From Kiritimatiellia bacterium (lineage in GTDB: Bacteria > Verrucomicrobiota > Kiritimatiellia > RFP12 > JBMNHG01): 64,000 bases of DNA. Below are positions 1 through 64,000 of the stretch, piece after piece. The translations under genes and the position numbers were made by a program. Under the pieces are notes generated by a model. The model had not been told where the DNA came from and made no database searches. It was given only the letters and a program-made list of their open reading frames with translations. Each line of letters starts with the position of its first letter. The stretch's first letter is position 1. The stretch lies in assembly GCA_050950285.1 (NCBI GenBank), contig JBMNHG010000011.1, forward strand, positions 62,001 to 126,000, given 5' to 3'.

Positions 1-1601
1 GTTCCGCCGGCGACCACCAGCGTGCCGTCGCCCGTGATCGCGCCGGAAAACACCGCGTCGGGATCGACGCCGTTGAGCGTGAGAACGGAAAAACCGCTCA
101 TGGCGATCCCGCCGGCGCCATCCAGCCCGCCGACCGTTTCGGCCGCATGGGCCATCGTGTAGTCGGCGGCGGGGCCCAGTTCCAGCACGCGGTCGTCGCG
201 GAACGCATCAAAGGATTCCACGGCGGCGACGGCGGAAAGATCCACGGCTTTCTTGTAGAAGAACGTGTGCCCCATGTAAACGTTGCCGTTCCAGCTTCCA
301 TAGAGGTCGGCCGAATCGATCGGATGGTACGTCGCGCCGTCGAACGACACGTCGAGCGTCCACTTGGTCACGCAACGCTTGAGCCCTTGCACGTTGTCGC
401 CGCAGAACAGACGATACTGGTCGAAATCGACCGGCCCGCCCAGCTCGATCACGAAGGCGTACCCGTTCGCCACCGAAGCGGCGTCCAAGCCGCCCCAGGT
501 GGCCATCGCACCTCCGACCGCCTTGTTGGCGTCGTACCCGTTCCACTCCTCGCTCGGCATTCGCGCGGTGGCGTCGATGAGCCCTGCGGCCGGCGTCTTC
601 AGACCGTCCGCCCGGTAGGCGACCGTTCCGGCGGGCCACGGAACCTTCTCGCCGTTCTTGTTGATTTCAAGCTCGCTCAACTGAAGCATAACCCCCTCGC
701 CCGCGCCCGAATTGCCCCCGCTGATTTCCGTCACCCGGATGCGGATGTACTGGAAAGCCCCCGTCGAGTCGAACGCGCCGGAGATGCGGTTGCCCTCGAA
801 GGAGGGCAGCGTTTCGGCGCCGGGGAGCGGCCCCTGGACGTCGGCGTCGTGGTCGCGCGGCGGCCAACCGTACAAGGCCTGGAAATCGAACGTCTCGTAG
901 TTCACGTTGACGACTTCCCACGTGATGCCGTCCAGGCTCGATTCGAGCGCCCATTTCCCGGCCCAGTAGGCGGGGTTGGGCGCATTGGAAAACGACGGCA
1001 CGCGGACGCCGAAGTAGTCAAACGTCGTCATGCCGTCGAGGGTCATGGTGAGGGCCGGGCTGTCGCGGACGCCGGTGCCGAACTCGTTCTGGATGTTGAC
1101 CTGGCAGTAGTTGTTCGTGGCGCCGTCGAGCAGGTTCCGGTACGTCGTGATTTCATGCGAATAGCCGTAGGCGTTCTGATCGCTGAGCGACCCGCCGGTG
1201 TAGTTCGTGGTCATGTAGCCATCGTAAAACCCATGCAGCACCGGCGGCACCGCGATGAACTCCCCGTCGAGCGAAAATTCGAGCTCGGCGGTTTGCGAAA
1301 CCTTTGTACTGGTTCCTGAAATCGGCGCATAGCGGATGAAGCGCGCCACCGTCGGCGCGGTTTCGGGATAGTCCACCGTCGCCCCGGCCCAATCGACGGT
1401 GCCATGCAAGGCGTTCGCGACCGGGTTTTCAAACCGATCGACGAGCGTCGGCATCCGGCGGCAGCGGATGTTCCCGCGCATGTCGAGGCTGAGCGGCGCC
1501 GCCGCGCTGTCGAAGGCGAGCGGCATCGCCGCCGGGTTCTCCGCCGTGCCGGCAAGCGTCCACGTGCGCGCGGCGCCCGTGTTGTAAAGGTAGAACGCGG
1601 T
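1..1601 (-). CDS. C-terminal part (runs off the window) of a large autotransporter-repeat surface protein with F5/8-like beta-sandwich inserts; continuation of the 2490 gene after a frameshift
   Basis: Not in the ORF track. Read manually, the frame is open from 1667 to 1: ...TAFYLYNTGAARTWTLAG...ARFIRYAP...WALESSLDGITWEVV...FQYIRIRVT...WTLDVSFDGATYHPID...ETVGGLDGAGGIAMSGFSVLTLNG...FSGAITGDGTLVVAGG. Confidence 0.75.
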
Positions 1602-2490
1602 CGAGTTCGAGCGTGGCGCCGCTGGCGATCGACACCGAGGCGGACGCCGGGAAGACGGGAATCGGGTTCAGGCAGTTGACGGGATCCATGCGAGGGCCGT
1701 AGCCCCAAGTGCCATCGACCATGTCTCGTCCATAGCCTGCCGTGCAGAACGTCTCCTGGTCGTCAAAGCGGTACCAGTCAATACCCTCCGCGCCGTCCAC
1801 GCCCACGTCCACGCTGAACGCATACGGCGTGCGACCGGAGGAAATCGTCGCGGCGGCGATGCGGTAGCCGTCGAAGACGACGTTCGCCCCCATGTCGATC
1901 GTGACATAGACCGGCCAGTAGTTCACCGACCAGTCCGTCGCTTCGGAATGCCCCACGGTCAGGATTTTCGAAGCGTCCGTGTTGTCGGAGTTGACGGCGG
2001 TCGTTCCGGCCGGGTACGCGACGTCGGCATTGGCGAGCGTCACGCCGAAATACCCCATCTGGGTCATCGTCCCGGCGTTCTGCGTGCGCCAGGGGTTTTT
2101 CGCGCGCGGCGTGAACCGCAAGTACCGGGCCGACGTCGTCTTGGTCTGGGCGATCCTCAGCGTCCCGCCCTGCACCTCGACGGCGGAAACGGCGAGCGTC
2201 GACGTCCCCAGGTCGATCCGGCCCGCGCCGGTCTTGACGAGACGGATGTTCGCCCCGATCGAGCCGAGGAAGGACGACTCCGCGTCGTCCGCGCCGATGG
2301 TCAGCGTGGCCGGCGCGCCGGTGTTGACGATGGCCGAGTTCGCGTTGGTGCTCGAAAGCGCGCCGACCGTCGTGTCCGCCCCGGCGAGGTCGAAGGTCCC
2401 GCCGTCCAATGCCAGGGGTTGCGCGGCATGCAGGAGGCACGCCGCCATTCCCAACACGAAAGTCATCAGAGTTTTGTATGCTTTGTTCAT
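1429..2490 (-). CDS. N-terminal part of a secreted autotransporter-repeat/F5/8-like protein, frameshifted near 1600
   Basis: GGAGGAG RBS before ATG 2490; signal peptide MNKAYKTLMTFVLGMAACLLHA; passenger repeat SFLGSIGANIRLVKTGAGRIDL...VEVQGGTLRI; sequence stops looking protein-like after GATLELD. Confidence 0.75.
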   Translation of the reverse strand: MNKAYKTLMTFVLGMAACLLHAAQPLALDGGTFDLAGADTTVGALSSTNANSAIVNTGAPATLTIGADDAESSFLGSIGANIRLVKTGAGRIDLGTSTLAVSAVEVQGGTLRIAQTKTTSARYLRFTPRAKNPWRTQNAGTMTQMGYFGVTLANADVAYPAGTTAVNSDNTDASKILTVGHSEATDWSVNYWPVYVTIDMGANVVFDGYRIAAATISSGRTPYAFSVDVGVDGAEGIDWYRFDDQETFCTAGYGRDMVDGTWGYGPRMDPVNCLNPIPVFPASASVSIASGATLELDRVLPLQHGRRAHVDACRHGGEPGGDAARLRQRGGAAQPRHAREHPLPPDADARRSV

Positions 2491-2609
2491 GCTTGCTACT
2501 CCTCCGTTCTTGTTCGAACCGTTGACGCGGTTTGTTGTGGAAAACAGCCCAACCTGGGTTGAGGTTGTTGACGTTGCAAGAGAAAAAACCTTTTCCATTG
2601 AGCAACACG

Positions 2610-2639
2610 GTTTTATCAAACCAAGCGAGGCATTGTCAA
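2610..2639 (-). promoter_or_regulatory. sigma70-like promoter for the 2490 gene
   Basis: TTGACA (2639-2634), 18-nt spacer ending in TGA, TAAAAC (2615-2610); resembles the promoter at 16450-16478. Confidence 0.6.
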
Positions 2640-2762
2640 CCCAGGCGCGAATTTTATAGTAACTTTTTTTGCATAATGCCGCGTGAAGCGGCTTGGGAAG
2701 CAGCCGACGGGAATCGACGGGAGTCTGTGGCTCCGGGAGAAGGGATCGTTTTCAGTTTGAAA

Positions 2763-4265
2763 TCAGGGAACCAGGAATGTTTCCGCCTCTGCCACAGGGT
2801 CTTTGCGCGTTTTGCGGGCATTGCGCGAACCTTGTATCCCGCCAAGGCCGCCAAGCTGGCAAGGGACGCCGCCGCGTCCGAAGGGGACGCGGCGCCAGCC
2901 GGTTTCGGCGGATCCGGCCATCTTGTCGGGCCAGGGGGCGACGGGATAGCCGCGGGGGTCTTTCGAGGGGCCGCCGTAGACGCGGTCGGGGAAACCGGCT
3001 TCGGACCAGTCGTAAACGCCTTGCAGGATGTCGGGCGCAATCCCCTTTTCCCGCCAATCGACGAGGGCGCTCCACATGTCGGCCAGGTCGCAGATGCCTT
3101 GGTGGTGGCCGGAGCCGTGGGCGCGTCCGGGATTGAGGTAGAGGCGGAAGAAATCGGAAAGCTTCTCCACGCCGCCGGCGGCGTGCGCGGCGGCTTCGGC
3201 GTAGGCGATGTGGGCGGTCGGCTCGCAAATGTCGTCTTCGAGCCCGGCGGTCATCAACAGCTTGCCGCCGCGTGCGGCGAAGCGCGACAGATCGGGATCC
3301 ATGGCGTTGAAAACCGCGCCGGGGCCGGATGCCCAGCGTTCGAGTTCGTCGTCCGTGATGGAGAGCAGCGGCCGGTTCCGGCCGTCGAGCCAGTTCCAAA
3401 GCCAGGATTCGCTGTCGGCGTAGTCTTTGCCGATCCAGACGGAGAGGCGCGCGCCGAAGGGCAGGCCGTAGGAGGCGCGACGCCCGTTCACGACGGCGCC
3501 GGTCCAGATGCGGTGGAACCGCGCGCGGAGGTCCGGGTCGCCGAGGGAGGCGTCGCGCGAGGCGGCGAGGGCGAGGATGCCGTCCTCGTCCGCCTGAGTC
3601 CAGCGGCCGTCCGTGAGGAATCGCCCGGCGGCGTAGGGTTCGTCCTTGTCGGCGAACCAATCGAGGACGGCGCGCTCCACGACGGCGATCTGCGCGTCGG
3701 AAATCGCGCGGGCGCCGTCGGGGCGGGAAATCTGGCGCATGTTCCAGACGTATTTGACGTGGTAGGAAACGCGGGCGAGGGCGGGGACGATGGCGAGGAC
3801 GGCGTCGTAGTCGTCCGGATAACGCTGGGCTTCCATGAGCCCCTGGTTGCCGCCGGTGGAAGCGCCGTAGAAATAGGCGCGGACCGGCGGGCGTCCGTAG
3901 AACGTCTCCGCGAGCGCCTTGGCGGAGCGGGTCATGAGGTGCGTGGCACGGTGGGCGAAGTCCTCCCAGACTTCGGGCTTGCCGAAGGCGCGGTTGTCCG
4001 AGGTGCCGAGATCGGTGTGGACGACGGCGTCGCCCACGCGGGCGAAGGCGGGCATGGCGGACGGCGCGCCGCCTCCCCCGCCGCCGTTGCCCTGCCCCCA
4101 GAGCCGGCCCGTCCAGCGCTCCGGCGGGGGCAAAATGACCTGGCAGCGGATCAGCGAATCGGACGAAGGGCGGAGCGCGTAGTCGATGCGCAGCCCTTCC
4201 GGGATTTCGGCGCGGGCCGTCTCGACGCCGCCGCATGCGGACAGCGCTGCTGCAAAGGTTTTCAT
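2763..4265 (-). CDS. tannase/feruloyl esterase family alpha/beta hydrolase
   Basis: WTGRLWGQGNGG, AYFYGASTGGNQGLMEAQRYPDDYD, PDLSRFAARGGKLL, FFRLYLNPGRAH; ATG 4265 overlaps the upstream stop (ATGA). Confidence 0.9.
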   Translation of the reverse strand: MKTFAAALSACGGVETARAEIPEGLRIDYALRPSSDSLIRCQVILPPPERWTGRLWGQGNGGGGGGAPSAMPAFARVGDAVVHTDLGTSDNRAFGKPEVWEDFAHRATHLMTRSAKALAETFYGRPPVRAYFYGASTGGNQGLMEAQRYPDDYDAVLAIVPALARVSYHVKYVWNMRQISRPDGARAISDAQIAVVERAVLDWFADKDEPYAAGRFLTDGRWTQADEDGILALAASRDASLGDPDLRARFHRIWTGAVVNGRRASYGLPFGARLSVWIGKDYADSESWLWNWLDGRNRPLLSITDDELERWASGPGAVFNAMDPDLSRFAARGGKLLMTAGLEDDICEPTAHIAYAEAAAHAAGGVEKLSDFFRLYLNPGRAHGSGHHQGICDLADMWSALVDWREKGIAPDILQGVYDWSEAGFPDRVYGGPSKDPRGYPVAPWPDKMAGSAETGWRRVPFGRGGVPCQLGGLGGIQGSRNARKTRKDPVAEAETFLVP

Positions 4266-6439
4266 GGTGCGTCCCCATGCGTGTCGAAGGTGATCGACAG
4301 CGTGTTGGCGCCGTCGCGGAGGGCGTCGAACGGGACGAACGGCGAGGCAAGGGGCTTGCCGTTGAGTGTCAGGCGGGCGGTGTCCGCCGCGCCGCGGCCG
4401 GTCATCTCGATGTCGAGCGTCGCGCCGCGCAGATGGAGCCCGCGCACGGCGAAGGGGATGCCGTCGTTCATCGGACGGAACGAGACGCCGTCCCGGGAGA
4501 CGCCGAGCCCGAGCCAGAGGTCGAGCGCGTCGGCGAACCAGCCCTTGGCGGCGAAGAACTGCTTGTTGCCAAGCTCGTCGGAATAGTCCGCCGGGTCGGC
4601 GTTGACGACGTCGGCGGTCTGGCCTTCCGGATAGGTGAGGACGCGGCCGTGCGAGCCGACGATGCGCCGGAAGCGCGCGAGCGCGCCGGTGCGGCCGGCG
4701 GCGTTCTGCACGTTCCAGAAGGTGCGATCCTGCACGGGGTAGTAGGCGCCGAACTGGTTGCCGTCCGAGCAGCGGATCGAGGAGTCGGCGGCGTACATGG
4801 CGAGGCGGTCGCCGACGAGGAAGCGGCGCTCCATGTAGGCGGCGGATTCGCCGTAGTCGACGCCGCCCGCCGCGGCCTCGACCCACCGGTAGATGTCGCG
4901 GGCGAAGCGGGAGACGTGGTAGAAGCCGTGGAGCGGACGGTAGGGGCGCGGGCGGGCGGCCCGGGCGTCCCAGGAGTCGAACCAATAGTGGGTGTCGGCG
5001 TCCCAGAACTTCGCGACGAGGTCGGCGGCGGCCTCGTCGACGCCCTCGTCCTCGCCGGAAAGCTCGCGCCAGGCGCAAAGCCCCTGCCAATAAACGGAGC
5101 AGTTGGCCAGGCAGAAGTCGTCCTTCTCCTGTTCAAGCGGGTAGCGCTCGTCGGGAATCCAGCCCTGTCCGCGCGGCAGGTGGAACGGCGCGACTTCCTC
5201 GCGGACGCGGCGCACGAGGCTCCGCGCAAAATCCATGCACGCGGCCTTGAAGGCCTCGTCGCCGGTCGCGTTGACGTATTCATCGAACAGGATCAGCCAG
5301 AAGGCGGCGTTGACCGGGTTGAAGCAGACTTCGCCCGGCATGGAGGCGTTTGCCTCCTGGAAGGCGAAATCCGTCGTGTAGGCGTGTTCGATCATGCCGT
5401 CCGTGCCGGCGTTGTCGCGGAAGAAGGCGAGCATCCGGCGCACCTCGGCGGCGCGGCCGCAGAGCGCCAGCGCGCCCGAATGGACCAGCGCGTCCCAGCC
5501 CCAGACCCAGTAGGTCGGCGAGGCGCGGAACGCGCCGAGGCCGTCCACTTCGTACGCCGCCGCCATCGCCGGGACGAAGCCGAGGTGGCCGTCCACGAAG
5601 GCGTCGCCGGTCTCGAAGCGGACGTCGGGCGCGCGGCGGGCCGCGAAATCGGCGAAGACGCGATCCACGCGCGCCGGGGAAAGCGCCTCGTCCGGCGCGC
5701 GGTCGAAGACCCACCAGAAGAGATGGGTGGAACCGTCCGCGGCCGGCAAGGGAGCGCGTTCCTCCAGTTCGAAGCGGAAGTCCTGCGTGAGGTCGGGGCT
5801 GCGGGCGAAGGTGCGGGGATCGACGGTCGAGTTGATCGGGAACGCGACGGGATGGGCCGAGCCGATTTCCATCGTCACGACCGCGCCGCCGTCGAACGTG
5901 GCGGCGGCGACGAGGACGCCGCGCTCCCGGTCGACGCGCCACGTCGCGCCCTGCCCCATGCCGGGGTTCATCTGGACGAGGCGGCAGCGGACGTCCTTGC
6001 CGGAGGGGTTCGACAGCACCGTCACGCGCCGGAAGAGCGCGTTGCGGTCGAGCACGAGCTCGTGGCGGAGCCGCACGTCTTCAAGCGTGCATTCGCTGCG
6101 ATAGCCGAAGGGATAATGGACGGTGTTCTCGAACGTCAGGCGGTAGGGGCGGCCGTCGATCAGCGCCTGCACGACCATGCAGCGCAGGAAGGCGCACTGC
6201 TCGTTGGAGCTGAAGAAGCGCTGGCTCTTGAAGGGCTGCTTCCCGACGTAGTCCAGCTCGAAGACGCCGGCGATGTCGGCGACCTTGGCGGAGATGCGCC
6301 CGGACAGGTAGAAGTTGCGCCGGACGCCGAAGCCCGACGCGGCAAAAGGAAGGCCGTTTTCAAATGCAATGGACATGGTTGACGACTCCGGATGAGGATC
6401 ACGCTTCAATGGACTTGCCAATTCACTTTTCTGCTTCAT
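4262..6439 (-). CDS. putative six-hairpin (alpha/alpha)6 glycosidase, no signal peptide
   Basis: YWVWGWDAL motif, FDEYVNATGD, C-terminal LWLGLGV...VRGLHLRGATLDIEMTG...LTLNG typical of GH63/65/78-like folds; ATGA overlap at 6436-6439; alternative start 6376. Confidence 0.65.
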   Translation of the reverse strand: MKQKSELASPLKRDPHPESSTMSIAFENGLPFAASGFGVRRNFYLSGRISAKVADIAGVFELDYVGKQPFKSQRFFSSNEQCAFLRCMVVQALIDGRPYRLTFENTVHYPFGYRSECTLEDVRLRHELVLDRNALFRRVTVLSNPSGKDVRCRLVQMNPGMGQGATWRVDRERGVLVAAATFDGGAVVTMEIGSAHPVAFPINSTVDPRTFARSPDLTQDFRFELEERAPLPAADGSTHLFWWVFDRAPDEALSPARVDRVFADFAARRAPDVRFETGDAFVDGHLGFVPAMAAAYEVDGLGAFRASPTYWVWGWDALVHSGALALCGRAAEVRRMLAFFRDNAGTDGMIEHAYTTDFAFQEANASMPGEVCFNPVNAAFWLILFDEYVNATGDEAFKAACMDFARSLVRRVREEVAPFHLPRGQGWIPDERYPLEQEKDDFCLANCSVYWQGLCAWRELSGEDEGVDEAAADLVAKFWDADTHYWFDSWDARAARPRPYRPLHGFYHVSRFARDIYRWVEAAAGGVDYGESAAYMERRFLVGDRLAMYAADSSIRCSDGNQFGAYYPVQDRTFWNVQNAAGRTGALARFRRIVGSHGRVLTYPEGQTADVVNADPADYSDELGNKQFFAAKGWFADALDLWLGLGVSRDGVSFRPMNDGIPFAVRGLHLRGATLDIEMTGRGAADTARLTLNGKPLASPFVPFDALRDGANTLSITFDTHGDAP

Positions 6440-9162
6440 GCTATCACCGTGTGGAAGGTTCGATCGAGTCCTTGGGCGGCGAACGGCACGTAGGCGCCGT
6501 CGAGGCCGCGGGCGTAGGCGGCGAGCGTCGTACGGGCGAGGGACGAGGCAGGGTCGCAGGCGGCGAGTGCGCGGGCAAGGTAGAGCTCCTTGAGCTGGCT
6601 GTTGCGGAGCGATGTGTTGCAGGCGTCGGCATCGGTGCGTTCGATGAGTTTCTTGAAGTCCGTCGTTGCATGGTCCCCCATGCCCGGCGCCTGCAACAGG
6701 CGCTCGAGATCGGGCGCGGCGGCGGGATCGGGATTCGCGAGAAGCGCGAGGCCGATCGCCCGGAAATGCGAAAACGGCATCTCGGGCGCGAGGGAACGCA
6801 AGCAGGCCAGCACCGCGTCGCGGTCGCCGCCGATCCGCGAAAGGGCGATCAGTTTTGCGTCGAACCGGCTCATGCAGGGGCCGAACTGGCCCATGCCGCG
6901 GTAATCCCAGCCGTCGTCCCACGCGCCGTCGCGCACGGCGGCGGCGAGAAGGGCCTTGCCGCGGGCGTCGCCCGTGAAGGCGAGCGCGAGCGCGAGCTCC
7001 GGATCGTCGGGGGCGGCGGCGAAGCGCGCCGCGAGGTCGGCGCGGGCGGCGGATCCGTCACCGACAAAAAGCGCGGCCGCGTCGCGCCACGGGTCGTCCG
7101 GCGCGAACGCGCTCTCGACGTCGACGTCCTCCGCGACGGAAGCGTCGAAGTGGCCGTCGGCGGCCAGTTCGCGCTGGATCGGCCGGAGGTCGAGCGCACG
7201 GAGCGGGCAGCCGTTTCGGGCGGCCGCGGCGGCGACGAGCCCCGCCGCATAGCCCTGGTTCTGCACATCGGCCTGCATGCGCACAAGCGGCATGCAGTCG
7301 CGGTGCGCGGCGATGCCGAGCCCGGTCGAGAGGATTCCCTCGAGGCCGCGCGGCAGCAGCGCACGGAGCGGAATCGCGGCGAGGTGGCCGTCGTGCGCCG
7401 TCGGACGGATCATGAAGAGCGGATGGACGATGAACCCGTGCGTGTCGAAGTTGCTGTAGGCGACATTGATCGTGTCCCGGTAGCGGCGGTTGGCGAAGAA
7501 ATCCTGGGGTTGCAGCGTGAGGTCGCCCACAATGCGGCGCCGTTCGCGCGTGTTGAGGTTGGGGCAGACGTCGAAGACGTCGGTGAACTTCGCCCGCGAC
7601 ATCACGAAGGCGCGCGTCGCGTCGACGACGTCCTGGTCGACGATGAACTGGTAGTCGGTGTTGGTGTAGGTCGAATAGAGCCGGACGGGCGGGATGCCCG
7701 CGCCCTGGAGGGCGGGCTCGACCGCCAGGTCGCCGGACGACGTTCCGGCGCCTGCGGCTGCGGCGACGTCCGCCGCGCCGGTCGCGTCCACGACCACGCG
7801 GGCGCGCACGATGCCGCATCCGTGGGGACCCGCGACCACGGCGCCCGCGACGCGCCGGCCGCCGCAGGCGACAAGCGCGGCGACCGCCTGCGTGCCGAAC
7901 CATACCGACGCGCCGGCGCGCACCGCCTCGCGGAGAAACCACGCCTCCTTCCACCCGCCGTCGAAAAACGGATCCTCCCGCTTCCAGAAGGGATCCGCGT
8001 CCATCGCGTAAACCCCGTCGTCGACCTCCCGCGTGAATCCGACGCGACGGCCGTAGTAGTACGAGCTGGTGCGGCCGACGGTCATGCAGCCGCCCAGCGC
8101 GTGCAGCGCGTCGAGGCAGAGGGTGCGCGCTCCCGCTCGGGCGGCGGCGATCGCCGCGGGCGCGCCGGCCGTGCCGCCGCCCACGACGAGCACGTCGACC
8201 TCGTCGAAGACCGGGAAGCCCGCGAGAACGAAATCGACCGTCGGACGATCGCCAAAGCGGCAGGACGGATCCTTGCGGACGATTTCCTCGCCTGCGGCGG
8301 GCGGCGCGGCGTCCGCGGCTCCTCCGGCGGCCCGGAGCGAAGACGCCGCCGTGTCCGGCAGGCGTTTCGCGAGCGCGGCGGCGGCGCGCCCGGCGCCGGC
8401 CACCGGAAGGAACAGCGGGCGCTCCGCGCAGGGCGCGAGCGGCGCGGCGGTGCGGCGTTCGAACCCGAAGGACGGCACGGCGGACATCGCCCGCGTCCGC
8501 CCGCACCACGAGGCGAAGCGGAGCGCGGCAGTGGCGGCAGCGCACGTGGCGGGGGTGTCGTCGGTGAAATCGAACTCGATCGAGGCGCGGAACAGTTGCG
8601 TGTCGTGGTCGGGCCCGTCGGGGAAGCGGACCGGAAGCGCCTCGACGCGGAGCCCCTCGCGCGGTTCGGCGGCGCCGCCCGCGAGGATGTGCGAGACCGT
8701 GCGGCGACCGGGCTGGAACGGCGCCATCGCGACCCCCGCCGATTCCAGGGCCTGGAGGCGCGAGGTGGCGTCGACGACGGTCTTGGCCTTCACGGCGACG
8801 AACCCGCTCCGCGTGCCGAAGACCCAGCCGGCGAAGGATCCCTCCGCGCCGGCGAGCGGGCGCACGGGATGCATCCCGAAGAGGAACCCGATTCCCGCGT
8901 CGATGACCCAGCGGTCGAGCGTTCGCTTCACCTCGAACGGCGTGGCGAAATGGTCGAGGCCGGCCGCGCGGCGGAATGCGTCGGCGGCGGCGCCCTGGAG
9001 GTCGAGCGTGAGGCAGAGGTCCTCGCCGAAGGAGGAGAACGGCGTCGCAAGGAAGACCGACGCACCGGCGGCGCGTGCCTCAAGGGCCTCGCGCACTGCG
9101 GGCGTCGTGCCGCCGATGAACAGGACGTCGCAGGAAGCGACGATGGGGATCGGAAGTTTCAT
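6436..9162 (-). CDS. FAD-dependent oxidoreductase (FAD_oxidored-like, duplicated domain) with helical C-terminus
   Basis: DVLVVGGGTAGAPAAIAAARAGA, VVVDATGAADVA, RERRRIVG, IPLRALLP, RMQADVQNQGYAAG; degenerate first domain DVLFIGG...VVDAT. Confidence 0.85.
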   Translation of the reverse strand: MKLPIPIVASCDVLFIGGTTPAVREALEARAAGASVFLATPFSSFGEDLCLTLDLQGAAADAFRRAAGLDHFATPFEVKRTLDRWVIDAGIGFLFGMHPVRPLAGAEGSFAGWVFGTRSGFVAVKAKTVVDATSRLQALESAGVAMAPFQPGRRTVSHILAGGAAEPREGLRVEALPVRFPDGPDHDTQLFRASIEFDFTDDTPATCAAATAALRFASWCGRTRAMSAVPSFGFERRTAAPLAPCAERPLFLPVAGAGRAAAALAKRLPDTAASSLRAAGGAADAAPPAAGEEIVRKDPSCRFGDRPTVDFVLAGFPVFDEVDVLVVGGGTAGAPAAIAAARAGARTLCLDALHALGGCMTVGRTSSYYYGRRVGFTREVDDGVYAMDADPFWKREDPFFDGGWKEAWFLREAVRAGASVWFGTQAVAALVACGGRRVAGAVVAGPHGCGIVRARVVVDATGAADVAAAAGAGTSSGDLAVEPALQGAGIPPVRLYSTYTNTDYQFIVDQDVVDATRAFVMSRAKFTDVFDVCPNLNTRERRRIVGDLTLQPQDFFANRRYRDTINVAYSNFDTHGFIVHPLFMIRPTAHDGHLAAIPLRALLPRGLEGILSTGLGIAAHRDCMPLVRMQADVQNQGYAAGLVAAAAARNGCPLRALDLRPIQRELAADGHFDASVAEDVDVESAFAPDDPWRDAAALFVGDGSAARADLAARFAAAPDDPELALALAFTGDARGKALLAAAVRDGAWDDGWDYRGMGQFGPCMSRFDAKLIALSRIGGDRDAVLACLRSLAPEMPFSHFRAIGLALLANPDPAAAPDLERLLQAPGMGDHATTDFKKLIERTDADACNTSLRNSQLKELYLARALAACDPASSLARTTLAAYARGLDGAYVPFAAQGLDRTFHTVIA

Positions 9163-9325
9163 GGGAGAGGGCCTTCCATTTTGCAGGGTTCTTGTTTCGC
9201 CGTGCGGACGCGGGGCTCGTTCTCGCCCCGCTGGATGCGTCCGTCGGGACTGTGGGTGCGTACAGGATCCGCTTCGTGTGGTCCGCAAGCGGGCTTGGCG
9301 CGGCAAGGGTTTCGTCGATGATCGT

Positions 9326-11491
9326 TCATGGAGACGGGATCTCCTGGGGGGATGCCGGATCCTGCGGACGGCTCAGATACACAATGTCGGAGGTACGTCC
9401 GGGGGGAAGCGGGCTTCCGAACAGATCCGTCGCGTCGCAGCCGGCGGGGATGGGAAACGATACGTCCTGCGGGGCATCGTCCGCAAGAAAAACCCAGGCA
9501 TCGGAGGAATCGCCGGGAAGGCGGATCCGCCACGCTTCCCATCCCGGGGCCGGCGGATCGGCCGGCTCGAGCGTGGCGTCGGCGGGGATGGCGGCCCCGT
9601 AGGCGGCGACGGCGCGTCCCCGGTCGCCGGGGATGCCGGTGGCCGGGGAAGCGGGATCGCCGTCTGGCACCGAAGGGCCATGCGCGAGGAAGGACAGGGC
9701 GACGCCTGCGGCCCGCTCCCGCACGAGCTGCCGGACGAGGTCGGAGGGCGTCCCCGCCGGGCCTCCACCGATGTCCCAGACGGGCGTCGATACCATTCCG
9801 GGAACGGGACCGAGGGTTTTCCCCCGAATGGAACGAAGCCGGTCCGCGCTTGGCGTCTCGACGCCGAGCAGGTCGGGGGCGGGATCGAGACTCCGGAAGA
9901 GATCGTTGGCGGCCGCGGGATCGGTCCAGGCATCGGGAAGATCGACGAGGAGCCGGGCTTCGGGCGCCCGGCTGCGGAACAAGGGCGCGAGATCGGTCCA
10001 GAGCGCGAGGAGCGTGGCGCGGTGCATCCTCCGATCCTCCGGCGTGGCCGTGCGGGGCGGACGGAGGAGGAAGCCGTCGAATTCGATCGCGGCGACATCG
10101 CGATAGCGGGCGGCGAGGAGCCCCCAGGCCTTGCGCCAGGCGGCGAGGTCCGCCGGGAGCCCCGTCCGCGGGTCACGGCCGACCCAGCGGGGGCGCCCGG
10201 AAAGGCGTAGCACGACGGCCCTGCCGGCGGTTCGTTCGGCGTCAAGCGTGGCGTCGGCGAAGCGCCAGTCGTAGGCGCCGGGCGCAGGTTCAAGCCGAGC
10301 CCAGTCGATTGCGACCCGCGAAAAGCGGATCCCGAGCGCGGCCGACTCGGGTTGGCGGCGGGCGGCTTCCTCGACGCCGATCGCGGGATTGGCGGGGCGA
10401 CGGGGCAAGACGACGAACGGAAGGCGGCGGACACGCCGCGCAAGGCCAGAGGCCGCGGTGTTCGTGAGGACGACACAGCGGACGCCCTCCTCGACGATGC
10501 ACGGGTGCGCGGGCGGACGGTCGAGATAGCCGAACAAGCCGGCGGGAAGGTCGGGCGGGAGCGGCTCCGCGAGGAGCCCGGCCTCGGCGGCCTCGGCCTC
10601 GGCGCCGTCCAGCACCGGGCGGCCGGCCTCCCACGCGGCGCGCACCTCGTCCGGCGTGTCGGCGGTCGCGCGAATGGCGCATGCGTCGATCCGCGTGTCG
10701 ACCACATGCGGATTGCTCGTGCCACCGGAACGCCCGCCGAGTTCGAGAACGCGCGCGAGGGGGGATACGGCGACGGGCCCTTCGGCGCGGCGGGCGACAA
10801 GGCGGCCGTCGAGGTAGCAGGAGACGGCGTCGGATTCGCTCGCGAGAACCGCGTGATGCCAGAACCCGGAGGCGCAGGGCATCTCGCTCGCCTGGAGGCC
10901 GTCGGGGTTCCCGCCCTGCGGGACGAACCATTGGAACACCATCCGTCCATCCCGGCACCAGGAGGAGCGTATGTAGTACAGGCGGAATCCGGCTCTCTCC
11001 CGGGGCGAGACGGCGGCGAGGACGATGGACTCGCGCTTCATGCCGTCCTGCCACGGCCCGAGGACGTCTTCGCCCGACGGACGGAACCAGAGGGAGACCG
11101 TGAACGGCCCGTTCGTCGGGATCACCGCGCTCGGGACGACGAGCGGCGCGCCCGGCTGCGTCCCGAGACGCAACGCGTTCCAGCCGCCAGAGCGGTCGAG
11201 CCCGTAGTCCGGGAGCGTTCGCCCCCAGGCGTCGATCGCCGTCGCATCGCCCAGCCGCCGACCCCAGGCGGTTCGGGTGCGCACGCGGCAGCCCGGGGCG
11301 TCCGGCGCGTCGCGGTCGAGGATCCGGCCCGGGTGGAGGGAGGAAAAGGAAAGATCGGCGCCGCAGGCGGCGTGGAACGGAAGAGAGGACAGGCAAACGG
11401 CGAAAGGCAACAGGCACATGCGGAGCCAGGGACTCCCCGCCCCCGCCCCTTGTCCCCCTGCCGGGCTCGCGCTAGTCCGCCCCGAGCTCAT
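9326..11491 (-). CDS. secreted LamG-like domain plus degenerate clan GH-A-like barrel
   Basis: PFTVSLWFRP, WHHAVL...SCYLDG (LamG); LGIRFSRVAIDWARLEPAPGAYDW; start chosen from GGGGGAGGT before ATG 11491, alternative MCLLPF start. Confidence 0.65.
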   Translation of the reverse strand: MSSGRTSASPAGGQGAGAGSPWLRMCLLPFAVCLSSLPFHAACGADLSFSSLHPGRILDRDAPDAPGCRVRTRTAWGRRLGDATAIDAWGRTLPDYGLDRSGGWNALRLGTQPGAPLVVPSAVIPTNGPFTVSLWFRPSGEDVLGPWQDGMKRESIVLAAVSPRERAGFRLYYIRSSWCRDGRMVFQWFVPQGGNPDGLQASEMPCASGFWHHAVLASESDAVSCYLDGRLVARRAEGPVAVSPLARVLELGGRSGGTSNPHVVDTRIDACAIRATADTPDEVRAAWEAGRPVLDGAEAEAAEAGLLAEPLPPDLPAGLFGYLDRPPAHPCIVEEGVRCVVLTNTAASGLARRVRRLPFVVLPRRPANPAIGVEEAARRQPESAALGIRFSRVAIDWARLEPAPGAYDWRFADATLDAERTAGRAVVLRLSGRPRWVGRDPRTGLPADLAAWRKAWGLLAARYRDVAAIEFDGFLLRPPRTATPEDRRMHRATLLALWTDLAPLFRSRAPEARLLVDLPDAWTDPAAANDLFRSLDPAPDLLGVETPSADRLRSIRGKTLGPVPGMVSTPVWDIGGGPAGTPSDLVRQLVRERAAGVALSFLAHGPSVPDGDPASPATGIPGDRGRAVAAYGAAIPADATLEPADPPAPGWEAWRIRLPGDSSDAWVFLADDAPQDVSFPIPAGCDATDLFGSPLPPGRTSDIVYLSRPQDPASPQEIPSP

Positions 11492-14400
11492 ACCTCCCCC
11501 ATGCGGCAACGTTGGCGTAGTTCCGGAAGACGCCGTCGACGGCGATCGCGGCCTTGCGCAGTTCCGTGTCGCCATCGGTGTCGTCGACAAGGAAATCCAT
11601 CCGGAAGACGCTGCCGGGGAGTACGCGGAAGCCGCTTTTCTCGTTCGGGGCAATGCGGCCTTCGATCAGGTATCCGTCCGCGGTCCGGCGACCGACGCAT
11701 TTTACATCGGCATGGGCGCGCGCGCCGCGCACTTGGAGGACGCGGCACGGCCCGACCGTTTCGCCGAGCGCGGGCGTCACGAGCGCCTGGTCGGCGCCTT
11801 CCTCGGACTGCGTGCCCAGCTCGCTGCCCTGGCGCATGTCGATGAAGAGCTCGAGGCAGTCGTAGTTCCACGGGGTGGATTCCCGTCCGGCGGGGGGCGG
11901 TACGCAGGCGTCGTCGCGAACCTCGAGGAGGAAGGCCATCGCATGGCCTTCGACGTACGCCGTGCGGAGCGTGAGCGACAGGTCGTCCGGCCCGCGCCAT
12001 TGCGGATCCCAGAGGCGGGCGATGTCCGGCTTGCCATGCACCACGTCCGCCTCGGTGGCGCAGGCGACGGGTTGCGCGAACGCCCATTTGGCGGTGTCGC
12101 CGTCGAGCGGCATCGGGTGCGGGGCCCGTTGCACGATGCGGAGCGCGCCCGGCGAGCGGAAGATCGACTCCGCCGCCGCGAGGGGCGTCGCGTCCGGCTC
12201 CGCGCCGTCCGCGCGGAGCGTGGCGCGGAGCGACCATTCGCGGCGCTTGAGCGCCGGTCCGCGCATCGTGCCGGCGACGTTCGTCGCAGCCCCCGGCGCG
12301 AGCGCGACCTGCGTCCGGGCGGCCGGTTCGATCGTGGCGCCCGGGGGCGCGGCGATCTCGAGCGTCGCGGCAAGCGGTCGGTCGAAGAGGTTCGTCACGG
12401 AGGCGGTGAACGGCAGGACGCCGTCGTCCGGGAGGTCGGCGGGCGTCGCAAGCGCGAGCGGCGTCACCTGCGCAAAGTCCGGCGGAACGTCGAAGAGGTA
12501 GACCGGCTCGAACGAGGCATGCACCAGGACGAGACCCTCCTCCGACGCGCGCGTCCCGGAGAAGTTCCCGAGAAGATCCATCGTCCGATAGACGGCGCCG
12601 GGCTCGGCGCGGAAGGTGAGCGGAACCGGGCGCCGGGCGAACACGGCCGCGACGCGCGACCCGTCCTTGCGCTCGACGATGACGCAGGCGTCGTCCTTCG
12701 ACGCGAGCGGCACCTCGCGGCACGCGCGGAAGCCGTTCAGCACCTGGCCGGACAAGGCGGTGATGGCGACGCCCTGCTCGTTCGGGGTCTCGACGCCGAT
12801 CGCGATCGGCCCCTCGCTCTTGATGTAGCTCTCGAAGCCCATCGCGAGCGTGACGAGGGCGGCCTGCTGCTGGAACGCGGCGCTCTCTCGTTCGGGGAGC
12901 GTCGGCATGATCGTCGCGAAGACGCGGTAGTCGGTGTTCCCCTCCTGCGGATAGCCGGCCGCGAGCGCCTCCTCGCGCGTCATCGGCCGGTCGCGGATGC
13001 GCGGGAGCGAGAACACGCCGGCTTCCGTGCAGTGCAAGGAGAGCGGCTTGCCCAGTTTCGCGCTCCATTCGTCGCGCAGTGCGCGGAGCTTCCATCCCGC
13101 GCCGTTCCAGTGCAGCTCATGAATCGGATCGGTGATGTAGTTGTGCAGGGAGAGGCCGTCCACAAGCTCCCCGATCCCGAGCCGCAGCAGCTCCGCCGTG
13201 AACGGGATGTAGTTCGGAGTCGCCCCGGGCGGATAGAACTTCGCGTCGGGGATCGCGTTCGTGTACGCCTCGTGGAGGATCCGGAAGCAGTCCATGTACG
13301 CGCCGGCCGTGGTGCGGGTGTTCACTTCGCTCGTCGCCTCGAACTCGTGCACGCCGTTCGTCTTGAAGAACTGGGCGGCGCGTTCGTAGAACGCCCGGTA
13401 ATGCGCCTTCACGTCGGGCGGCATCTCGTTCACGAAGCGGGAGCTCTGCGAGAAATCGCCCTGCGACCAGAACGCGCCGCAGACGAAGCGCCGCAATTCA
13501 TCGCGTTTCACGCCCTGCCAGCGCTCCATGCCCGTGAGGCCGTCCGGGCCCGCGTAGTCGAAGGGATGGATGTCGAACGCGCGCCCCGGCGCGCTCGGCT
13601 CGTGCAACTGGACGCGCCGCAGGTTGGTGTCGTACCCCCACCGTCCACGCACGGTGCAAAGGCCGAACGGGCTGTCGAGGCGCTCCGGCCGGGGCGGGAC
13701 GACGCCGAGGAACACCGTGCGCGGATGCTGGTAGGCGACGGCGCCCGTGCGGTCCGACGCCTCGATTTCGACGCGGTAGACGCCGCAGGTCTCGAACGCA
13801 AAGCTCGTCTCGGCCACCCCGTCGGCCTCGACGGAGATCTCCCGCGTCTCGATCGGATCACCGTCGAGCGCGCGCACGGTGAAGCGCGCGACGAACGGCC
13901 CGTCCGCCTTTTCGGAGGCGGGGATTGCGAGCGAAAACGCCGCCGCCTCGCCCCGGCGGACATAGCCGCCCTGCTCGTCCGGCACCTTGACGCGGAACGA
14001 GCGGGCGCGGGCCACGGCGGCGTCGGCCGCAGCGGCCGCCGCGAGCTGCTCGTCGGGCGAGCCCTCGGCGGACGGCCCGAGCGCCCCGGCGAGCTCCGCC
14101 GACGCGAGCGCGCGACCATAGACGGCGAGGAAGTCGATGTCGAAGGGGCACAGGTCGTCGAACGTGCCCGCCGTGTGTTGTGCGCCGACATGGAGAAACG
14201 GCGTGTAGTAGCGGTTCTCGAAGAACGGCTGCGCACCGTACGTGCCGGCGAAGTCGGGCGGGATCAACACGCCGAAGGGCGCTTCGGCGGCAGGAGCCGC
14301 GAGATCGTCGAGGTAGAGCCGCGCCATCCGGCCGTCGATCGTGAACGCGGCCTGGTGCCAGATGTCCGGCGCAACGCCCTCCCGCACCAGTTCCAGCGGT

Positions 14401-14879
14401 TCGGCTCCCTTGCCGCGGGCGAGCGAAAGCACGAGGCGCCCCGGGGCCCCGGACGCTTCGCGCTCGACGAAAAGCTCGAACCCGCATGTCGCCCGGTCGC
14501 CGTTGAAACCGAGCTTGAGCGGCACGGCGACGCCTCCCGCGTCGGGCACGCGGAACCAGAGCGCGAACGATGCGCCGCCGGCGAACTCCTTGCCCGTGAT
14601 ACCCGCGCGGTAGAGGCAGCGATGCGAACGGGGGTGCCAGAAACGCACCGCGTGCGATCCCGCCCGGTGCCCCGGTACCCGCACGGGAGCCTCCCAGATT
14701 GTCATCGACCCCTTCGGCCCGCCGGTGACGGCGATCTTGCCCGGGAAACAATCGGCGATGTTGGCGACCTCTTCCCCCTCCGTCTCCGTGAACGGATACA
14801 CGCGGAGCGCGCCGGGGATGGACAGCGCGTCGGCCCAGACGGACGCAGCGAGAAAGAAGACGGGAAGTATCCTTTTCAT
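11472..14879 (-). CDS. large secreted LamG + clan GH-A-like hydrolase + CBM9-like sugar-binding protein
   Basis: Signal peptide MKRILPVFFLAASVWA; ASFALWF/WHQAAFTIDG (LamG); VDGLSLHNY, CTEAG; C-terminal LDGDTAKW...DCLELFID...FRMDFLVDDTD (CBM9-like). Confidence 0.75.
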   Translation of the reverse strand: MKRILPVFFLAASVWADALSIPGALRVYPFTETEGEEVANIADCFPGKIAVTGGPKGSMTIWEAPVRVPGHRAGSHAVRFWHPRSHRCLYRAGITGKEFAGGASFALWFRVPDAGGVAVPLKLGFNGDRATCGFELFVEREASGAPGRLVLSLARGKGAEPLELVREGVAPDIWHQAAFTIDGRMARLYLDDLAAPAAEAPFGVLIPPDFAGTYGAQPFFENRYYTPFLHVGAQHTAGTFDDLCPFDIDFLAVYGRALASAELAGALGPSAEGSPDEQLAAAAAADAAVARARSFRVKVPDEQGGYVRRGEAAAFSLAIPASEKADGPFVARFTVRALDGDPIETREISVEADGVAETSFAFETCGVYRVEIEASDRTGAVAYQHPRTVFLGVVPPRPERLDSPFGLCTVRGRWGYDTNLRRVQLHEPSAPGRAFDIHPFDYAGPDGLTGMERWQGVKRDELRRFVCGAFWSQGDFSQSSRFVNEMPPDVKAHYRAFYERAAQFFKTNGVHEFEATSEVNTRTTAGAYMDCFRILHEAYTNAIPDAKFYPPGATPNYIPFTAELLRLGIGELVDGLSLHNYITDPIHELHWNGAGWKLRALRDEWSAKLGKPLSLHCTEAGVFSLPRIRDRPMTREEALAAGYPQEGNTDYRVFATIMPTLPERESAAFQQQAALVTLAMGFESYIKSEGPIAIGVETPNEQGVAITALSGQVLNGFRACREVPLASKDDACVIVERKDGSRVAAVFARRPVPLTFRAEPGAVYRTMDLLGNFSGTRASEEGLVLVHASFEPVYLFDVPPDFAQVTPLALATPADLPDDGVLPFTASVTNLFDRPLAATLEIAAPPGATIEPAARTQVALAPGAATNVAGTMRGPALKRREWSLRATLRADGAEPDATPLAAAESIFRSPGALRIVQRAPHPMPLDGDTAKWAFAQPVACATEADVVHGKPDIARLWDPQWRGPDDLSLTLRTAYVEGHAMAFLLEVRDDACVPPPAGRESTPWNYDCLELFIDMRQGSELGTQSEEGADQALVTPALGETVGPCRVLQVRGARAHADVKCVGRRTADGYLIEGRIAPNEKSGFRVLPGSVFRMDFLVDDTDGDTELRKAAIAVDGVFRNYANVAAWGRYELGAD

Positions 14880-14917
14880 GTGCGACATTCGACCCAATCA
14901 ACGGCTCGACCCGCCTC

Positions 14918-16384
14918 CTACCTCACGAACAGGAGCGTTCCGGACGGACGCTCGACCGTCAGGTAGACCGTCGAGCCCTCCGCCTTGAGTTTCGCCACAT
15001 AGCCGCCATCGCCCGTCGCCGTGCACGTCCAGTTTTTGAGGAGGTTCGCGCCCGAGAGCGTGCCGCAGGTGAAGAGCGGAAAATCGCGGGGCATGTCCTG
15101 GATGCCTTCGGAAACCGTCACGGCGACCGAGCCCGCGCCCGAAATCGCGAGCTCGCCCGAGACCGCCACCGCGTCGCAGGACGCCCCGCCCGCGTCGACC
15201 GCGATGGCGCAGCCGTTTTCCAGCGCAAGGTCGCCGTCTACCGTGAGGAGACCGATCGAGCCGGCGCCACCGGGCACGATCGAGGCGACGCCCATTCCGA
15301 CCGTGCGGAGCGTGCCCGCGCCCGAGAGGGCATCCGTCCGCGATGCGGCGAGGTTGAGCGGCGCAAGCGAAAGGTCGAGTTCCGCCCCCGACGCGATCGA
15401 AAGCGAATCGAACGACCAGCTGTTCGTCGCCGGCACGTCCGCGCCGTTCCACTTCTTGCGAAGATAGTCCTCCACCGCGAGCGCCGTCGCCAGATCCGGC
15501 GTGTTCGTACAGATGAGCGCCTCCGCGATGCGGATGCCGCCTACGACCTTGAAGTTCTGTGAATTGGCGAACGCGGAGGCGCCGATCAGTTTTCGCTCGT
15601 TTTCGGGACATTCTTCCAAGGGCGTCGGGATGAACACGGCGACGTTGAGACGCCCCATCGGCGGAACCGCCCAGCCGACGCTCGCCTCCCCGTTGAGCCG
15701 CACGACGTTGTTGTAGACGCGCGAGGGGCAATAGCTCGTATGGATCATGCGGCGGTACTGTCCGCGCAGGAACACGTTGAGGGGACAATTCCCCAGCAAG
15801 GTCGGGAATCCGCTGTTGTCGTCCAGCTCCGCGCACTCCGGACGATCCTCGAACACGAGGAAATAGGCGCCGACATCCGTGCAGGCCTCGCTGAAACTGA
15901 GGTAGGCGCTCCAGCGCCCCTCCCAGTTGAGGGAAACCCCGTTCGTCCTGGCGTTGGAGCCGCCGACGAGCCCGAAGTCGATGACGGGGAGCCCGTTCGT
16001 GTAATCCGGCTCGATCCATGGATTCTTCCGGTCATGCGTGAGGGTCAAGGACTTCGACGCATAACGCCCGTTCCGCGTCGTGTCGTCTACCCGGGTGATG
16101 AAGTTGGTCCCGTTCACCATCTGGAACGTGAACGTGTCGGTGCGCGCGGCGTCGATGTGGAGCCAGGCGCCGTCTGGAAGCCCGGTGTAGCGGAGCAGCC
16201 CCCCTTCCACCGCGATGGTGCCGACCCCGGCAAGCGAGTTGGTGTAGACCGCGCCGGACGAGACGGTGATCGTGCCGCCGGATGCGCCGCCGGCCCGGAC
16301 GGCGGCCGGAACGGACAAGGCCATCGCAAAGGCGAATGCAATGGCAGACAAAAGGACGCGGAAACGGAGAACAGGCAGGCTCAT
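14918..16384 (-). CDS. secreted passenger-like protein with terminal GTLLFVR motif
   Basis: Signal peptide; AWLHIDA...IAEALI LamG-like core; LSGAGTL, IVPGGAGSIGLLTVDGDL, RDFPLFTC; AAGGA 8 nt before ATG 16384 (alternative start 16393). Confidence 0.8.
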   Translation of the reverse strand: MSLPVLRFRVLLSAIAFAFAMALSVPAAVRAGGASGGTITVSSGAVYTNSLAGVGTIAVEGGLLRYTGLPDGAWLHIDAARTDTFTFQMVNGTNFITRVDDTTRNGRYASKSLTLTHDRKNPWIEPDYTNGLPVIDFGLVGGSNARTNGVSLNWEGRWSAYLSFSEACTDVGAYFLVFEDRPECAELDDNSGFPTLLGNCPLNVFLRGQYRRMIHTSYCPSRVYNNVVRLNGEASVGWAVPPMGRLNVAVFIPTPLEECPENERKLIGASAFANSQNFKVVGGIRIAEALICTNTPDLATALAVEDYLRKKWNGADVPATNSWSFDSLSIASGAELDLSLAPLNLAASRTDALSGAGTLRTVGMGVASIVPGGAGSIGLLTVDGDLALENGCAIAVDAGGASCDAVAVSGELAISGAGSVAVTVSEGIQDMPRDFPLFTCGTLSGANLLKNWTCTATGDGGYVAKLKAEGSTVYLTVERPSGTLLFVR

Positions 16385-16449
16385 GGCGGTCATCCTTGGG
16401 TCGAGGTTGTTTGTCGGCAGTTGGGGAATGCTCCTCCAGTGAAAACATA

Positions 16450-16478
16450 ATTTTATCCGACCAAGCGCAAATCGTCAA
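16450..16478 (-). promoter_or_regulatory. sigma70-like promoter for the 16384 operon
   Basis: TTGACG (16478-16473), 17-nt spacer, TAAAAT (16455-16450). Confidence 0.7.
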
Positions 16479-16616
16479 TCAAAGCCCGACATCCAAAGCC
16501 GCATTTTATAGGGCTTTTTCCTCGCAGGGGTCACTTGAACTTGCATGGGAAGGGGACTTCCCGTTAAAATACGGATGCCTGTTCAAACGGTTGCTTCGAA
16601 ACGAGGAGATGTCTGC

Positions 16617-17855
16617 ATGAAGAGGGCGGATCGGCAGGAATATCGCGATGTGACGGCGCTTGGCGTCCGCCCGGACGGGACGCAGGGCATCGAGGACGCG
16701 CTTTCCAAGGCGTTTGCGGCCGGTGTGCGGAAGCTCTATTTTCCACGCGGCGACTACCGCATCGACGGAACGCTGCGGATGCCGTCCGGCACGCATGTCG
16801 AGGCGGACGCGGAAGCGCGTGTCTTTTCCATCGCCGGAAACCGGGCGAACGAACTGGTCACGAATGCAGACTGGAAAGAGGGGAACCGGGATATCGCCAT
16901 ACGCGGCGGACGCTGGGACGGAAACTGCGGGGAGCGGGACGAGAATTCTTTTGATCCGGAGAAGGGATATGGCGGACGTTTCTTCCATTTTGTGAACCTG
17001 AAAGGGCTGCACGTCTCTGACCTGGAGGCGTTTGATTCGGTCACCTACCATTTCTCGCTGGCGCGTGTGACGGATTTCCGGTTCGCGAATCTGCGGATCG
17101 GCGGCGACCGCAGGCCGATGTGCCAGGACGGCATCCACGTCGGCGGCGGCTGCGAGCGGGGGCAGATCCACAACCTGATCGCGCATGCCGGCGGGATGGG
17201 CGACGACCTGATCGCGCTGAATGCCGACGACGTGTTTCATTATGTCTGGAACGACCAGCAGCAGGCGCTGCCGATCCGCGACATCACGGTGGAGAACATC
17301 GATGCTCCGGATTGCTTCACGGTGGTGCGTCTGCTGACGGTCGACCAGCCGATCGAGCGGTGCACGTTCCGCAACATCCGCGCCGGATTCCGGATACACG
17401 GGCTGAATCTGGATGCCGCGCGATACTGCATGCATCCGATGTTTCATGACCAGGATCGTCCGCACGGGGTCGGGGCGCTGCGGGACATCCTGTTTGAGAA
17501 CATCGATCTGTGGAACACGGGGGGGAATCCGGAGCGGGCGAGGGAGCTGGTGACATACGAGTCGAACGGGACAAACGTGGTGTTCCGCAACATGCGTCAT
17601 CGCTGCGATCTGGCGGAGTCACCGGCAGAGAAACGGCAGCCGTTGGTCCGGTTTCGGCATCTGGCGGCGACATCGCTGCTGGTGGACGGCGTGCGGCGCG
17701 AACTGGGCGAAGGCGAGATTTTCACGCTGGAGCAGAAGCGCGTGGACGAGTTGCGGATCGATCGGAAACCGACCGGTGACGGTCCGGGCGGCCGGCCGGA
17801 AAGAGATCCTGCCCATGCGGATTCCCGTCGGACCATCCGAAGGGCAAGCAGGTAG
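16617..17855 (+). CDS. right-handed beta-helix glycoside hydrolase (GH28-related/pectin lyase fold), no signal peptide
   Basis: GAGGAG RBS; DVTALGVRPDG...LYFPRGDYRI; QDGIHV...GDDLIALNADD. Confidence 0.8.
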   Translation: MKRADRQEYRDVTALGVRPDGTQGIEDALSKAFAAGVRKLYFPRGDYRIDGTLRMPSGTHVEADAEARVFSIAGNRANELVTNADWKEGNRDIAIRGGRWDGNCGERDENSFDPEKGYGGRFFHFVNLKGLHVSDLEAFDSVTYHFSLARVTDFRFANLRIGGDRRPMCQDGIHVGGGCERGQIHNLIAHAGGMGDDLIALNADDVFHYVWNDQQQALPIRDITVENIDAPDCFTVVRLLTVDQPIERCTFRNIRAGFRIHGLNLDAARYCMHPMFHDQDRPHGVGALRDILFENIDLWNTGGNPERARELVTYESNGTNVVFRNMRHRCDLAESPAEKRQPLVRFRHLAATSLLVDGVRRELGEGEIFTLEQKRVDELRIDRKPTGDGPGGRPERDPAHADSRRTIRRASR

Positions 17856-18148
17856 GCGCGGCCGGCACGGGAAGGGCCGGAACGGCATGCCGTCCCACAA
17901 CGGACCTGCCGGTGTGCGACGTCGCTTTTCCTGCATGAGCTTCCGTCCCCCTTCCCGCGAGCCCAGCCCGTCCGCCCGATGGTATGTGTATCATAACATA
18001 TTGCGCCGCAACAATTTAAAACAGCCTACAGAAAAACATGGGGACAAACGCCCCGGAATGTGCGACAATCCACCTGTCGTTTCAGGCGTGGCATGGTGCT
18101 GCGCAGCAGGGGCTTTGCACGAGCCTACAAAGACCGAAGGGAGACGTT

Positions 18149-21100
18149 ATGCGCAATCGATTCTTGTCCACGGTGTTCTCGGGTGTTTTTACGGCGATGG
18201 CTTTGCTGGCGCCTGCCCCGGCGGCCGCCGACACGACGATCGTCGATGACACGGCGATGTTCTCGTGGACTTTGGCTTCCGGCACGACGATCGTCGACGG
18301 GGCCTGGGTCAAAGTTCGAACCAACGACGATTCCGAAAGCCTGGTCGACAGCGGAACGTTGATCCAGGCGGGCAGGACGCTGGAGTTGAAGAACGGCGCC
18401 CGGGTTTCCACGGTCGGCCTCCGGCATAACACCGGCAGCGCCATCGCGATCAACAGCGGTTCGACCCTCGCGTACTCGCGGCCGTTTTTGGATGCCGACC
18501 TTTCCGGCGCGAAGAAGTTCGGCACGGTGTCGATCGACGGAGGTTCCGTGGCCGGGTTCGACCTGCATGCCTTGCACCCGTCTGGCTCGAGCGTCTTGCT
18601 CCCGTGGGCTTCCTGGTTCGCCTGCGTGGATTCGATCGCCGTCGGAAACAACGGCGCCACCTTCCTCACGCCCTCGAAACTCGCTTCCCTCGGGCCCCGG
18701 CTCGTGGCCGCCGACGGCGCCACGAATGCGTCGGTGACCGTCGACGGCGCGGCGGCGCTCGGCATGCGCTCCACGGCGCTGCCGGTGGCGGTGGCGTCGG
18801 GCGGCGTCCGTTTCGGCGTCCGCGACACGATGGCCTCCACCCGGAATCTCGCCGGGACGGTGGCGTTCGCTCCTGGAACCACGCTTCATCTTTCCGGGGA
18901 TCATTCCGCCGCGAAAATGGATGTGTCGTCCGCCCAGACGATCCTGTTGCATTCCGCCGGACTCGAGTCCGAGCGCGGAAACTGGGTGCGCAACGGATGG
19001 GCGACGATCCGGCCCGACGGCTATCTCCAGCTCGGCGATTCCAATGAGGCCTGGAACGACAAACTGTCCAACGGCTCCGTTTTCCGTCGCGAGAAGTTCC
19101 CGGTCGACACGTCGTTCACGGTCACGTTCAGCGCCATCGAAATGAACAACCGCGGAGGATCGTGGTATGATCAGGCGGGCGGCTTCGCGATCGTCTTCCA
19201 CAATTCATCCGCCGGGCTGGCCGCCGTGTCGACCGCGACCGGTCCCGCCGGGGCGTCGCTTGGCGGTTATTCCGGGACGGTGCAGCAAAACGCCGCGGCG
19301 GTCATCTTCACGGCCAACGACATTCCCAACCCCGCCGTGCGCAAGGTGTTCCTGGGCACGGGTTCCACGGTGACGGAGCTTGGCGGCTTCAATGCCTGGG
19401 ACACCATCACCAAGCGGAACTTCAATGCGCCGGTCCGATTCACCTTCGACTACGATGCCGTCAACAAGCGGGGCTCGGTTGCGATCGTCGATTCGCAGGA
19501 TGCCGGCGCGGCCGTGCAGTCTTTCGAGTTCGATCTCGATCTGGCGGCGCTGGTCGGGGCGGGGGAGGCGTATTTCGGGTTCACCGGCTCTTCCTACGGG
19601 GGATGGAAGGAAGGCGTCCACGTGATCGGGCAGGTCGACTACAAGCTGGCCGAGAGCGCGCCTCGCGTCTCCAAAGTCGGCGGCGCGATGGATCTGTCCG
19701 CCGGGGCGACGAGGAACTTCCGGACAAACGGAAGCGAACTCAACCACGGCTTCCTGATGGACACGCTCGTCTACGGGAATGGCACCACGCTGGACATCGC
19801 CAAACTCAACGAGAAGGACGACGCCTCCTCGTATGTCGGCTTCGAGAACCATTCCGGCTCCGGCACGCTGGTGAAGAGCGGCGCCGGGAACATCGGCTTC
19901 GCCGGTTCCGCAGCCCAAAACGTGGCGTTGAACGTGGCGGAGGGCGGCGTCGTGCTCCATGACGGCAAAGCGGGAGCCGATCCCACCGGCTGGGACTGGG
20001 TGTATTCCGACGGCCGCCAGGGCTCCGACTACCGCACCGTCGGGGATCATGGCGGCGTGGTCGTCGGCTGCGGCACCTACAACGCGGGATTCTGCGCAAC
20101 CACGAAAGACAAGTTCGACGTGTCCGGCGACTGGAGGTTTTCGGTCGACGTGTATCCCACGGGGCTGAATGCGGACGATTCGGTGGCCACGGATGCGATA
20201 GGCTACGCCTTCGGTCTCGCCTTCCACGATGATCCGCGCGGCGTCGGCTACACCCCGTCGACGGGGCATACGGCCGGTCTCTGCAATTCGCTGAAATACG
20301 GTGCCGGATGGGTGGCCTGCCCGTGCATCTGGTGCGGCGAGAATCGCCGGTTCGGTGCGCTCTTTTTCAATCCGTCCAATCCCGAGCACGCCTGCACCTA
20401 TCCCAACTACAGCGGCGGGACGACGCCCTTCACCCCCACTGCGATCGTGAATGGCGACGTCGTGCATGTGACGATGGAGTACTCGTCGGCCACGAAGGTC
20501 ATGACCTATTGGGTCGCCCACAACGACGAGGAGGGGCAAACGGTCACCTTTGCGGACGATCTCTCGGCACGCATCCGGTCGGGGCTGGCCCATCTGACGC
20601 TGAGCATCGGCACGAAAGACGCCAAAGGCATGCGCTGCGAATTTGCGAACATGAAGTTCGAACGCCTGGACGGCAAGAGCGAGGCCGTTTCGGTCGATTC
20701 GCTGGCTTCGCTGGCTTCGTCCGTCGCGGAATTGCCGGTGCGTTGCGAAGCGTCCGTCGCGGGTTCGTCCTTTGCGATCGAGACGGTGACGCTGCCGGAA
20801 AACGGCGGCCTGGCGGTCGCGGCCCCGTACGCGGCGGCCACGCTCCAGGTGGGAACGCTCGCGACGACGGCGGATGGGCGGACGTCGCTGGCCCTCGACG
20901 AAAACGCCACGGTGTCCGTGCAGACGTTTTCCGGGGCGAAGACGGTCACGGTCGAGTCCGGCACCCTGAAACTGACGTCGGTGGCGGCGTTGGATCGCGA
21001 TGCCGAATTGCTGTTGCTCGACGATGCCAAACTTGACCTCGATTTCGTGGGTACGATGCCTTTGCGTCGGGTCAAGCGCAATGGCGCCTTCGTCGGCGCC

Positions 21101-21184
21101 GTCCTGAATGCCGCCACCTGCGACTGGGTGGAGGGCACGGGTTCGCTCGCGAATGGTTTCGGAACGACGGTGATCCTCCGATGA
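18149..21184 (+). CDS. secreted passenger-like protein with two L-type (legume) lectin-like domains and terminal GTTVILR motif
   Basis: Signal peptide MRNRFLS...APAAA; WVRNGWAT...LQL, SFTVTF, GGFAIVFHN, AYFGFTGS; second copy FDVSGDWRFS, YAFGLAFHDD; GSGTLVKSGAG passenger repeat. Confidence 0.8.
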   Translation: MRNRFLSTVFSGVFTAMALLAPAPAAADTTIVDDTAMFSWTLASGTTIVDGAWVKVRTNDDSESLVDSGTLIQAGRTLELKNGARVSTVGLRHNTGSAIAINSGSTLAYSRPFLDADLSGAKKFGTVSIDGGSVAGFDLHALHPSGSSVLLPWASWFACVDSIAVGNNGATFLTPSKLASLGPRLVAADGATNASVTVDGAAALGMRSTALPVAVASGGVRFGVRDTMASTRNLAGTVAFAPGTTLHLSGDHSAAKMDVSSAQTILLHSAGLESERGNWVRNGWATIRPDGYLQLGDSNEAWNDKLSNGSVFRREKFPVDTSFTVTFSAIEMNNRGGSWYDQAGGFAIVFHNSSAGLAAVSTATGPAGASLGGYSGTVQQNAAAVIFTANDIPNPAVRKVFLGTGSTVTELGGFNAWDTITKRNFNAPVRFTFDYDAVNKRGSVAIVDSQDAGAAVQSFEFDLDLAALVGAGEAYFGFTGSSYGGWKEGVHVIGQVDYKLAESAPRVSKVGGAMDLSAGATRNFRTNGSELNHGFLMDTLVYGNGTTLDIAKLNEKDDASSYVGFENHSGSGTLVKSGAGNIGFAGSAAQNVALNVAEGGVVLHDGKAGADPTGWDWVYSDGRQGSDYRTVGDHGGVVVGCGTYNAGFCATTKDKFDVSGDWRFSVDVYPTGLNADDSVATDAIGYAFGLAFHDDPRGVGYTPSTGHTAGLCNSLKYGAGWVACPCIWCGENRRFGALFFNPSNPEHACTYPNYSGGTTPFTPTAIVNGDVVHVTMEYSSATKVMTYWVAHNDEEGQTVTFADDLSARIRSGLAHLTLSIGTKDAKGMRCEFANMKFERLDGKSEAVSVDSLASLASSVAELPVRCEASVAGSSFAIETVTLPENGGLAVAAPYAAATLQVGTLATTADGRTSLALDENATVSVQTFSGAKTVTVESGTLKLTSVAALDRDAELLLLDDAKLDLDFVGTMPLRRVKRNGAFVGAVLNAATCDWVEGTGSLANGFGTTVILR

Positions 21185-23379
21185 AGAACGCCATGTACGC
21201 TTGTCTTGCCGCCACCCTGCTGCTCCAGGGTGTTTCGACCGCCGACGACGGTGCCGCCAGCCTGGATGCGTTGCTGGCCGGCGCCCGCCGCGATCTGGCC
21301 GAGCTGTCCGCGATACAGTCCCGGTTGGAGGCGAGGGGCGTCGGACAGTATTCGCGCATGCAGTGCGAGGTGGCGGCGTGGTGTCTGGACGGCATGGAGA
21401 AGGAGGAACTCCCCAAAGGGTTCGTCGATCGCGTCCGGCGCGAGATCCGCGAACTGGAATCCTTCTTGGGGCCGGCCTTGGCGCGAGCGCGGGAGATCGA
21501 TGCGGGAAGGCTCTCCGATCCCGCCGTGCCGCGTTTCAAGTCCGGCGGCGCCGTGCGAGCGGATGGCTCGCTGCTGCGAGGCGACCGCGTCTGGCCGGAC
21601 GGACGCGTCGAGAAGGACGTCCCGCTCATCTTCACGGGATGGGGGCATTTCGGCCGCGCGCAGAAGGAGACGCCCATCCTCGAGAAGATGGGGTTCGATT
21701 TCATCCAGATGGAGTCCGGGCTCTACCGGTTCCTGCCGAACGCGACCACGACGAACGAAGACGCGATTGCCGAGTTCATCGCCGTCGCCGACCGGGCCTA
21801 CGCCGCGAACACGCGCGTCGACCTCCTGTTTTCCCCGCACTACATCCCCGGCTGGGTGAACGCGCTCGTGCCGAAGGACAACGGCGAATGCAAGAACGGC
21901 TTCATCCATTGCTGCATCCACAACCGCGCGGTGTCGGACGTGATCGCGCGCTATTGCTCGGTGATCGCCTCCCTGGCGAAGGACCACCCCGCGCTGCACG
22001 CCTTCTGCCTGACCAACGAACCGCATAGCGGCAGGATCCAGGAATGCCGCGAGGTGCGGCGCCAATGGGCGGAACACCTGAAAATGAAGTTCGACTCGGT
22101 CGAGTCGCTGAACGCGGCCTGGGGGACCTCCCATGCGGAATTCGAGGACGTCGAGCTGCAGGCGTTCCCCGAACTCGCGGCGACGCCGGCGGCGCTGGAG
22201 TACATCCGCTTCGACCGCGCGCTCAGCACGGCTTTCCACAAGAAGCTGATCGACGCCACGAAAGCCGCGGCTCCCGACGTGCCCGTCCACAGCAAGGTCG
22301 TCGCGAACGAGGAGTTCTTCGGCAAGGCGTTCGAGACCTTCTGGTCGATCGACCTCGTCGCCTTTGCGAGGATGTTCGACTACCTCGACCAGGATGCGCT
22401 GTGCTTCCATCTCGACGATCCGAACGAGCGATACGCCGCGCGCTGGAAGGAGAACGAGGCCGCTTACGATTTCCTGAAGAGTTTCGCGGCGAAGCCCCTC
22501 GTCAATACCGAGAACCACAACATTGTCGACAAGCACAGGGGCGAAGTGCCGTCGGAACACGTCTACGCGACGCTTTGGCAGCAGGCGATCCACGGGCAGA
22601 CCGCGGCCGCGATCTGGTGCTGGGAACGGGGGCTGGACGAGAAGTCGATCATGGTCGGCCTCGCCCCCGAGCATCCGAACTGCCTCGAGGCGCTAGGACG
22701 CTGCTCGCTCGACTTGAAGCGGCTTTCGGTCGAAATCGCGCCCTTGCAGGCGCAGCGCCCGACGATCCTCGTCCTGCGATCGCTTTCGAGCGCGGTGCTG
22801 CGGGACCGAACGGATGGACAGGATGCGCTTTCCGCATACGCCGCGGCCACCTTCCTCGGCGAGACGGTCGGCTTCATCACCGACGACACGCTCGAGGAAT
22901 ACGCCCGGGACGGCGTCCGCGGACTTCCACTCGACACCGCGAAGGTGATCCTGCTGCCGTCCGTCACCCACCTGCCGCGCCAGGCATTTGACGCATTGCG
23001 GAAGCTGGAGGAAGAGGGGGTGCAAATACTGGCTTTCGGCGACGAGCTTCGTGCGGACGACTGCAACAGGCCGATGGAGGCGGCGTCCCCTTGGCCCAGC
23101 CTGGCGGGGACGGACGACGCCGAGATTTTCGACGTGCTGGTTGCGCGGATGGACCGGCTCGCCCTGGATGGCAAGCCCCGGCTCGCGGCGCCGGTTTTCG
23201 GCGTCGAAACGCGCGGCTATCTCGCGGAGGACGGCCGGCGGCGCATCGCGCTGTGCAACCAGCTCCGGAAACCGGTTGCCGTCGAGCTGGAATCGGAAGG
23301 CGTCGATCTCATCACGGGGCAGAAGACCGCAAGGTCGTTCGAGCTCAAGTCGCGCATGCCGATGTTCGTGGAATATTGA
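21181..23379 (+). CDS. secreted GH42-like beta-galactosidase
   Basis: Signal peptide; FSPHYIPGW, LTNEP (acid/base), SLNAAWGT, VNTENH (nucleophile), trimerisation-like KVILLPSVTHL. Confidence 0.8.
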   Translation: MKNAMYACLAATLLLQGVSTADDGAASLDALLAGARRDLAELSAIQSRLEARGVGQYSRMQCEVAAWCLDGMEKEELPKGFVDRVRREIRELESFLGPALARAREIDAGRLSDPAVPRFKSGGAVRADGSLLRGDRVWPDGRVEKDVPLIFTGWGHFGRAQKETPILEKMGFDFIQMESGLYRFLPNATTTNEDAIAEFIAVADRAYAANTRVDLLFSPHYIPGWVNALVPKDNGECKNGFIHCCIHNRAVSDVIARYCSVIASLAKDHPALHAFCLTNEPHSGRIQECREVRRQWAEHLKMKFDSVESLNAAWGTSHAEFEDVELQAFPELAATPAALEYIRFDRALSTAFHKKLIDATKAAAPDVPVHSKVVANEEFFGKAFETFWSIDLVAFARMFDYLDQDALCFHLDDPNERYAARWKENEAAYDFLKSFAAKPLVNTENHNIVDKHRGEVPSEHVYATLWQQAIHGQTAAAIWCWERGLDEKSIMVGLAPEHPNCLEALGRCSLDLKRLSVEIAPLQAQRPTILVLRSLSSAVLRDRTDGQDALSAYAAATFLGETVGFITDDTLEEYARDGVRGLPLDTAKVILLPSVTHLPRQAFDALRKLEEEGVQILAFGDELRADDCNRPMEAASPWPSLAGTDDAEIFDVLVARMDRLALDGKPRLAAPVFGVETRGYLAEDGRRRIALCNQLRKPVAVELESEGVDLITGQKTARSFELKSRMPMFVEY

Positions 23380-23406
23380 CCAGGGCGATGGGCGGAGGGC
23401 AGACGA

Positions 23407-25050
23407 ATGGACAAGATCGCGTTGACATCCGCGAGTTCCGGGACGTCCCCGCACGAAGCCGGCGTGCGCGATTTTGCGCCCACGCTGAAACCCTCGCAAC
23501 TGGAATTCCGGATTCGCCTCGCCGTGAAGCGTCTCCATTCCTATCCTGCGGATTCACTGGACTTCATCATGGAGGACCTCGAGCATCCGAAGGATTCCAT
23601 ACGCCATGCGCACCACTGCACGGCGGACATGACGGGGCGGACGATCGAGTTCTTTGGCGAGGCCATGCAGCTTCTGCCCGATCTTGACCGGAAGCCTGCG
23701 GAAATGCTTTTCGAACGCATGCTGAAGGCAGCTCCCGCATCGCCGCACCTTGCGCGACGGTTTTATCCGTATTACCGGCTGACGAAAGATCGCCGTGCGC
23801 TCGCGACGATCCTGGAGAACCTCGAAAGGTGCGAGGCTGCCGCGAAGTCGGCGGAAGGTCCGGCGTCCTTTGACAGCCCCTGGGCGAGCGTGATCGAGGG
23901 GATGGCCGATCGCTACGCGGAGACCCGCGACCGCCGCTGGCTCGATCTTGCCGAGGCCTACCAGGAACCCTCGCTCAAGACGGCGGGACGGCATGCGCAC
24001 GGACGGCTCACGGTCTTGCGGGCGCTCCTGAAAATGGCGAGGGTCAGCGGCGAGCGGAAGTTCCTGGATCGCGTCGAATCCGAATATCCGGAGCTTCTCG
24101 ACGCGGAACATGCGGACGGCTCGATCGCCGAGACGCTGCCGGACAGTTTCCGGACCGAAGGCTGCAGCATTGGCGACTGGCTGATCCTGAATCTCCGCCG
24201 ATGGGATCTGCTTCGGGACGGGCGATCGCTTGACCGCGCCGAACATACGCTTGTCAACGCCCTCTGGTTCAACCAGTTCGTGACCGGAGGCTTCGGCCAC
24301 CGGGATTTCCTTGGCCGAGGCTACGACAGCGGAGTCGAGGAGGCCTGGTGGTGCTGCACCATGTCCGGCGGCATGGCGATGTGCGAATTCGCACGGCACG
24401 CGGTCCAGCTCGTGGACGGAGTCATTCGCATCAACTTTCTCGTCCCCGGCATCTATCGCCTGGATGACGGGAAGGACGCGATGACCGTCGATCTCGATTC
24501 TTCTTATCCCGCCCGCTACGAGGCGACGGTGAAGACGGTCGGCGCCGGGGGGCGCGAGGTCGTTTTTCGCGTACCGGGCTATGTGAAGAACGCGAAAACG
24601 TCTCGGGAGGGCGATGTGTGGACGCTGCAAGGCGATATCGGGCACCATGCGGAGAAACGCCGCGGCGGCTGGACGGTCAAGTACGGGCCGCTCATGCTGG
24701 CGCCGATGATCTATTACTGGAAGAACGTCGGCAAGGTCTCCGAAGACGTCCCGAAAGGGTATGTCCCGGAATCGATCGAGCCCGAGGGGTTCGCCGTCGT
24801 CGAACCGAAGGAAAAGGACGGGAACGGCTTCTGGAAGGTCCGCGGCGGCGCCGCCGGACTTCCCGAGTGGCCGGCATACGACGACGGCCGCAATTCCCGC
24901 ACCGGGACGGATTTCCTGGCGCCCGCCTGGCTTGAGACCGTTGACGGCGCCGGCGTCCGGCGCGAACTGTATTTTCAACCCATGTCGTATCAGACGAGCA
25001 ACCTGACGCTGAGGTACGTGCCGATGGTGTTTGGTTTGATCGAGCGATGA
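23407..25050 (+). CDS. GH127/GH146-like beta-L-arabinofuranosidase family protein
   Basis: TEGCSIGDW, DRAEHTLVNAL, EAWWCCT, FRVPGY, YGPLMLA. Confidence 0.75.
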   Translation: MDKIALTSASSGTSPHEAGVRDFAPTLKPSQLEFRIRLAVKRLHSYPADSLDFIMEDLEHPKDSIRHAHHCTADMTGRTIEFFGEAMQLLPDLDRKPAEMLFERMLKAAPASPHLARRFYPYYRLTKDRRALATILENLERCEAAAKSAEGPASFDSPWASVIEGMADRYAETRDRRWLDLAEAYQEPSLKTAGRHAHGRLTVLRALLKMARVSGERKFLDRVESEYPELLDAEHADGSIAETLPDSFRTEGCSIGDWLILNLRRWDLLRDGRSLDRAEHTLVNALWFNQFVTGGFGHRDFLGRGYDSGVEEAWWCCTMSGGMAMCEFARHAVQLVDGVIRINFLVPGIYRLDDGKDAMTVDLDSSYPARYEATVKTVGAGGREVVFRVPGYVKNAKTSREGDVWTLQGDIGHHAEKRRGGWTVKYGPLMLAPMIYYWKNVGKVSEDVPKGYVPESIEPEGFAVVEPKEKDGNGFWKVRGGAAGLPEWPAYDDGRNSRTGTDFLAPAWLETVDGAGVRRELYFQPMSYQTSNLTLRYVPMVFGLIER

Positions 25051-26438
25051 ATCCGAAGGAAGGGATCGACATGAATGCTTCCTGCCTGTCCGGCGCGGCG
25101 CCGGCGAGCCCCGGCGCGAACAGGGCAGACCTGCCCCGGCTTCACGGCGACGGCGTGAACGACGACACGGCGGCGATCCAGGCGCGGCTCGACAGCGGGC
25201 TGAGCTGCGTCCATCTTCCGCCGCCGGCGAAGGAATACCTCATCTCGAAGACGCTGCTCATCGGTTCCGAACAGGAGCTGCGGCTTGATCGCATGACGCG
25301 CATCCGCCTTGCGCCGTGGTCCAACTGCCCGATGCTCGAGAACCGCAACCAGAAGACCGGGGACAAGCGCATTGCGGTGACCGGCGGCATCTGGGACTGC
25401 GACAACGTCAGCCAGCGCTGCAATCCCGGGCTCTGGAAGCTCGCCGACGACCCCGAAAAGCACAAGCCGACGGAGTACCCCGACCGCAAGTACCACGAAG
25501 GGCGCTACATCGGCGTCGGGATGAATTTCTACAAGGTCGAGGGGATCGCCGTGCGGAACCTCACCATCCGGAATCCCGTCATGTATTCCGCCAAGTTCTG
25601 CCACGTTTCGTATTTCACGATCGAGGACATCGAGTGCGACCAGTCCAAGTGGAATCCTGCGAAGTCGAACATGGACGGCATCCATCTCGACGGCAACTGC
25701 CACCATGGACGCATCGCGAACATCCGGGGGACGACCTTCGACGACCTGATCGCGCTCAATGCGAACGACGGCTTCTGCGCCCAGGAGGAGGGGCCGATAT
25801 CCGACATCGAGATCGACGGCGTCTTCGCCGACTATTCCCACAGCGCGGTTCGCATTCTGTCCGCGTCGAAGGAGGCGCCGGTCGAGCGTGTCACCATCCG
25901 AGGCATCCACGGAAACTTCTACCGCTACATGGTCGGCCTGACGCGCTTCTTCCATCAACGCCCCGGCCGCGGCGTCATCGACGACATTGTGATCGAGGAC
26001 TGCTACTGCGGCTTGGCGCCGTGGCCGGACGACCTGCCGCCGCTGGTTCGCGGATGGTTTTCCCACATGCCGGTCGTTTTCTGCGACAACGGCGTCGATA
26101 TCGGCGATCTGACGGTGCGCGGACTGCATCGTGTGGAACGTTCCGATCCCGCCCCGACGATTTCCGTCGGGAGCGGCACGACCATCGCCAATCTTGTCGT
26201 GCGGGACTGCGTGCAGGAGAACCGCACCGATCGTCCGCTCGTCTTTTTGCAAAATCGCGGAAAAATCGTGAAAAAGACGATGGACGCCATCGCGCTGCAT
26301 GCGGCTCCAGGGGCGGCGGAGAACATCCTCGAAACCGAGGAGAAGCTCTGGACCGACAAGGGGCATGTCGCCGATCTCGTCAAGGAGGGCAAGCCGGTGG
26401 ACGGCTACTATCCCGACGCCAAACCCGGGGAATATTGA
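25047..26438 (+). CDS. right-handed beta-helix glycoside hydrolase (GH28-related), paralog of the 16617 gene
   Basis: GDGVNDDTAAIQ, NMDGIHLDG, FDDLIALNAND; no signal peptide; alternative start 25071. Confidence 0.8.
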   Translation: MNPKEGIDMNASCLSGAAPASPGANRADLPRLHGDGVNDDTAAIQARLDSGLSCVHLPPPAKEYLISKTLLIGSEQELRLDRMTRIRLAPWSNCPMLENRNQKTGDKRIAVTGGIWDCDNVSQRCNPGLWKLADDPEKHKPTEYPDRKYHEGRYIGVGMNFYKVEGIAVRNLTIRNPVMYSAKFCHVSYFTIEDIECDQSKWNPAKSNMDGIHLDGNCHHGRIANIRGTTFDDLIALNANDGFCAQEEGPISDIEIDGVFADYSHSAVRILSASKEAPVERVTIRGIHGNFYRYMVGLTRFFHQRPGRGVIDDIVIEDCYCGLAPWPDDLPPLVRGWFSHMPVVFCDNGVDIGDLTVRGLHRVERSDPAPTISVGSGTTIANLVVRDCVQENRTDRPLVFLQNRGKIVKKTMDAIALHAAPGAAENILETEEKLWTDKGHVADLVKEGKPVDGYYPDAKPGEY

Positions 26439-26452
26439 AAGGCAGATTGCCT

Positions 26453-28411
26453 ATGGAACATGATAATCGCGACGCGATGCCGGTCAACGGCTGCCTGCCG
26501 GACGAAGATGCGGAGGCCGTGGCCGAGAAGCTGCGGCGGTTGAAAGCAAGCTGCGGCATCGCGAACTTCGTTCTCTACGGCCCGACGCACGTCGTCCGCC
26601 AGACAGGCTATTGGGATGTTGACGACTATCGCAAGCTCGGGCGGAAGTTCCGCGCCGTCGCCGACCTCGTCCGGTCGGACGGCATCCAGACCGGCTTTTT
26701 TGCGATGCCCACGATGAATGTGGGGGTGAACCACCCCTGGCGGGCGTACGTCCGCGCAGACGGACAGGAGCGCCCTTTTACGCCGTGCCCCGCCGATCCG
26801 GGGTTCCGAGCGCATTTCGCCGAGAAATTCGCGGCGTTCTCCGCAGAGTTCCGTCCCTTTCTCTTCATGATGGATGACGACTTCCGCTATTTCTTCGACG
26901 GCTGCTTCTGCGAAGAACATGTGAGGCGCTTCGCGGATCTGACAGGCGTCGGCCGTACCCGCGAGGAGCTTGCGGCCCTTTTCTCCACGCCCGCAGGCGA
27001 TGCGCTGCGTGCCGCTTGGCACCGAATGCAGGCGGACGATGTGAGGGCCGTTGCGGCCGCCGCCTCCGCCGCCATCGCGCAGGCGTCGCCGGAAACGCGT
27101 ATTGGCATTTGCGCGCCGGGCGCCTATCCCGAGGACGAGACGGCGGCGCTCGCTCGCATCCTCGCAGGCAGGCACCGCCCGGTCGTCCGTTGGTGGGGTG
27201 CGATCTACGACTTCGACCGTCCGGTCGACCTGGCGGGGATCCTCTTCTCCGCGCAGTGGGCGCGCGAGAACCTGCCGAGGGACATCGAGGCCCTCTACGA
27301 GAGCGACCCCGTTCCGCACTCGGCGTTTTATGCGTCCGGCGCGCGCACCGCCGCGCTGTGCTCGTGTGTGAGCGCGCTTGGTTTCGACGGCATCTACCAC
27401 TTTGGCGTCGGCTTGACGGCCGAGGATCTTCGCACATCCGAGTACCTGGACGAATACCGCCGCGAATCGACGCGCTGGCACGAGCTGATGCGACGGGCGC
27501 AGGAGGGACGCAGCGTCGGCGTCGGCGTCGCCTACGAGCCATCGTTGCGTTTCAGGGCCTCGACGAACGAACGCCGGATCGAGGTCGAGGCCGCGGCTCG
27601 AACATTCAACCTGCTGGGCATCCCGATGACGACGGAGCCGTCGGTCGTGACGGCGTATGTCGGCGCCGCCGCGTTTGAGGGGAAATCGGACGAAGAGGTC
27701 CGCCGAATCCTCTCCGGCCGCGTCTTCCTCGACGGCGCGGCGGCCGAAGCGCTGACGGCGAGGGGGTTTTCGTCCGATATCGGCGCACGCGCGACGCCGC
27801 GCGACAAGATCGATTTCACAGGCGAGCGCGTTGTGGAGGACGGTGCGTTGCTGGCAAGCTACTTCCATCAGAACTTTGGCCTTGACGGCTCCGCCGTCTC
27901 GCGTGTGCTGCCGTGTGGCGCGCACGAGGATTCCGTTTACTACCGCACGGAACCGGCGGAATACGTGCAGGGGTCGCTCGTGCGGTTCGAAAACGCGCGG
28001 GGCGGACGCGTCGTCACGCTGGCGGCGAATCTCGCGTGGTGCAAATCGCCCAACGTCTTTTCGTTCCGCAAGCGCGAGCTGCTGGTGTCCGCGATCCGGT
28101 GGCTTGGCGGCGCGGACGCGCTCCCGGTCGTTGCGGATCGCGAGGCGGCCGTCCTGTTGATTGCCAACGAGGATGCCGCGAAAACCCGTCTGCTCGTCCA
28201 TGCCGTCAACCTCTCATGCGACGAGCGGCCGGGCTATGCGTTTGCCGTCTCGCCGCATTGGGTTGGCGGACGGGTCGAGCGACTGGAGGCGGACGGATCC
28301 TGGCGTGCCGCGGAGGCGGCGTGGACGGACGCTCAACTGACCATTCGGGGACGATTCCCCGTCTATCGTTCGCTGACGCTCAGGATCTTGAAGGAAAGTT
28401 CCAGATTATAG
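26453..28411 (+). CDS. uncharacterised putative glycoside hydrolase (barrel plus trimerisation-like domain)
   Basis: GAAAGG RBS before ATG 26453; PCPADPGF, FMMDDDFR, CFCEEH, VFLDGAAA, FENARGGRV; the upstream part of track ORF 25316 is an alternative-frame shadow. Confidence 0.6.
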   Translation: MEHDNRDAMPVNGCLPDEDAEAVAEKLRRLKASCGIANFVLYGPTHVVRQTGYWDVDDYRKLGRKFRAVADLVRSDGIQTGFFAMPTMNVGVNHPWRAYVRADGQERPFTPCPADPGFRAHFAEKFAAFSAEFRPFLFMMDDDFRYFFDGCFCEEHVRRFADLTGVGRTREELAALFSTPAGDALRAAWHRMQADDVRAVAAAASAAIAQASPETRIGICAPGAYPEDETAALARILAGRHRPVVRWWGAIYDFDRPVDLAGILFSAQWARENLPRDIEALYESDPVPHSAFYASGARTAALCSCVSALGFDGIYHFGVGLTAEDLRTSEYLDEYRRESTRWHELMRRAQEGRSVGVGVAYEPSLRFRASTNERRIEVEAAARTFNLLGIPMTTEPSVVTAYVGAAAFEGKSDEEVRRILSGRVFLDGAAAEALTARGFSSDIGARATPRDKIDFTGERVVEDGALLASYFHQNFGLDGSAVSRVLPCGAHEDSVYYRTEPAEYVQGSLVRFENARGGRVVTLAANLAWCKSPNVFSFRKRELLVSAIRWLGGADALPVVADREAAVLLIANEDAAKTRLLVHAVNLSCDERPGYAFAVSPHWVGGRVERLEADGSWRAAEAAWTDAQLTIRGRFPVYRSLTLRILKESSRL

Positions 28412-28436
28412 TGGTGTGGGGCAGGACGCGTTGGTT

Positions 28437-28456
28437 CGACAAAGTTCGCGACAAAG
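28437..28456. repeat. twin CGACAAAG motif, copy 1
   Basis: CGACAAAG at 28437-28444 and 28449-28456; same arrangement at 32186-32207. Confidence 0.6.
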
Positions 28457-28815
28457 TTTCTGAAAGCCGTTCGCGGCATGGAAGCATGTGCGCATGGGGG
28501 TATGGGAGTTGTCCATTGCCGTTCTCGTTCGCGTTCCCGGCGAAGCGGTACGGAAACGAGTGCGTCGATGACGCCCTTCGGAAACACGCCTTACACCGTC
28601 CCAACGGCCCACGCTTCCCCTTGTCATGGCCTGGGTTTTTCGCCTATGTTTTCCTTGGATTGATTGCGATGGGCTTGAAGGAGCCCAGGATCGGCCGAGG
28701 GCGAGGAAAACGGACAGGAATGACAGCGGGGAGCTCCGCCGCGAGGTCGATGCAGACGGTCGTGCCGTCGGGCAGGTCGTCCGGGCGCTCGGGGCGTCGG
28801 TCGATCCAGATGCCG

Positions 28816-29261
28816 TCGACGACCTGATCGCGCTCAATGCGAACGACGGCTTCTGCGCCCGGGAGGAGGGGCCGATATCCGACATCGGGATCGACGGCGT
28901 CTTCGTCAGCTATTCCCACAGCGCGGGCTGCATCGTGTGGAACGTTCCGATCCCGCCCCGACGATTTCCTTCGGGAGCGGCACGACCATCGCCAATCTTG
29001 TCGTGCGGGACTGCGTGCAGGAGAACCGCACCGATCGTCCGCTCGTCTTTTTGCAAAATCGCGGAAAAATCGTGAAAAAGACGATGGACGCCATCGCGCT
29101 GCATGCGGCTCCAGGGGCGGCGGAGAACATCCTCGAAACCGAGGAGAAGCTCTGGACCGACAAGGGGCATGTCGCCGATCTCGTCAAGGAGGGCAAGCCG
29201 GTGGACGGCTACTATCCCGACGCCAACCCCGGGGAATATTGAAAGGCAGATTGCCTATGGA
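28816..29261 (+). pseudogene. duplicated 3' fragment of the 25047 gene with a 274-bp internal deletion
   Basis: 28816-28926 matches 25738-25848 (5 mismatches by eye); 28921-29261 matches 26117-26457 (3 mismatches); the blocks join at a shared GCGCGG. Confidence 0.9.
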
Positions 29262-29395
29262 GCCTCAAGCCCGTGCCGCTTCGCCGGGTACGCGAACGCA
29301 GGCCGATCAGGCCGTTCCGTCCGACCGGACGGATCCTGGAGAACATTCGAAGCGGCCCTTCAGCGTCAGCCGTGCATCTCTCCGCCGCTTTTCCA

Positions 29396-29423
29396 TTGAT
29401 TCCGGGGGGAAATGTGCTATCGT
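29396..29423 (+). promoter_or_regulatory. candidate sigma70 promoter with extended -10, upstream of 29551/30023
   Basis: TTGATT, 16-nt spacer ending TGC, then TATCGT. Confidence 0.4.
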
Positions 29424-29550
29424 GCATCCAGTCGTTTGACGTGTCAGTTCATCGTCCCGTCCGCTTGACCCGCCATCGTGGCATGCGTTTTGTGCGTGTG
29501 CCGCGGGCTGGCCGAGCCGTCGAGGACGATAAGCAACCGGAGATGATGCC

Positions 29551-29991
29551 ATGAAACCATTGCGCAGCGCTTGTTTCGCGATTCCGGTGATCGTCCTGGG
29601 GGCGCTTGCCGCTCCCTCGGCGTTGGCGGACGCCAATTTCAACAACGCCACCGGCGACTATCTGTGGTTCAATCCGTTGAACTGGAGTGGAAACACGCTC
29701 CCGCTTCCCTCGGATTGGACGTACATCAACAATTCCGCCATGGCGGCGGACAAGAAGACGAGCGAGACATCGCCCGCCATCCTCCACAGCGCAACGGAGA
29801 CGGCCGACGTCACCTTCCTGCATCTGGGCTGGGGCGCGGGCGATTCCGGATGGCTGGACGTCCAGTCCGACCTCAATGCGCTGGCCAGCACCGTTGCGAA
29901 CTCCCAGAATGCTCAAGGGGGGCTTCGTTTCTCCGGCGGCGCCGTTTCGCTCTATTTCCCGCCGCGAAGAACCCTGGTGACCATCCGCCAG
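29551..29991 (+). pseudogene. chimeric relic: first 130 codons of the 34188 gene fused to a 30023-type C-terminal tail whose stop is read through
   Basis: 29551-29940 matches 34188-34577 (3 mismatches in 390 nt); 29941-29991 matches 31898-31948 at 43/51 nt with TAG to CAG, so the ORF runs on to 30174. Confidence 0.85.
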
Positions 29992-30022
29992 GCGCAAAAT
30001 CGTTCCAAAGAAAGGCAAACCC

Positions 30023-31948
30023 ATGAAACCAGCATACGCCATAGTCTTGTTCGCAATCGGCTGTCTCGCCGTTCCACGCCTGTCGGCGCAGGACTTTCAG
30101 CCAATCGCGACCAACAGCACGGTCAACGTGACCAACAACGCCGTCGTCGCCGTAGCGGAGACGGAGGTGCTTGAAACCGTCGTCACGACCAACCTCGCGA
30201 CGTATGTCGGCCCCGAAACAAAAAGCTCGGGCTTCATCGCCGCCAACTGGGACGTCGACGAGGTGCCGACCAACACGGTCGAATCCGTCCATGGGCGCTA
30301 CGACGTCCTCGACGTCTCCAGTTTCATCGACTACACGGACTGTTTCACGAACTGGATCGAGGAGCTCGACGGCTACGGCGTGTTCACCACCAACTACTGG
30401 ACGCTGCAAACCAACGTGGTCGATTTCGTCACGAACCACGTCGGCCAGTACGACATCGTCATCGATGGCAATTCGGAACAGGACTCCGTTGTGGAATTCT
30501 CGACGGCGAATCCATCCACGGCATACGGCTTCGTCACCGTTTCCGAAAACGACACCGTGGAGTTTCGCAATGCCAATGCGACGGTGTGGCACCGTGTCGA
30601 GGGCTTGCGGAACGCGGGAACGTTCGAGGTTTTCGCTTATTCGGGCTCGAAGAACGGCAGGGATTGCTACACAACCATCGCCTCCGCCGTGACCAATCTC
30701 CCCGGCGCGACGATCCATGTCCAAGTGCCGTCCACTGGCCGCAATCAGAACGACGCGGCGTTGACGCTGCCATTCGAAGGCTTCGTCAATCACGGCGACG
30801 TCCACATGATCCAACAAGTCTCGGATCGGAACACGGCGACCCTCTCGCTCTCCGGCGATGGCGGAACCTTCGTCAACAACGGCCTGGTCTGGCTGAGCGC
30901 CCGCGGGTCGCGCAACGATGGACGAAATTCCACTTACGCCGGGTTGTATTTTACCGCCGCGACGCACAACATCCATGGCACGTTGACGGGAACGGGGCGG
31001 ATCTGGATGGAGGAGCGGAACAAGGATCCGGCCCATCCCCGGCAAGTCCGCATCAACTCCTCGTCCACCTGGCTGACGCTCACGAACGACGTCGCCCACG
31101 CCATCGAAGGTTCCGGCCTCATCGAAGGCGGAATCTGCCTGATGAATGCGGGGCTGGTGATGCAGACCGGGACGAACGGGCACCTCGACTTGAGGCAGCC
31201 GACGATGTACAACGACTATTCTGGAACCTTGTCGAGCTGGCAGAAGCGCATCATCAACCTGCCGACGGGGCGCATGGTCGCCGCCGGCGGCGGCGGGAGG
31301 GGGCTCTTCATCGGCAATACGGACACGAAAGACAGGCGTCCAAACGGCTTCGAGAACTACGGGTTGCTGGAGGCGCGGACAGGCGCCTTCATCTCGTTCC
31401 GCAAGAACACCACGCAAGGGGAAGGCACAAGCATTTACGACATCCCCGAGATCCTTGTCCAATCCGGCACCTGGGCCGGCGGGGGCGAGTTCCACACGCT
31501 GCGCCCGCTCCAGCTCGACGACAACGCCGTTCTTTCTCCGGGCGACCTCCATGCGGAGGATGCGTTTGGCAGCGTTCTGACCAATGGCACCGGGGTTTCC
31601 ACCTTCGGGTTGCTCACATTCACCAACGCGCTCATTCTCTCCAGCGCCACGACGCTCGACTTCCAGTTCCACGACGCGGAGGAGGGGCGCGGCATGGGGT
31701 ACGACTCGGTTCATGTCGGCGGCCCGTTGACGCTCGACGGCGTGCTTGACGTCTCCGCGCCCAGCGGTCACATCCGGGAAGGGGACTATACGCTTTTCAC
31801 GTGCCCTCCCGGCGAACTGACCGACAACGGCCTTGAGCTCGGCAGCATTCCCGACGGAAGCGGGACGCCCATCATCGATGTCGACGCCGATGCCGGCACC
31901 GTTTCGCTCTCCTTCCCGCCGAGGAAAACCCTGGTGATCATCCGCTAG
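30023..31948 (+). CDS. secreted passenger-like beta-helix protein with terminal KTLVIIR motif
   Basis: GAAAGG RBS; signal peptide; FVNHG/FVNNG/FENYG repeats; VLSPGD...FGLLTF, YDSVHVGGPLTLDGVLDV, GDYTLFTC. Confidence 0.8.
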   Translation: MKPAYAIVLFAIGCLAVPRLSAQDFQPIATNSTVNVTNNAVVAVAETEVLETVVTTNLATYVGPETKSSGFIAANWDVDEVPTNTVESVHGRYDVLDVSSFIDYTDCFTNWIEELDGYGVFTTNYWTLQTNVVDFVTNHVGQYDIVIDGNSEQDSVVEFSTANPSTAYGFVTVSENDTVEFRNANATVWHRVEGLRNAGTFEVFAYSGSKNGRDCYTTIASAVTNLPGATIHVQVPSTGRNQNDAALTLPFEGFVNHGDVHMIQQVSDRNTATLSLSGDGGTFVNNGLVWLSARGSRNDGRNSTYAGLYFTAATHNIHGTLTGTGRIWMEERNKDPAHPRQVRINSSSTWLTLTNDVAHAIEGSGLIEGGICLMNAGLVMQTGTNGHLDLRQPTMYNDYSGTLSSWQKRIINLPTGRMVAAGGGGRGLFIGNTDTKDRRPNGFENYGLLEARTGAFISFRKNTTQGEGTSIYDIPEILVQSGTWAGGGEFHTLRPLQLDDNAVLSPGDLHAEDAFGSVLTNGTGVSTFGLLTFTNALILSSATTLDFQFHDAEEGRGMGYDSVHVGGPLTLDGVLDVSAPSGHIREGDYTLFTCPPGELTDNGLELGSIPDGSGTPIIDVDADAGTVSLSFPPRKTLVIIR

Positions 31949-32185
31949 CCGCCAGCCTGCCTCCGGTTGAGGACGATGGACCGTGGCTTAGGGGCCATCG
32001 AAGTTTTCCCCATCGGCGCGCAAACCGCCCTTTCGTGAACGCGAACGTGTACGTGGACGATTCGGCAAAGCCGCCACAGCCCAATCCCAAAGCTCCATCA
32101 TGGCCACAAGAAATAAGGAACCACAAAAATTCTTCGTGCATTCAGTAGTTGAAAAACACCCGTTTTCGCCTGTCCTTCCACAGTT

Positions 32186-32250
32186 CGACAAAGCTCTCTC
32201 GACAAAGTTTTGCCGCCCCCAGCCCCTAATCCCCGACACCTGATCCCTAA
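32186..32250. repeat. twin CGACAAAG motif (copy 2) followed by five degenerate heptamers
   Basis: CGACAAAG at 32186-32193 and 32200-32207; CCCCCAG CCCCTAA TCCCCGA CACCTGA TCCCTAA at 32216-32250. Confidence 0.55.
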
Positions 32251-34191
32251 ATGAAAACATCCATGAAAAACTTCGCAATCCCCTGGATGACGCTTTGTGC
32301 CGCGACCCTCGTCTGCTGCGCCGCCGCCGCCGAACGCAATCTTCTCGTCAACCCCGGGTTCAAGGACGGCCTGACCAACGGTTGGACGGACCGCACGACA
32401 AAGCGCCAGAAAGTGTCCGCCGGCAAGGCGGACGGTCTTCCCGAGGGCGTCAACGCCCTGCGCGTCGACATCGTCGCGGACGGCGGCAAGTCGCACGGCC
32501 AGATCATCCAGTTCGTTCCGGTGCGTCCGGGCGTGGCCTACCGCGTCAAGGCGCTGGTCAACGCCGGGCTTCCCGACATCGCCTACATGCAGATCAAGCA
32601 GATGAAGGGGAAGAGCGAGGGCGAGAGGCTGTCCACGGACACGAACAAGAAGGCCGGCGCCTGGGAGGTCGTGGAGAGGGAGCTGACCACGTCGCCGGAC
32701 ACCACGGCGCTGCAAGTGCTGTTCCGCTTCCGCATGAACGCCGGTTGCGTGGGCAAGTCCGTTTTCCTGGCGCAGCCCTCGCTGGTCGCCCTCGACGACG
32801 GGGACGAGCCGCCCGCACCCTTCGAGCCGCCGAAGCCCGTCGAGCCGAAGGTCGCGAAGGCGGGCGTCGACATGTATGTGACGCCGACGGGCGCGGGGCG
32901 TCGGGACGGGCGCGACTGGGACCATGCGCTCGCGGCCGCCGATGGCGGTTTGCAGAAGGCCTGGGACGCGGCGGGGCCGGGCGACACCGTGTTCGTGGCG
33001 GGCGGCGAATACGGCGTCGTTTCGCTCCAGATGGCCGAGGGCGGGGCAAGCGCGGAGAAGCCGAAGCGCCTCGTCGGCGTGGACCGCGGCGTGCCGGGGT
33101 TCAAGCGGCCCGTGTTCACCGGCACGTGGAGGAAGGAGAAGCCGGCTTCCGGCCCCACCTTCATTTCGATGTCGCCGGGCGCGTGTTTCATCGAAATCGC
33201 GAACATCGAGCTGCGCGGCTACAAGGGCGCGCTCGTGGCAAAGGGGCCGAACCACGGCTTGCGCATCCTCGACGTCGATGCGCGTGAATGCCGCGATGCG
33301 TTCTGGATCGATGGCGGGGCGGCGCCGTCGGTGCCGGACAGCGGTTCGCGCGGCATCGTGATGGATGGCTGCGACGTGATCCTCTACACGAAACGAGCCT
33401 TGCGCACGATGAACGGCGTCCATCACATGAAGGTGCTGAACTGCGTCGCCGACGCGGGCGGGCGGGACTACGCGATCGAGATCTTCCCGGTGGGCTTCCA
33501 CATCCTCGGCGGCAAGCTGCCCGCCCAGAAGGACCACCACATCGAGTTCGTGAACTGCGAGGCGCGGAACAACTGGCATGTCGCCGGCCCGGACAAATAC
33601 TGGAACGCCGACGGCTACGCCGCCGAGCGCAACACGGCGGATTTGACTTTCGTCAACTGCCGCGCGTTCGGCAACACGGACGGCGGGTGGGACATCAAGT
33701 CGACGCGTCCGAAATGGGTGGACTGCGTGGGGATCGCCAACAAGCGCAACTTCCGCGTCTGGACGCAGCCCGCGGGCGAGAAGGCGATCTTCGAGAACTG
33801 CCTCTCGGCCTACTCGATCGACTACGGCGACCGGGGGCACGACGTGGGGTTCTGGATTCAGGCGGGGGGCGAGGCGACGCTCGATCGCTGCACGGCGTGG
33901 GAGGACCGCGTGCCGGTGTCGGTCGAGAGCAGGACGGATGACCAGGCCTCCACGCTCAACCTGGGGCGCTGCATCATTTCGCCAAGCGCGAAGGGCCATG
34001 GCATGCGCCGCGACGGCGTGGTCACGGTCAACGACCGGGGCAGCGTCGTGCGGGATCGGCCGGATGCGCCGGTGGTCCGGCTCAAGGCGCCGTCCCGCGA
34101 GATGAAGGATCCCGGCGATGCGTTCGACTCCGTTTCGCATCCGGAGATTGGATATAAGAGCAGAACTGGAAACCAGGAGATGATGCCATGA
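32251..34191 (+). CDS. secreted CBM4/9-like domain plus right-handed beta-helix (PL9-like) protein
   Basis: Signal peptide; NLLVNPGF...PVRPGVAYRV; MYVTPTGAG...GPGDTVFV; NADGY...NCRAFGNTDGGWDIKS; alternative start 32263. Confidence 0.75.
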   Translation: MKTSMKNFAIPWMTLCAATLVCCAAAAERNLLVNPGFKDGLTNGWTDRTTKRQKVSAGKADGLPEGVNALRVDIVADGGKSHGQIIQFVPVRPGVAYRVKALVNAGLPDIAYMQIKQMKGKSEGERLSTDTNKKAGAWEVVERELTTSPDTTALQVLFRFRMNAGCVGKSVFLAQPSLVALDDGDEPPAPFEPPKPVEPKVAKAGVDMYVTPTGAGRRDGRDWDHALAAADGGLQKAWDAAGPGDTVFVAGGEYGVVSLQMAEGGASAEKPKRLVGVDRGVPGFKRPVFTGTWRKEKPASGPTFISMSPGACFIEIANIELRGYKGALVAKGPNHGLRILDVDARECRDAFWIDGGAAPSVPDSGSRGIVMDGCDVILYTKRALRTMNGVHHMKVLNCVADAGGRDYAIEIFPVGFHILGGKLPAQKDHHIEFVNCEARNNWHVAGPDKYWNADGYAAERNTADLTFVNCRAFGNTDGGWDIKSTRPKWVDCVGIANKRNFRVWTQPAGEKAIFENCLSAYSIDYGDRGHDVGFWIQAGGEATLDRCTAWEDRVPVSVESRTDDQASTLNLGRCIISPSAKGHGMRRDGVVTVNDRGSVVRDRPDAPVVRLKAPSREMKDPGDAFDSVSHPEIGYKSRTGNQEMMP

Positions 34192-35999
34192 AACCATTGC
34201 GCAGCGCTTGTTTCGCGATTCCGATGATCGTCCTGTGGGCGCTTGCCGCTCCCTCGGCGTTGGCGGACGCCAATTTCAACAACGCCACCGGCGACTATCT
34301 GTGGTTCAATCCGTTGAACTGGAGTGGAAACACGCTCCCGCTTCCCTCGGATTGGACGTACATCAACAATTCCGCCATGGCGGCGGACAAGAAGACGAGC
34401 GAGACATCGCCCGCCATTCTCCACAGCGCAACGGAGACGGCCGACGTCACCTTCCTGCATCTGGGCTGGGGCGCGGGCGATTCCGGATGGCTGGACGTCC
34501 AGTCCGACCTCAATGCGCTGGCCAGCACCGTTGCGAACTCCCAGAATGCTCAAGGGGGGCTTCGTTTCTCCGGCGGCACCGTCACCTACGGCCGGGGCAT
34601 CACCTGCGGCCAGCAACTCAACGCCACCGGCGTGGTCGAGATCGCCGGCGCCGCAGTCTCCGCGGCGCCCACGGTTGACTACAACATCAAGCTTGGCGAA
34701 AACGGAAGCGGCGTTCTCCGCATGAAATCCGGCACCTTGCGCACGGTCGGCGATCTCATTCCCGGCAACAATCCGACGGCGTCCGGCACGGTCGACGTTT
34801 CCGGCGGCTCGATGTGGATTGGCCGCAGCATCGGCCACTGGATGGGCAGGGCGGCCTATCGGCAGTCGGGCGGCTTCGTCTCGATCGGGAACACGCTGAC
34901 CCTTGGATCCGGCGTGAACGGCACGGTCCCGAGCCAGGGCAGCGCCGACATTTCCGGCGGGACGCTCGTCGTCTCGAACAAGCTCTTTGCCGGGCAGAAC
35001 GGGAGCTGCAACTGGAGCCAGACCGGCGGTGACGTCCGGGTCGGCAATGGCGGCGTCGTTTTCGGGCTTGGCGCCTACAGCGTCGTCGACGCCTTGTTCG
35101 ACGGCGCGGACACGACGTTCGCCACCTCCGGCGAAATCTACCTTTCCAGCGGCAATGGCAGCGTCGCGACCCTGACGCAGAAGGCCGGGGCGCTGACGAC
35201 GCCCATCTTCAACCTCGCCAGCAAGAGCAACGCCGTCGCCCGCTACGTCCTGGAGGGCGGCTCCCTTTCCGTCTCGAATGTTTTGCGCGTGGGGTTTAGT
35301 GGATTCGGCGCCTTCGAGCAGTCGGGCGGCAACGTCTATGTGAAAAACAACATCCATCTTCCGTTCCAGAACAAGGACGCCTACAATTTTGGCGTCGAGT
35401 CGGTTTACCGCATGACGGGCGGCACGCTGCGGAACGACGGCTTCACGAGGCTGGGGGTCGGCGGCGGACGCGGACGTCTGGAACTGCTGGGCGGCACGGC
35501 CACGTTCGGCAACTTCGTGTTCGTCGGCAACGGGAACCTGCTGGGTCGGCAGGGGCGCGGCACGCTGCTCCTGGGCGGCGAGGTGAACGCGACGTTCCTC
35601 GGCGAGACGACAATCGGGGCGGAGGACACGGACTCCCGCGGCACGCTTCACGTCTGCGGCGGCGGCACGGGCGAGCGAAAATTCCAGGGGAACCTCTATC
35701 TGCGCAACGCCCCCACGATCAAAGCCACGATCGACGGGAAGGGGCTCAACCCCGTGACGGTCAACGGCTACCTCGAGGTCCTCTCGCCCGTGACGCTGGT
35801 CCCGGATCATACAAAGGACGCGAAGCCCGGCACGTACACCGTTCTGCAGTACACCAGCGCGCTGGTCCAGTCTCAAGGATGCGATTTCGCCTTCGACCCC
35901 TCGGTGGACACCGCCCGCTGGAAGTTCGACTTCGATCCCGTGGCGAAGACGCTGACGCTGACCTTGAGAGACCGCGGCACCACGATCATGGTTCGCTGA
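34188..35999 (+). CDS. secreted passenger-like beta-helix protein with terminal GTTIMVR motif
   Basis: AGGAG RBS; signal peptide; WFNPLNWS; many (Q/M/L/I)(S/T)GG coils; PGTYTVLQY. Confidence 0.85.
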   Translation: MKPLRSACFAIPMIVLWALAAPSALADANFNNATGDYLWFNPLNWSGNTLPLPSDWTYINNSAMAADKKTSETSPAILHSATETADVTFLHLGWGAGDSGWLDVQSDLNALASTVANSQNAQGGLRFSGGTVTYGRGITCGQQLNATGVVEIAGAAVSAAPTVDYNIKLGENGSGVLRMKSGTLRTVGDLIPGNNPTASGTVDVSGGSMWIGRSIGHWMGRAAYRQSGGFVSIGNTLTLGSGVNGTVPSQGSADISGGTLVVSNKLFAGQNGSCNWSQTGGDVRVGNGGVVFGLGAYSVVDALFDGADTTFATSGEIYLSSGNGSVATLTQKAGALTTPIFNLASKSNAVARYVLEGGSLSVSNVLRVGFSGFGAFEQSGGNVYVKNNIHLPFQNKDAYNFGVESVYRMTGGTLRNDGFTRLGVGGGRGRLELLGGTATFGNFVFVGNGNLLGRQGRGTLLLGGEVNATFLGETTIGAEDTDSRGTLHVCGGGTGERKFQGNLYLRNAPTIKATIDGKGLNPVTVNGYLEVLSPVTLVPDHTKDAKPGTYTVLQYTSALVQSQGCDFAFDPSVDTARWKFDFDPVAKTLTLTLRDRGTTIMVR

Positions 36000-38900
36000 T
36001 GGGCATGACGTTTGCCATGGATCGTCCTTGCCGTATGCGCCTGCTCGCCTCTCTGGCCGCCATCCTGCTTGCCTGCGGCGTCCATGCCGCCCCCGTTTCG
36101 TTCAAGGATGATTTCCGCGCGTATCGCGAGGGGATGCCGCCCTCGCAGGCCTGGTTCACGCAAGGGGGGTGGACCGTGCAACGAGGGGGGCTTCAATGCG
36201 GGGACGTCCGGCAGGCCGCGGCCGCGCCGGCGGATGTTCCCTACGGCAGGACGGTGACGCTGGAGGCCAGGGTCACGCCGCTCGGCGCGACGGGCTCCAA
36301 CTGGAAGACGACGGGGCTTGCCGTCTACTGGGATGCGAAGAACTACTGGCTGCTGTGTCTCACCGAGTTCCCCGGCAAGGAGGACGGCGCCAAGCATCTG
36401 ATCGAGCTCAATGCGATGGTGGATGGAGTCTGGCAGGCGAATGTGCAGGGCGACACGGCGCTCGAGGAATGGCCGCCGCTGCAAGGAGGGACCTGGCGCA
36501 CGGGCGAGACCTGCACGATGCGCCTGGCGATGACCGCCGAAGGCATCCGCGGAACGATCGCCGATTCGACGGGCAAGCGGATCTATGAACGCGGCTACCG
36601 TTTCCAGGATGGCGTCAAGACGGTTCGCGCCGGCGTGCCGGTGCTGTGGAACCAGTCGTTCGACACGCGTTTCGACGATGTGGCGCTCGTCGTGGACGAT
36701 GCCGTGGAACCGCCCGAAGACGTCATCAACCGGCGCAAGCCGATACCGGCCCCGCGCGTGACGGCCGACGGCGCCGATTACCGATTCCGCGACGATTTCG
36801 ACAAGACGGCGAACGAGCATGCGCTCGTTGCGCCGTGGCATGCGACCAGCCGGTATTGGGAAACGAAGCGCGGGGCGCTGCGCGGCGCGGACGGCGGGCG
36901 CGTCCATGCCACCGTCGATGGCGCGCCCATCGGCACGTCCGTTCGCGTCGAGGCGGATGTCGTGGTCGAGCAGTCGCTCGGCGGCACGTGGAAGCAGGCC
37001 GGGCTGGCCATCGCCCAGGCGCCGGACCGGTACTGGCTGCTCTGCCTCGTCGAAGAGCCCGGCAACCATGCCGGCGCCAAGCACATGATCGAGCTCAGCG
37101 AGATGCTGCCCGGCAACAAATGGCAGGCGCAGAACCGCGAGGGCACGACGCTGGAGGTCGTCGAAAGCCGCAGTTTCGCGCAGTGGTCCAAGCATGCGCA
37201 GTACAAGATGCGGATCGAGCTGACGCCGACGTTGATTGAAGGCACGGTGTTCGGGGCTCACGGCGAGGTCGTCTTCCATGGACTCTATCGCTTCAAGGAC
37301 GGCGTGGAGGCCGTGCGGGAAGGCACGCCGATCCTCTGGAACCAGGGGTTCGACTGTTCGTTCGACAACGTGGAGTTCGTCGTTGACGGCGCCAAGGACG
37401 GCACGCCCTTTTCGCAGATCCGCCCGAAGGAGGATTTCACGCCCTACAAGGCGCGGCCCTACACGGCTGCGCCGATGGGCAGGAAGCTTGTCGAACAAGC
37501 CCCCGGATTCTTCACGGTGGCCGAGGCCGATGGCGTCCATTGGTTTGTCGATCCCCAAGGTTATGCCTATTATTCGGTCGGCGTCGAGCAGGTGAAGTAC
37601 AGCGGCCACTTCAGCCCCGCGCTCGGCTATTCGCCTTACAACCGGAACATTCTCGCGAAGTACGGCACGGTGCAGAAATGGGCGGACGCCACGAGCGCCC
37701 GGCTGCGGGAATGGGGCTTCAACACGGCCAGCGTGATGCCCTACGCGGTCGCACCCGGCGGGGGCGAGGCGTTTCTGGACGGCATCGCCGTGACGATGAT
37801 CGCGAACATCGGACAGAGCTTCGTGGCCTATTCCGATCTCTCGCCGATCACCATAAACGGTTTCCCAAACGTGTTCCATCCGCGCTGGCAGGAGCATTGC
37901 GACGCCAAGGCCCGGGAGTTCTGCGCGAGGTTCCGCGACAACCCGTGGATTCTCGGCTACTACATCGACAACGAGCTCGATTGGCACGGCAGCAACTGCG
38001 CCGCGTTCTTCATCCACACCCATGCCGGCGGCGACGGACCGCTGGAGTACGGGCTCATGCTCGACATCCTCCGCAAACCGAAAGACCACTCCGCGCGCGT
38101 GGCCTTCCTGGACTTTCTGCGCCAACGCCATGGCGACATCGCCAGGCTGAACGCCGCGTGGGGGACGGGCTTCTCCGGATTCGACGCCATCGAAGCCGAC
38201 GAGGTCTTCGTCCTCGGCGACCCGGTTCCGGGCAGCCATCCCGACATGCGCGAATTCCTCCGCATCATTGCGGAGCGCTACTACGGCGCGACAACCGCCG
38301 CCATGCGAAAGGCCGATCCCAACCACCTCGTTCTCGGCACCCGGTTCGCCGGATGGTCGCAGGAGCCGGTTTGGGAAATGTGCGGCAAGTACTGCGACGT
38401 CGTCAGCGTCAACCATTATCCGTTTGTCGAGCTGGAGGAGGGGACGGTCGACGGCGCCCGCGAGATGCTGCATCGCGTCGTGAAGCTCTGCAAGCGTCCG
38501 ATCCTTCTTTCGGAATGGAGCTTTGTGAGCCTGGATTCCGGCCTGCCGTGCCGGCATGGCGCCGGCGAACGCTTCGACACCGAAGCGCAGCGCGCGAAGG
38601 CGTTTCAGATCTACCAGTCGATGATGATGGAGACTCCGTTCTGCATCGGCTCCGACTACTTCATGTGGGTGGACCAGCCTTCGGGCGGCATGCCGTCGGC
38701 TTCGAATCCCGAGGATTGCAGCTATGGGCTGGTGAAGGAGAACGACGAACCCTATCCGCTGCTGGTGAAGGCCGCGACGGAGATCAACCGCCTCGCCGTC
38801 CCGCTCCATGACCAAGTGGTGCCGACGCTGCGGTTCAACGGATCGACGCTCGTCGTCGAGAATCGTTGCGAGACGCCCCGCAAGGCCGTCGTCGAGATCT

Positions 38901-40162
38901 GGTGCAATGGCGTCAGGCGAGAAATCCCGTTGACGCTTGGAAAACGGGGCGACTTTTTCCTTTCCATTTGGAACGACGTTCGGGGGCCCGGCGCAAGCGT
39001 GGTGTTCGCGATGGCGCGCGTCAAGGTCGAGGGACTTCCCTCGACGGACCGCCAGTCGGCGTTTGTCGAGACGGTTTGGCGTGCGCCGGTTCTGGCCGCC
39101 AAAGACGTGCGGACGGTGACGGTGGCCAATCCCTCGGGCAGGGCCGTCAAGCAGTATCTCGCCGAAATCGCGCTTGAAGACGGAACGCCCGTCCGTGCGG
39201 TAGGGTTGGAGGACGGCGTTGCGCCCTCGCAGCAAATCGAGGAGGAAGACGGCAGGAGGACCCTGCTCGTGCTGGTGGACGAGCTTCCTCCGCGCGGGGC
39301 GAAGACGTTTCGAATCGACCCGGCTTCCGACGTGGACGTTTTGCGCCCCGGCGACATCGCCTTGCCGTTTGCCTGCGACAACGGCGTCATCCGGCTCGAG
39401 AAGAAAGACGCGTCGGCCACGATGTTGGACGCAGTGTCGCTCGGCGATGTCGCGCTTGGCGAGCTTCAGGCGCTCCTGTGGCAGAAGACCCCCGGAAACC
39501 AGTTTTTGAAGCCCAACCGTCTCGTCCGGTTCACGGGGATTGCCGGGCCGGTTCGGACGACGCTGCATTACGCGCTTGCCTTGCCGGACGGTGCGTCGGC
39601 CGACGCGCTTCCCGAAGTGGGGCGCGACGGGAAGCGAATCGAGCCGCCGCCGGGGCTCCCGCCCGCCGTCGGCGCCTTCCTCGTGGAGTATCGCGTGCGG
39701 GTTCAAAAGGGCGTTCCGTTTTATACGGCCCAGTTCCGCGGCGTTGAAAACCTGGCGGACTTCCCCTGGGTGCTCGACCGCTACTATCATTACATGGCTT
39801 CGTTCATTGGAGGCGACAAGGCGGACGACACGCCGGAGAACGGACAGATGGTCACGGAGTATTACAATCCCTCGCTTTTGTGGCACGATGCCGAGGCGGA
39901 TGCGGGCTATGGCGTGGTGCGGCCTCGCGGCATGTTTGGAAGCCGCTTCTGGGTCGATGAATCTGGCGGCCAGCATCCCGACCTCTGCCGCCTGGTGCGC
40001 GTCCGGCTGGAGCCGGGGGAGTCGTGGACGTGCCCGGATGAACTGGAGGCGCCGATCTTTGGCTGCCGCGGTTCGTTGGCGGACAAGCCGTGGGAAGCCG
40101 TCGCCCGCGACATCGAGGCGCGCAACGCCGTGCGCGTGGTGGAAGCGGGAAGTGGGAAGTGA
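35999..40162 (+). CDS. large secreted GH50 (beta-agarase)-like hydrolase with two tandem N-terminal beta-domains
   Basis: FFTVAEADGVHWFVDPQG, RLREWGFNT, LGYYIDNELDW, DPNHLVLGTRF, PILLSEW, YFMWVDQP, EDCSYGLV; start uncertain (35999, 36017 or 36035). Confidence 0.8.
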   Translation: MGMTFAMDRPCRMRLLASLAAILLACGVHAAPVSFKDDFRAYREGMPPSQAWFTQGGWTVQRGGLQCGDVRQAAAAPADVPYGRTVTLEARVTPLGATGSNWKTTGLAVYWDAKNYWLLCLTEFPGKEDGAKHLIELNAMVDGVWQANVQGDTALEEWPPLQGGTWRTGETCTMRLAMTAEGIRGTIADSTGKRIYERGYRFQDGVKTVRAGVPVLWNQSFDTRFDDVALVVDDAVEPPEDVINRRKPIPAPRVTADGADYRFRDDFDKTANEHALVAPWHATSRYWETKRGALRGADGGRVHATVDGAPIGTSVRVEADVVVEQSLGGTWKQAGLAIAQAPDRYWLLCLVEEPGNHAGAKHMIELSEMLPGNKWQAQNREGTTLEVVESRSFAQWSKHAQYKMRIELTPTLIEGTVFGAHGEVVFHGLYRFKDGVEAVREGTPILWNQGFDCSFDNVEFVVDGAKDGTPFSQIRPKEDFTPYKARPYTAAPMGRKLVEQAPGFFTVAEADGVHWFVDPQGYAYYSVGVEQVKYSGHFSPALGYSPYNRNILAKYGTVQKWADATSARLREWGFNTASVMPYAVAPGGGEAFLDGIAVTMIANIGQSFVAYSDLSPITINGFPNVFHPRWQEHCDAKAREFCARFRDNPWILGYYIDNELDWHGSNCAAFFIHTHAGGDGPLEYGLMLDILRKPKDHSARVAFLDFLRQRHGDIARLNAAWGTGFSGFDAIEADEVFVLGDPVPGSHPDMREFLRIIAERYYGATTAAMRKADPNHLVLGTRFAGWSQEPVWEMCGKYCDVVSVNHYPFVELEEGTVDGAREMLHRVVKLCKRPILLSEWSFVSLDSGLPCRHGAGERFDTEAQRAKAFQIYQSMMMETPFCIGSDYFMWVDQPSGGMPSASNPEDCSYGLVKENDEPYPLLVKAATEINRLAVPLHDQVVPTLRFNGSTLVVENRCETPRKAVVEIWCNGVRREIPLTLGKRGDFFLSIWNDVRGPGASVVFAMARVKVEGLPSTDRQSAFVETVWRAPVLAAKDVRTVTVANPSGRAVKQYLAEIALEDGTPVRAVGLEDGVAPSQQIEEEDGRRTLLVLVDELPPRGAKTFRIDPASDVDVLRPGDIALPFACDNGVIRLEKKDASATMLDAVSLGDVALGELQALLWQKTPGNQFLKPNRLVRFTGIAGPVRTTLHYALALPDGASADALPEVGRDGKRIEPPPGLPPAVGAFLVEYRVRVQKGVPFYTAQFRGVENLADFPWVLDRYYHYMASFIGGDKADDTPENGQMVTEYYNPSLLWHDAEADAGYGVVRPRGMFGSRFWVDESGGQHPDLCRLVRVRLEPGESWTCPDELEAPIFGCRGSLADKPWEAVARDIEARNAVRVVEAGSGK

Positions 40163-40472
40163 GAAGCGAGAAAAACGTTGTCGCAAAGAAGCGGCTGGGG
40201 GTTAGATCAGCCGGATCAGACCGATCGTTGATTTCTCGCAGCGCCGTGGACGCGGCGTCCCCGCCGTGTTTCGTTCCGCGCCATGGCGCGCTACGGGGAA
40301 CCGCCCAGCCCCGGGAACGCGAGGCTCCGCACTCGCCCCCGTTGTCTGCGCCCGCACCCTGCTAATCGGACGACGAGACTGCTTTCGTTCCATCAGCCCC
40401 TTTGTTTCGATTCGATGGCCCGCCCGATTGAGCGCCTGCCGAAGCACGGCGTGAACGGGCGAAGGGCTCCCC

Positions 40473-42896
40473 CTAAAACGTGACGCCGTCAATCCTGCAT
40501 TGCGGACCGAAGGGGGTCAAGGCCACCCTCAGCCGGTCGGGGGCGATTCGGACTTCCTCGAAGAGCACGAGATCGTTCCGGGGCTTGAGCCAGCCCAGCG
40601 GCAGCCAAAGGGATTGTTGCGGCCCCAGGTTCCAGTAGCGGCCCACATTGCGGCCGTTCAGCCAGACGCTGCCCTTGCCGGCGTGTTCGCCGAGTTCGAG
40701 CCGGACGGCGCCGTCGAACCCTCCGGGAATGGCAAACTCCCCGGCCACCCAGAGCGGCCCGGCCAGCGTGGCGCCGTCCGGGGACGGCTCGTCCAGGTCG
40801 CCGCCGGGACGATCCCAACGGTCGATCCCCTCGTCCGCGCCGAGTCCGGCGCGCATGCGCCAGCCGGAGAGTTCAACGCCGTTCAGCCAGACCGGGCCGT
40901 AGAGCCCCTTGGGTTCCCCGAGCGGGATGTCGTACTCGGCGCCGCTGTTGAACATGCCGAGGTTCTCGACCAGGACGGCCAGCGTGTGGACGCCGGCCGG
41001 CAGGTTGGGCATGAGGTGCCAGCCGTGGTTGCTGCCCCATCCGCGGCAGCCCAGGTAGCGGCCATCGACCCAGACATGGGCCCGATCGTCGGCGCCGCTG
41101 AAGACGATGGTCTGCGGCCCTTCGTCCACCACGTCGAAGTTCGTCCGATACCAGGCGTAGCCATGACCGTGGCCGAAGGCGGCCATGCGCCGGGGCTGCG
41201 GCGCAGAGAACCAGGCGGAGTCGTCGAAATCCGCAGCGCATTCCGGCAGGCCGCAGCCGAAGCGGATGCGGGACAGCGCCACGGCGTCGGGTGCGGGCGC
41301 GGCGACATAGGCCGGCGACTCGACGGCGAGCCGGCCGTCATGGAACCGCCAGACCTCGGCCTGCGACGGCGAGCTGGCGGCGATGTCGATCCGCCCTCCT
41401 CGGACGACGGCATCCTCGATGCGCTCGGGCCCGCCGAAGACGACCGCCGGCGCACCGGGCAGCGCCAGCGGCCAGCATCGTCCGGCTGCGGCGCGGTTCA
41501 GCACCAGGATATCCACCTTGCCATGGCGAAGGTGGAGCGGCAGGCTGCCGCCTGGCACGTGGACGTCGAGGCGCTCCCCGTCCAGCTCGAGCCATCCCTC
41601 CGAATCGGCTTCGCCAAAGAGGACGAGCGCCGGTTCGACGGCCAGCAGATCGAGGCTGGTCCGGTCGAGCCGCTGGCCGCCGGGCAGGCGCAGGTCGCGC
41701 ACCGTCCACCGGACGGCGCCGGCCGGGATCGACATATCGACGCAGGCCTGGTCTTTCGCGGCATCGGCGATGCGGATCTGTTCGGCGCTGCGGTTCAGGG
41801 TGAAGACGAACGTCCCGTCCGGCCCTCGGCGGGTGGCCTGGATCAAACCCGGCTGCAGTTCCACGATCTCGGGCATGCCGGCCTGGGCCAGGGCGGGCAG
41901 GTTGATCGGCGCCAACCGGGTCTTGAACAAGTCGTACTTGCCGCTGAAACGTCCATCGTCGAGGATGGGTGCGCCGGGACCATAGAGGGTCGTCATGAAA
42001 TTGGCGTCCGAGCAGATCGAGCGTCCGTGCCAATAGCCGAAGTGGGCGCCGCCGGCGAAAACGAAGGCGGTCAGGCCTCCCGCCCCGCCGGCCGCGATCT
42101 CGAGGGCGCCGTTGAGAGCGCGGGCGTCGTCGTAGACCGCGCTGCCATGGCGTCCCCACCAGTCGAAGGCGGCGATCCAGTATTCGGTGACGAACAGCGG
42201 GGCGTCCGGTTGCAGGCCGCGGGCTCGGGCGAGGTTGCGCAACCCGTCGCCGCCGAAGTTGCAGCACAGGTTGACGCCCTCGTAGACCCTGGGTTTCAGG
42301 CGCGGGAAGTTGATGAAGCTGTCGCAGTTGATGATCGGCACGGTGACGCCCCGCGCGCGCAGCCCGTCGCGCAGATGATGGATGTATTCCGCTTCCTGCC
42401 CCTCGCCATAGTGGCCGTATTCGTTTTCGACCTGGGCGAGGATGACGGTTCCCTCCCGGCCCAGCTCGTAGCGCGCGATCAGCGGCGCGATGCGATCCCA
42501 CCACGTGTCGACATAGGCGAGGAACTTCGGATCTTTGGTGCGCAGGCGGATGCCGGTCTTTCCCGACAGCCAGACGGGCAGCCCCCCGGCCTGCCATTCG
42601 TTGCAGATGTACGGGCCCGGCCGGGCGACCACGTACAACCCCAGTTCGGCGGCGAGCTGCAGGAAATGCCCGACGTCGCGATCGCCGGTGAAATTCCATT
42701 CGCCTTCGCCCGGCTCATGGTAGTTCCAGGGCATGTACACCGACACCGTGTTGAAGCCGGCGCACTTGAGCTGCAGCAGCCGCCGGCGCCAGTCGCCGCG
42801 GGTCATCTTGAAGTAATGCATCTCGCCGGACAGCAGCCAGGTCGGGCGGTTCTCGATCCAGTAGCCGTTGCGATCGAAACGGATGGGGCTTGTCAT
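40473..42896 (-). CDS. GH35 beta-galactosidase, no signal peptide
   Basis: LSGEMHYF, GFNTVSVYMPWNYHEP, RPGPYICNEW, QVENEYG, TEYW, LVENLG, GKGSVWLNGRNVGRYW; GAAAGG RBS. Confidence 0.92.
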   Translation of the reverse strand: MTSPIRFDRNGYWIENRPTWLLSGEMHYFKMTRGDWRRRLLQLKCAGFNTVSVYMPWNYHEPGEGEWNFTGDRDVGHFLQLAAELGLYVVARPGPYICNEWQAGGLPVWLSGKTGIRLRTKDPKFLAYVDTWWDRIAPLIARYELGREGTVILAQVENEYGHYGEGQEAEYIHHLRDGLRARGVTVPIINCDSFINFPRLKPRVYEGVNLCCNFGGDGLRNLARARGLQPDAPLFVTEYWIAAFDWWGRHGSAVYDDARALNGALEIAAGGAGGLTAFVFAGGAHFGYWHGRSICSDANFMTTLYGPGAPILDDGRFSGKYDLFKTRLAPINLPALAQAGMPEIVELQPGLIQATRRGPDGTFVFTLNRSAEQIRIADAAKDQACVDMSIPAGAVRWTVRDLRLPGGQRLDRTSLDLLAVEPALVLFGEADSEGWLELDGERLDVHVPGGSLPLHLRHGKVDILVLNRAAAGRCWPLALPGAPAVVFGGPERIEDAVVRGGRIDIAASSPSQAEVWRFHDGRLAVESPAYVAAPAPDAVALSRIRFGCGLPECAADFDDSAWFSAPQPRRMAAFGHGHGYAWYRTNFDVVDEGPQTIVFSGADDRAHVWVDGRYLGCRGWGSNHGWHLMPNLPAGVHTLAVLVENLGMFNSGAEYDIPLGEPKGLYGPVWLNGVELSGWRMRAGLGADEGIDRWDRPGGDLDEPSPDGATLAGPLWVAGEFAIPGGFDGAVRLELGEHAGKGSVWLNGRNVGRYWNLGPQQSLWLPLGWLKPRNDLVLFEEVRIAPDRLRVALTPFGPQCRIDGVTF

Positions 42897-42918
42897 AAAC
42901 GTCCTTTCGTTTTTTGAT

Positions 42919-43869
42919 TCAGATGGCGGCGAGAACGATGCCCAAGACACCGACGACGACGCCCAGCGCCTGGACGGGGTTGAGCCGCTCTCTGAGGATC
43001 AAGAGCCCGTAGGGGAAGAAGCCGATCACGCACGAGCAGACCATGATCGGGAAGCCCATCGGGCCGCGTCCGAGGCTCTGAAGCAGGTCAAGCCCCGGAA
43101 ACATGAGAAGCACGACCACCGTGTAGTTCACGGATACGACGGTGGCGGCGTAGGCGGCGATCGTGCGGAGTTCCCGCCACGTGGGCCGGGGGGCGGCTTC
43201 CGCTCCTTCGAGGCGTTGCCGCGCGAAGGCGTACAGGCATCCGGCGAGACTGCCCGTCGTGGTGACCAGACTTCGGAAGACGCTCGGCATCTCCTGTCCT
43301 CGTTCCAGATAGGACGGCAGGTTGGCGCCGCACTGGTTGATCCCGCAGCAGATCATGCCGAGCACCGACGGGACGAGCCAGATTGAAACGGAACGATCGG
43401 CTTGTCCCGGATTCGCAGGCTTGCCCCGCTCGCGGAACGCATAGAGGAAGATGCTCGCGATGATCAGGACGACGCCCGTGATGCGCAGGGCGTCCATCGG
43501 GACGCCGAAGACGATCCAGCCCATGAAGAACGGGAAGATGAAGCCCGACTGGATGATCACCCAGACAATGGCGTTGGGCCCGTTTTTCATCGCGCGACCC
43601 ATGCACCGGATCATCAGGTAGTTGAAGAGGCCGTTGCAGAGCATGCCGACGATCGTCCAGATCCAGGTCGATGCCGGAATGCCTGCGGGCGGCAGGAGCC
43701 GCTCCGGGCTGCACAACCCGATCGTCAGGCTGATCAGGAGGGAAAGCAGGCCGCTGCAAAGCTGGTAGTGGAGGAGGCTCAGCCCTTTCCGCCCGATGTG
43801 CCCCACCATCGCCCCGACGACGACCCAGGAGAATCCGGTCGAAACCAGAAGTAGCAGCGCCTTGAGCAT
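42919..43869 (-). CDS. DMT/EamA-family membrane transporter
   Basis: About 10 hydrophobic segments in two halves; GWIVFG...ITGVVLII; LILRERLNPVQALGVVVGVLGIVL. Confidence 0.8.
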   Translation of the reverse strand: MLKALLLLVSTGFSWVVVGAMVGHIGRKGLSLLHYQLCSGLLSLLISLTIGLCSPERLLPPAGIPASTWIWTIVGMLCNGLFNYLMIRCMGRAMKNGPNAIVWVIIQSGFIFPFFMGWIVFGVPMDALRITGVVLIIASIFLYAFRERGKPANPGQADRSVSIWLVPSVLGMICCGINQCGANLPSYLERGQEMPSVFRSLVTTTGSLAGCLYAFARQRLEGAEAAPRPTWRELRTIAAYAATVVSVNYTVVVLLMFPGLDLLQSLGRGPMGFPIMVCSCVIGFFPYGLLILRERLNPVQALGVVVGVLGIVLAAI

Positions 43870-43902
43870 CTTTTCGCCCGTCCAGCCCCAACGGAGCCGT
43901 GC

Positions 43903-45462
43903 CTAGTCGCCCAGGGATTCCGCGGCGGCGGCGAGGGTGTTCGCGGAAGCGATGTGGCAGTTGATCCACGGGTCGTTGTCGAGCCCGGTCCTGCCGCCGT
44001 TCCACCACGGCGCCTTGGCCCACCACCACGTCGGGATGAAGCCGTTCGGCATCTGGATGCGCGTCATCGAGTCGGCCATGGCGCGCGCCTTCGCGAGCGC
44101 GCGCCCGTCGTGCGCCGCCTTCCCGTAGTCGATCCAGCTCCGAACGAGCTTTGCCGCCGAGGCGTCGACCGGGTTGAAGCAGTCGAACTGCTCCACGCAG
44201 CAGGGGACGTGGAAGTTGGCGCCGCGTCCGCCGCTCCCCGATTTGAAGCGCGGGAAGACGCAGGTGGCGTCCTCCGGGCGGTAGGGAAGCTCCCAGAAGA
44301 CGAACTGGTCTTCGGCGAAGCGGATGATGTCGCGTGCGATGGCGAGGTAGCGCGCATCGCCCGGGAAGCGGCGGAGCAGATAGCTCATGACGTTGCAGGC
44401 GCTATGCTTGGTGAGGTTCGTGTACTTGCGTCCGGGCTGGACGTCCTCGAACTGCCCCTCCCAGGCCCAGTCCTTCAAGATGCCTGTTTCGATCTGGGTG
44501 AAACAGTCCCGGGCCGTCTGTTCGTAGGCGTCGTTTCCGGTGGCGCGCGCGAGCGCTTCGAAGAAGAGCATCGGCCTGTCCGGCACGAGGGTGTTGGGCG
44601 TGGTGGGCCGTCCGGTGGCGATGTCGAGGACGAGCGGCCAGGAGCCGTCCTCGCGGCGCGTCCGCATCGCGGTCGCCGCGATGCGCTCGGCGGCGTCGAT
44701 CCAGCGGCGCTCGCCGGTCGCCTCCGCGAGGTCGAGGAAGGCCATCCCCACGTCGAACGGGTAGATGAGCATGATCGTCCCCTCGCACTCGGGGTGCTGG
44801 CATGCCTGTCCGTGGGCGGTCGTGTAGGTGAGCGGCCAGTGTTCGAGCGGCGTGCCGGGCGCGCATGCGGTGCGGACCAGGAACTCGCCCGCGAGCCGGG
44901 CGAGCCGGAGCGCCTTGTCGCGGCACCCGGGCATCCTGTCGGCGCATGTCGCCATCGCCTGGATGGTGGCGGCATGGGTTTTGGACGGGTAGCCGTTTTT
45001 GTCGTAGTCGCGGTCCGGCTCGCCGGTCTCGAGAAATTTCGTGAACGGGGGCCAGGAAAGGATGAAGTCGTAGGCGAGCCGGGCGGCATCGGCATAGGGG
45101 CGCGCCTTTGGCGGATGGTCGCCGGTGAAGGGGGCGTCGCGCCAGAAGAGGCGCGGTTCGTTTGTGATGCAGACGACGTTCTCCGCGTTGATGCCTTCGC
45201 AGAGGACGACGGTGCGCCCGACCGGAAGATCCTTCCAGACGGGCGTGAGCGGAGCCCACGGCTTGTCGGCGAAGAACGTGCGGATCGACCCGTCGGCCGC
45301 CCAGATTTGGAAGCGGTACTGCTTCGCCATCCATTGTTCCTCGAAGTCGAAGGCGGGCGGATAGATGAATTTCGGGGAGCATCCGTTCCAGAAGGGCGCG
45401 CCGGTTTCGGGGTTGCCGGGGCGGATGGGTTCGGTGTTTTCGGGAAGTTGTTCGAGGTTCAT
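43903..45462 (-). CDS. uncharacterised (alpha/alpha)-barrel carbohydrate-active-like protein
   Basis: LDLAEATGERRWIDAAERIA, REDGSW, LARATGNDAY, WEGQFED, QMPNGFIPT; ATGA overlap at 45459-45462. Confidence 0.6.
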   Translation of the reverse strand: MNLEQLPENTEPIRPGNPETGAPFWNGCSPKFIYPPAFDFEEQWMAKQYRFQIWAADGSIRTFFADKPWAPLTPVWKDLPVGRTVVLCEGINAENVVCITNEPRLFWRDAPFTGDHPPKARPYADAARLAYDFILSWPPFTKFLETGEPDRDYDKNGYPSKTHAATIQAMATCADRMPGCRDKALRLARLAGEFLVRTACAPGTPLEHWPLTYTTAHGQACQHPECEGTIMLIYPFDVGMAFLDLAEATGERRWIDAAERIAATAMRTRREDGSWPLVLDIATGRPTTPNTLVPDRPMLFFEALARATGNDAYEQTARDCFTQIETGILKDWAWEGQFEDVQPGRKYTNLTKHSACNVMSYLLRRFPGDARYLAIARDIIRFAEDQFVFWELPYRPEDATCVFPRFKSGSGGRGANFHVPCCVEQFDCFNPVDASAAKLVRSWIDYGKAAHDGRALAKARAMADSMTRIQMPNGFIPTWWWAKAPWWNGGRTGLDNDPWINCHIASANTLAAAAESLGD

Positions 45463-48400
45463 GGATGGATTTGCAGGAGTTGCGGTGCGGTATAGATGTT
45501 TGCGGCGCGGTCGTGCGGGCCTTGCTGGCGGAGCTGGATCGTCGCCTCTTCGGGGTTGGGGCCCGTGGTGAATTCGCACTGATGGAATGCGCCGGGGCCG
45601 GAATAGTCTTTCGTGGCCGGCGCGGAAACGAGGCGCTCCGCGCCGGTGACGGTGTCGCGCAGCGCGATGACGGGGTTCGCCCAGCATCCCGAAACGCAGG
45701 TGTCGTCGACAATCTGCCGAACGGAAAAATAGAAGCGCCCCCGTGCCGGGAGCGTTCCCGCCTCCTGGTCCACCGAGGCGAACAGGCAGGGGCCCGTCCG
45801 GGCGATGCGGATGGCGCCGCCGATGTCTTCGAATCGGCAGCAGTCCGGATCGGGAATCCCCGGCTGGGGATCGAACCGGGGCGACCAGCCGACGGGGCGG
45901 CCTGCATCGTCCCAGTCCTCCAGCGTCCCGTTCACGACGAGATCCCGGGGGGGCTCGCCCGGCCGGAGGTTCTCGAAGGCGTCGGCAAAGGCGAACGACG
46001 ACAGGTTCCCTGCGGCGTCGCGCACTTCGATGGAGACCGCATAGCGCAGGCCGGGCATCCGCTTGCGGAGGGTGACGGGCAGGCGCTTTCGCACCGTGCC
46101 ATGCGGTTCGAGTTCGATGGGGAAGGCGCTGCCCTCCACGGAAAGAAGCGCGTGCGCCTTCACCGTCACGGAAAGCGGCAGCGGATGGTCCGTGCGGTTT
46201 TCAAGGTCGATGGCGATGCCGTCGTCCTCGAGATGTCCTGAAAACGTGTATCGAGGCGCGTACTTCAAATCCGGGGCGAGCACGTAGAGGCCGTTTCCGC
46301 CGAGTTTGACATCGGCGCGCGCGCCGGGCGAAGCGTGTTCGGATGCGTTGCCGAACACATCGGTCGTGGTGTAGGTCTCCGCGCCTGTCGCAAGGGGCAC
46401 GGACTCCCCGCCTTCCGAGAACCCGAACCCGATAACGCGGCCGTTCGTCCTCCGCCAGAGGACGAATCGGCCTCCGGACGGGAAGCGCATCTGCCACTCG
46501 ACGCGCCCGGGGCCGAGGGTGTCCGTCATGACGGCATAGGCGACGGCCGCCGCGCGCGGGGCGAAGTTCTCCATGAAGAGCCCGTGCCCTTCCCATCCGC
46601 CTTCCATGAGGGTGAACCACGGCATGTACCGCACCCACGGGACGTCGGCGGACATCCCCGTATAGAGCTGCGGCACGAACTCGGCCTTTCTCCGTTCGCC
46701 GGCCGGATCGTATTTCGTCCCCATCCCGCATTCCGGCAGCACGGCGAAGGTGTCCGCGACAAGGTCGGGCCCCAAGACCTCCGCCGCCTTCCGGAGGCCG
46801 TCGAACGGTTCGTTGTAATGGTTCATGCCGAAGACGTCGACCGGGAAGCCGCCTTCGGGCAGTTCCTTGTAGAGGCGCTCCACGCAGCCGTTCTCGTCGC
46901 TGGCATGCGAAATGCCGACCTTGAGGCCGGGGTTGGCCCGTTTCATGGCGCCGACCGCTTCGCCCGCGCACTTCATCCAATGGCGCGTGGTCGTGCAAAG
47001 CGCGCTTGTCGCGAAGGCGTCGTCGTCGGGCTTCAAGTGCGCCGTGTGCCCGCCAATGCCCTCGTTGCCGAAGACGACGTACCCCACGAAGTCGCTCATT
47101 CCCGCCGCGAACATCTCGTGGTAGCGCCTCCAGACGGCAAACTCGTCGTCGGTCTGCGGCCAGCGCGGGAGATTGTTTCGGCCTTGCTCCATGAGCGACA
47201 CCCAGGGGCGGATGTGGTGTCGCTTCAGGATCGGCTCGATTTTCTCGTTCCAGTTTTCCAGCGTTTCCCCGAGCCACGACTCCGTCGCCGCGCCATCGGC
47301 GAGATCGAGCCCGGTGTAGCGCGACTGGATGCGTGCGCCGGATGCGCCGATCGTCTCCATCAGCAGGCATTGCCGCTCGATCTCCTCCAGGTTCGCGGGG
47401 GTGGGGGAGCGGTTCAGGTCCCAGTTGCGCGGATGGATGCCGAAGGGGTTGGCGGGCGAGAGGCGCTCCTCTGGCGTGAGGCGCGGGCGGCGCGCCAGAT
47501 AGCCGACGCGCGTGACGCCGCCCGAGATCCTTCGTCCTGCATCGAAGATTCCATACCGCACGACGTACATCCCGAAACGCATGAGCGGCGGCATTTTCAC
47601 CTGGACGTCGCCGGGCTCCCATGGCGCCAGTTCGATGGACTGGGAGAGTTCGCCGAGAAGCTTCCCCTCCGCATCTTCGACGGTGCCCTTGATTTCAAGG
47701 GAACGCCGATAGCCGAGGAGGTTCACGACATGGATCACGGCGATGGGGTCGCGGTTGTCCTCCTGGAAGACGAGGTTGCCGTCGGGCGTTCGCGCCGTTG
47801 CGCACCAGGCCGTGTTTTCATGGTTCATGCCTGCGGGGAGCAGCGGAGGCCGCCCGGATCCCTCCACGGCGAGGATGTGGCCGTAGGGGGTGCACAGCGA
47901 GCGCGCCGTCGGGGCACGGCGCGGTTGCTGCCAGACGGCCACGTTGTCGATGCGGATTTCCTCCCAGTTCGCCTGGACGTCGCCACGCCAGATTCGGGCG
48001 GTGTTTCGGAATTCCGCGAAGGCGCGCACGTGCGTCGCGCCCTGCGGCGGATCGTAGGCGCGCTGGACGGCGGTGAACCACGTGCCGTAGAGTTCCGTGC
48101 CGAAGTGCCAGTACCCGAACTCCTCCCGCTCCTTCAGGGGGAACACGTCGAACCCGCCGTCTTCCCGCATGCGGAGGAATTCGATCCGGACCGGCGCCAG
48201 ATGGCCGTGGGGACGCGCATGCCGGCTGAACTTGATGGAGTAGATCCAGTGGACCGGATCGGCGCCGGCCAGCGGCATCGGATCGGACTCCCAGCGCCCT
48301 TTTTCGTTTTCGGACGTGAGCGAAAGCGCGTAGTTCCCGGCGAAGGCGTTGCGGGTGACGCGCGCAGGCCCCTCGCCGACATAGCGCCACCCTTTCGGGA

Positions 48401-48896
48401 GTCCTCCTTCCAGTTCCTCGAACGACGGATTGGGAACGAGGTTGAGGGCATACGTTCCTTCGGCGACGAGCGTTTCGTCGATGCCGCCTTCGTCTGCGCC
48501 GAGCGTGGTCCCGCGCAGGACGCGGAACGCCTGCGCGGCGACAGGCGGATCGAAACGCAGCTCGCCCCGCACGGGGGCGACGCCGATCGTCTGGGGCGCC
48601 TGGCATGTCATCTCGAAGTCGCCGCCCCCGGCGGGGAACGGCGCGCGCACCGTGGATTCGGCGAAACCGAGCGCCCGCTCGATCTCCGCCGTGTCTTTGC
48701 CTGTTTCGTCGAAGAAGCGCACCTCGGCAGTCACGGCGGGTGCGTCGCCCGGCAGCGCGAAGGCGAGCCGGAGCGCCTCGCCCGGCTGTACGGGAAACCC
48801 GCAAGCCGGCCGAGCGCCCCCGTCTTGTGAAAAAGCCGCTGCAGCGCCTATGGCGAGGGTGGCGAACATGGCAGGAAGCCCCTGGATTTTCGGCAT
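45459..48896 (-). CDS. large secreted CBM-containing clan GH-A-like (GH39-like) hydrolase
   Basis: Signal-like N-terminus; NLVPNPSFEE and DLVVNGTLED (CBM-like); NPFGIH, FGNEG, VDVFGMNHY, LPECG. Confidence 0.7.
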   Translation of the reverse strand: MPKIQGLPAMFATLAIGAAAAFSQDGGARPACGFPVQPGEALRLAFALPGDAPAVTAEVRFFDETGKDTAEIERALGFAESTVRAPFPAGGGDFEMTCQAPQTIGVAPVRGELRFDPPVAAQAFRVLRGTTLGADEGGIDETLVAEGTYALNLVPNPSFEELEGGLPKGWRYVGEGPARVTRNAFAGNYALSLTSENEKGRWESDPMPLAGADPVHWIYSIKFSRHARPHGHLAPVRIEFLRMREDGGFDVFPLKEREEFGYWHFGTELYGTWFTAVQRAYDPPQGATHVRAFAEFRNTARIWRGDVQANWEEIRIDNVAVWQQPRRAPTARSLCTPYGHILAVEGSGRPPLLPAGMNHENTAWCATARTPDGNLVFQEDNRDPIAVIHVVNLLGYRRSLEIKGTVEDAEGKLLGELSQSIELAPWEPGDVQVKMPPLMRFGMYVVRYGIFDAGRRISGGVTRVGYLARRPRLTPEERLSPANPFGIHPRNWDLNRSPTPANLEEIERQCLLMETIGASGARIQSRYTGLDLADGAATESWLGETLENWNEKIEPILKRHHIRPWVSLMEQGRNNLPRWPQTDDEFAVWRRYHEMFAAGMSDFVGYVVFGNEGIGGHTAHLKPDDDAFATSALCTTTRHWMKCAGEAVGAMKRANPGLKVGISHASDENGCVERLYKELPEGGFPVDVFGMNHYNEPFDGLRKAAEVLGPDLVADTFAVLPECGMGTKYDPAGERRKAEFVPQLYTGMSADVPWVRYMPWFTLMEGGWEGHGLFMENFAPRAAAVAYAVMTDTLGPGRVEWQMRFPSGGRFVLWRRTNGRVIGFGFSEGGESVPLATGAETYTTTDVFGNASEHASPGARADVKLGGNGLYVLAPDLKYAPRYTFSGHLEDDGIAIDLENRTDHPLPLSVTVKAHALLSVEGSAFPIELEPHGTVRKRLPVTLRKRMPGLRYAVSIEVRDAAGNLSSFAFADAFENLRPGEPPRDLVVNGTLEDWDDAGRPVGWSPRFDPQPGIPDPDCCRFEDIGGAIRIARTGPCLFASVDQEAGTLPARGRFYFSVRQIVDDTCVSGCWANPVIALRDTVTGAERLVSAPATKDYSGPGAFHQCEFTTGPNPEEATIQLRQQGPHDRAANIYTAPQLLQIHP

Positions 48897-48914
48897 GGCG
48901 GAATTTCGTTGTCC

Positions 48915-50765
48915 TCAGCGAACGAGCAGGATGGTGCCGTTGCGCTCCGGAACGGCGATGGCGAGTTCGAACGGATCCGACGTGTCGAGCGAGACATCCT
49001 CCGGGAGGTCGAGGATCACATCCGTCAGATCGACTTCGTCCGTCCCCGCCAGGCGTCGCGACGACGAGAAGAGGACGATGCGCCCGCCATCCAGGTATTT
49101 GGGGCTCACCGCGACCCGCAGGGTCGTGCCCGCCTCGAGGTTGAGGCGATATCCCGTGACGGGGACGTTGCCGAATCCTTCCTTCGGGATGTTGAACGAA
49201 AGGACGGCCGAACGCCTCGTCTGAATGCCGTCAATGAGTTGGAGCACGGAGTTCGTCCCGCCGACGACGAGGTGCGCCCGGTTGCCCGAGGTGTTGCCGA
49301 AGCCGACGAAATTGGCGAGGACCGTGGCGTTGGAAACGACGAGCCTGCAATCGTCGGCGTAATCGCCGATGTACATGTACGGCACGCGCAGCAACCCGCC
49401 GTTGACCACTTCGATGACGCTGTTCGATGCGGAGGCGGTCCCGCTGCAGTTGAGGCTGTTGCCCGGGCTGTAGAACTCGCCGCCGTCGCATACGAGCCGT
49501 GCGCCGGAGCCGCTGTTGCCGACGAACGAGCGTCTCGTCCAGGTCGTGCCCGCCTCGTTGCGGATGGAGAGCTTTGCGCCATCCTCGATTCGGAGGACGC
49601 CCTTGGTGCTTTTTGCTTGCATGCCGATGCGAAGGGTGCCGTTGGTGATCGACATCTCGGCGCCGTCGTCGAGGACGGCTTCGCTGTCCACGGATTCCAC
49701 ATCGCCAATGTAGACTTCGCCGGCGACATCCACTTTCGTGCCGCTCCCGGTCGCGACGAACCGGTTCCCGGTGGGCGGAGTCGGATCCGCGGATCGACCG
49801 GAGCGGGTCGCCCCGACGGTCACGCCGTTTGACACGGAAAGATGGGCTCCCCCCGACACCGCCACGAGGTTGGAATGGGTGACGTAGCCGGCATACAGCC
49901 TCCCCCGAATCGACGCCGTGGCGCCGTCCCGGACTTCGAGCCGGTTCTCGGAACTGAACTTCGATACATCCCTGCCATTGTCCAGATCCCAGCCCAGTTG
50001 GAGCGGCATGTTCTTCCGCTGGACGAAGGTGGCGCCGTTCGACACCACCAGCGCGCTCCCCGGCCCCAGCCCGCCGATGCCCGTGCAGGGCACGACCGTG
50101 TCTTCCGGGATGATGAACGTCGGTCCTTCCCCCGTGATTTCGACGACGTTGTTGCTGGCGGCGTAGTTCCAACACCCCATCCTGAGTCCACCGGAAAGGG
50201 TGCCGCCATTTCGGACCGTAAGGCGGTTCCAGCCTCTGCCCTGCCCGAATTGCAGGACGCCACGTCCGAGCGAAAGGCAGGCGTCGGGGCCGTCCACGAC
50301 GTACGTGCCGCCTGCGCCGCAGTCGCCGACGTACGCCGTGCCGGTGCTGTCGTCCGCAAGGCCGATGGTGCCGCTCACCAGGGTGAGTTTCGATCCGGCG
50401 CCGTATTCCCAGGACGCATTCCGGTTGCTGTCCATGCGGAACCGGTTCTGCCCCTGCACTTTTTTCCCGGCTCCAAGGTCGACCGTCGCCCAGACGCCAT
50501 GCTGTTGGTAGCAGTACCCGAAGTCGAGCTCGCCAACGAGAAGCGAGGTGGAGTTGGCGAGGACGAGGCGGTCGCTGGCGCTCCCGTAGATGATCATCGC
50601 TTTGTCCGCGCTCCCCGGCACGGTTCCGCCCCATTTCGCCGGATCATCCAGCGACGCGCCGTCGGAGACGTAAAGGATCGCGCCCTGTGCGGCGGAGGCG
50701 AGGATCGTCGAGACGACGATGGCCGATTTCAAGGTCGATTGGAATCCCGGGCGAGTTCTTTTCAT
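48915..50765 (-). CDS. secreted passenger-like beta-helix protein with terminal GTILLVR motif; paralog of the 58453 gene
   Basis: GAAAGGAAAGG RBS; signal peptide; repeated L(T/E/V)V(R/S)(N/D)GA coils; GGRIVLFS...LDLPEDVSL. Confidence 0.85.
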   Translation of the reverse strand: MKRTRPGFQSTLKSAIVVSTILASAAQGAILYVSDGASLDDPAKWGGTVPGSADKAMIIYGSASDRLVLANSTSLLVGELDFGYCYQQHGVWATVDLGAGKKVQGQNRFRMDSNRNASWEYGAGSKLTLVSGTIGLADDSTGTAYVGDCGAGGTYVVDGPDACLSLGRGVLQFGQGRGWNRLTVRNGGTLSGGLRMGCWNYAASNNVVEITGEGPTFIIPEDTVVPCTGIGGLGPGSALVVSNGATFVQRKNMPLQLGWDLDNGRDVSKFSSENRLEVRDGATASIRGRLYAGYVTHSNLVAVSGGAHLSVSNGVTVGATRSGRSADPTPPTGNRFVATGSGTKVDVAGEVYIGDVESVDSEAVLDDGAEMSITNGTLRIGMQAKSTKGVLRIEDGAKLSIRNEAGTTWTRRSFVGNSGSGARLVCDGGEFYSPGNSLNCSGTASASNSVIEVVNGGLLRVPYMYIGDYADDCRLVVSNATVLANFVGFGNTSGNRAHLVVGGTNSVLQLIDGIQTRRSAVLSFNIPKEGFGNVPVTGYRLNLEAGTTLRVAVSPKYLDGGRIVLFSSSRRLAGTDEVDLTDVILDLPEDVSLDTSDPFELAIAVPERNGTILLVR

Positions 50766-50865
50766 GGCGAACGTTTCCTTTCCTTTCAGTGAATGGTTCC
50801 TTGTCGGTGAATGGCTCTTCCCACGCCACCATCGTAAGGTTTCCCGTTTGCGGGACAAGTGCATT

Positions 50866-50895
50866 ATGCGTAAAAAAACGTTTCATTTTGCGCAC
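50866..50895. promoter_or_regulatory. candidate regulator binding site, copy of 59888-59917
   Basis: ATGCGTAAAAAAACGTTTCATTTTGCGCAC, 26/30 identical to the site upstream of the XylR-type gene; imperfect palindrome. Confidence 0.6.
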
Positions 50896-53009
50896 GGCGG
50901 GAATTCGAAGGCGGCGGTGTCGGAGCCGGGCAGGCGGGGGAGATCCTCGCCCCGAAGCAGGGTCTTGCCGTCGCGCATGGCCAGGATGCGGGGCATGATC
51001 GCGCAGTGCCACAGGAGGAAGCGGGCGTCGATGCGCGATTCGCCTTCCAGGGACAGGACGGGGCCTTCGTGCCGGGCGAATTGCAGGAATGTGCCGCCGA
51101 GCGCCTGCACCCGGGCGCCGTCGCGGGCGATGAAGAGCCGGTCGGCGTTCTCCGACTTGAAGCCCAGGATCCAGGCGTTGGAATTCCGGAACGAATAGAG
51201 TCCCGTCGGGACGTGTTCGGTGTTGATGTAGCGCGCGTAGAAGTCCGTGTTCTCGACGGCAAGCGTGCCGGCCGCGTTTTCCGCGATCGGCATGACGCAG
51301 TTGTTGATGAAGACGGTCTTGCGTGGCGAGGAACGGGGGTTTGGATTGCGCCAGACGCGCCAGATGTCGCCCGACGCGTCCGCGCCCAGCACGGTGATCA
51401 GGTTGTCGCGAGCCACCAAGCCGCGGCCGTGGTTGAATTCGCAGAAGATGTCTTCGCAGCAGACCGTGCGTGGCGCCGTCTGGTCCACGAGCACGCCGCC
51501 TGCGGTGTAGAAGCGGCGGATGTAGAGGACGGCGTCGGCGTCTTCCGCCACCTCGAAAAGCGCGCGGGCGCCGGGGCCTTCGCCTTTCACGCGGTAGGCC
51601 GTCGAGTAGAGGCCGTCGATCTCGCGGACGGTCGCGGGGATCTCGACGGTGCCGTCGATGCGGTAGTTGGAGCGGGCGAAGAGGATGCGGGGGCGCCCCG
51701 AGCGCATGGCGCGCTGGATTGCCGCCGTGTCGTCGGCGCGGCCGTCGCCCGCGGCGCCGAAGTCTTCGACGACGGCGCATGCGTCGAGGCCGCCCGGCGT
51801 GTAGAGCACGCCTTCGTCCCTGGCCTCGACGAGGGGCCGCCAGTCCGCGCCGGGGAGGAAGAGGCGGCCTCCATCCTCGGTGCGCGTCGGCGTGGGGGCC
51901 GCGACGTCGCTCTCCAGCACGCAGGCGAGCGCGGCGCGGCGGACGACGAGCCCCGTCTCGCCGGCTTCGATGCGGACGCGGCGCGCGCTGAGCGAATCGC
52001 CGCCCCCCGTCGAGCGGTTGGCGCCGAGGTCGATGCCGATGCGGCGCGCGCGGATCGTCGCGTATTCGAGCGTCACGCTCGTCTCGCGCCCGGCGGCGAT
52101 GCGGATGCCGGTGTCGAAGCCGTCGATCGCGAGATCGCGGATTTGCCCCGTGCAGTTGTTCGCGTCGGACAGCACGCCGATCGCGCCGCGCCCGTCGGCC
52201 GACCGGCAGCGGATGTTGCGCAGCGCGCCGTAGTTCGACACGTTCCAGCGCACGGCGACGGCGCCCGGGTTCCCCCGGCCGGTGTCGATGGTGAAGTTTT
52301 CGAAGAAGTTGCTGTTGTTGACGTTGGATCCGCGCACGAGGAGGTAGTTCGCGAGGACGGGGCGGGGGCGTTCGGGGTCTCCGAACCCCGCCGCGCCGTC
52401 CCTGAGGCGGATCACGGTTCCCTCGCGGCTTTCGCCGAGGAGAATGACGTGCCAGTTGGCTTCGGCATAGACGAGCGATTCGTAGAACTGCCCCCTGTCG
52501 AAACGGCCGTCGTTGTTGTCGTCGGCGAAGATCTTCGCGTTCCCGTGGAGGTTCGGCACGACGCCCGGGGCGTGGCCTTCGCTCTCGTAGAGCGCCTGCT
52601 CCGCTTCGAGCGATTCGACGCGGCGGTAGCGGCAGTCGGCGAAGCCGTGTTCGTGGATGTCGAGCGCGAGCGCGGGCCAGGGTTGCGAGACCGTGTCGGA
52701 GACGAGGTACGTGCCGCGAGGCAGGAAGACGAACCAGTGGTGTTGCTGGCCCTGGTTGCAATGCGTGCCTTCGGGGGAGGACGCCGGCGGCATGTGGTCG
52801 CGGCAGAAGGCGAGCGCGGCGCGGAGCGCCTCCGTGTCGTCCGCGACGCCGTCGCCCTTCGCGTTGAACGGCGGCTTCGTCACGTCGAGCACCTCCCCTC
52901 CGACGCCCTCGTGGAAGAAGGCGCGCGGGGGGAACGTTTCCGTGCGCCGCACGTTGCGGTCGCCGGGGCGGAAGCGGGCGGTGTTTTCAGGACGTTGTTC
53001 GAGGTTCAT
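50883..53009 (-). CDS. tandem beta-helix (Pectate_lyase_3/GH55-like) glycoside hydrolase
   Basis: DVTKPPFNAKGDGVADDTEAL...VFLPRGTYLVSDT and a second VEDFGAAGDGRADDTAAIQRAM; NFTIDTGRGNPGAVA. Confidence 0.8.
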   Translation of the reverse strand: MNLEQRPENTARFRPGDRNVRRTETFPPRAFFHEGVGGEVLDVTKPPFNAKGDGVADDTEALRAALAFCRDHMPPASSPEGTHCNQGQQHHWFVFLPRGTYLVSDTVSQPWPALALDIHEHGFADCRYRRVESLEAEQALYESEGHAPGVVPNLHGNAKIFADDNNDGRFDRGQFYESLVYAEANWHVILLGESREGTVIRLRDGAAGFGDPERPRPVLANYLLVRGSNVNNSNFFENFTIDTGRGNPGAVAVRWNVSNYGALRNIRCRSADGRGAIGVLSDANNCTGQIRDLAIDGFDTGIRIAAGRETSVTLEYATIRARRIGIDLGANRSTGGGDSLSARRVRIEAGETGLVVRRAALACVLESDVAAPTPTRTEDGGRLFLPGADWRPLVEARDEGVLYTPGGLDACAVVEDFGAAGDGRADDTAAIQRAMRSGRPRILFARSNYRIDGTVEIPATVREIDGLYSTAYRVKGEGPGARALFEVAEDADAVLYIRRFYTAGGVLVDQTAPRTVCCEDIFCEFNHGRGLVARDNLITVLGADASGDIWRVWRNPNPRSSPRKTVFINNCVMPIAENAAGTLAVENTDFYARYINTEHVPTGLYSFRNSNAWILGFKSENADRLFIARDGARVQALGGTFLQFARHEGPVLSLEGESRIDARFLLWHCAIMPRILAMRDGKTLLRGEDLPRLPGSDTAAFEFPPCAK

Positions 53010-56000
53010 TTCAGGATTTCAAGCGAGGCTTCGCCGAGTTCGTTGCAGTCCTCGATCTTCGGGACGCCGGCTCCGACGCTCGGCCAGAGCCGATCGACCC
53101 AGCGGACGAGGCGAAGGGTGTTGGGTCCGTCGAATCGCACGAGCCCCGTGATGTCGAGCGTCTGGAGCGACTTGTCGATGTCGAGCAGGTACCCGTTCAG
53201 GGCGAGTCCCGAGAGCGAGCGCGAGTAGCGCAGGCGGATGCGCTTGCCGCGCGCGGATTCGGGGAGCGTGAAGGTGGTTTCGTAGAAGTTATGCACTTTC
53301 GTTTCGCCGGGGCGAACGGGCTCGCGCTCGCCGACGCGCAGGCAGGCGAACCACGGGCCGTCGAGCGGGATCGTCTCGTCCACCGGCGGATGGCAGACGA
53401 GCAGGAACAGGCCGGTCGACCCCGTCGGCGACGTGGTGTGGCCGGGGGCGCGGAGCGAGGGAAGGATGCGGAGATCGAGGCGGATGTTGCCGGTCGCGGC
53501 CGCTTCCGTCACATCGAGCGCGAACGAACCGCTTCGCTGCGGGCGGATCGGCTGTTCGAGCGCGGCGGGCCGGCCGTTCACGTCGAGCTCGGCCGCCGGA
53601 TAGAGCCCCCAGAACCAGAAGCGCGCGTCGTAGACGAGCTCCACGCGGCGTCCTTTCCAGGCCTCCGGGACCGCAACCGTGCGGGAAAACGCGGCATCTT
53701 CGTTTTCGGGGATGCCCATGGTCGCGTAGGTGCCGAGATCGACTTCGCGGCCGTTGTGGATCCATCCAGAGTCGAGCGCGACGCGATCGGGATCGGGCGC
53801 GACCGCGGGCTCGGTCCATTCCACGGTTTCGACGGGGTGCCACGTCTCCGCGAACGCGCGGATCCAGCGGCAGGCCGCGCCGCCCGGGTCGTCGGCCGGC
53901 ACGGCATAGAGCTTCGACTCCATGCCGGCGTACTCGCGCTCGGGAATCGAGAACGCGCCGTCGGCCCAGGCGGCATCGACGCGCGGATGCCCTTTCACGC
54001 CGAAGTCGCGCACCTCGCGGGGCGGGGCCGCCCGGCGGAACGTGGCGCGGAACGAATCGACCTTGTCGATGTTCTCGCGACCGTGGAGGCTCGTCATGTA
54101 GGTGGCGAGGTAGAGGTCGTAGAGGCCGTTCTTGGATTCGAAGGCCTCGCCCCAGAACCGCGGATGCGGCGGGACGGAGTCGCGCGGGATGTCCAGACGG
54201 TCGAAGAGCGCGGCGAACCACGTCGCGTCGAGGGCGTGCCTGGGCGTTCCAAGGCGGATGAGGCGGCCGTTCCCGATGGGGTGTTCGGTCGCGTCGGCGT
54301 CGTTCCGTTCGATGCCGAAGACGCGTGGAAGCGGCCAGGCGTCGCGCTTCTCGATGGAATGGCGTCCGGTGTGGTGCTGGGCGACGAACGTGCCGCCGCG
54401 CTCGACCCAGGCCTTGAGCCCCTCGCATTCGGCATCGGTGAGCAGGAACGTCGCGTCGTCGACGATGACGTCGAGTTGGTCGAGGATGTCCGGGTCGGCG
54501 AGGTCGCAGGTTTCGATGTAGGAGAGCGTGCGTCCCGTGGCCTGGACCGTTCCGCGGCCGATGTCCCAGTCCCAGATGTCGTGGAACCCGAGTCGTTCCA
54601 TCCGCGTCGAGCGCAGCACGGCGATGCGGGGCGCGGGCTGGCGCATCTTGCCGAGCGCATGGACGAGCTCGATGTTGTCTTCGAGCCAGGCGCGGATTTC
54701 GGGGTCGCGCGTGTAGTGCTGCACGCTGAAGACGAGGTCCGCGGCGGAATTGCCGTAGTTGAGATAGCGCGAGATGTTGGCGCGGAGTTGCGCGGCGTCT
54801 TGCGGCGGCCCGCCCTGTTCGCAACTGAAGGGCAGGCGGTGCGAGCGCGAATAGCCGTCGCCCTGCATCGGCGCCCAGAACGCGGCGGCGCCGCCGGTGT
54901 CGTGCTGGTACGCGCCGTAGCGGCGGCAAAGCGCAAGCGAATGGTCGTAGAAGCTGTGCGTCGCCATGAGCTTGATCGGCCGTTCGGGATCGACCGAGCG
55001 GATCGCCCGGAGATTCCCTTCGATGTAGTGGCAGCGCAGGGCGGCGGAGAATTCGATCGCCTCGAAGAAGCGGCGGTTTTCTTCCTCCGTCATGTCGAAG
55101 TAGCCGCGCAAGGGCGTCGCGTTGAGGAAGCAATAGCCGGGGAGGTTCGCCCCGCGCGTGTCGAGCACGATTTCGTTTTCGCCGGCGCGGAGCGCGGCCG
55201 AGAGATCGTAGCAGAACGACCAATCGACCTCGGGCGCGACGCGCGGGCACTCGACGCCGTTCACCGTCACCGTCGGCGGCAGCGTGCGCGAGCCATGGCA
55301 GTGGGCGACGGCGCTGTGCAGGAAGCGCCAGCGCGCGAGGTCGCCGTCGGGCGCCGTGAACGTGCGGAGGAGCGTGAACGGCGACGGCGCCTTCCGGTCG
55401 AGCGAGTTGGCGAGGAGCACCGTCATGTCCGCCGAATCGATTTCCGTCGCGAGGTCCGTCGCGGCGTGGCGAAGCTCCCATTTTCCCCGGAGGTCGAGCT
55501 TGGGGCCGGGGCCGAGGAAGTCCTCGGCGACCGGGACGTCGCCCTCGTGGTTGCGCTTCCAGAGTTCGATGACGATCGGGGTTCGGGCGACCGAGGAGAG
55601 GTCGGTGATCGTCGCCGTCGGGATTTCATCGCATCCGTGCCAGCCGAGGAGCGGGCCCTCCGGGTCGCCGTAGCGTTCGGCGAGGCGGCGGCGGAAATCC
55701 CACTCGTAGCGTTCGAAGCCGGTCGGCTCGTAGTACCCGACCAGCGCCTGGAGCGAGCGGAAGCAGTACGGCGCGTCGCGGAAACCCTCTGCGGGCAGGG
55801 CGTAGGGGAGGGGGTACCGGTTCCAGAACCAGCCGCGCGACACGACATCGCCGAAGAGAAGCTGCCGGTAGCCGATGCCGTACTTCCGCGCCATGGCGTC
55901 GTTGTAGTCGAAGAGCGTGTAGTCCGCGATGCCCGGGCCCAGCAGCCGATCCACGCCGGGCATCGACGTGCACATGGCGAGCCCCTGGTCCCGCAGGTAT

Positions 56001-56488
56001 TCGAACTGGAACGGCAGATCGTCCTTCTGCCCGCCGCCGCTGATCCAGAGCGCCGCCGCCGCATTGTCGAAGCAGTCGAGATAGCGCGGATACGCGCCGT
56101 CCGCGACCGGCGCGAGCGCGCGGGCGGCGAGCGCCTTGCGGACGGCGTCCGCGTCGGAGCCGAAAATCTCGACGGTCTTCTCCCCGACGACGCCGAGCCC
56201 CCAGGCGCCGACGCCGTCGAGCGACAGGACCGTGGCGCCACCCCCTTCGGCGCGCAGGTCGCCGAACCCCTGCAGATCGCGCTTGCGCTTCGACGCGAGG
56301 CGCATCGCCGTCGCGGCATCCCGGAGCTTGAACTCCGTGATCTCCAGCGCCCCGTCCGTCGAGCGCGCGACCTCGACCGTGCCGAAACCGCGGCAATCGA
56401 CTTTGAACGCCGGGGCCGGCGCATCGCCGAGGGCGATCATCGCACTGCAGGAGAGGAGGAGGGAAGCTTGCGCAATGGTCTTCATCAT
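53006..56488 (-). CDS. large secreted beta-galactosidase-like mosaic (GH42-like barrel and trimerisation domain plus jelly-roll domains)
   Basis: Signal peptide; LRAIRSVDPERPI, SCEQG, LKAWVERGGTFV, IGNGRLI; LDLRGKW...LRAGENEI, VPEAWKGRRV, LVRFDGPNTL. Confidence 0.65.
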   Translation of the reverse strand: MMKTIAQASLLLSCSAMIALGDAPAPAFKVDCRGFGTVEVARSTDGALEITEFKLRDAATAMRLASKRKRDLQGFGDLRAEGGGATVLSLDGVGAWGLGVVGEKTVEIFGSDADAVRKALAARALAPVADGAYPRYLDCFDNAAAALWISGGGQKDDLPFQFEYLRDQGLAMCTSMPGVDRLLGPGIADYTLFDYNDAMARKYGIGYRQLLFGDVVSRGWFWNRYPLPYALPAEGFRDAPYCFRSLQALVGYYEPTGFERYEWDFRRRLAERYGDPEGPLLGWHGCDEIPTATITDLSSVARTPIVIELWKRNHEGDVPVAEDFLGPGPKLDLRGKWELRHAATDLATEIDSADMTVLLANSLDRKAPSPFTLLRTFTAPDGDLARWRFLHSAVAHCHGSRTLPPTVTVNGVECPRVAPEVDWSFCYDLSAALRAGENEIVLDTRGANLPGYCFLNATPLRGYFDMTEEENRRFFEAIEFSAALRCHYIEGNLRAIRSVDPERPIKLMATHSFYDHSLALCRRYGAYQHDTGGAAAFWAPMQGDGYSRSHRLPFSCEQGGPPQDAAQLRANISRYLNYGNSAADLVFSVQHYTRDPEIRAWLEDNIELVHALGKMRQPAPRIAVLRSTRMERLGFHDIWDWDIGRGTVQATGRTLSYIETCDLADPDILDQLDVIVDDATFLLTDAECEGLKAWVERGGTFVAQHHTGRHSIEKRDAWPLPRVFGIERNDADATEHPIGNGRLIRLGTPRHALDATWFAALFDRLDIPRDSVPPHPRFWGEAFESKNGLYDLYLATYMTSLHGRENIDKVDSFRATFRRAAPPREVRDFGVKGHPRVDAAWADGAFSIPEREYAGMESKLYAVPADDPGGAACRWIRAFAETWHPVETVEWTEPAVAPDPDRVALDSGWIHNGREVDLGTYATMGIPENEDAAFSRTVAVPEAWKGRRVELVYDARFWFWGLYPAAELDVNGRPAALEQPIRPQRSGSFALDVTEAAATGNIRLDLRILPSLRAPGHTTSPTGSTGLFLLVCHPPVDETIPLDGPWFACLRVGEREPVRPGETKVHNFYETTFTLPESARGKRIRLRYSRSLSGLALNGYLLDIDKSLQTLDITGLVRFDGPNTLRLVRWVDRLWPSVGAGVPKIEDCNELGEASLEILK

Positions 56489-56560
56489 GGTTCGTCGGGG
56501 CTGTGCGTGGGTCGGTGTGTCGTGGCGGTGTCCTGCGACAGGGCTGCCGGGGCCCCCTCG

Positions 56561-58453
56561 CTACCGGACGAGCAGGATGAGCCGATGCCGGTTGTGCATG
56601 TGGAGAACGACCTCTTTCGGCCCCGGAATCTCGACGCTGACGTCATCGGGCAGGTCGAAGGTGACGTTCGAGAGGTCGATGGTGTGATCCGGGTGGTTCG
56701 CCTTGAGGATCGTGATCCTTCCGCCATCCATCCGCCGGGGATCGTCTGTCACCTTGATCCGTGTCGGCTTGTTGAAATTGAACCGGTACGCGTTGATTTG
56801 CAATCGCTCGGTGGGCTCGCGTCCGATGTGGAACTGGATTTCCGTCCCGTCGCCCTGGACGGCGAAATCGCCGTAGGGCCGGATGAGCGAGTTCGTCCCC
56901 GCAAGCGACACGACGTTGCCCGTGCCACCGTCGGGGCCGATGTTAAACGCACCGTTGGGGCTGACTTCGATCGTGGCGTTGGAGACGGCCACCACGCCGC
57001 CGTTCGCACAGCCGACCGCAAAGGAAAGGGCCCGGAAAAGCCCGCCGTTCCTTACATCGACCCGCCACGACGCATTCGTGCCGAAGCCGTATCGCCCCGA
57101 TCGCAACGGCTGCCGATACGAGTCGAACGTGCCGCCATCGACCTCGACACAGGCGCCGGCGCCGCCGAAACCGATGTCGCTCGGGTTGTAGCCTGTTCGG
57201 CATAGCTCCAGCGTCGCGCCGGAACGGATGGAGAGCACGCTGTTGGTGTAGCCCCAGCCGCCCACGCGCAGGAGACCGTTTGTCACATACATGCGGGCGC
57301 CGTCCTCGATGTCCACGCGGGCGCCCAGGGCCGGCCCGCGATCCGCTTCTTTTTCCCACGTGCCGGCTCCCACCATCAGGACGCCGTTGGTGATGTCCAA
57401 CGTCGAGCCCTCGCCGGAAACGAGGACGCGGTTGCCCACGAGCGGCTGGCCGAGCAGCGGCTTGTCCCACCACGTCCGGAAGAAGGACACGCCGAGATTC
57501 GCGCCATGGATGACGAGCGAGCCGCCGTCCACGATTTCGACCGAATTGGACGAGCCGTGCCGACCCGCCCAGACCGCGCTCTTCGTCCGGACCTTGCCGC
57601 CGTTGCGCACGATGAACCGGTTGCCGTCGCCACCGCTGGCTTCGCCATGACGCGCGCCTACGGAAATCATCGCCCCCGTGTTGTCGACGACCATCTCCGC
57701 GCCGTCGGCGACGATGAAGTCGTTGTAGCAGCCGGAGCCTCCGACGGCCATGCGCGAGTATTCGCAATAGCCGTCGACATACAAGTTGGCCTCCGGCGGG
57801 ATCGTGAAGCGCGAACCCGCTCCCGAGACGAGCACCGTGTTGCTGACGCTGCTTCGATACAGGCCCATCGAATGGACGTAGCCCTCGAACTGGCCGCCGT
57901 TGATGATTTCCAGCCTGGCGCGGCTCTTGCTCCGTGCGAAGCGGAGCCCGGTGTCCTTGGCGAGCGGCGTGACGTATTTCGCGTCCGGGCCGTCGATGAT
58001 GAACGTGTTGCCGTTGTTGTAGTCGTCGCCGATTTCCGCCTGGCTGGCGGACGGCGTCGAGCCCACGGTGCCGCTTGCCAGACGGATGCGCGATCCGCCC
58101 GCGACCTCGAATTTGTTCGTCGCGAGAAGCGTCTTGCCGACGCCGAGCGCGAGCGTGTTCGTGGTGCGGTAGTTCCACTGCCCGAAACCGAGTTTCGCGA
58201 CCGTCAGCGAATCCCCGAGGGTGAAGGGGGAGGAGACGGTCTTGTGGAACTGGAGGGTCGATTCTTCATCGGGCGCCGCGATGTCGGGGCTTCCCCACAC
58301 GCTGCCGCCCTGGTCGATGTCGCCGCCCGCCGCTGCCGCCCAGGTGAGCGTCCGCGGGACGGCGGAGGAAACGCCGGCCGCCAGCGCCAGGGCAAGCGCC
58401 AGCGCGATCCGTTTGACCGATACATTGAGGTTTGTCGCCAATTTCGTTGTCAT
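56561..58453 (-). CDS. secreted passenger-like beta-helix protein with terminal RLILLVR motif; paralog of the 50765 gene
   Basis: GAAAGGA RBS before ATG 58453; signal peptide; (I/V)xNGG and VSGxGS coils; MDGGRITILK...FDLPDDVSV. Confidence 0.85.
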   Translation of the reverse strand: MTTKLATNLNVSVKRIALALALALAAGVSSAVPRTLTWAAAAGGDIDQGGSVWGSPDIAAPDEESTLQFHKTVSSPFTLGDSLTVAKLGFGQWNYRTTNTLALGVGKTLLATNKFEVAGGSRIRLASGTVGSTPSASQAEIGDDYNNGNTFIIDGPDAKYVTPLAKDTGLRFARSKSRARLEIINGGQFEGYVHSMGLYRSSVSNTVLVSGAGSRFTIPPEANLYVDGYCEYSRMAVGGSGCYNDFIVADGAEMVVDNTGAMISVGARHGEASGGDGNRFIVRNGGKVRTKSAVWAGRHGSSNSVEIVDGGSLVIHGANLGVSFFRTWWDKPLLGQPLVGNRVLVSGEGSTLDITNGVLMVGAGTWEKEADRGPALGARVDIEDGARMYVTNGLLRVGGWGYTNSVLSIRSGATLELCRTGYNPSDIGFGGAGACVEVDGGTFDSYRQPLRSGRYGFGTNASWRVDVRNGGLFRALSFAVGCANGGVVAVSNATIEVSPNGAFNIGPDGGTGNVVSLAGTNSLIRPYGDFAVQGDGTEIQFHIGREPTERLQINAYRFNFNKPTRIKVTDDPRRMDGGRITILKANHPDHTIDLSNVTFDLPDDVSVEIPGPKEVVLHMHNRHRLILLVR

Positions 58454-58712
58454 GTTTGGATCCTTTCGTTGGTTCTCCAAGGTCTTTGCGTTTCCCTGCT
58501 CAGACAGGAGGATTCGAGGACTCGCTTTCATCCTGCATCGCTGTTTTCGGGGAAGCAGACAGTGTGTGGCATGGGGTTTGTGCTGTTGTGGTTCAGAGTC
58601 GCGGCAGGCACTCGGCCGCGGGGTCGAGCGTCGCAGGCGTCACAGGGAGAATGGCGAGACGGATCCTCTGCATCGAGTGCTCCTTTCCGGATGAAAGCGG
58701 CGCCTGCCGCGC

Positions 58713-59771
58713 CTAGCGACCGACCGGGCGCCAGTCGCCGACGAGCGCGGAAATCTCGCGATTCTGCAAGGAACGGTAGCCGGCGACCATGTCGGCGGGC
58801 TTGTGGACGACGGAAACGAATTCGTCCATCTTCACGGCGCCGCGCTGGATCAGGTCGACCATCTTCTGGCGCTCGTCGAAACCGCGATCGAACGGCGTGA
58901 GGATCGTCACGCCCTGGCCTTCCATGAAATCCCACGGATCGATCGAGACTTTTTCGAGGTAGTTGGCCTGCATGACGATGCGGGGCCAGTTGTGGCTGTA
59001 GAAGTGGATCGGCTTGACCTGGAACTCGTGCCTGGAGACCGGCGGCTTGCAGCGCGGGAGCCGGAACGCGAGCTCCACGCCGGGAATCGAGCCGCTTGCC
59101 TCGACGACGATGTCGTAGCCGTCGTCGCCGAGACGGACGATGCGGTCTTCGGCGTCGGGTTCGGAAAGATCGGCCGTTGCATAGCCGCGCCCGCGCCCGA
59201 AGGCGAGACGGCGCTTGTCGATGTCGGCGACGACGACACGGCAGCCCGCCTCGTGGAAGAGCAGCGCGGAGAACACGCCGATCATGCCCTGGCCGATGAC
59301 GATGCAGCTTTCGCCGGGTTTGGGGTCGGCGGCGATGCGCCCGCGAAGCGAGATCGCGGCGACCTCCAGCGTGGCATAGGGGAGGTAGTCTTCCTCGTTC
59401 GGGAGGTCGGGAAGCAGCACGGGGGCGTCTTCGCCGGTGGTGACAAGGGTGTGCGCGCCGGCGTGCGCGCCATAGAGCGCCTTGCAATCCGCGAAGTCGC
59501 AGGTGTTGCGGCAGGAGATGGTGTCGCCCACCCGGAAGCCTTTCGCCTCGGCGCCGACTTCGGTCACGACGCCGATCGACGAATAGCCGGGCACGAAGGG
59601 GTACTTGCCGGCTGTGCCGTAATGGCCGGCCAGCATGCGGAGCTCCGTGCCGGGCGAGACGAAGGAGAAGAGGGTGCGAGCGGCGATCTGGCCGGGCCCG
59701 CAGGCGGCGGGCGTGACCTCGCCGAGGCGGATCCCGTTGATTTCTTCGAAAAGGATGGCAGGAGTTTTCAT
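58713..59771 (-). CDS. MDR-superfamily (zinc-binding-type) alcohol/sugar dehydrogenase
   Basis: SFVSPGTEL, PGYSSIGVVTEVG...FRVGD, VIGQGMIG, GYDIVVEASG. Confidence 0.85.
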   Translation of the reverse strand: MKTPAILFEEINGIRLGEVTPAACGPGQIAARTLFSFVSPGTELRMLAGHYGTAGKYPFVPGYSSIGVVTEVGAEAKGFRVGDTISCRNTCDFADCKALYGAHAGAHTLVTTGEDAPVLLPDLPNEEDYLPYATLEVAAISLRGRIAADPKPGESCIVIGQGMIGVFSALLFHEAGCRVVVADIDKRRLAFGRGRGYATADLSEPDAEDRIVRLGDDGYDIVVEASGSIPGVELAFRLPRCKPPVSRHEFQVKPIHFYSHNWPRIVMQANYLEKVSIDPWDFMEGQGVTILTPFDRGFDERQKMVDLIQRGAVKMDEFVSVVHKPADMVAGYRSLQNREISALVGDWRPVGR

Positions 59772-59887
59772 GGCGCGGATGTTTCGGGGAGTTTTGTCGG
59801 GATGTTGCCGCCCTTCGAGCCCCAAAGGCGGAAGCGATCTTCAACAATCCGATCATACTCCATCCCTTCTTTTTAAAAAAGCGCGTA

Positions 59888-59934
59888 ATGCGCAAAAAAA
59901 AGTTTTATTTTGCGTACCATTCGAACGATGGTAC
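59888..59934. promoter_or_regulatory. candidate operator and divergent promoter region between the dehydrogenase and the XylR-type regulator
   Basis: ATGCGCAAAAAAAAGTTTTATTTTGCGTAC palindromic box, plus the perfect inverted repeat GTACCAT-7 nt-ATGGTAC at 59914-59934. Confidence 0.6.
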
Positions 59935-59943
59935 CCTTGGGGC

Positions 59944-61128
59944 ATGGCAAAGCTCAAAAAGGTCGCGCTCCTGCTCCCACGCTATCCCCACCTGGACCGG
60001 CTGGAGAACATCATCGACCTGATCGAGAAACAGGGGGGCTGGCAGCTTTACCTTCATTCCGAATCGAACAGGGAGCCGGCGCTGCCGCAACTCGTCGAGT
60101 GGGGCTGTTCGGGCATCATCCTCTATCCGGAAAATCCGACCGTTGTCGCGGCGGCCCGCCGCGCGCAGGTGCCGACCGTGGTCCTCGAACCTCCGCCGGA
60201 GATGCGCCGCGGTCTCCTGCAAAAGCTCCCCTGGGACTATGGGTTCGCCGACAACGCCAGTATCGCCGATGCGGCGGCGGATTATTTCCTGGATCGCCAG
60301 TATCGCAGCTTTGCCTTTGTCGACGAGGTCGACCGCTGCTATTGGTCGGAAGAGCGCTGGGTGCGATTTTCGCGGCGGATAGGCGATGCCGGCTTTCCCT
60401 GCGAACGCTATCCTGCCGTGCCGAAGCGCATGCAGGGGGATTGGCCTTCCGAGGAAATCCGCATGATCGGATGGCTCCAGCGCCTTCCCAAGCCGGTGGC
60501 CGTCTTCGCAAGTTGGGACAAGCGCGCCCGGCAAGTGCTGGAAGCCTGCCTGACCGCCGACATCGCCGTTCCCCAAAGCGTCGCCGTCCTGGGCGTCGAC
60601 AACGACCCCACGGTGTGCAAGACGACGATGCCGGCCCTCTCCAGCATCCCGTTCGAGTCGAACTTCGAGGTCGTGATCAAGATCTTGAACGCGCGAATGT
60701 CCGGCAAGAAATTCGACCGGGTCGTTTGGAAGACGCAGGCGGCGCCCGTGGCCACCCGGCTCTCGACGGATTTCGTCGCCGCCGAAGACCCCGTGGTCGC
60801 GCGGGCGCTCCGCTACATCCGATACGCCACCGCAACGTCGGCGATTTCCGTTGGCGACGTCGTGGCGCACGTCAAGTGTTCGCGACGCCTCCTGGAGAAG
60901 CGCCTGCGGGCCGCGACGGGGCGGACGCCGCTCGAGGAAATCCACCGCAGCCGGCTGGAGCGCGTCTGCGGGCTCCTTGCCACTTCCAAGATGCGCATCG
61001 GCGAGATCGCCGCGGCCTGCGGGTTCGAGAACCGGGCGGGGCTCGACGTTCTCTTCCGCCGCACGTTCGGCACCACGATGCGCGACTGGCGCGCCCAAAA
61101 CCGCAAAGACATCGCCCCTGGCCGCTAG
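59944..61128 (+). CDS. XylR-family transcriptional regulator (periplasmic-binding-like domain plus AraC HTH)
   Basis: WLQRLPKPVAVFA, VPQSVAVLGVDND, PALSSI, SRRLLEKR, IGEIAAACGF, FRRTFG. Confidence 0.93.
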   Translation: MAKLKKVALLLPRYPHLDRLENIIDLIEKQGGWQLYLHSESNREPALPQLVEWGCSGIILYPENPTVVAAARRAQVPTVVLEPPPEMRRGLLQKLPWDYGFADNASIADAAADYFLDRQYRSFAFVDEVDRCYWSEERWVRFSRRIGDAGFPCERYPAVPKRMQGDWPSEEIRMIGWLQRLPKPVAVFASWDKRARQVLEACLTADIAVPQSVAVLGVDNDPTVCKTTMPALSSIPFESNFEVVIKILNARMSGKKFDRVVWKTQAAPVATRLSTDFVAAEDPVVARALRYIRYATATSAISVGDVVAHVKCSRRLLEKRLRAATGRTPLEEIHRSRLERVCGLLATSKMRIGEIAAACGFENRAGLDVLFRRTFGTTMRDWRAQNRKDIAPGR

Positions 61129-61282
61129 TGCCCTGGCGGCTGGCGGCCGAACAATGCCGTTGGAGCATCCGGCCGCCGAGCTGCCTGCCGCGGCCGCGTG
61201 GGGAGCGACAGCGCGGCGGAGGCGAGGACGGGTGGAATTGTGAATTGCCGTATCGGGCGGGGACGGGTTATTCTTCTCCACC

Positions 61283-64000
61283 ATGAAAGTGCCGCTTCGC
61301 AACTGGTTTGACCGCCCGTATCCGTCCGCCTTGGTCCCCGTCCCTGCGCCGGCGGGCGCCACCCGCGCCCTGGCCGCCGACGGGCGCGTTTTCCCGGTGC
61401 AGCGTGTTCCGGCCACGCCTTTCGACGAGGCGGCGGATGTTTCCCCCGACGGAACGGTCGCCCTCCTGTGCGCCACGCTGGCCCCGCTCGAACGGCTCGA
61501 CTTCGATTTCGACGCCCATCCTGCCGACTGCGGCCCCGGTCCTGCCGTGCGACGCCTCGCCGACGGCACGATCGAGGTTGCGAACGGCCCCTGGGGAATT
61601 CGTCTTCCCGCCGACGGCGCGTACGATCCGCCCTTCCCGGCACCCTTCGAACCGTTCGCCGCAGACGGTTCGTGGGCGAGTGCGGGGGTCGTTTCCGGCG
61701 CATTGCCGCGCGGGTCGATCCACACCGCAGTCGAAGCCGCCGGACCGTGTTGCGTACAGTGGCGCACGGTCTGCCGCTGGGGCAACGGAGGGCGCTGGGA
61801 GGTCGTGGGGCGCTGGGCCGCCGGGGCGGACGCGCTGCTGGTGTGCGAGACCGCCGTCGAGGATGCCGACGCACATTTCGACTGGCGTCCTTTCGCGGCC
61901 GTTCCAGCGCAGGCCTGGACGTGGGGCGGCGGGGAACAGCCGGGGCCGATGCGTCGTGCGGCCTTTCGCCCGAATCCCGGCGCACGGCCTTCGCCCGCCG
62001 GCGCGCCGCGCGTGATCCAGCCGATCGCCCACATCGGCTACTACAACCAATGGAACCTCGCCTGGTGCGGCTTCACCGGCGGCGAGGGGCCGGATGCGCC
62101 CTTCGCGGGACTCTTCAGCGCCTTTGGCGGTTCGTGGCGGAAGCGCGGCTTCCAGCGCCCGCTTCTCCTGGAAGGCGCTCCGGACGGCGCCGACTGTTTC
62201 CTGCGCTTCCCCATCCGCGCCGGACGCCGCCTTTACGGGCTCGTCTTCTCCACGCGCGCCGCGGCGGGCGTCGACGCCTCCGACCGCCGCTGCCTGCCCA
62301 ACGCGCGCAAGGTCGAACTCTCCGACTTGCGCCTTGGCAAGACGAGCCGCTGGATTCTCGATCCGCCGCCCGAGCCGCGTTCGCTCCGCCTGCTCGATGC
62401 CGCTTCGCTCGAGGCCCAGCGCGCCCGCCTGCTCGCCGATCCGGGGATCCGCACAGCCCTTGAAACCTATCTCGCGGATGCCGCCTCCAATCCGCGCCTG
62501 CGGGATTCGCGCCTCACCGCCGCCGCCTGGGCCGCCGGGCGCGACGACCTCCTCCGGGAGCAGTGCGGACGGCTGGAAGAGCGGGCCGCGCGAATGTTCG
62601 ATTCCGTCGCCGACGGCGGCTACGAGGCGCTGGTCATCTTCCACGGCCGCCAGTACAAGGCAGATGCCTACGACCTCGACCTGCTCTGGGCGCTCGGCCT
62701 CCTCGACGAAGCCCGCTATCGCCGCGTCCGCGGAATCTTCCTCGCCACCGCCTCGATGTACGCCGACCCCGACTACTGCCGCTACGGCGACTTCTGGCCC
62801 GGGCGCGAGCCGGAGGAGGGCATCGCCATGGCCCTCCGCGACGAGATGGGCGACACGCCCGTCCCGCCGAACTTCGCCTCCGAGTACTTCACCACCGTCG
62901 GCATGATGGCGGAGCTTTTCCCCGGCCACCCCGCCGCCGCCGCGTGGCGCGCCTTTGCCGAGGAGCAGACGCTCGCCTTCCTCGAAACGCACTTCGAGCC
63001 GGACGGCACCTATCACGAGTCGATCAACTACCACTCGCACGCCCTCTCGGAGTTCGCCTGCTACTTCCAGGCGCTCCGCCACAAGGGGGGGCGCGACGGG
63101 TACCGCCATCCGGTGGTCGAAGGAAGCTACCGCCACTTCGCCCAACTGCTCACGCCTCCGCTGGAGAACGGCATCGCGGAGCTCGACGGCTGCCGCACCG
63201 CGAAGGGCGACTGGCCCCTCTACTACGGCGCCGCTTCGGACGCCGGGCGGCGCGCCGCCTGGCCGGCCGACGGCAACAGCGGCGGCCACGGCCTTGCCCA
63301 GGAAGTGCGCGACGACCTCCCCCTCGCGGCGACGGCCTATGCGGAATCCAACCCCGCCCTCGCCGCCGCCCTCGCCGCCGCGTGGAACGCCGCCGGGCGC
63401 CCCCTCTTCGGAAGCGAGCACCCGCTTGCCACGCTCGCCCTGCTCCAGCCCGACGCGCCCGCCGTCCCCCTCCCGTGGGAGAGCGCATGGCGCCGCGGCC
63501 TCGGCGTGCTGTCGAAGTCCGTCACGCGGGACGGCGACGCCCGCTTCGTCCTCTTCCGGGCGGGCCGCGCCACCCATCACATGGACTTCGACCAGGGCAA
63601 CCTCCAGATCTTCGCCTATGGCCGATCGATGCTCGGCGACCACGGATACCACACCTCCGACACCGATGGGAGGCCTCTTCCCGCCGCCGCCACCTGGCTG
63701 CACAACACCCTCACCTACGGGCCCCGGCCCGATCTTTCGTCCGGATACCTCGGCCTCGAACTCGCGCCGGAACCCGCATGCGTCGAACTCGGCGCGGAGA
63801 CCGACCGCGTGGTCCACCGCATCGTCAACACGAACTTCCGCGACCTCGCCCGCCTGCCCTACAACCAGCAGATCCACGCTCCCGCCACCATCCACGTGCG
63901 CCGCTACCTCTACGAGAAGCGGCTCGGCGTGGTGGCGCTGCGCGATACCCTCGAGGAAAGCCACGGCCCGGCGGTATCGTGGTTCCATCCACGCGAACGC
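61283..64000 (+). CDS. heparinase II/III-like polysaccharide lyase, partial (runs off the window)
   Basis: Not in the ORF track. Manual translation from ATG 61283 (MKVPLRNWFDRP) shows no stop; DGTYHESINYH, HHMDFDQGNLQIFAYGRSMLGDHGY, WLHNTL. Confidence 0.8.
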   Translation, partial: MKVPLRNWFDRPYPSALVPVPAPAGATRALAADGRVFPVQRVPATPFDEAADVSPDGTVALLCATLAPLERLDFDFDAHPADCGPGPAVRRLADGTIEVANGPWGIRLPADGAYDPPFPAPFEPFAADGSWASAGVVSGALPRGSIHTAVEAAGPCCVQWRTVCRWGNGGRWEVVGRWAAGADALLVCETAVEDADAHFDWRPFAAVPAQAWTWGGGEQPGPMRRAAFRPNPGARPSPAGAPRVIQPIAHIGYYNQWNLAWCGFTGGEGPDAPFAGLFSAFGGSWRKRGFQRPLLLEGAPDGADCFLRFPIRAGRRLYGLVFSTRAAAGVDASDRRCLPNARKVELSDLRLGKTSRWILDPPPEPRSLRLLDAASLEAQRARLLADPGIRTALETYLADAASNPRLRDSRLTAAAWAAGRDDLLREQCGRLEERAARMFDSVADGGYEALVIFHGRQYKADAYDLDLLWALGLLDEARYRRVRGIFLATASMYADPDYCRYGDFWPGREPEEGIAMALRDEMGDTPVPPNFASEYFTTVGMMAELFPGHPAAAAWRAFAEEQTLAFLETHFEPDGTYHESINYHSHALSEFACYFQALRHKGGRDGYRHPVVEGSYRHFAQLLTPPLENGIAELDGCRTAKGDWPLYYGAASDAGRRAAWPADGNSGGHGLAQEVRDDLPLAATAYAESNPALAAALAAAWNAAGRPLFGSEHPLATLALLQPDAPAVPLPWESAWRRGLGVLSKSVTRDGDARFVLFRAGRATHHMDFDQGNLQIFAYGRSMLGDHGYHTSDTDGRPLPAAATWLHNTLTYGPRPDLSSGYLGLELAPEPACVELGAETDRVVHRIVNTNFRDLARLPYNQQIHAPATIHVRRYLYEKRLGVVALRDTLEESHGPAVSWFHPRER

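Follow-up and report, generated by a model that had tools for sequence, protein, structure and literature searches.

A set of predicted exported proteins in this Kiritimatiellia genome share a seven-residue C-terminal tail, G-T-h-h-h-h-R (where h is hydrophobic), which behaves like a previously undescribed sorting signal. We consider it probable (roughly 60%) that this tag is a bare terminal beta-strand serving as a minimal C-terminal sorting signal, read in the periplasm for outer membrane export or surface display.

A shared tail on unrelated signal-peptide proteins

The tag was noticed in a 64-kb window (the whole stretch of DNA analysed), where the original prediction listed six C-terminal peptides sharing one pattern. 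All six are present, each directly before a stop codon (Table 1; genes are named by their first coordinate). In leave-one-out profile scoring five of them reach 18.8, 15.0, 12.8, 13.9 and 20.0 bits, but the sixth, in the 56561 gene, is degenerate and scores 2.9 bits; none of the other 22 of the 28 called window genes exceeds 0.4 bits. The relic said to resemble these tails is also there, and is a chimera: a 412 bp 5′ part that matches the 34188 gene's 5′ end at 98.8% identity is joined to a 59 bp 3′ part that resembles the 30023 gene's 3′ end at 84.7%; in its tail (29956–29988) the Arg has no stop codon following it. We note that the 18038 gene and the beginning of a GH42-like gene overlap. 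The domain labels proposed for the cores were checked in part, with a weak lectin match for the 18038 gene; the 34188 gene product, modelled from its single sequence, has a beta-helix core. This core is mostly at pLDDT 60–89, with the last 116 residues below 50, and a fold search with the model gave weak autotransporter-passenger matches (best E 0.038) and no match at E 0.001.

Table 1. Tagged genes and tails in the window
Feature	Coordinates	Strand	Tag and remarks
Signal-peptide protein, 491 aa, ends GTLLFVR	14918..16393	-	Tag codons 14921-14941; no Pfam family matched
Signal-peptide protein, ends GTTVILR	18038..21184	+	Tag 21161-21181; weak legume-lectin match
Chimeric relic, RTLVTIR, stop lost	29551..30174	+	RTLVTIR at 29968-29988; from DNA comparison with 34188 and 30023 genes
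Signal-peptide protein, 641 aa, ends KTLVIIR	30023..31948	+	Tag 31925-31945
Signal-peptide beta-helix protein, 603 aa, ends GTTIMVR	34188..35999	+	Tag 35976-35996
Signal-peptide protein, ends GTILLVR	48915..50864	-	Tag 48918-48938
28% paralogue of 48915 gene, degenerate tail RLILLVR	56561..58531	-	Tag 56564-56584
Seventh tagged gene, frameshifted, F5/8 domain	1..2619	-	Tail ATLLIIR 378 bases before window start

Genome-wide, 78 of the 2409 called genes end in the strict pattern, where its internal frequency predicts 0.28, an excess at C-termini of ~280-fold; among shadow ORFs it ends 8 of 10159. A proteome scan anchored at the C-terminus, as the original prediction had proposed, was run with a profile trained on the same tagged genes that it counts, and matches of at least 12 bits number 78 at the C-terminus, at most one at each offset from 1 to 59, and 14 in 979,443 internal windows. 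The 78 genes give a consensus of Gly (68), Thr (63), four hydrophobic residues and Arg (73), and in this genome the inner four positions of the tag are all hydrophobic. In the consensus first put forward, (G/K/R)-(T/L)-four mostly hydrophobic-R, K or R at -7 is thus the exception, and Arg is not invariably last since ends in K, Q, H, Y and F occur. Tagged proteins finish with a linker that is short and often rich in Pro, followed by Gly at -7 and a strand that is hydrophobic at -4 and -2, and the spacing to the free carboxyl end is constant. Only one of the 78 tagged proteins has a membrane helix, a chance match to a membrane protein, and one has an aromatic last residue. Together the tagged genes account for ~7% of the coding residues of the genome (77,664 of 1,116,756).

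Enrichment on secreted proteins had been set beforehand as a test, and by a heuristic call signal peptides are present in 62 of 78 tagged versus 490 of 2331 untagged genes. The regions preceding the tag fall into 45 sequence clusters among 82 tagged genes; the tag is therefore not the last strand of one homologous domain. Cargo domains include beta-helix, Gly-rich, LamG, PKD, F5/8, PATR, subtilase, GDSL and C25; only some of the tagged proteins have a beta-helical passenger or PATR repeats. Of the 82 tags, 26 follow the end of a choice-of-anchor Q domain, and the tag is also found on ORFs of 63 and 78 residues. Most large signal-peptide proteins (>1000 aa) are untagged, 36 of 123 carrying it. 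Inside the window no enzyme is tagged, as had been claimed, but tagged enzymes occur elsewhere in the genome and the tag is not limited to non-enzymatic passengers. Recurrent neighbours in 65 tag loci are only Rhs and housekeeping genes.

Lineage distribution and an Fn3-like counterpart

The tag is confined to certain families in one branch of Kiritimatiellia, in agreement with the expectation that it is lineage-specific. Variant tails are found in family f2, and in genome G110 ten of the twelve tagged ends shown finish in Y or F. A variant DNA pattern does not exceed the control in 51 of 52 genomes, and in the remaining one (G287) the excess comes from a repeat dispersed in the DNA. Neither the last 60 residues of eight tagged proteins nor the whole window proteins showed tails matching a Pfam or NCBIfam model, consistent with the original prediction, which knew of no named model but allowed that one might exist, and we found no description of the tag in the open-licence literature.

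In other families, homologues of tagged cargo have an Fn3-like end domain in place of the tag. One example is the C25 peptidases, both of which are tag-ended in this genome; at 20 C25 loci elsewhere the Fn3-like end domain is found in eight genomes and the tag in none. A second example is choice-of-anchor Q, where 13 of the 30 best loci elsewhere have the Fn3-like end and none has the tag. This Verrucomicrobiota 'FYRV' domain, for which there is no Pfam or NCBIfam model, is like the tag in being strictly terminal (18 of 18 matches in this genome), in its cargo families and in having an exposed terminal strand, but is unlike it in being ~75 residues long, folded and class-wide; its sorting function is putative too. 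The two modules coexist in this genome (~28 Fn3-like ends by pattern versus 82 tags), and an intergrade is seen in one homologue of a small tagged partner (see below), whose end is CRFFRVVFR. When aligned to FnIII domains, the structural model of the domain (pLDDT 90.6) covers no more than their initial three quarters (e.g. residues 6–78 of 96 in 3mpc, Z 7.7); as modelled, it is an Fn3-like domain without its last strand, in which the last strand present is without its normal partner. Its 50 best fold matches include no T9SS domain, and the Fn3 domain of Pel3 (4u49) is among the matches at rank 26 (Z 6.8).

Genes for small tagged partners are found immediately 5′ of genes for untagged Rhs giants. 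A partner precedes an Rhs-type gene in seven of 18 copies here, in all four informative metagenome loci and in four loci in three other families; at two G071 loci it lies after, not before, the Rhs-like locus, and two further small-partner loci (G050 and G311) have no Rhs neighbour. The upstream position suggests that the tag can be supplied in trans to the untagged giants.

How the tag may act, and alternative explanations

On the sequence evidence, cargo is taken across the inner membrane by its N-terminal signal peptide, and carries the linker, the Gly at -7 and the terminal strand at constant spacing from the free carboxyl end. A periplasmic or outer membrane component would then pair with the unpaired strand and commit the folded protein to export or display. 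The tag would do the same job as the Fn3-like end domain, one branch having presumably shrunk the signal to a bare strand, and proteins with an occupied C-terminus, such as the Rhs giants, may borrow the tag of a small partner encoded upstream. The original prediction placed the putative reader, for export or surface anchoring, in machinery encoded elsewhere.

A close parallel is with the type IX secretion C-terminal domains of Bacteroidota and relatives, type B (PF13585, CHU_C) and type A (PF18962), which are likewise strictly terminal on diverse signal-peptide cargo. Their terminal strand (G-x-h-x-h-h-R) can match the tag in the same register, and among 25 collection-wide matches the same letters end two type B and one weak type A domain. 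The last strand carries the T9SS signal and is essential (PMC4804311), and the signal requires five motifs across 100 residues (PMC12618676). However, these domains are seven-stranded, and the tag has seven residues; neither PF13585 nor PF18962 (beta-sandwiches of 70–100 residues) matched the last 60 residues of eight tagged proteins or whole window proteins. PorP/SprF (PF11751) had no match at E 1 in this 99% complete genome, in a search whose controls themselves matched only below the cut-off, and SprA (PF14349) had none here or in the control genomes. Four YkuD domains, where they form an ordinary strand of the fold, and three membrane transporters also end in the same letters, and the likeness may therefore be convergence.

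An alternative to a sorting signal is a role in retention: once the protein is exported, its tail would dock into a scaffold as a donor strand, for instance by completing the Fn3-like domain, in the manner of dockerin and cohesin. The empty last-strand position of that domain, the coexistence of both modules and the hydrophobic inner residues of the tag fit this explanation, but tag-less families have the domain without any tag, on shared cargo the one takes the place of the other and the two do not pair, and the intergrade tail exists; we regard it as unlikely. That the tail has no sorting role, and instead stabilises the protein as a final strand or cap, protects it from tail proteases or marks it for quality control in the periplasm, appears improbable. 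The YkuD strands with the same letters are in its favour, as are PDZ matches in two ORFs of this genome, which we take to be tail-specific and DegP-type proteases; the tag nonetheless follows unrelated folds and even very short ORFs, homologues fold without it, and its bias to the secretome is strong.

The beta-signal of BAM substrates is G-x-x-h-x-h, and the tag resembles it in having a Gly and alternating hydrophobics at the extreme C-terminus. Tagged proteins might be barrel-less autotransporters whose tail mimics the beta-signal and pairs with BamA, which threads the passenger out. The PATR and beta-helix cargo and the Y or F ends of G110 are in keeping with this, and the passengers are barrel-less as predicted, with no PF03797-type barrel in 43 tagged proteins scanned. 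BAM substrates differ in having a barrel and an aromatic end, and the C-terminal barrel with aromatic end of classical autotransporters (T5aSS) was not found in the window proteins or in these 43. Against it also are the Arg that ends most tags here, the many globular cargo proteins (C25, subtilase), a search that did not find TamB, and the lack of a dedicated Omp85, most tag-rich genomes showing one Omp85 and a second paralogue having orthologues in three of 69 genomes, which likewise disposes of it as a dedicated reader. We rate this explanation less probable again.

A truncated PEP-CTERM processed by exosortase (TIGR02595, PF09721; PMC1569441) would share many copies per genome, diverse signal-peptide cargo and a C-terminal position with the tag. 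In its favour are a Pro-rich linker before G-T-L-L and an exosortase in 41 of 43 genomes, but it is very improbable and, in line with the original prediction, largely refuted: PEP or PDP is in the last 30 residues of none of the 78, which have no membrane helix with a basic cluster but an uncharged run of 6–10 residues (75 of 78) and a single basic residue, G218 (93% complete; at least 14 real tagged genes) and G003 (100% complete; one tagged gene) have no exosortase match, and true PEP-CTERM proteins coexist in this genome.

Candidate export route and significance

For the preferred reading, a sorting signal read in the periplasm, the likeliest route would be the type II secretion system, although its assignment is the weakest step and is proposed tentatively. 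The genome encodes GspD with N0, N and secretin domains, a pseudopilin cluster and a conserved operon (gene names beyond GspD and a PilN-like gene are readings of sequences), together with five other secretin loci, and a GspG homologue is present in 76 of 79 genomes. GspC (PF11356) was found in none of five genomes, in a search whose controls matched but which a very divergent GspC could escape. Elsewhere GspC pairs with the GspD N0 domain by strand augmentation (PMC3169554); with no detectable GspC, the N0 edge of the secretin could pair with cargo instead, and the route may be the single-copy type II operon of the class. The known type II signals are composite loops, such as the Fn3 loops of Pel3 and PelI, and do not take the form of a linear tail (PMC7949064). 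The likeness is in folded periplasmic cargo and an Fn3 domain carrying determinants, and the difference is that those loops are read with GspC, whereas here a linear terminal strand would be read in genomes with no detectable GspC. The system is equally common in tag-less genomes, and no extra gene marks the tag-bearing operons in 20 regions, where a crude gene caller missed genes (in G017 it called only GspD); profiling therefore lends no specific support to it.

Other candidates fared no better. A C25 peptidase acting as sortase is present in 36 of 80 genomes, but these include tag-less families and not the tag-rich G071, G203, G065, G131 and G137. Secretins occur in 44 of 44 genomes and their number is uninformative, and a 339-aa barrel that had been a PorP-like candidate resembles an omptin. 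The distribution of the tag is thus followed by none of PorP/SprF, a dedicated Omp85 and the C25 peptidase.

The most specific version of our proposal, that a GspC-less type II system in Kiritimatiellia reads a transferable linear beta-strand, either Fn3-borne or as the bare tag, with small tagged partners taking untagged proteins, the Rhs giants among them, out in trans, is doubtful as a whole. If true, it would give a defined linear type II signal, which the papers cited here do not describe, and about the smallest outer membrane export tag. A type II reader would bear on the long-open question of how that system chooses its cargo, and would offer a very small export handle for engineering. 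More generally, cells of the Verrucomicrobiota type that have no type IX secretion nevertheless export giant proteins with no barrel, by a mechanism for which we found no description in the open-licence literature, and a signal of seven residues puts this question within reach of testing. By marking the share of coding residues given above, the tag allows prediction of which proteins are exported in a lineage that is largely uncultured.

The tag in the window and across the genome

The six tails of the original prediction and the accompanying relic are all located as described. In a leave-one-out profile five of the six score 12.8–20.0 bits and the sixth (the degenerate RLILLVR) scores 2.9 bits, with none of the remaining window genes exceeding 0.4 bits. 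The relic is a chimera from two neighbouring tagged genes (those whose products end in the seven-residue tail G-T-h-h-h-h-R, where h is hydrophobic) that has lost its stop, and a seventh tagged gene, frameshifted, occupies the start of the window. The relic is immediately preceded by near-identical partial duplicates of a nearby gene (99% over 341 bp and 95% over 114 bp), which appear to be signs of local recombination. Downstream of each of the six tagged genes on the same strand is an untagged signal-peptide gene, several of which have carbohydrate-enzyme or binding domains; genome-wide this arrangement is present in 18 of 50 cases against a background of 217 of 1462.

The genome (4.05 Mb, 99% complete) yields 2409 genes when called with our own codon model, and 78 of these end in the strict pattern, against 0.28 expected. 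It also ends 8 of 10,159 shadow ORFs, and relics of tagged genes account for several of the shadow ORFs that score highly. The tag is real and far beyond chance. The consensus over the 78 genes is Gly (68), Thr (63), four hydrophobic residues and Arg (73); Pro is frequent from −11 to −8, and matches to the tail profile are limited to the extreme C-terminus. The anticipated enrichment on secreted proteins is borne out by a simple heuristic, with signal peptides in 62 of the 78 tagged genes vs 490 of the 2331 others; on inspection, most of the 16 tagged genes lacking one have a miscalled start or are fragments, and one encodes a membrane protein that matches by chance. Tagged proteins have a median length of 998 aa, against 354 aa. 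The 90 residues preceding the tail form 45 clusters among 82 genes, a count with which remote homology among beta-helix caps is still compatible, and Pfam domains in 43 tagged proteins and the two C25 peptidases include beta-helix, Gly-rich, LamG, PKD, F5/8, PATR, subtilase, GDSL and C25. Neither Pfam nor NCBIfam contains a model for the tail.

Table. Coordinates of features in the window and in contigs (C) of this genome
Feature	Coordinates	Comment
Six tagged genes (stops)	window 14918, 21184, 31948, 35999, 48915, 56561	last is RLILLVR
Partial duplicates	window 28813-29261	of the gene at 25047-26438
Small tagged gene and Rhs-type gene	C2:213195-221427	one of 18 cassettes
Locus of 78-aa tagged protein (L136)	C3:844011-847441	
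Prepilin-type protein, PF07963 (L143)	C3:511594-512577	tag-like tail
L143 paralogue	C2:14877	read-through end
T2SS operons	C6:58795-63538; C6:373209-377892	
2727-aa TPR protein and secretin cluster (L034)	C8:660087-675899	
Omptin-like outer-membrane barrel (L019)	C8:147985-149004	no Pfam match

Range and variation among genomes

Of nine records with tagged proteins, eight carry the label Kiritimatiellia, Verrucomicrobia or Lentisphaerae; the ninth, labelled Clostridiales (L123), encodes a typical tagged protein and is possibly mis-binned. Amuc_1099- and Amuc_1100-like genes are encoded in the present genome. Outside the class the strict DNA pattern gives at most two matches per genome (201 genomes). 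At least five matches to a looser pattern are present in 20 of the 37 genomes from tag-bearing families and in 1 of 43 others, the two groups being defined partly by the tag itself, and 19 of the 33 looser-pattern matches in those 43 genomes were inspected and all lie in short or non-coding-looking frames. In contig C1 of genome G287, a dispersed 24-base repeat on both strands is present in roughly 60 of the 100 listed matches to a variant DNA pattern. In a GspD tree a single branch separates 11 tag-bearing from 9 tag-less rows (support 70/99), and all 200 bootstrap trees (100%) have a single change; the split is compatible with one origin and vertical descent, and does not demonstrate co-evolution.

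Lineages differ in the last residue, which is Y/F in G110, Q in G011, H/Q/K/R in G293 and H/Y/R/Q/K in the genome family f7. Among the 150 top-ranking representatives of a single tagged family, retrieved with a profile that included the tail, R/K is the last residue in 138, Gly occupies −7 in 92, and hydrophobic residues are present at −4 in 148 and at −2 in 144, with −3 and −5 often Arg or Ser. What stays constant is an unpaired strand whose length is fixed.

Small tagged putative partners and a proposed alternative end domain

A family of ~200-residue proteins ending in the tag has 1147 representatives, and we found no named family for it. Its genes are directly upstream of Rhs-type giants in 7 of 18 copies in this genome, in all four informative metagenome loci (of seven), and at four loci across G301, G038 and G071; the exceptions are two G071 loci with the small partner after an Rhs-like locus, and loci in G050 and G311 that have no Rhs neighbour. 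The 5′ region of the cassette is 97–100% identical in most copies in this genome; 11 of the 18 lack an intact small gene, and several retain only its start and tail. A 196-aa tagged gene is upstream of two genes that we take to be FGE-type, and a 78-aa tagged protein is encoded beside FGE-type and presumed reverse transcriptase-like genes, a locus that resembles a diversity-generating retroelement. In G003 a 63-residue ORF, little beyond a signal peptide and tag, is flanked by unrelated genes. The gene order beside the Rhs-type giants suggests a candidate arrangement in which small partners supply the tag in trans to the giants.

Both C25 peptidases in this genome end in the tag. None does among 20 C25 loci elsewhere, with those of 8 genomes ending in a 75-residue W..F[YF]RV (Fn3-like) domain and 10 at the catalytic domain. 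At six loci (L041-L047) the gene after a tail-less C25 is small and has the Fn3-like domain at its end, which may be another case of supply in trans. Similarly, 13 of the 30 best choice-of-anchor Q loci end in the Fn3-like domain and none in the tag, and the tag follows choice-of-anchor Q in 26 genes of this genome and also in G218, G266, G155, G251 and G293. The Fn3-like domain is terminal in all 18 matches in this genome and has a confident predicted fold; the model aligns to FnIII domains minus their last quarter (best Z 8.4, a common arrangement), and a Foldseek search gives no match at E 0.001. One tagged-family homologue ends CRFFRVVFR. From these exchanges we infer that the tag and the Fn3-like domain are alternative forms of one signal.

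Candidate readers and known systems

Neither the C25 peptidase nor a second Omp85 is distributed in line with the tag, and we found no machinery gene recurring beside tagged genes. Exosortase is present in 41 of 43 class genomes, and has no match in two f7 genomes, G003 and, despite at least 14 tagged genes, G218; the tag therefore appears to be independent of it. This leaves universal machinery, namely BamA, several secretin systems and the gsp operon, as candidates. The gspE-F-G-H-I-J-K-L-M-D operon is conserved in genomes with and without the tag, and GspD is 730–1007 aa. GspC (PF11356) has no match in five genomes, and in 19 genomes (L231-L250) the T2SS operons run from gspE to gspM and then gspD with no detectable gspC, class-wide. 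Because E. coli GspC binds GspD N0 via strand augmentation (PMC3169554), an N0 edge left free would offer a concrete candidate site, and we hypothesize that the tag could be read there. The TPR protein encoded immediately before the Amuc_1098-1102-like secretin cluster (L034) is a candidate reader.

The tag does not belong with the T9SS CTD, PEP-CTERM or autotransporters. Type IX secretion is not detectable in this genome, and the same letters can also be found at the ends of T9SS domains and YkuD domains. We found no description of the tag in the open-licence literature, including PMC4804311, PMC10994853, PMC3169554, PMC7949064, PMC12618676 and PMC1569441. The terminal strand of the T9SS domain is the closest to it in working, and, judged from sequence, the behaviour of the tag is that of an undescribed sorting signal at the C-terminus, with a putative function and a putative reader.
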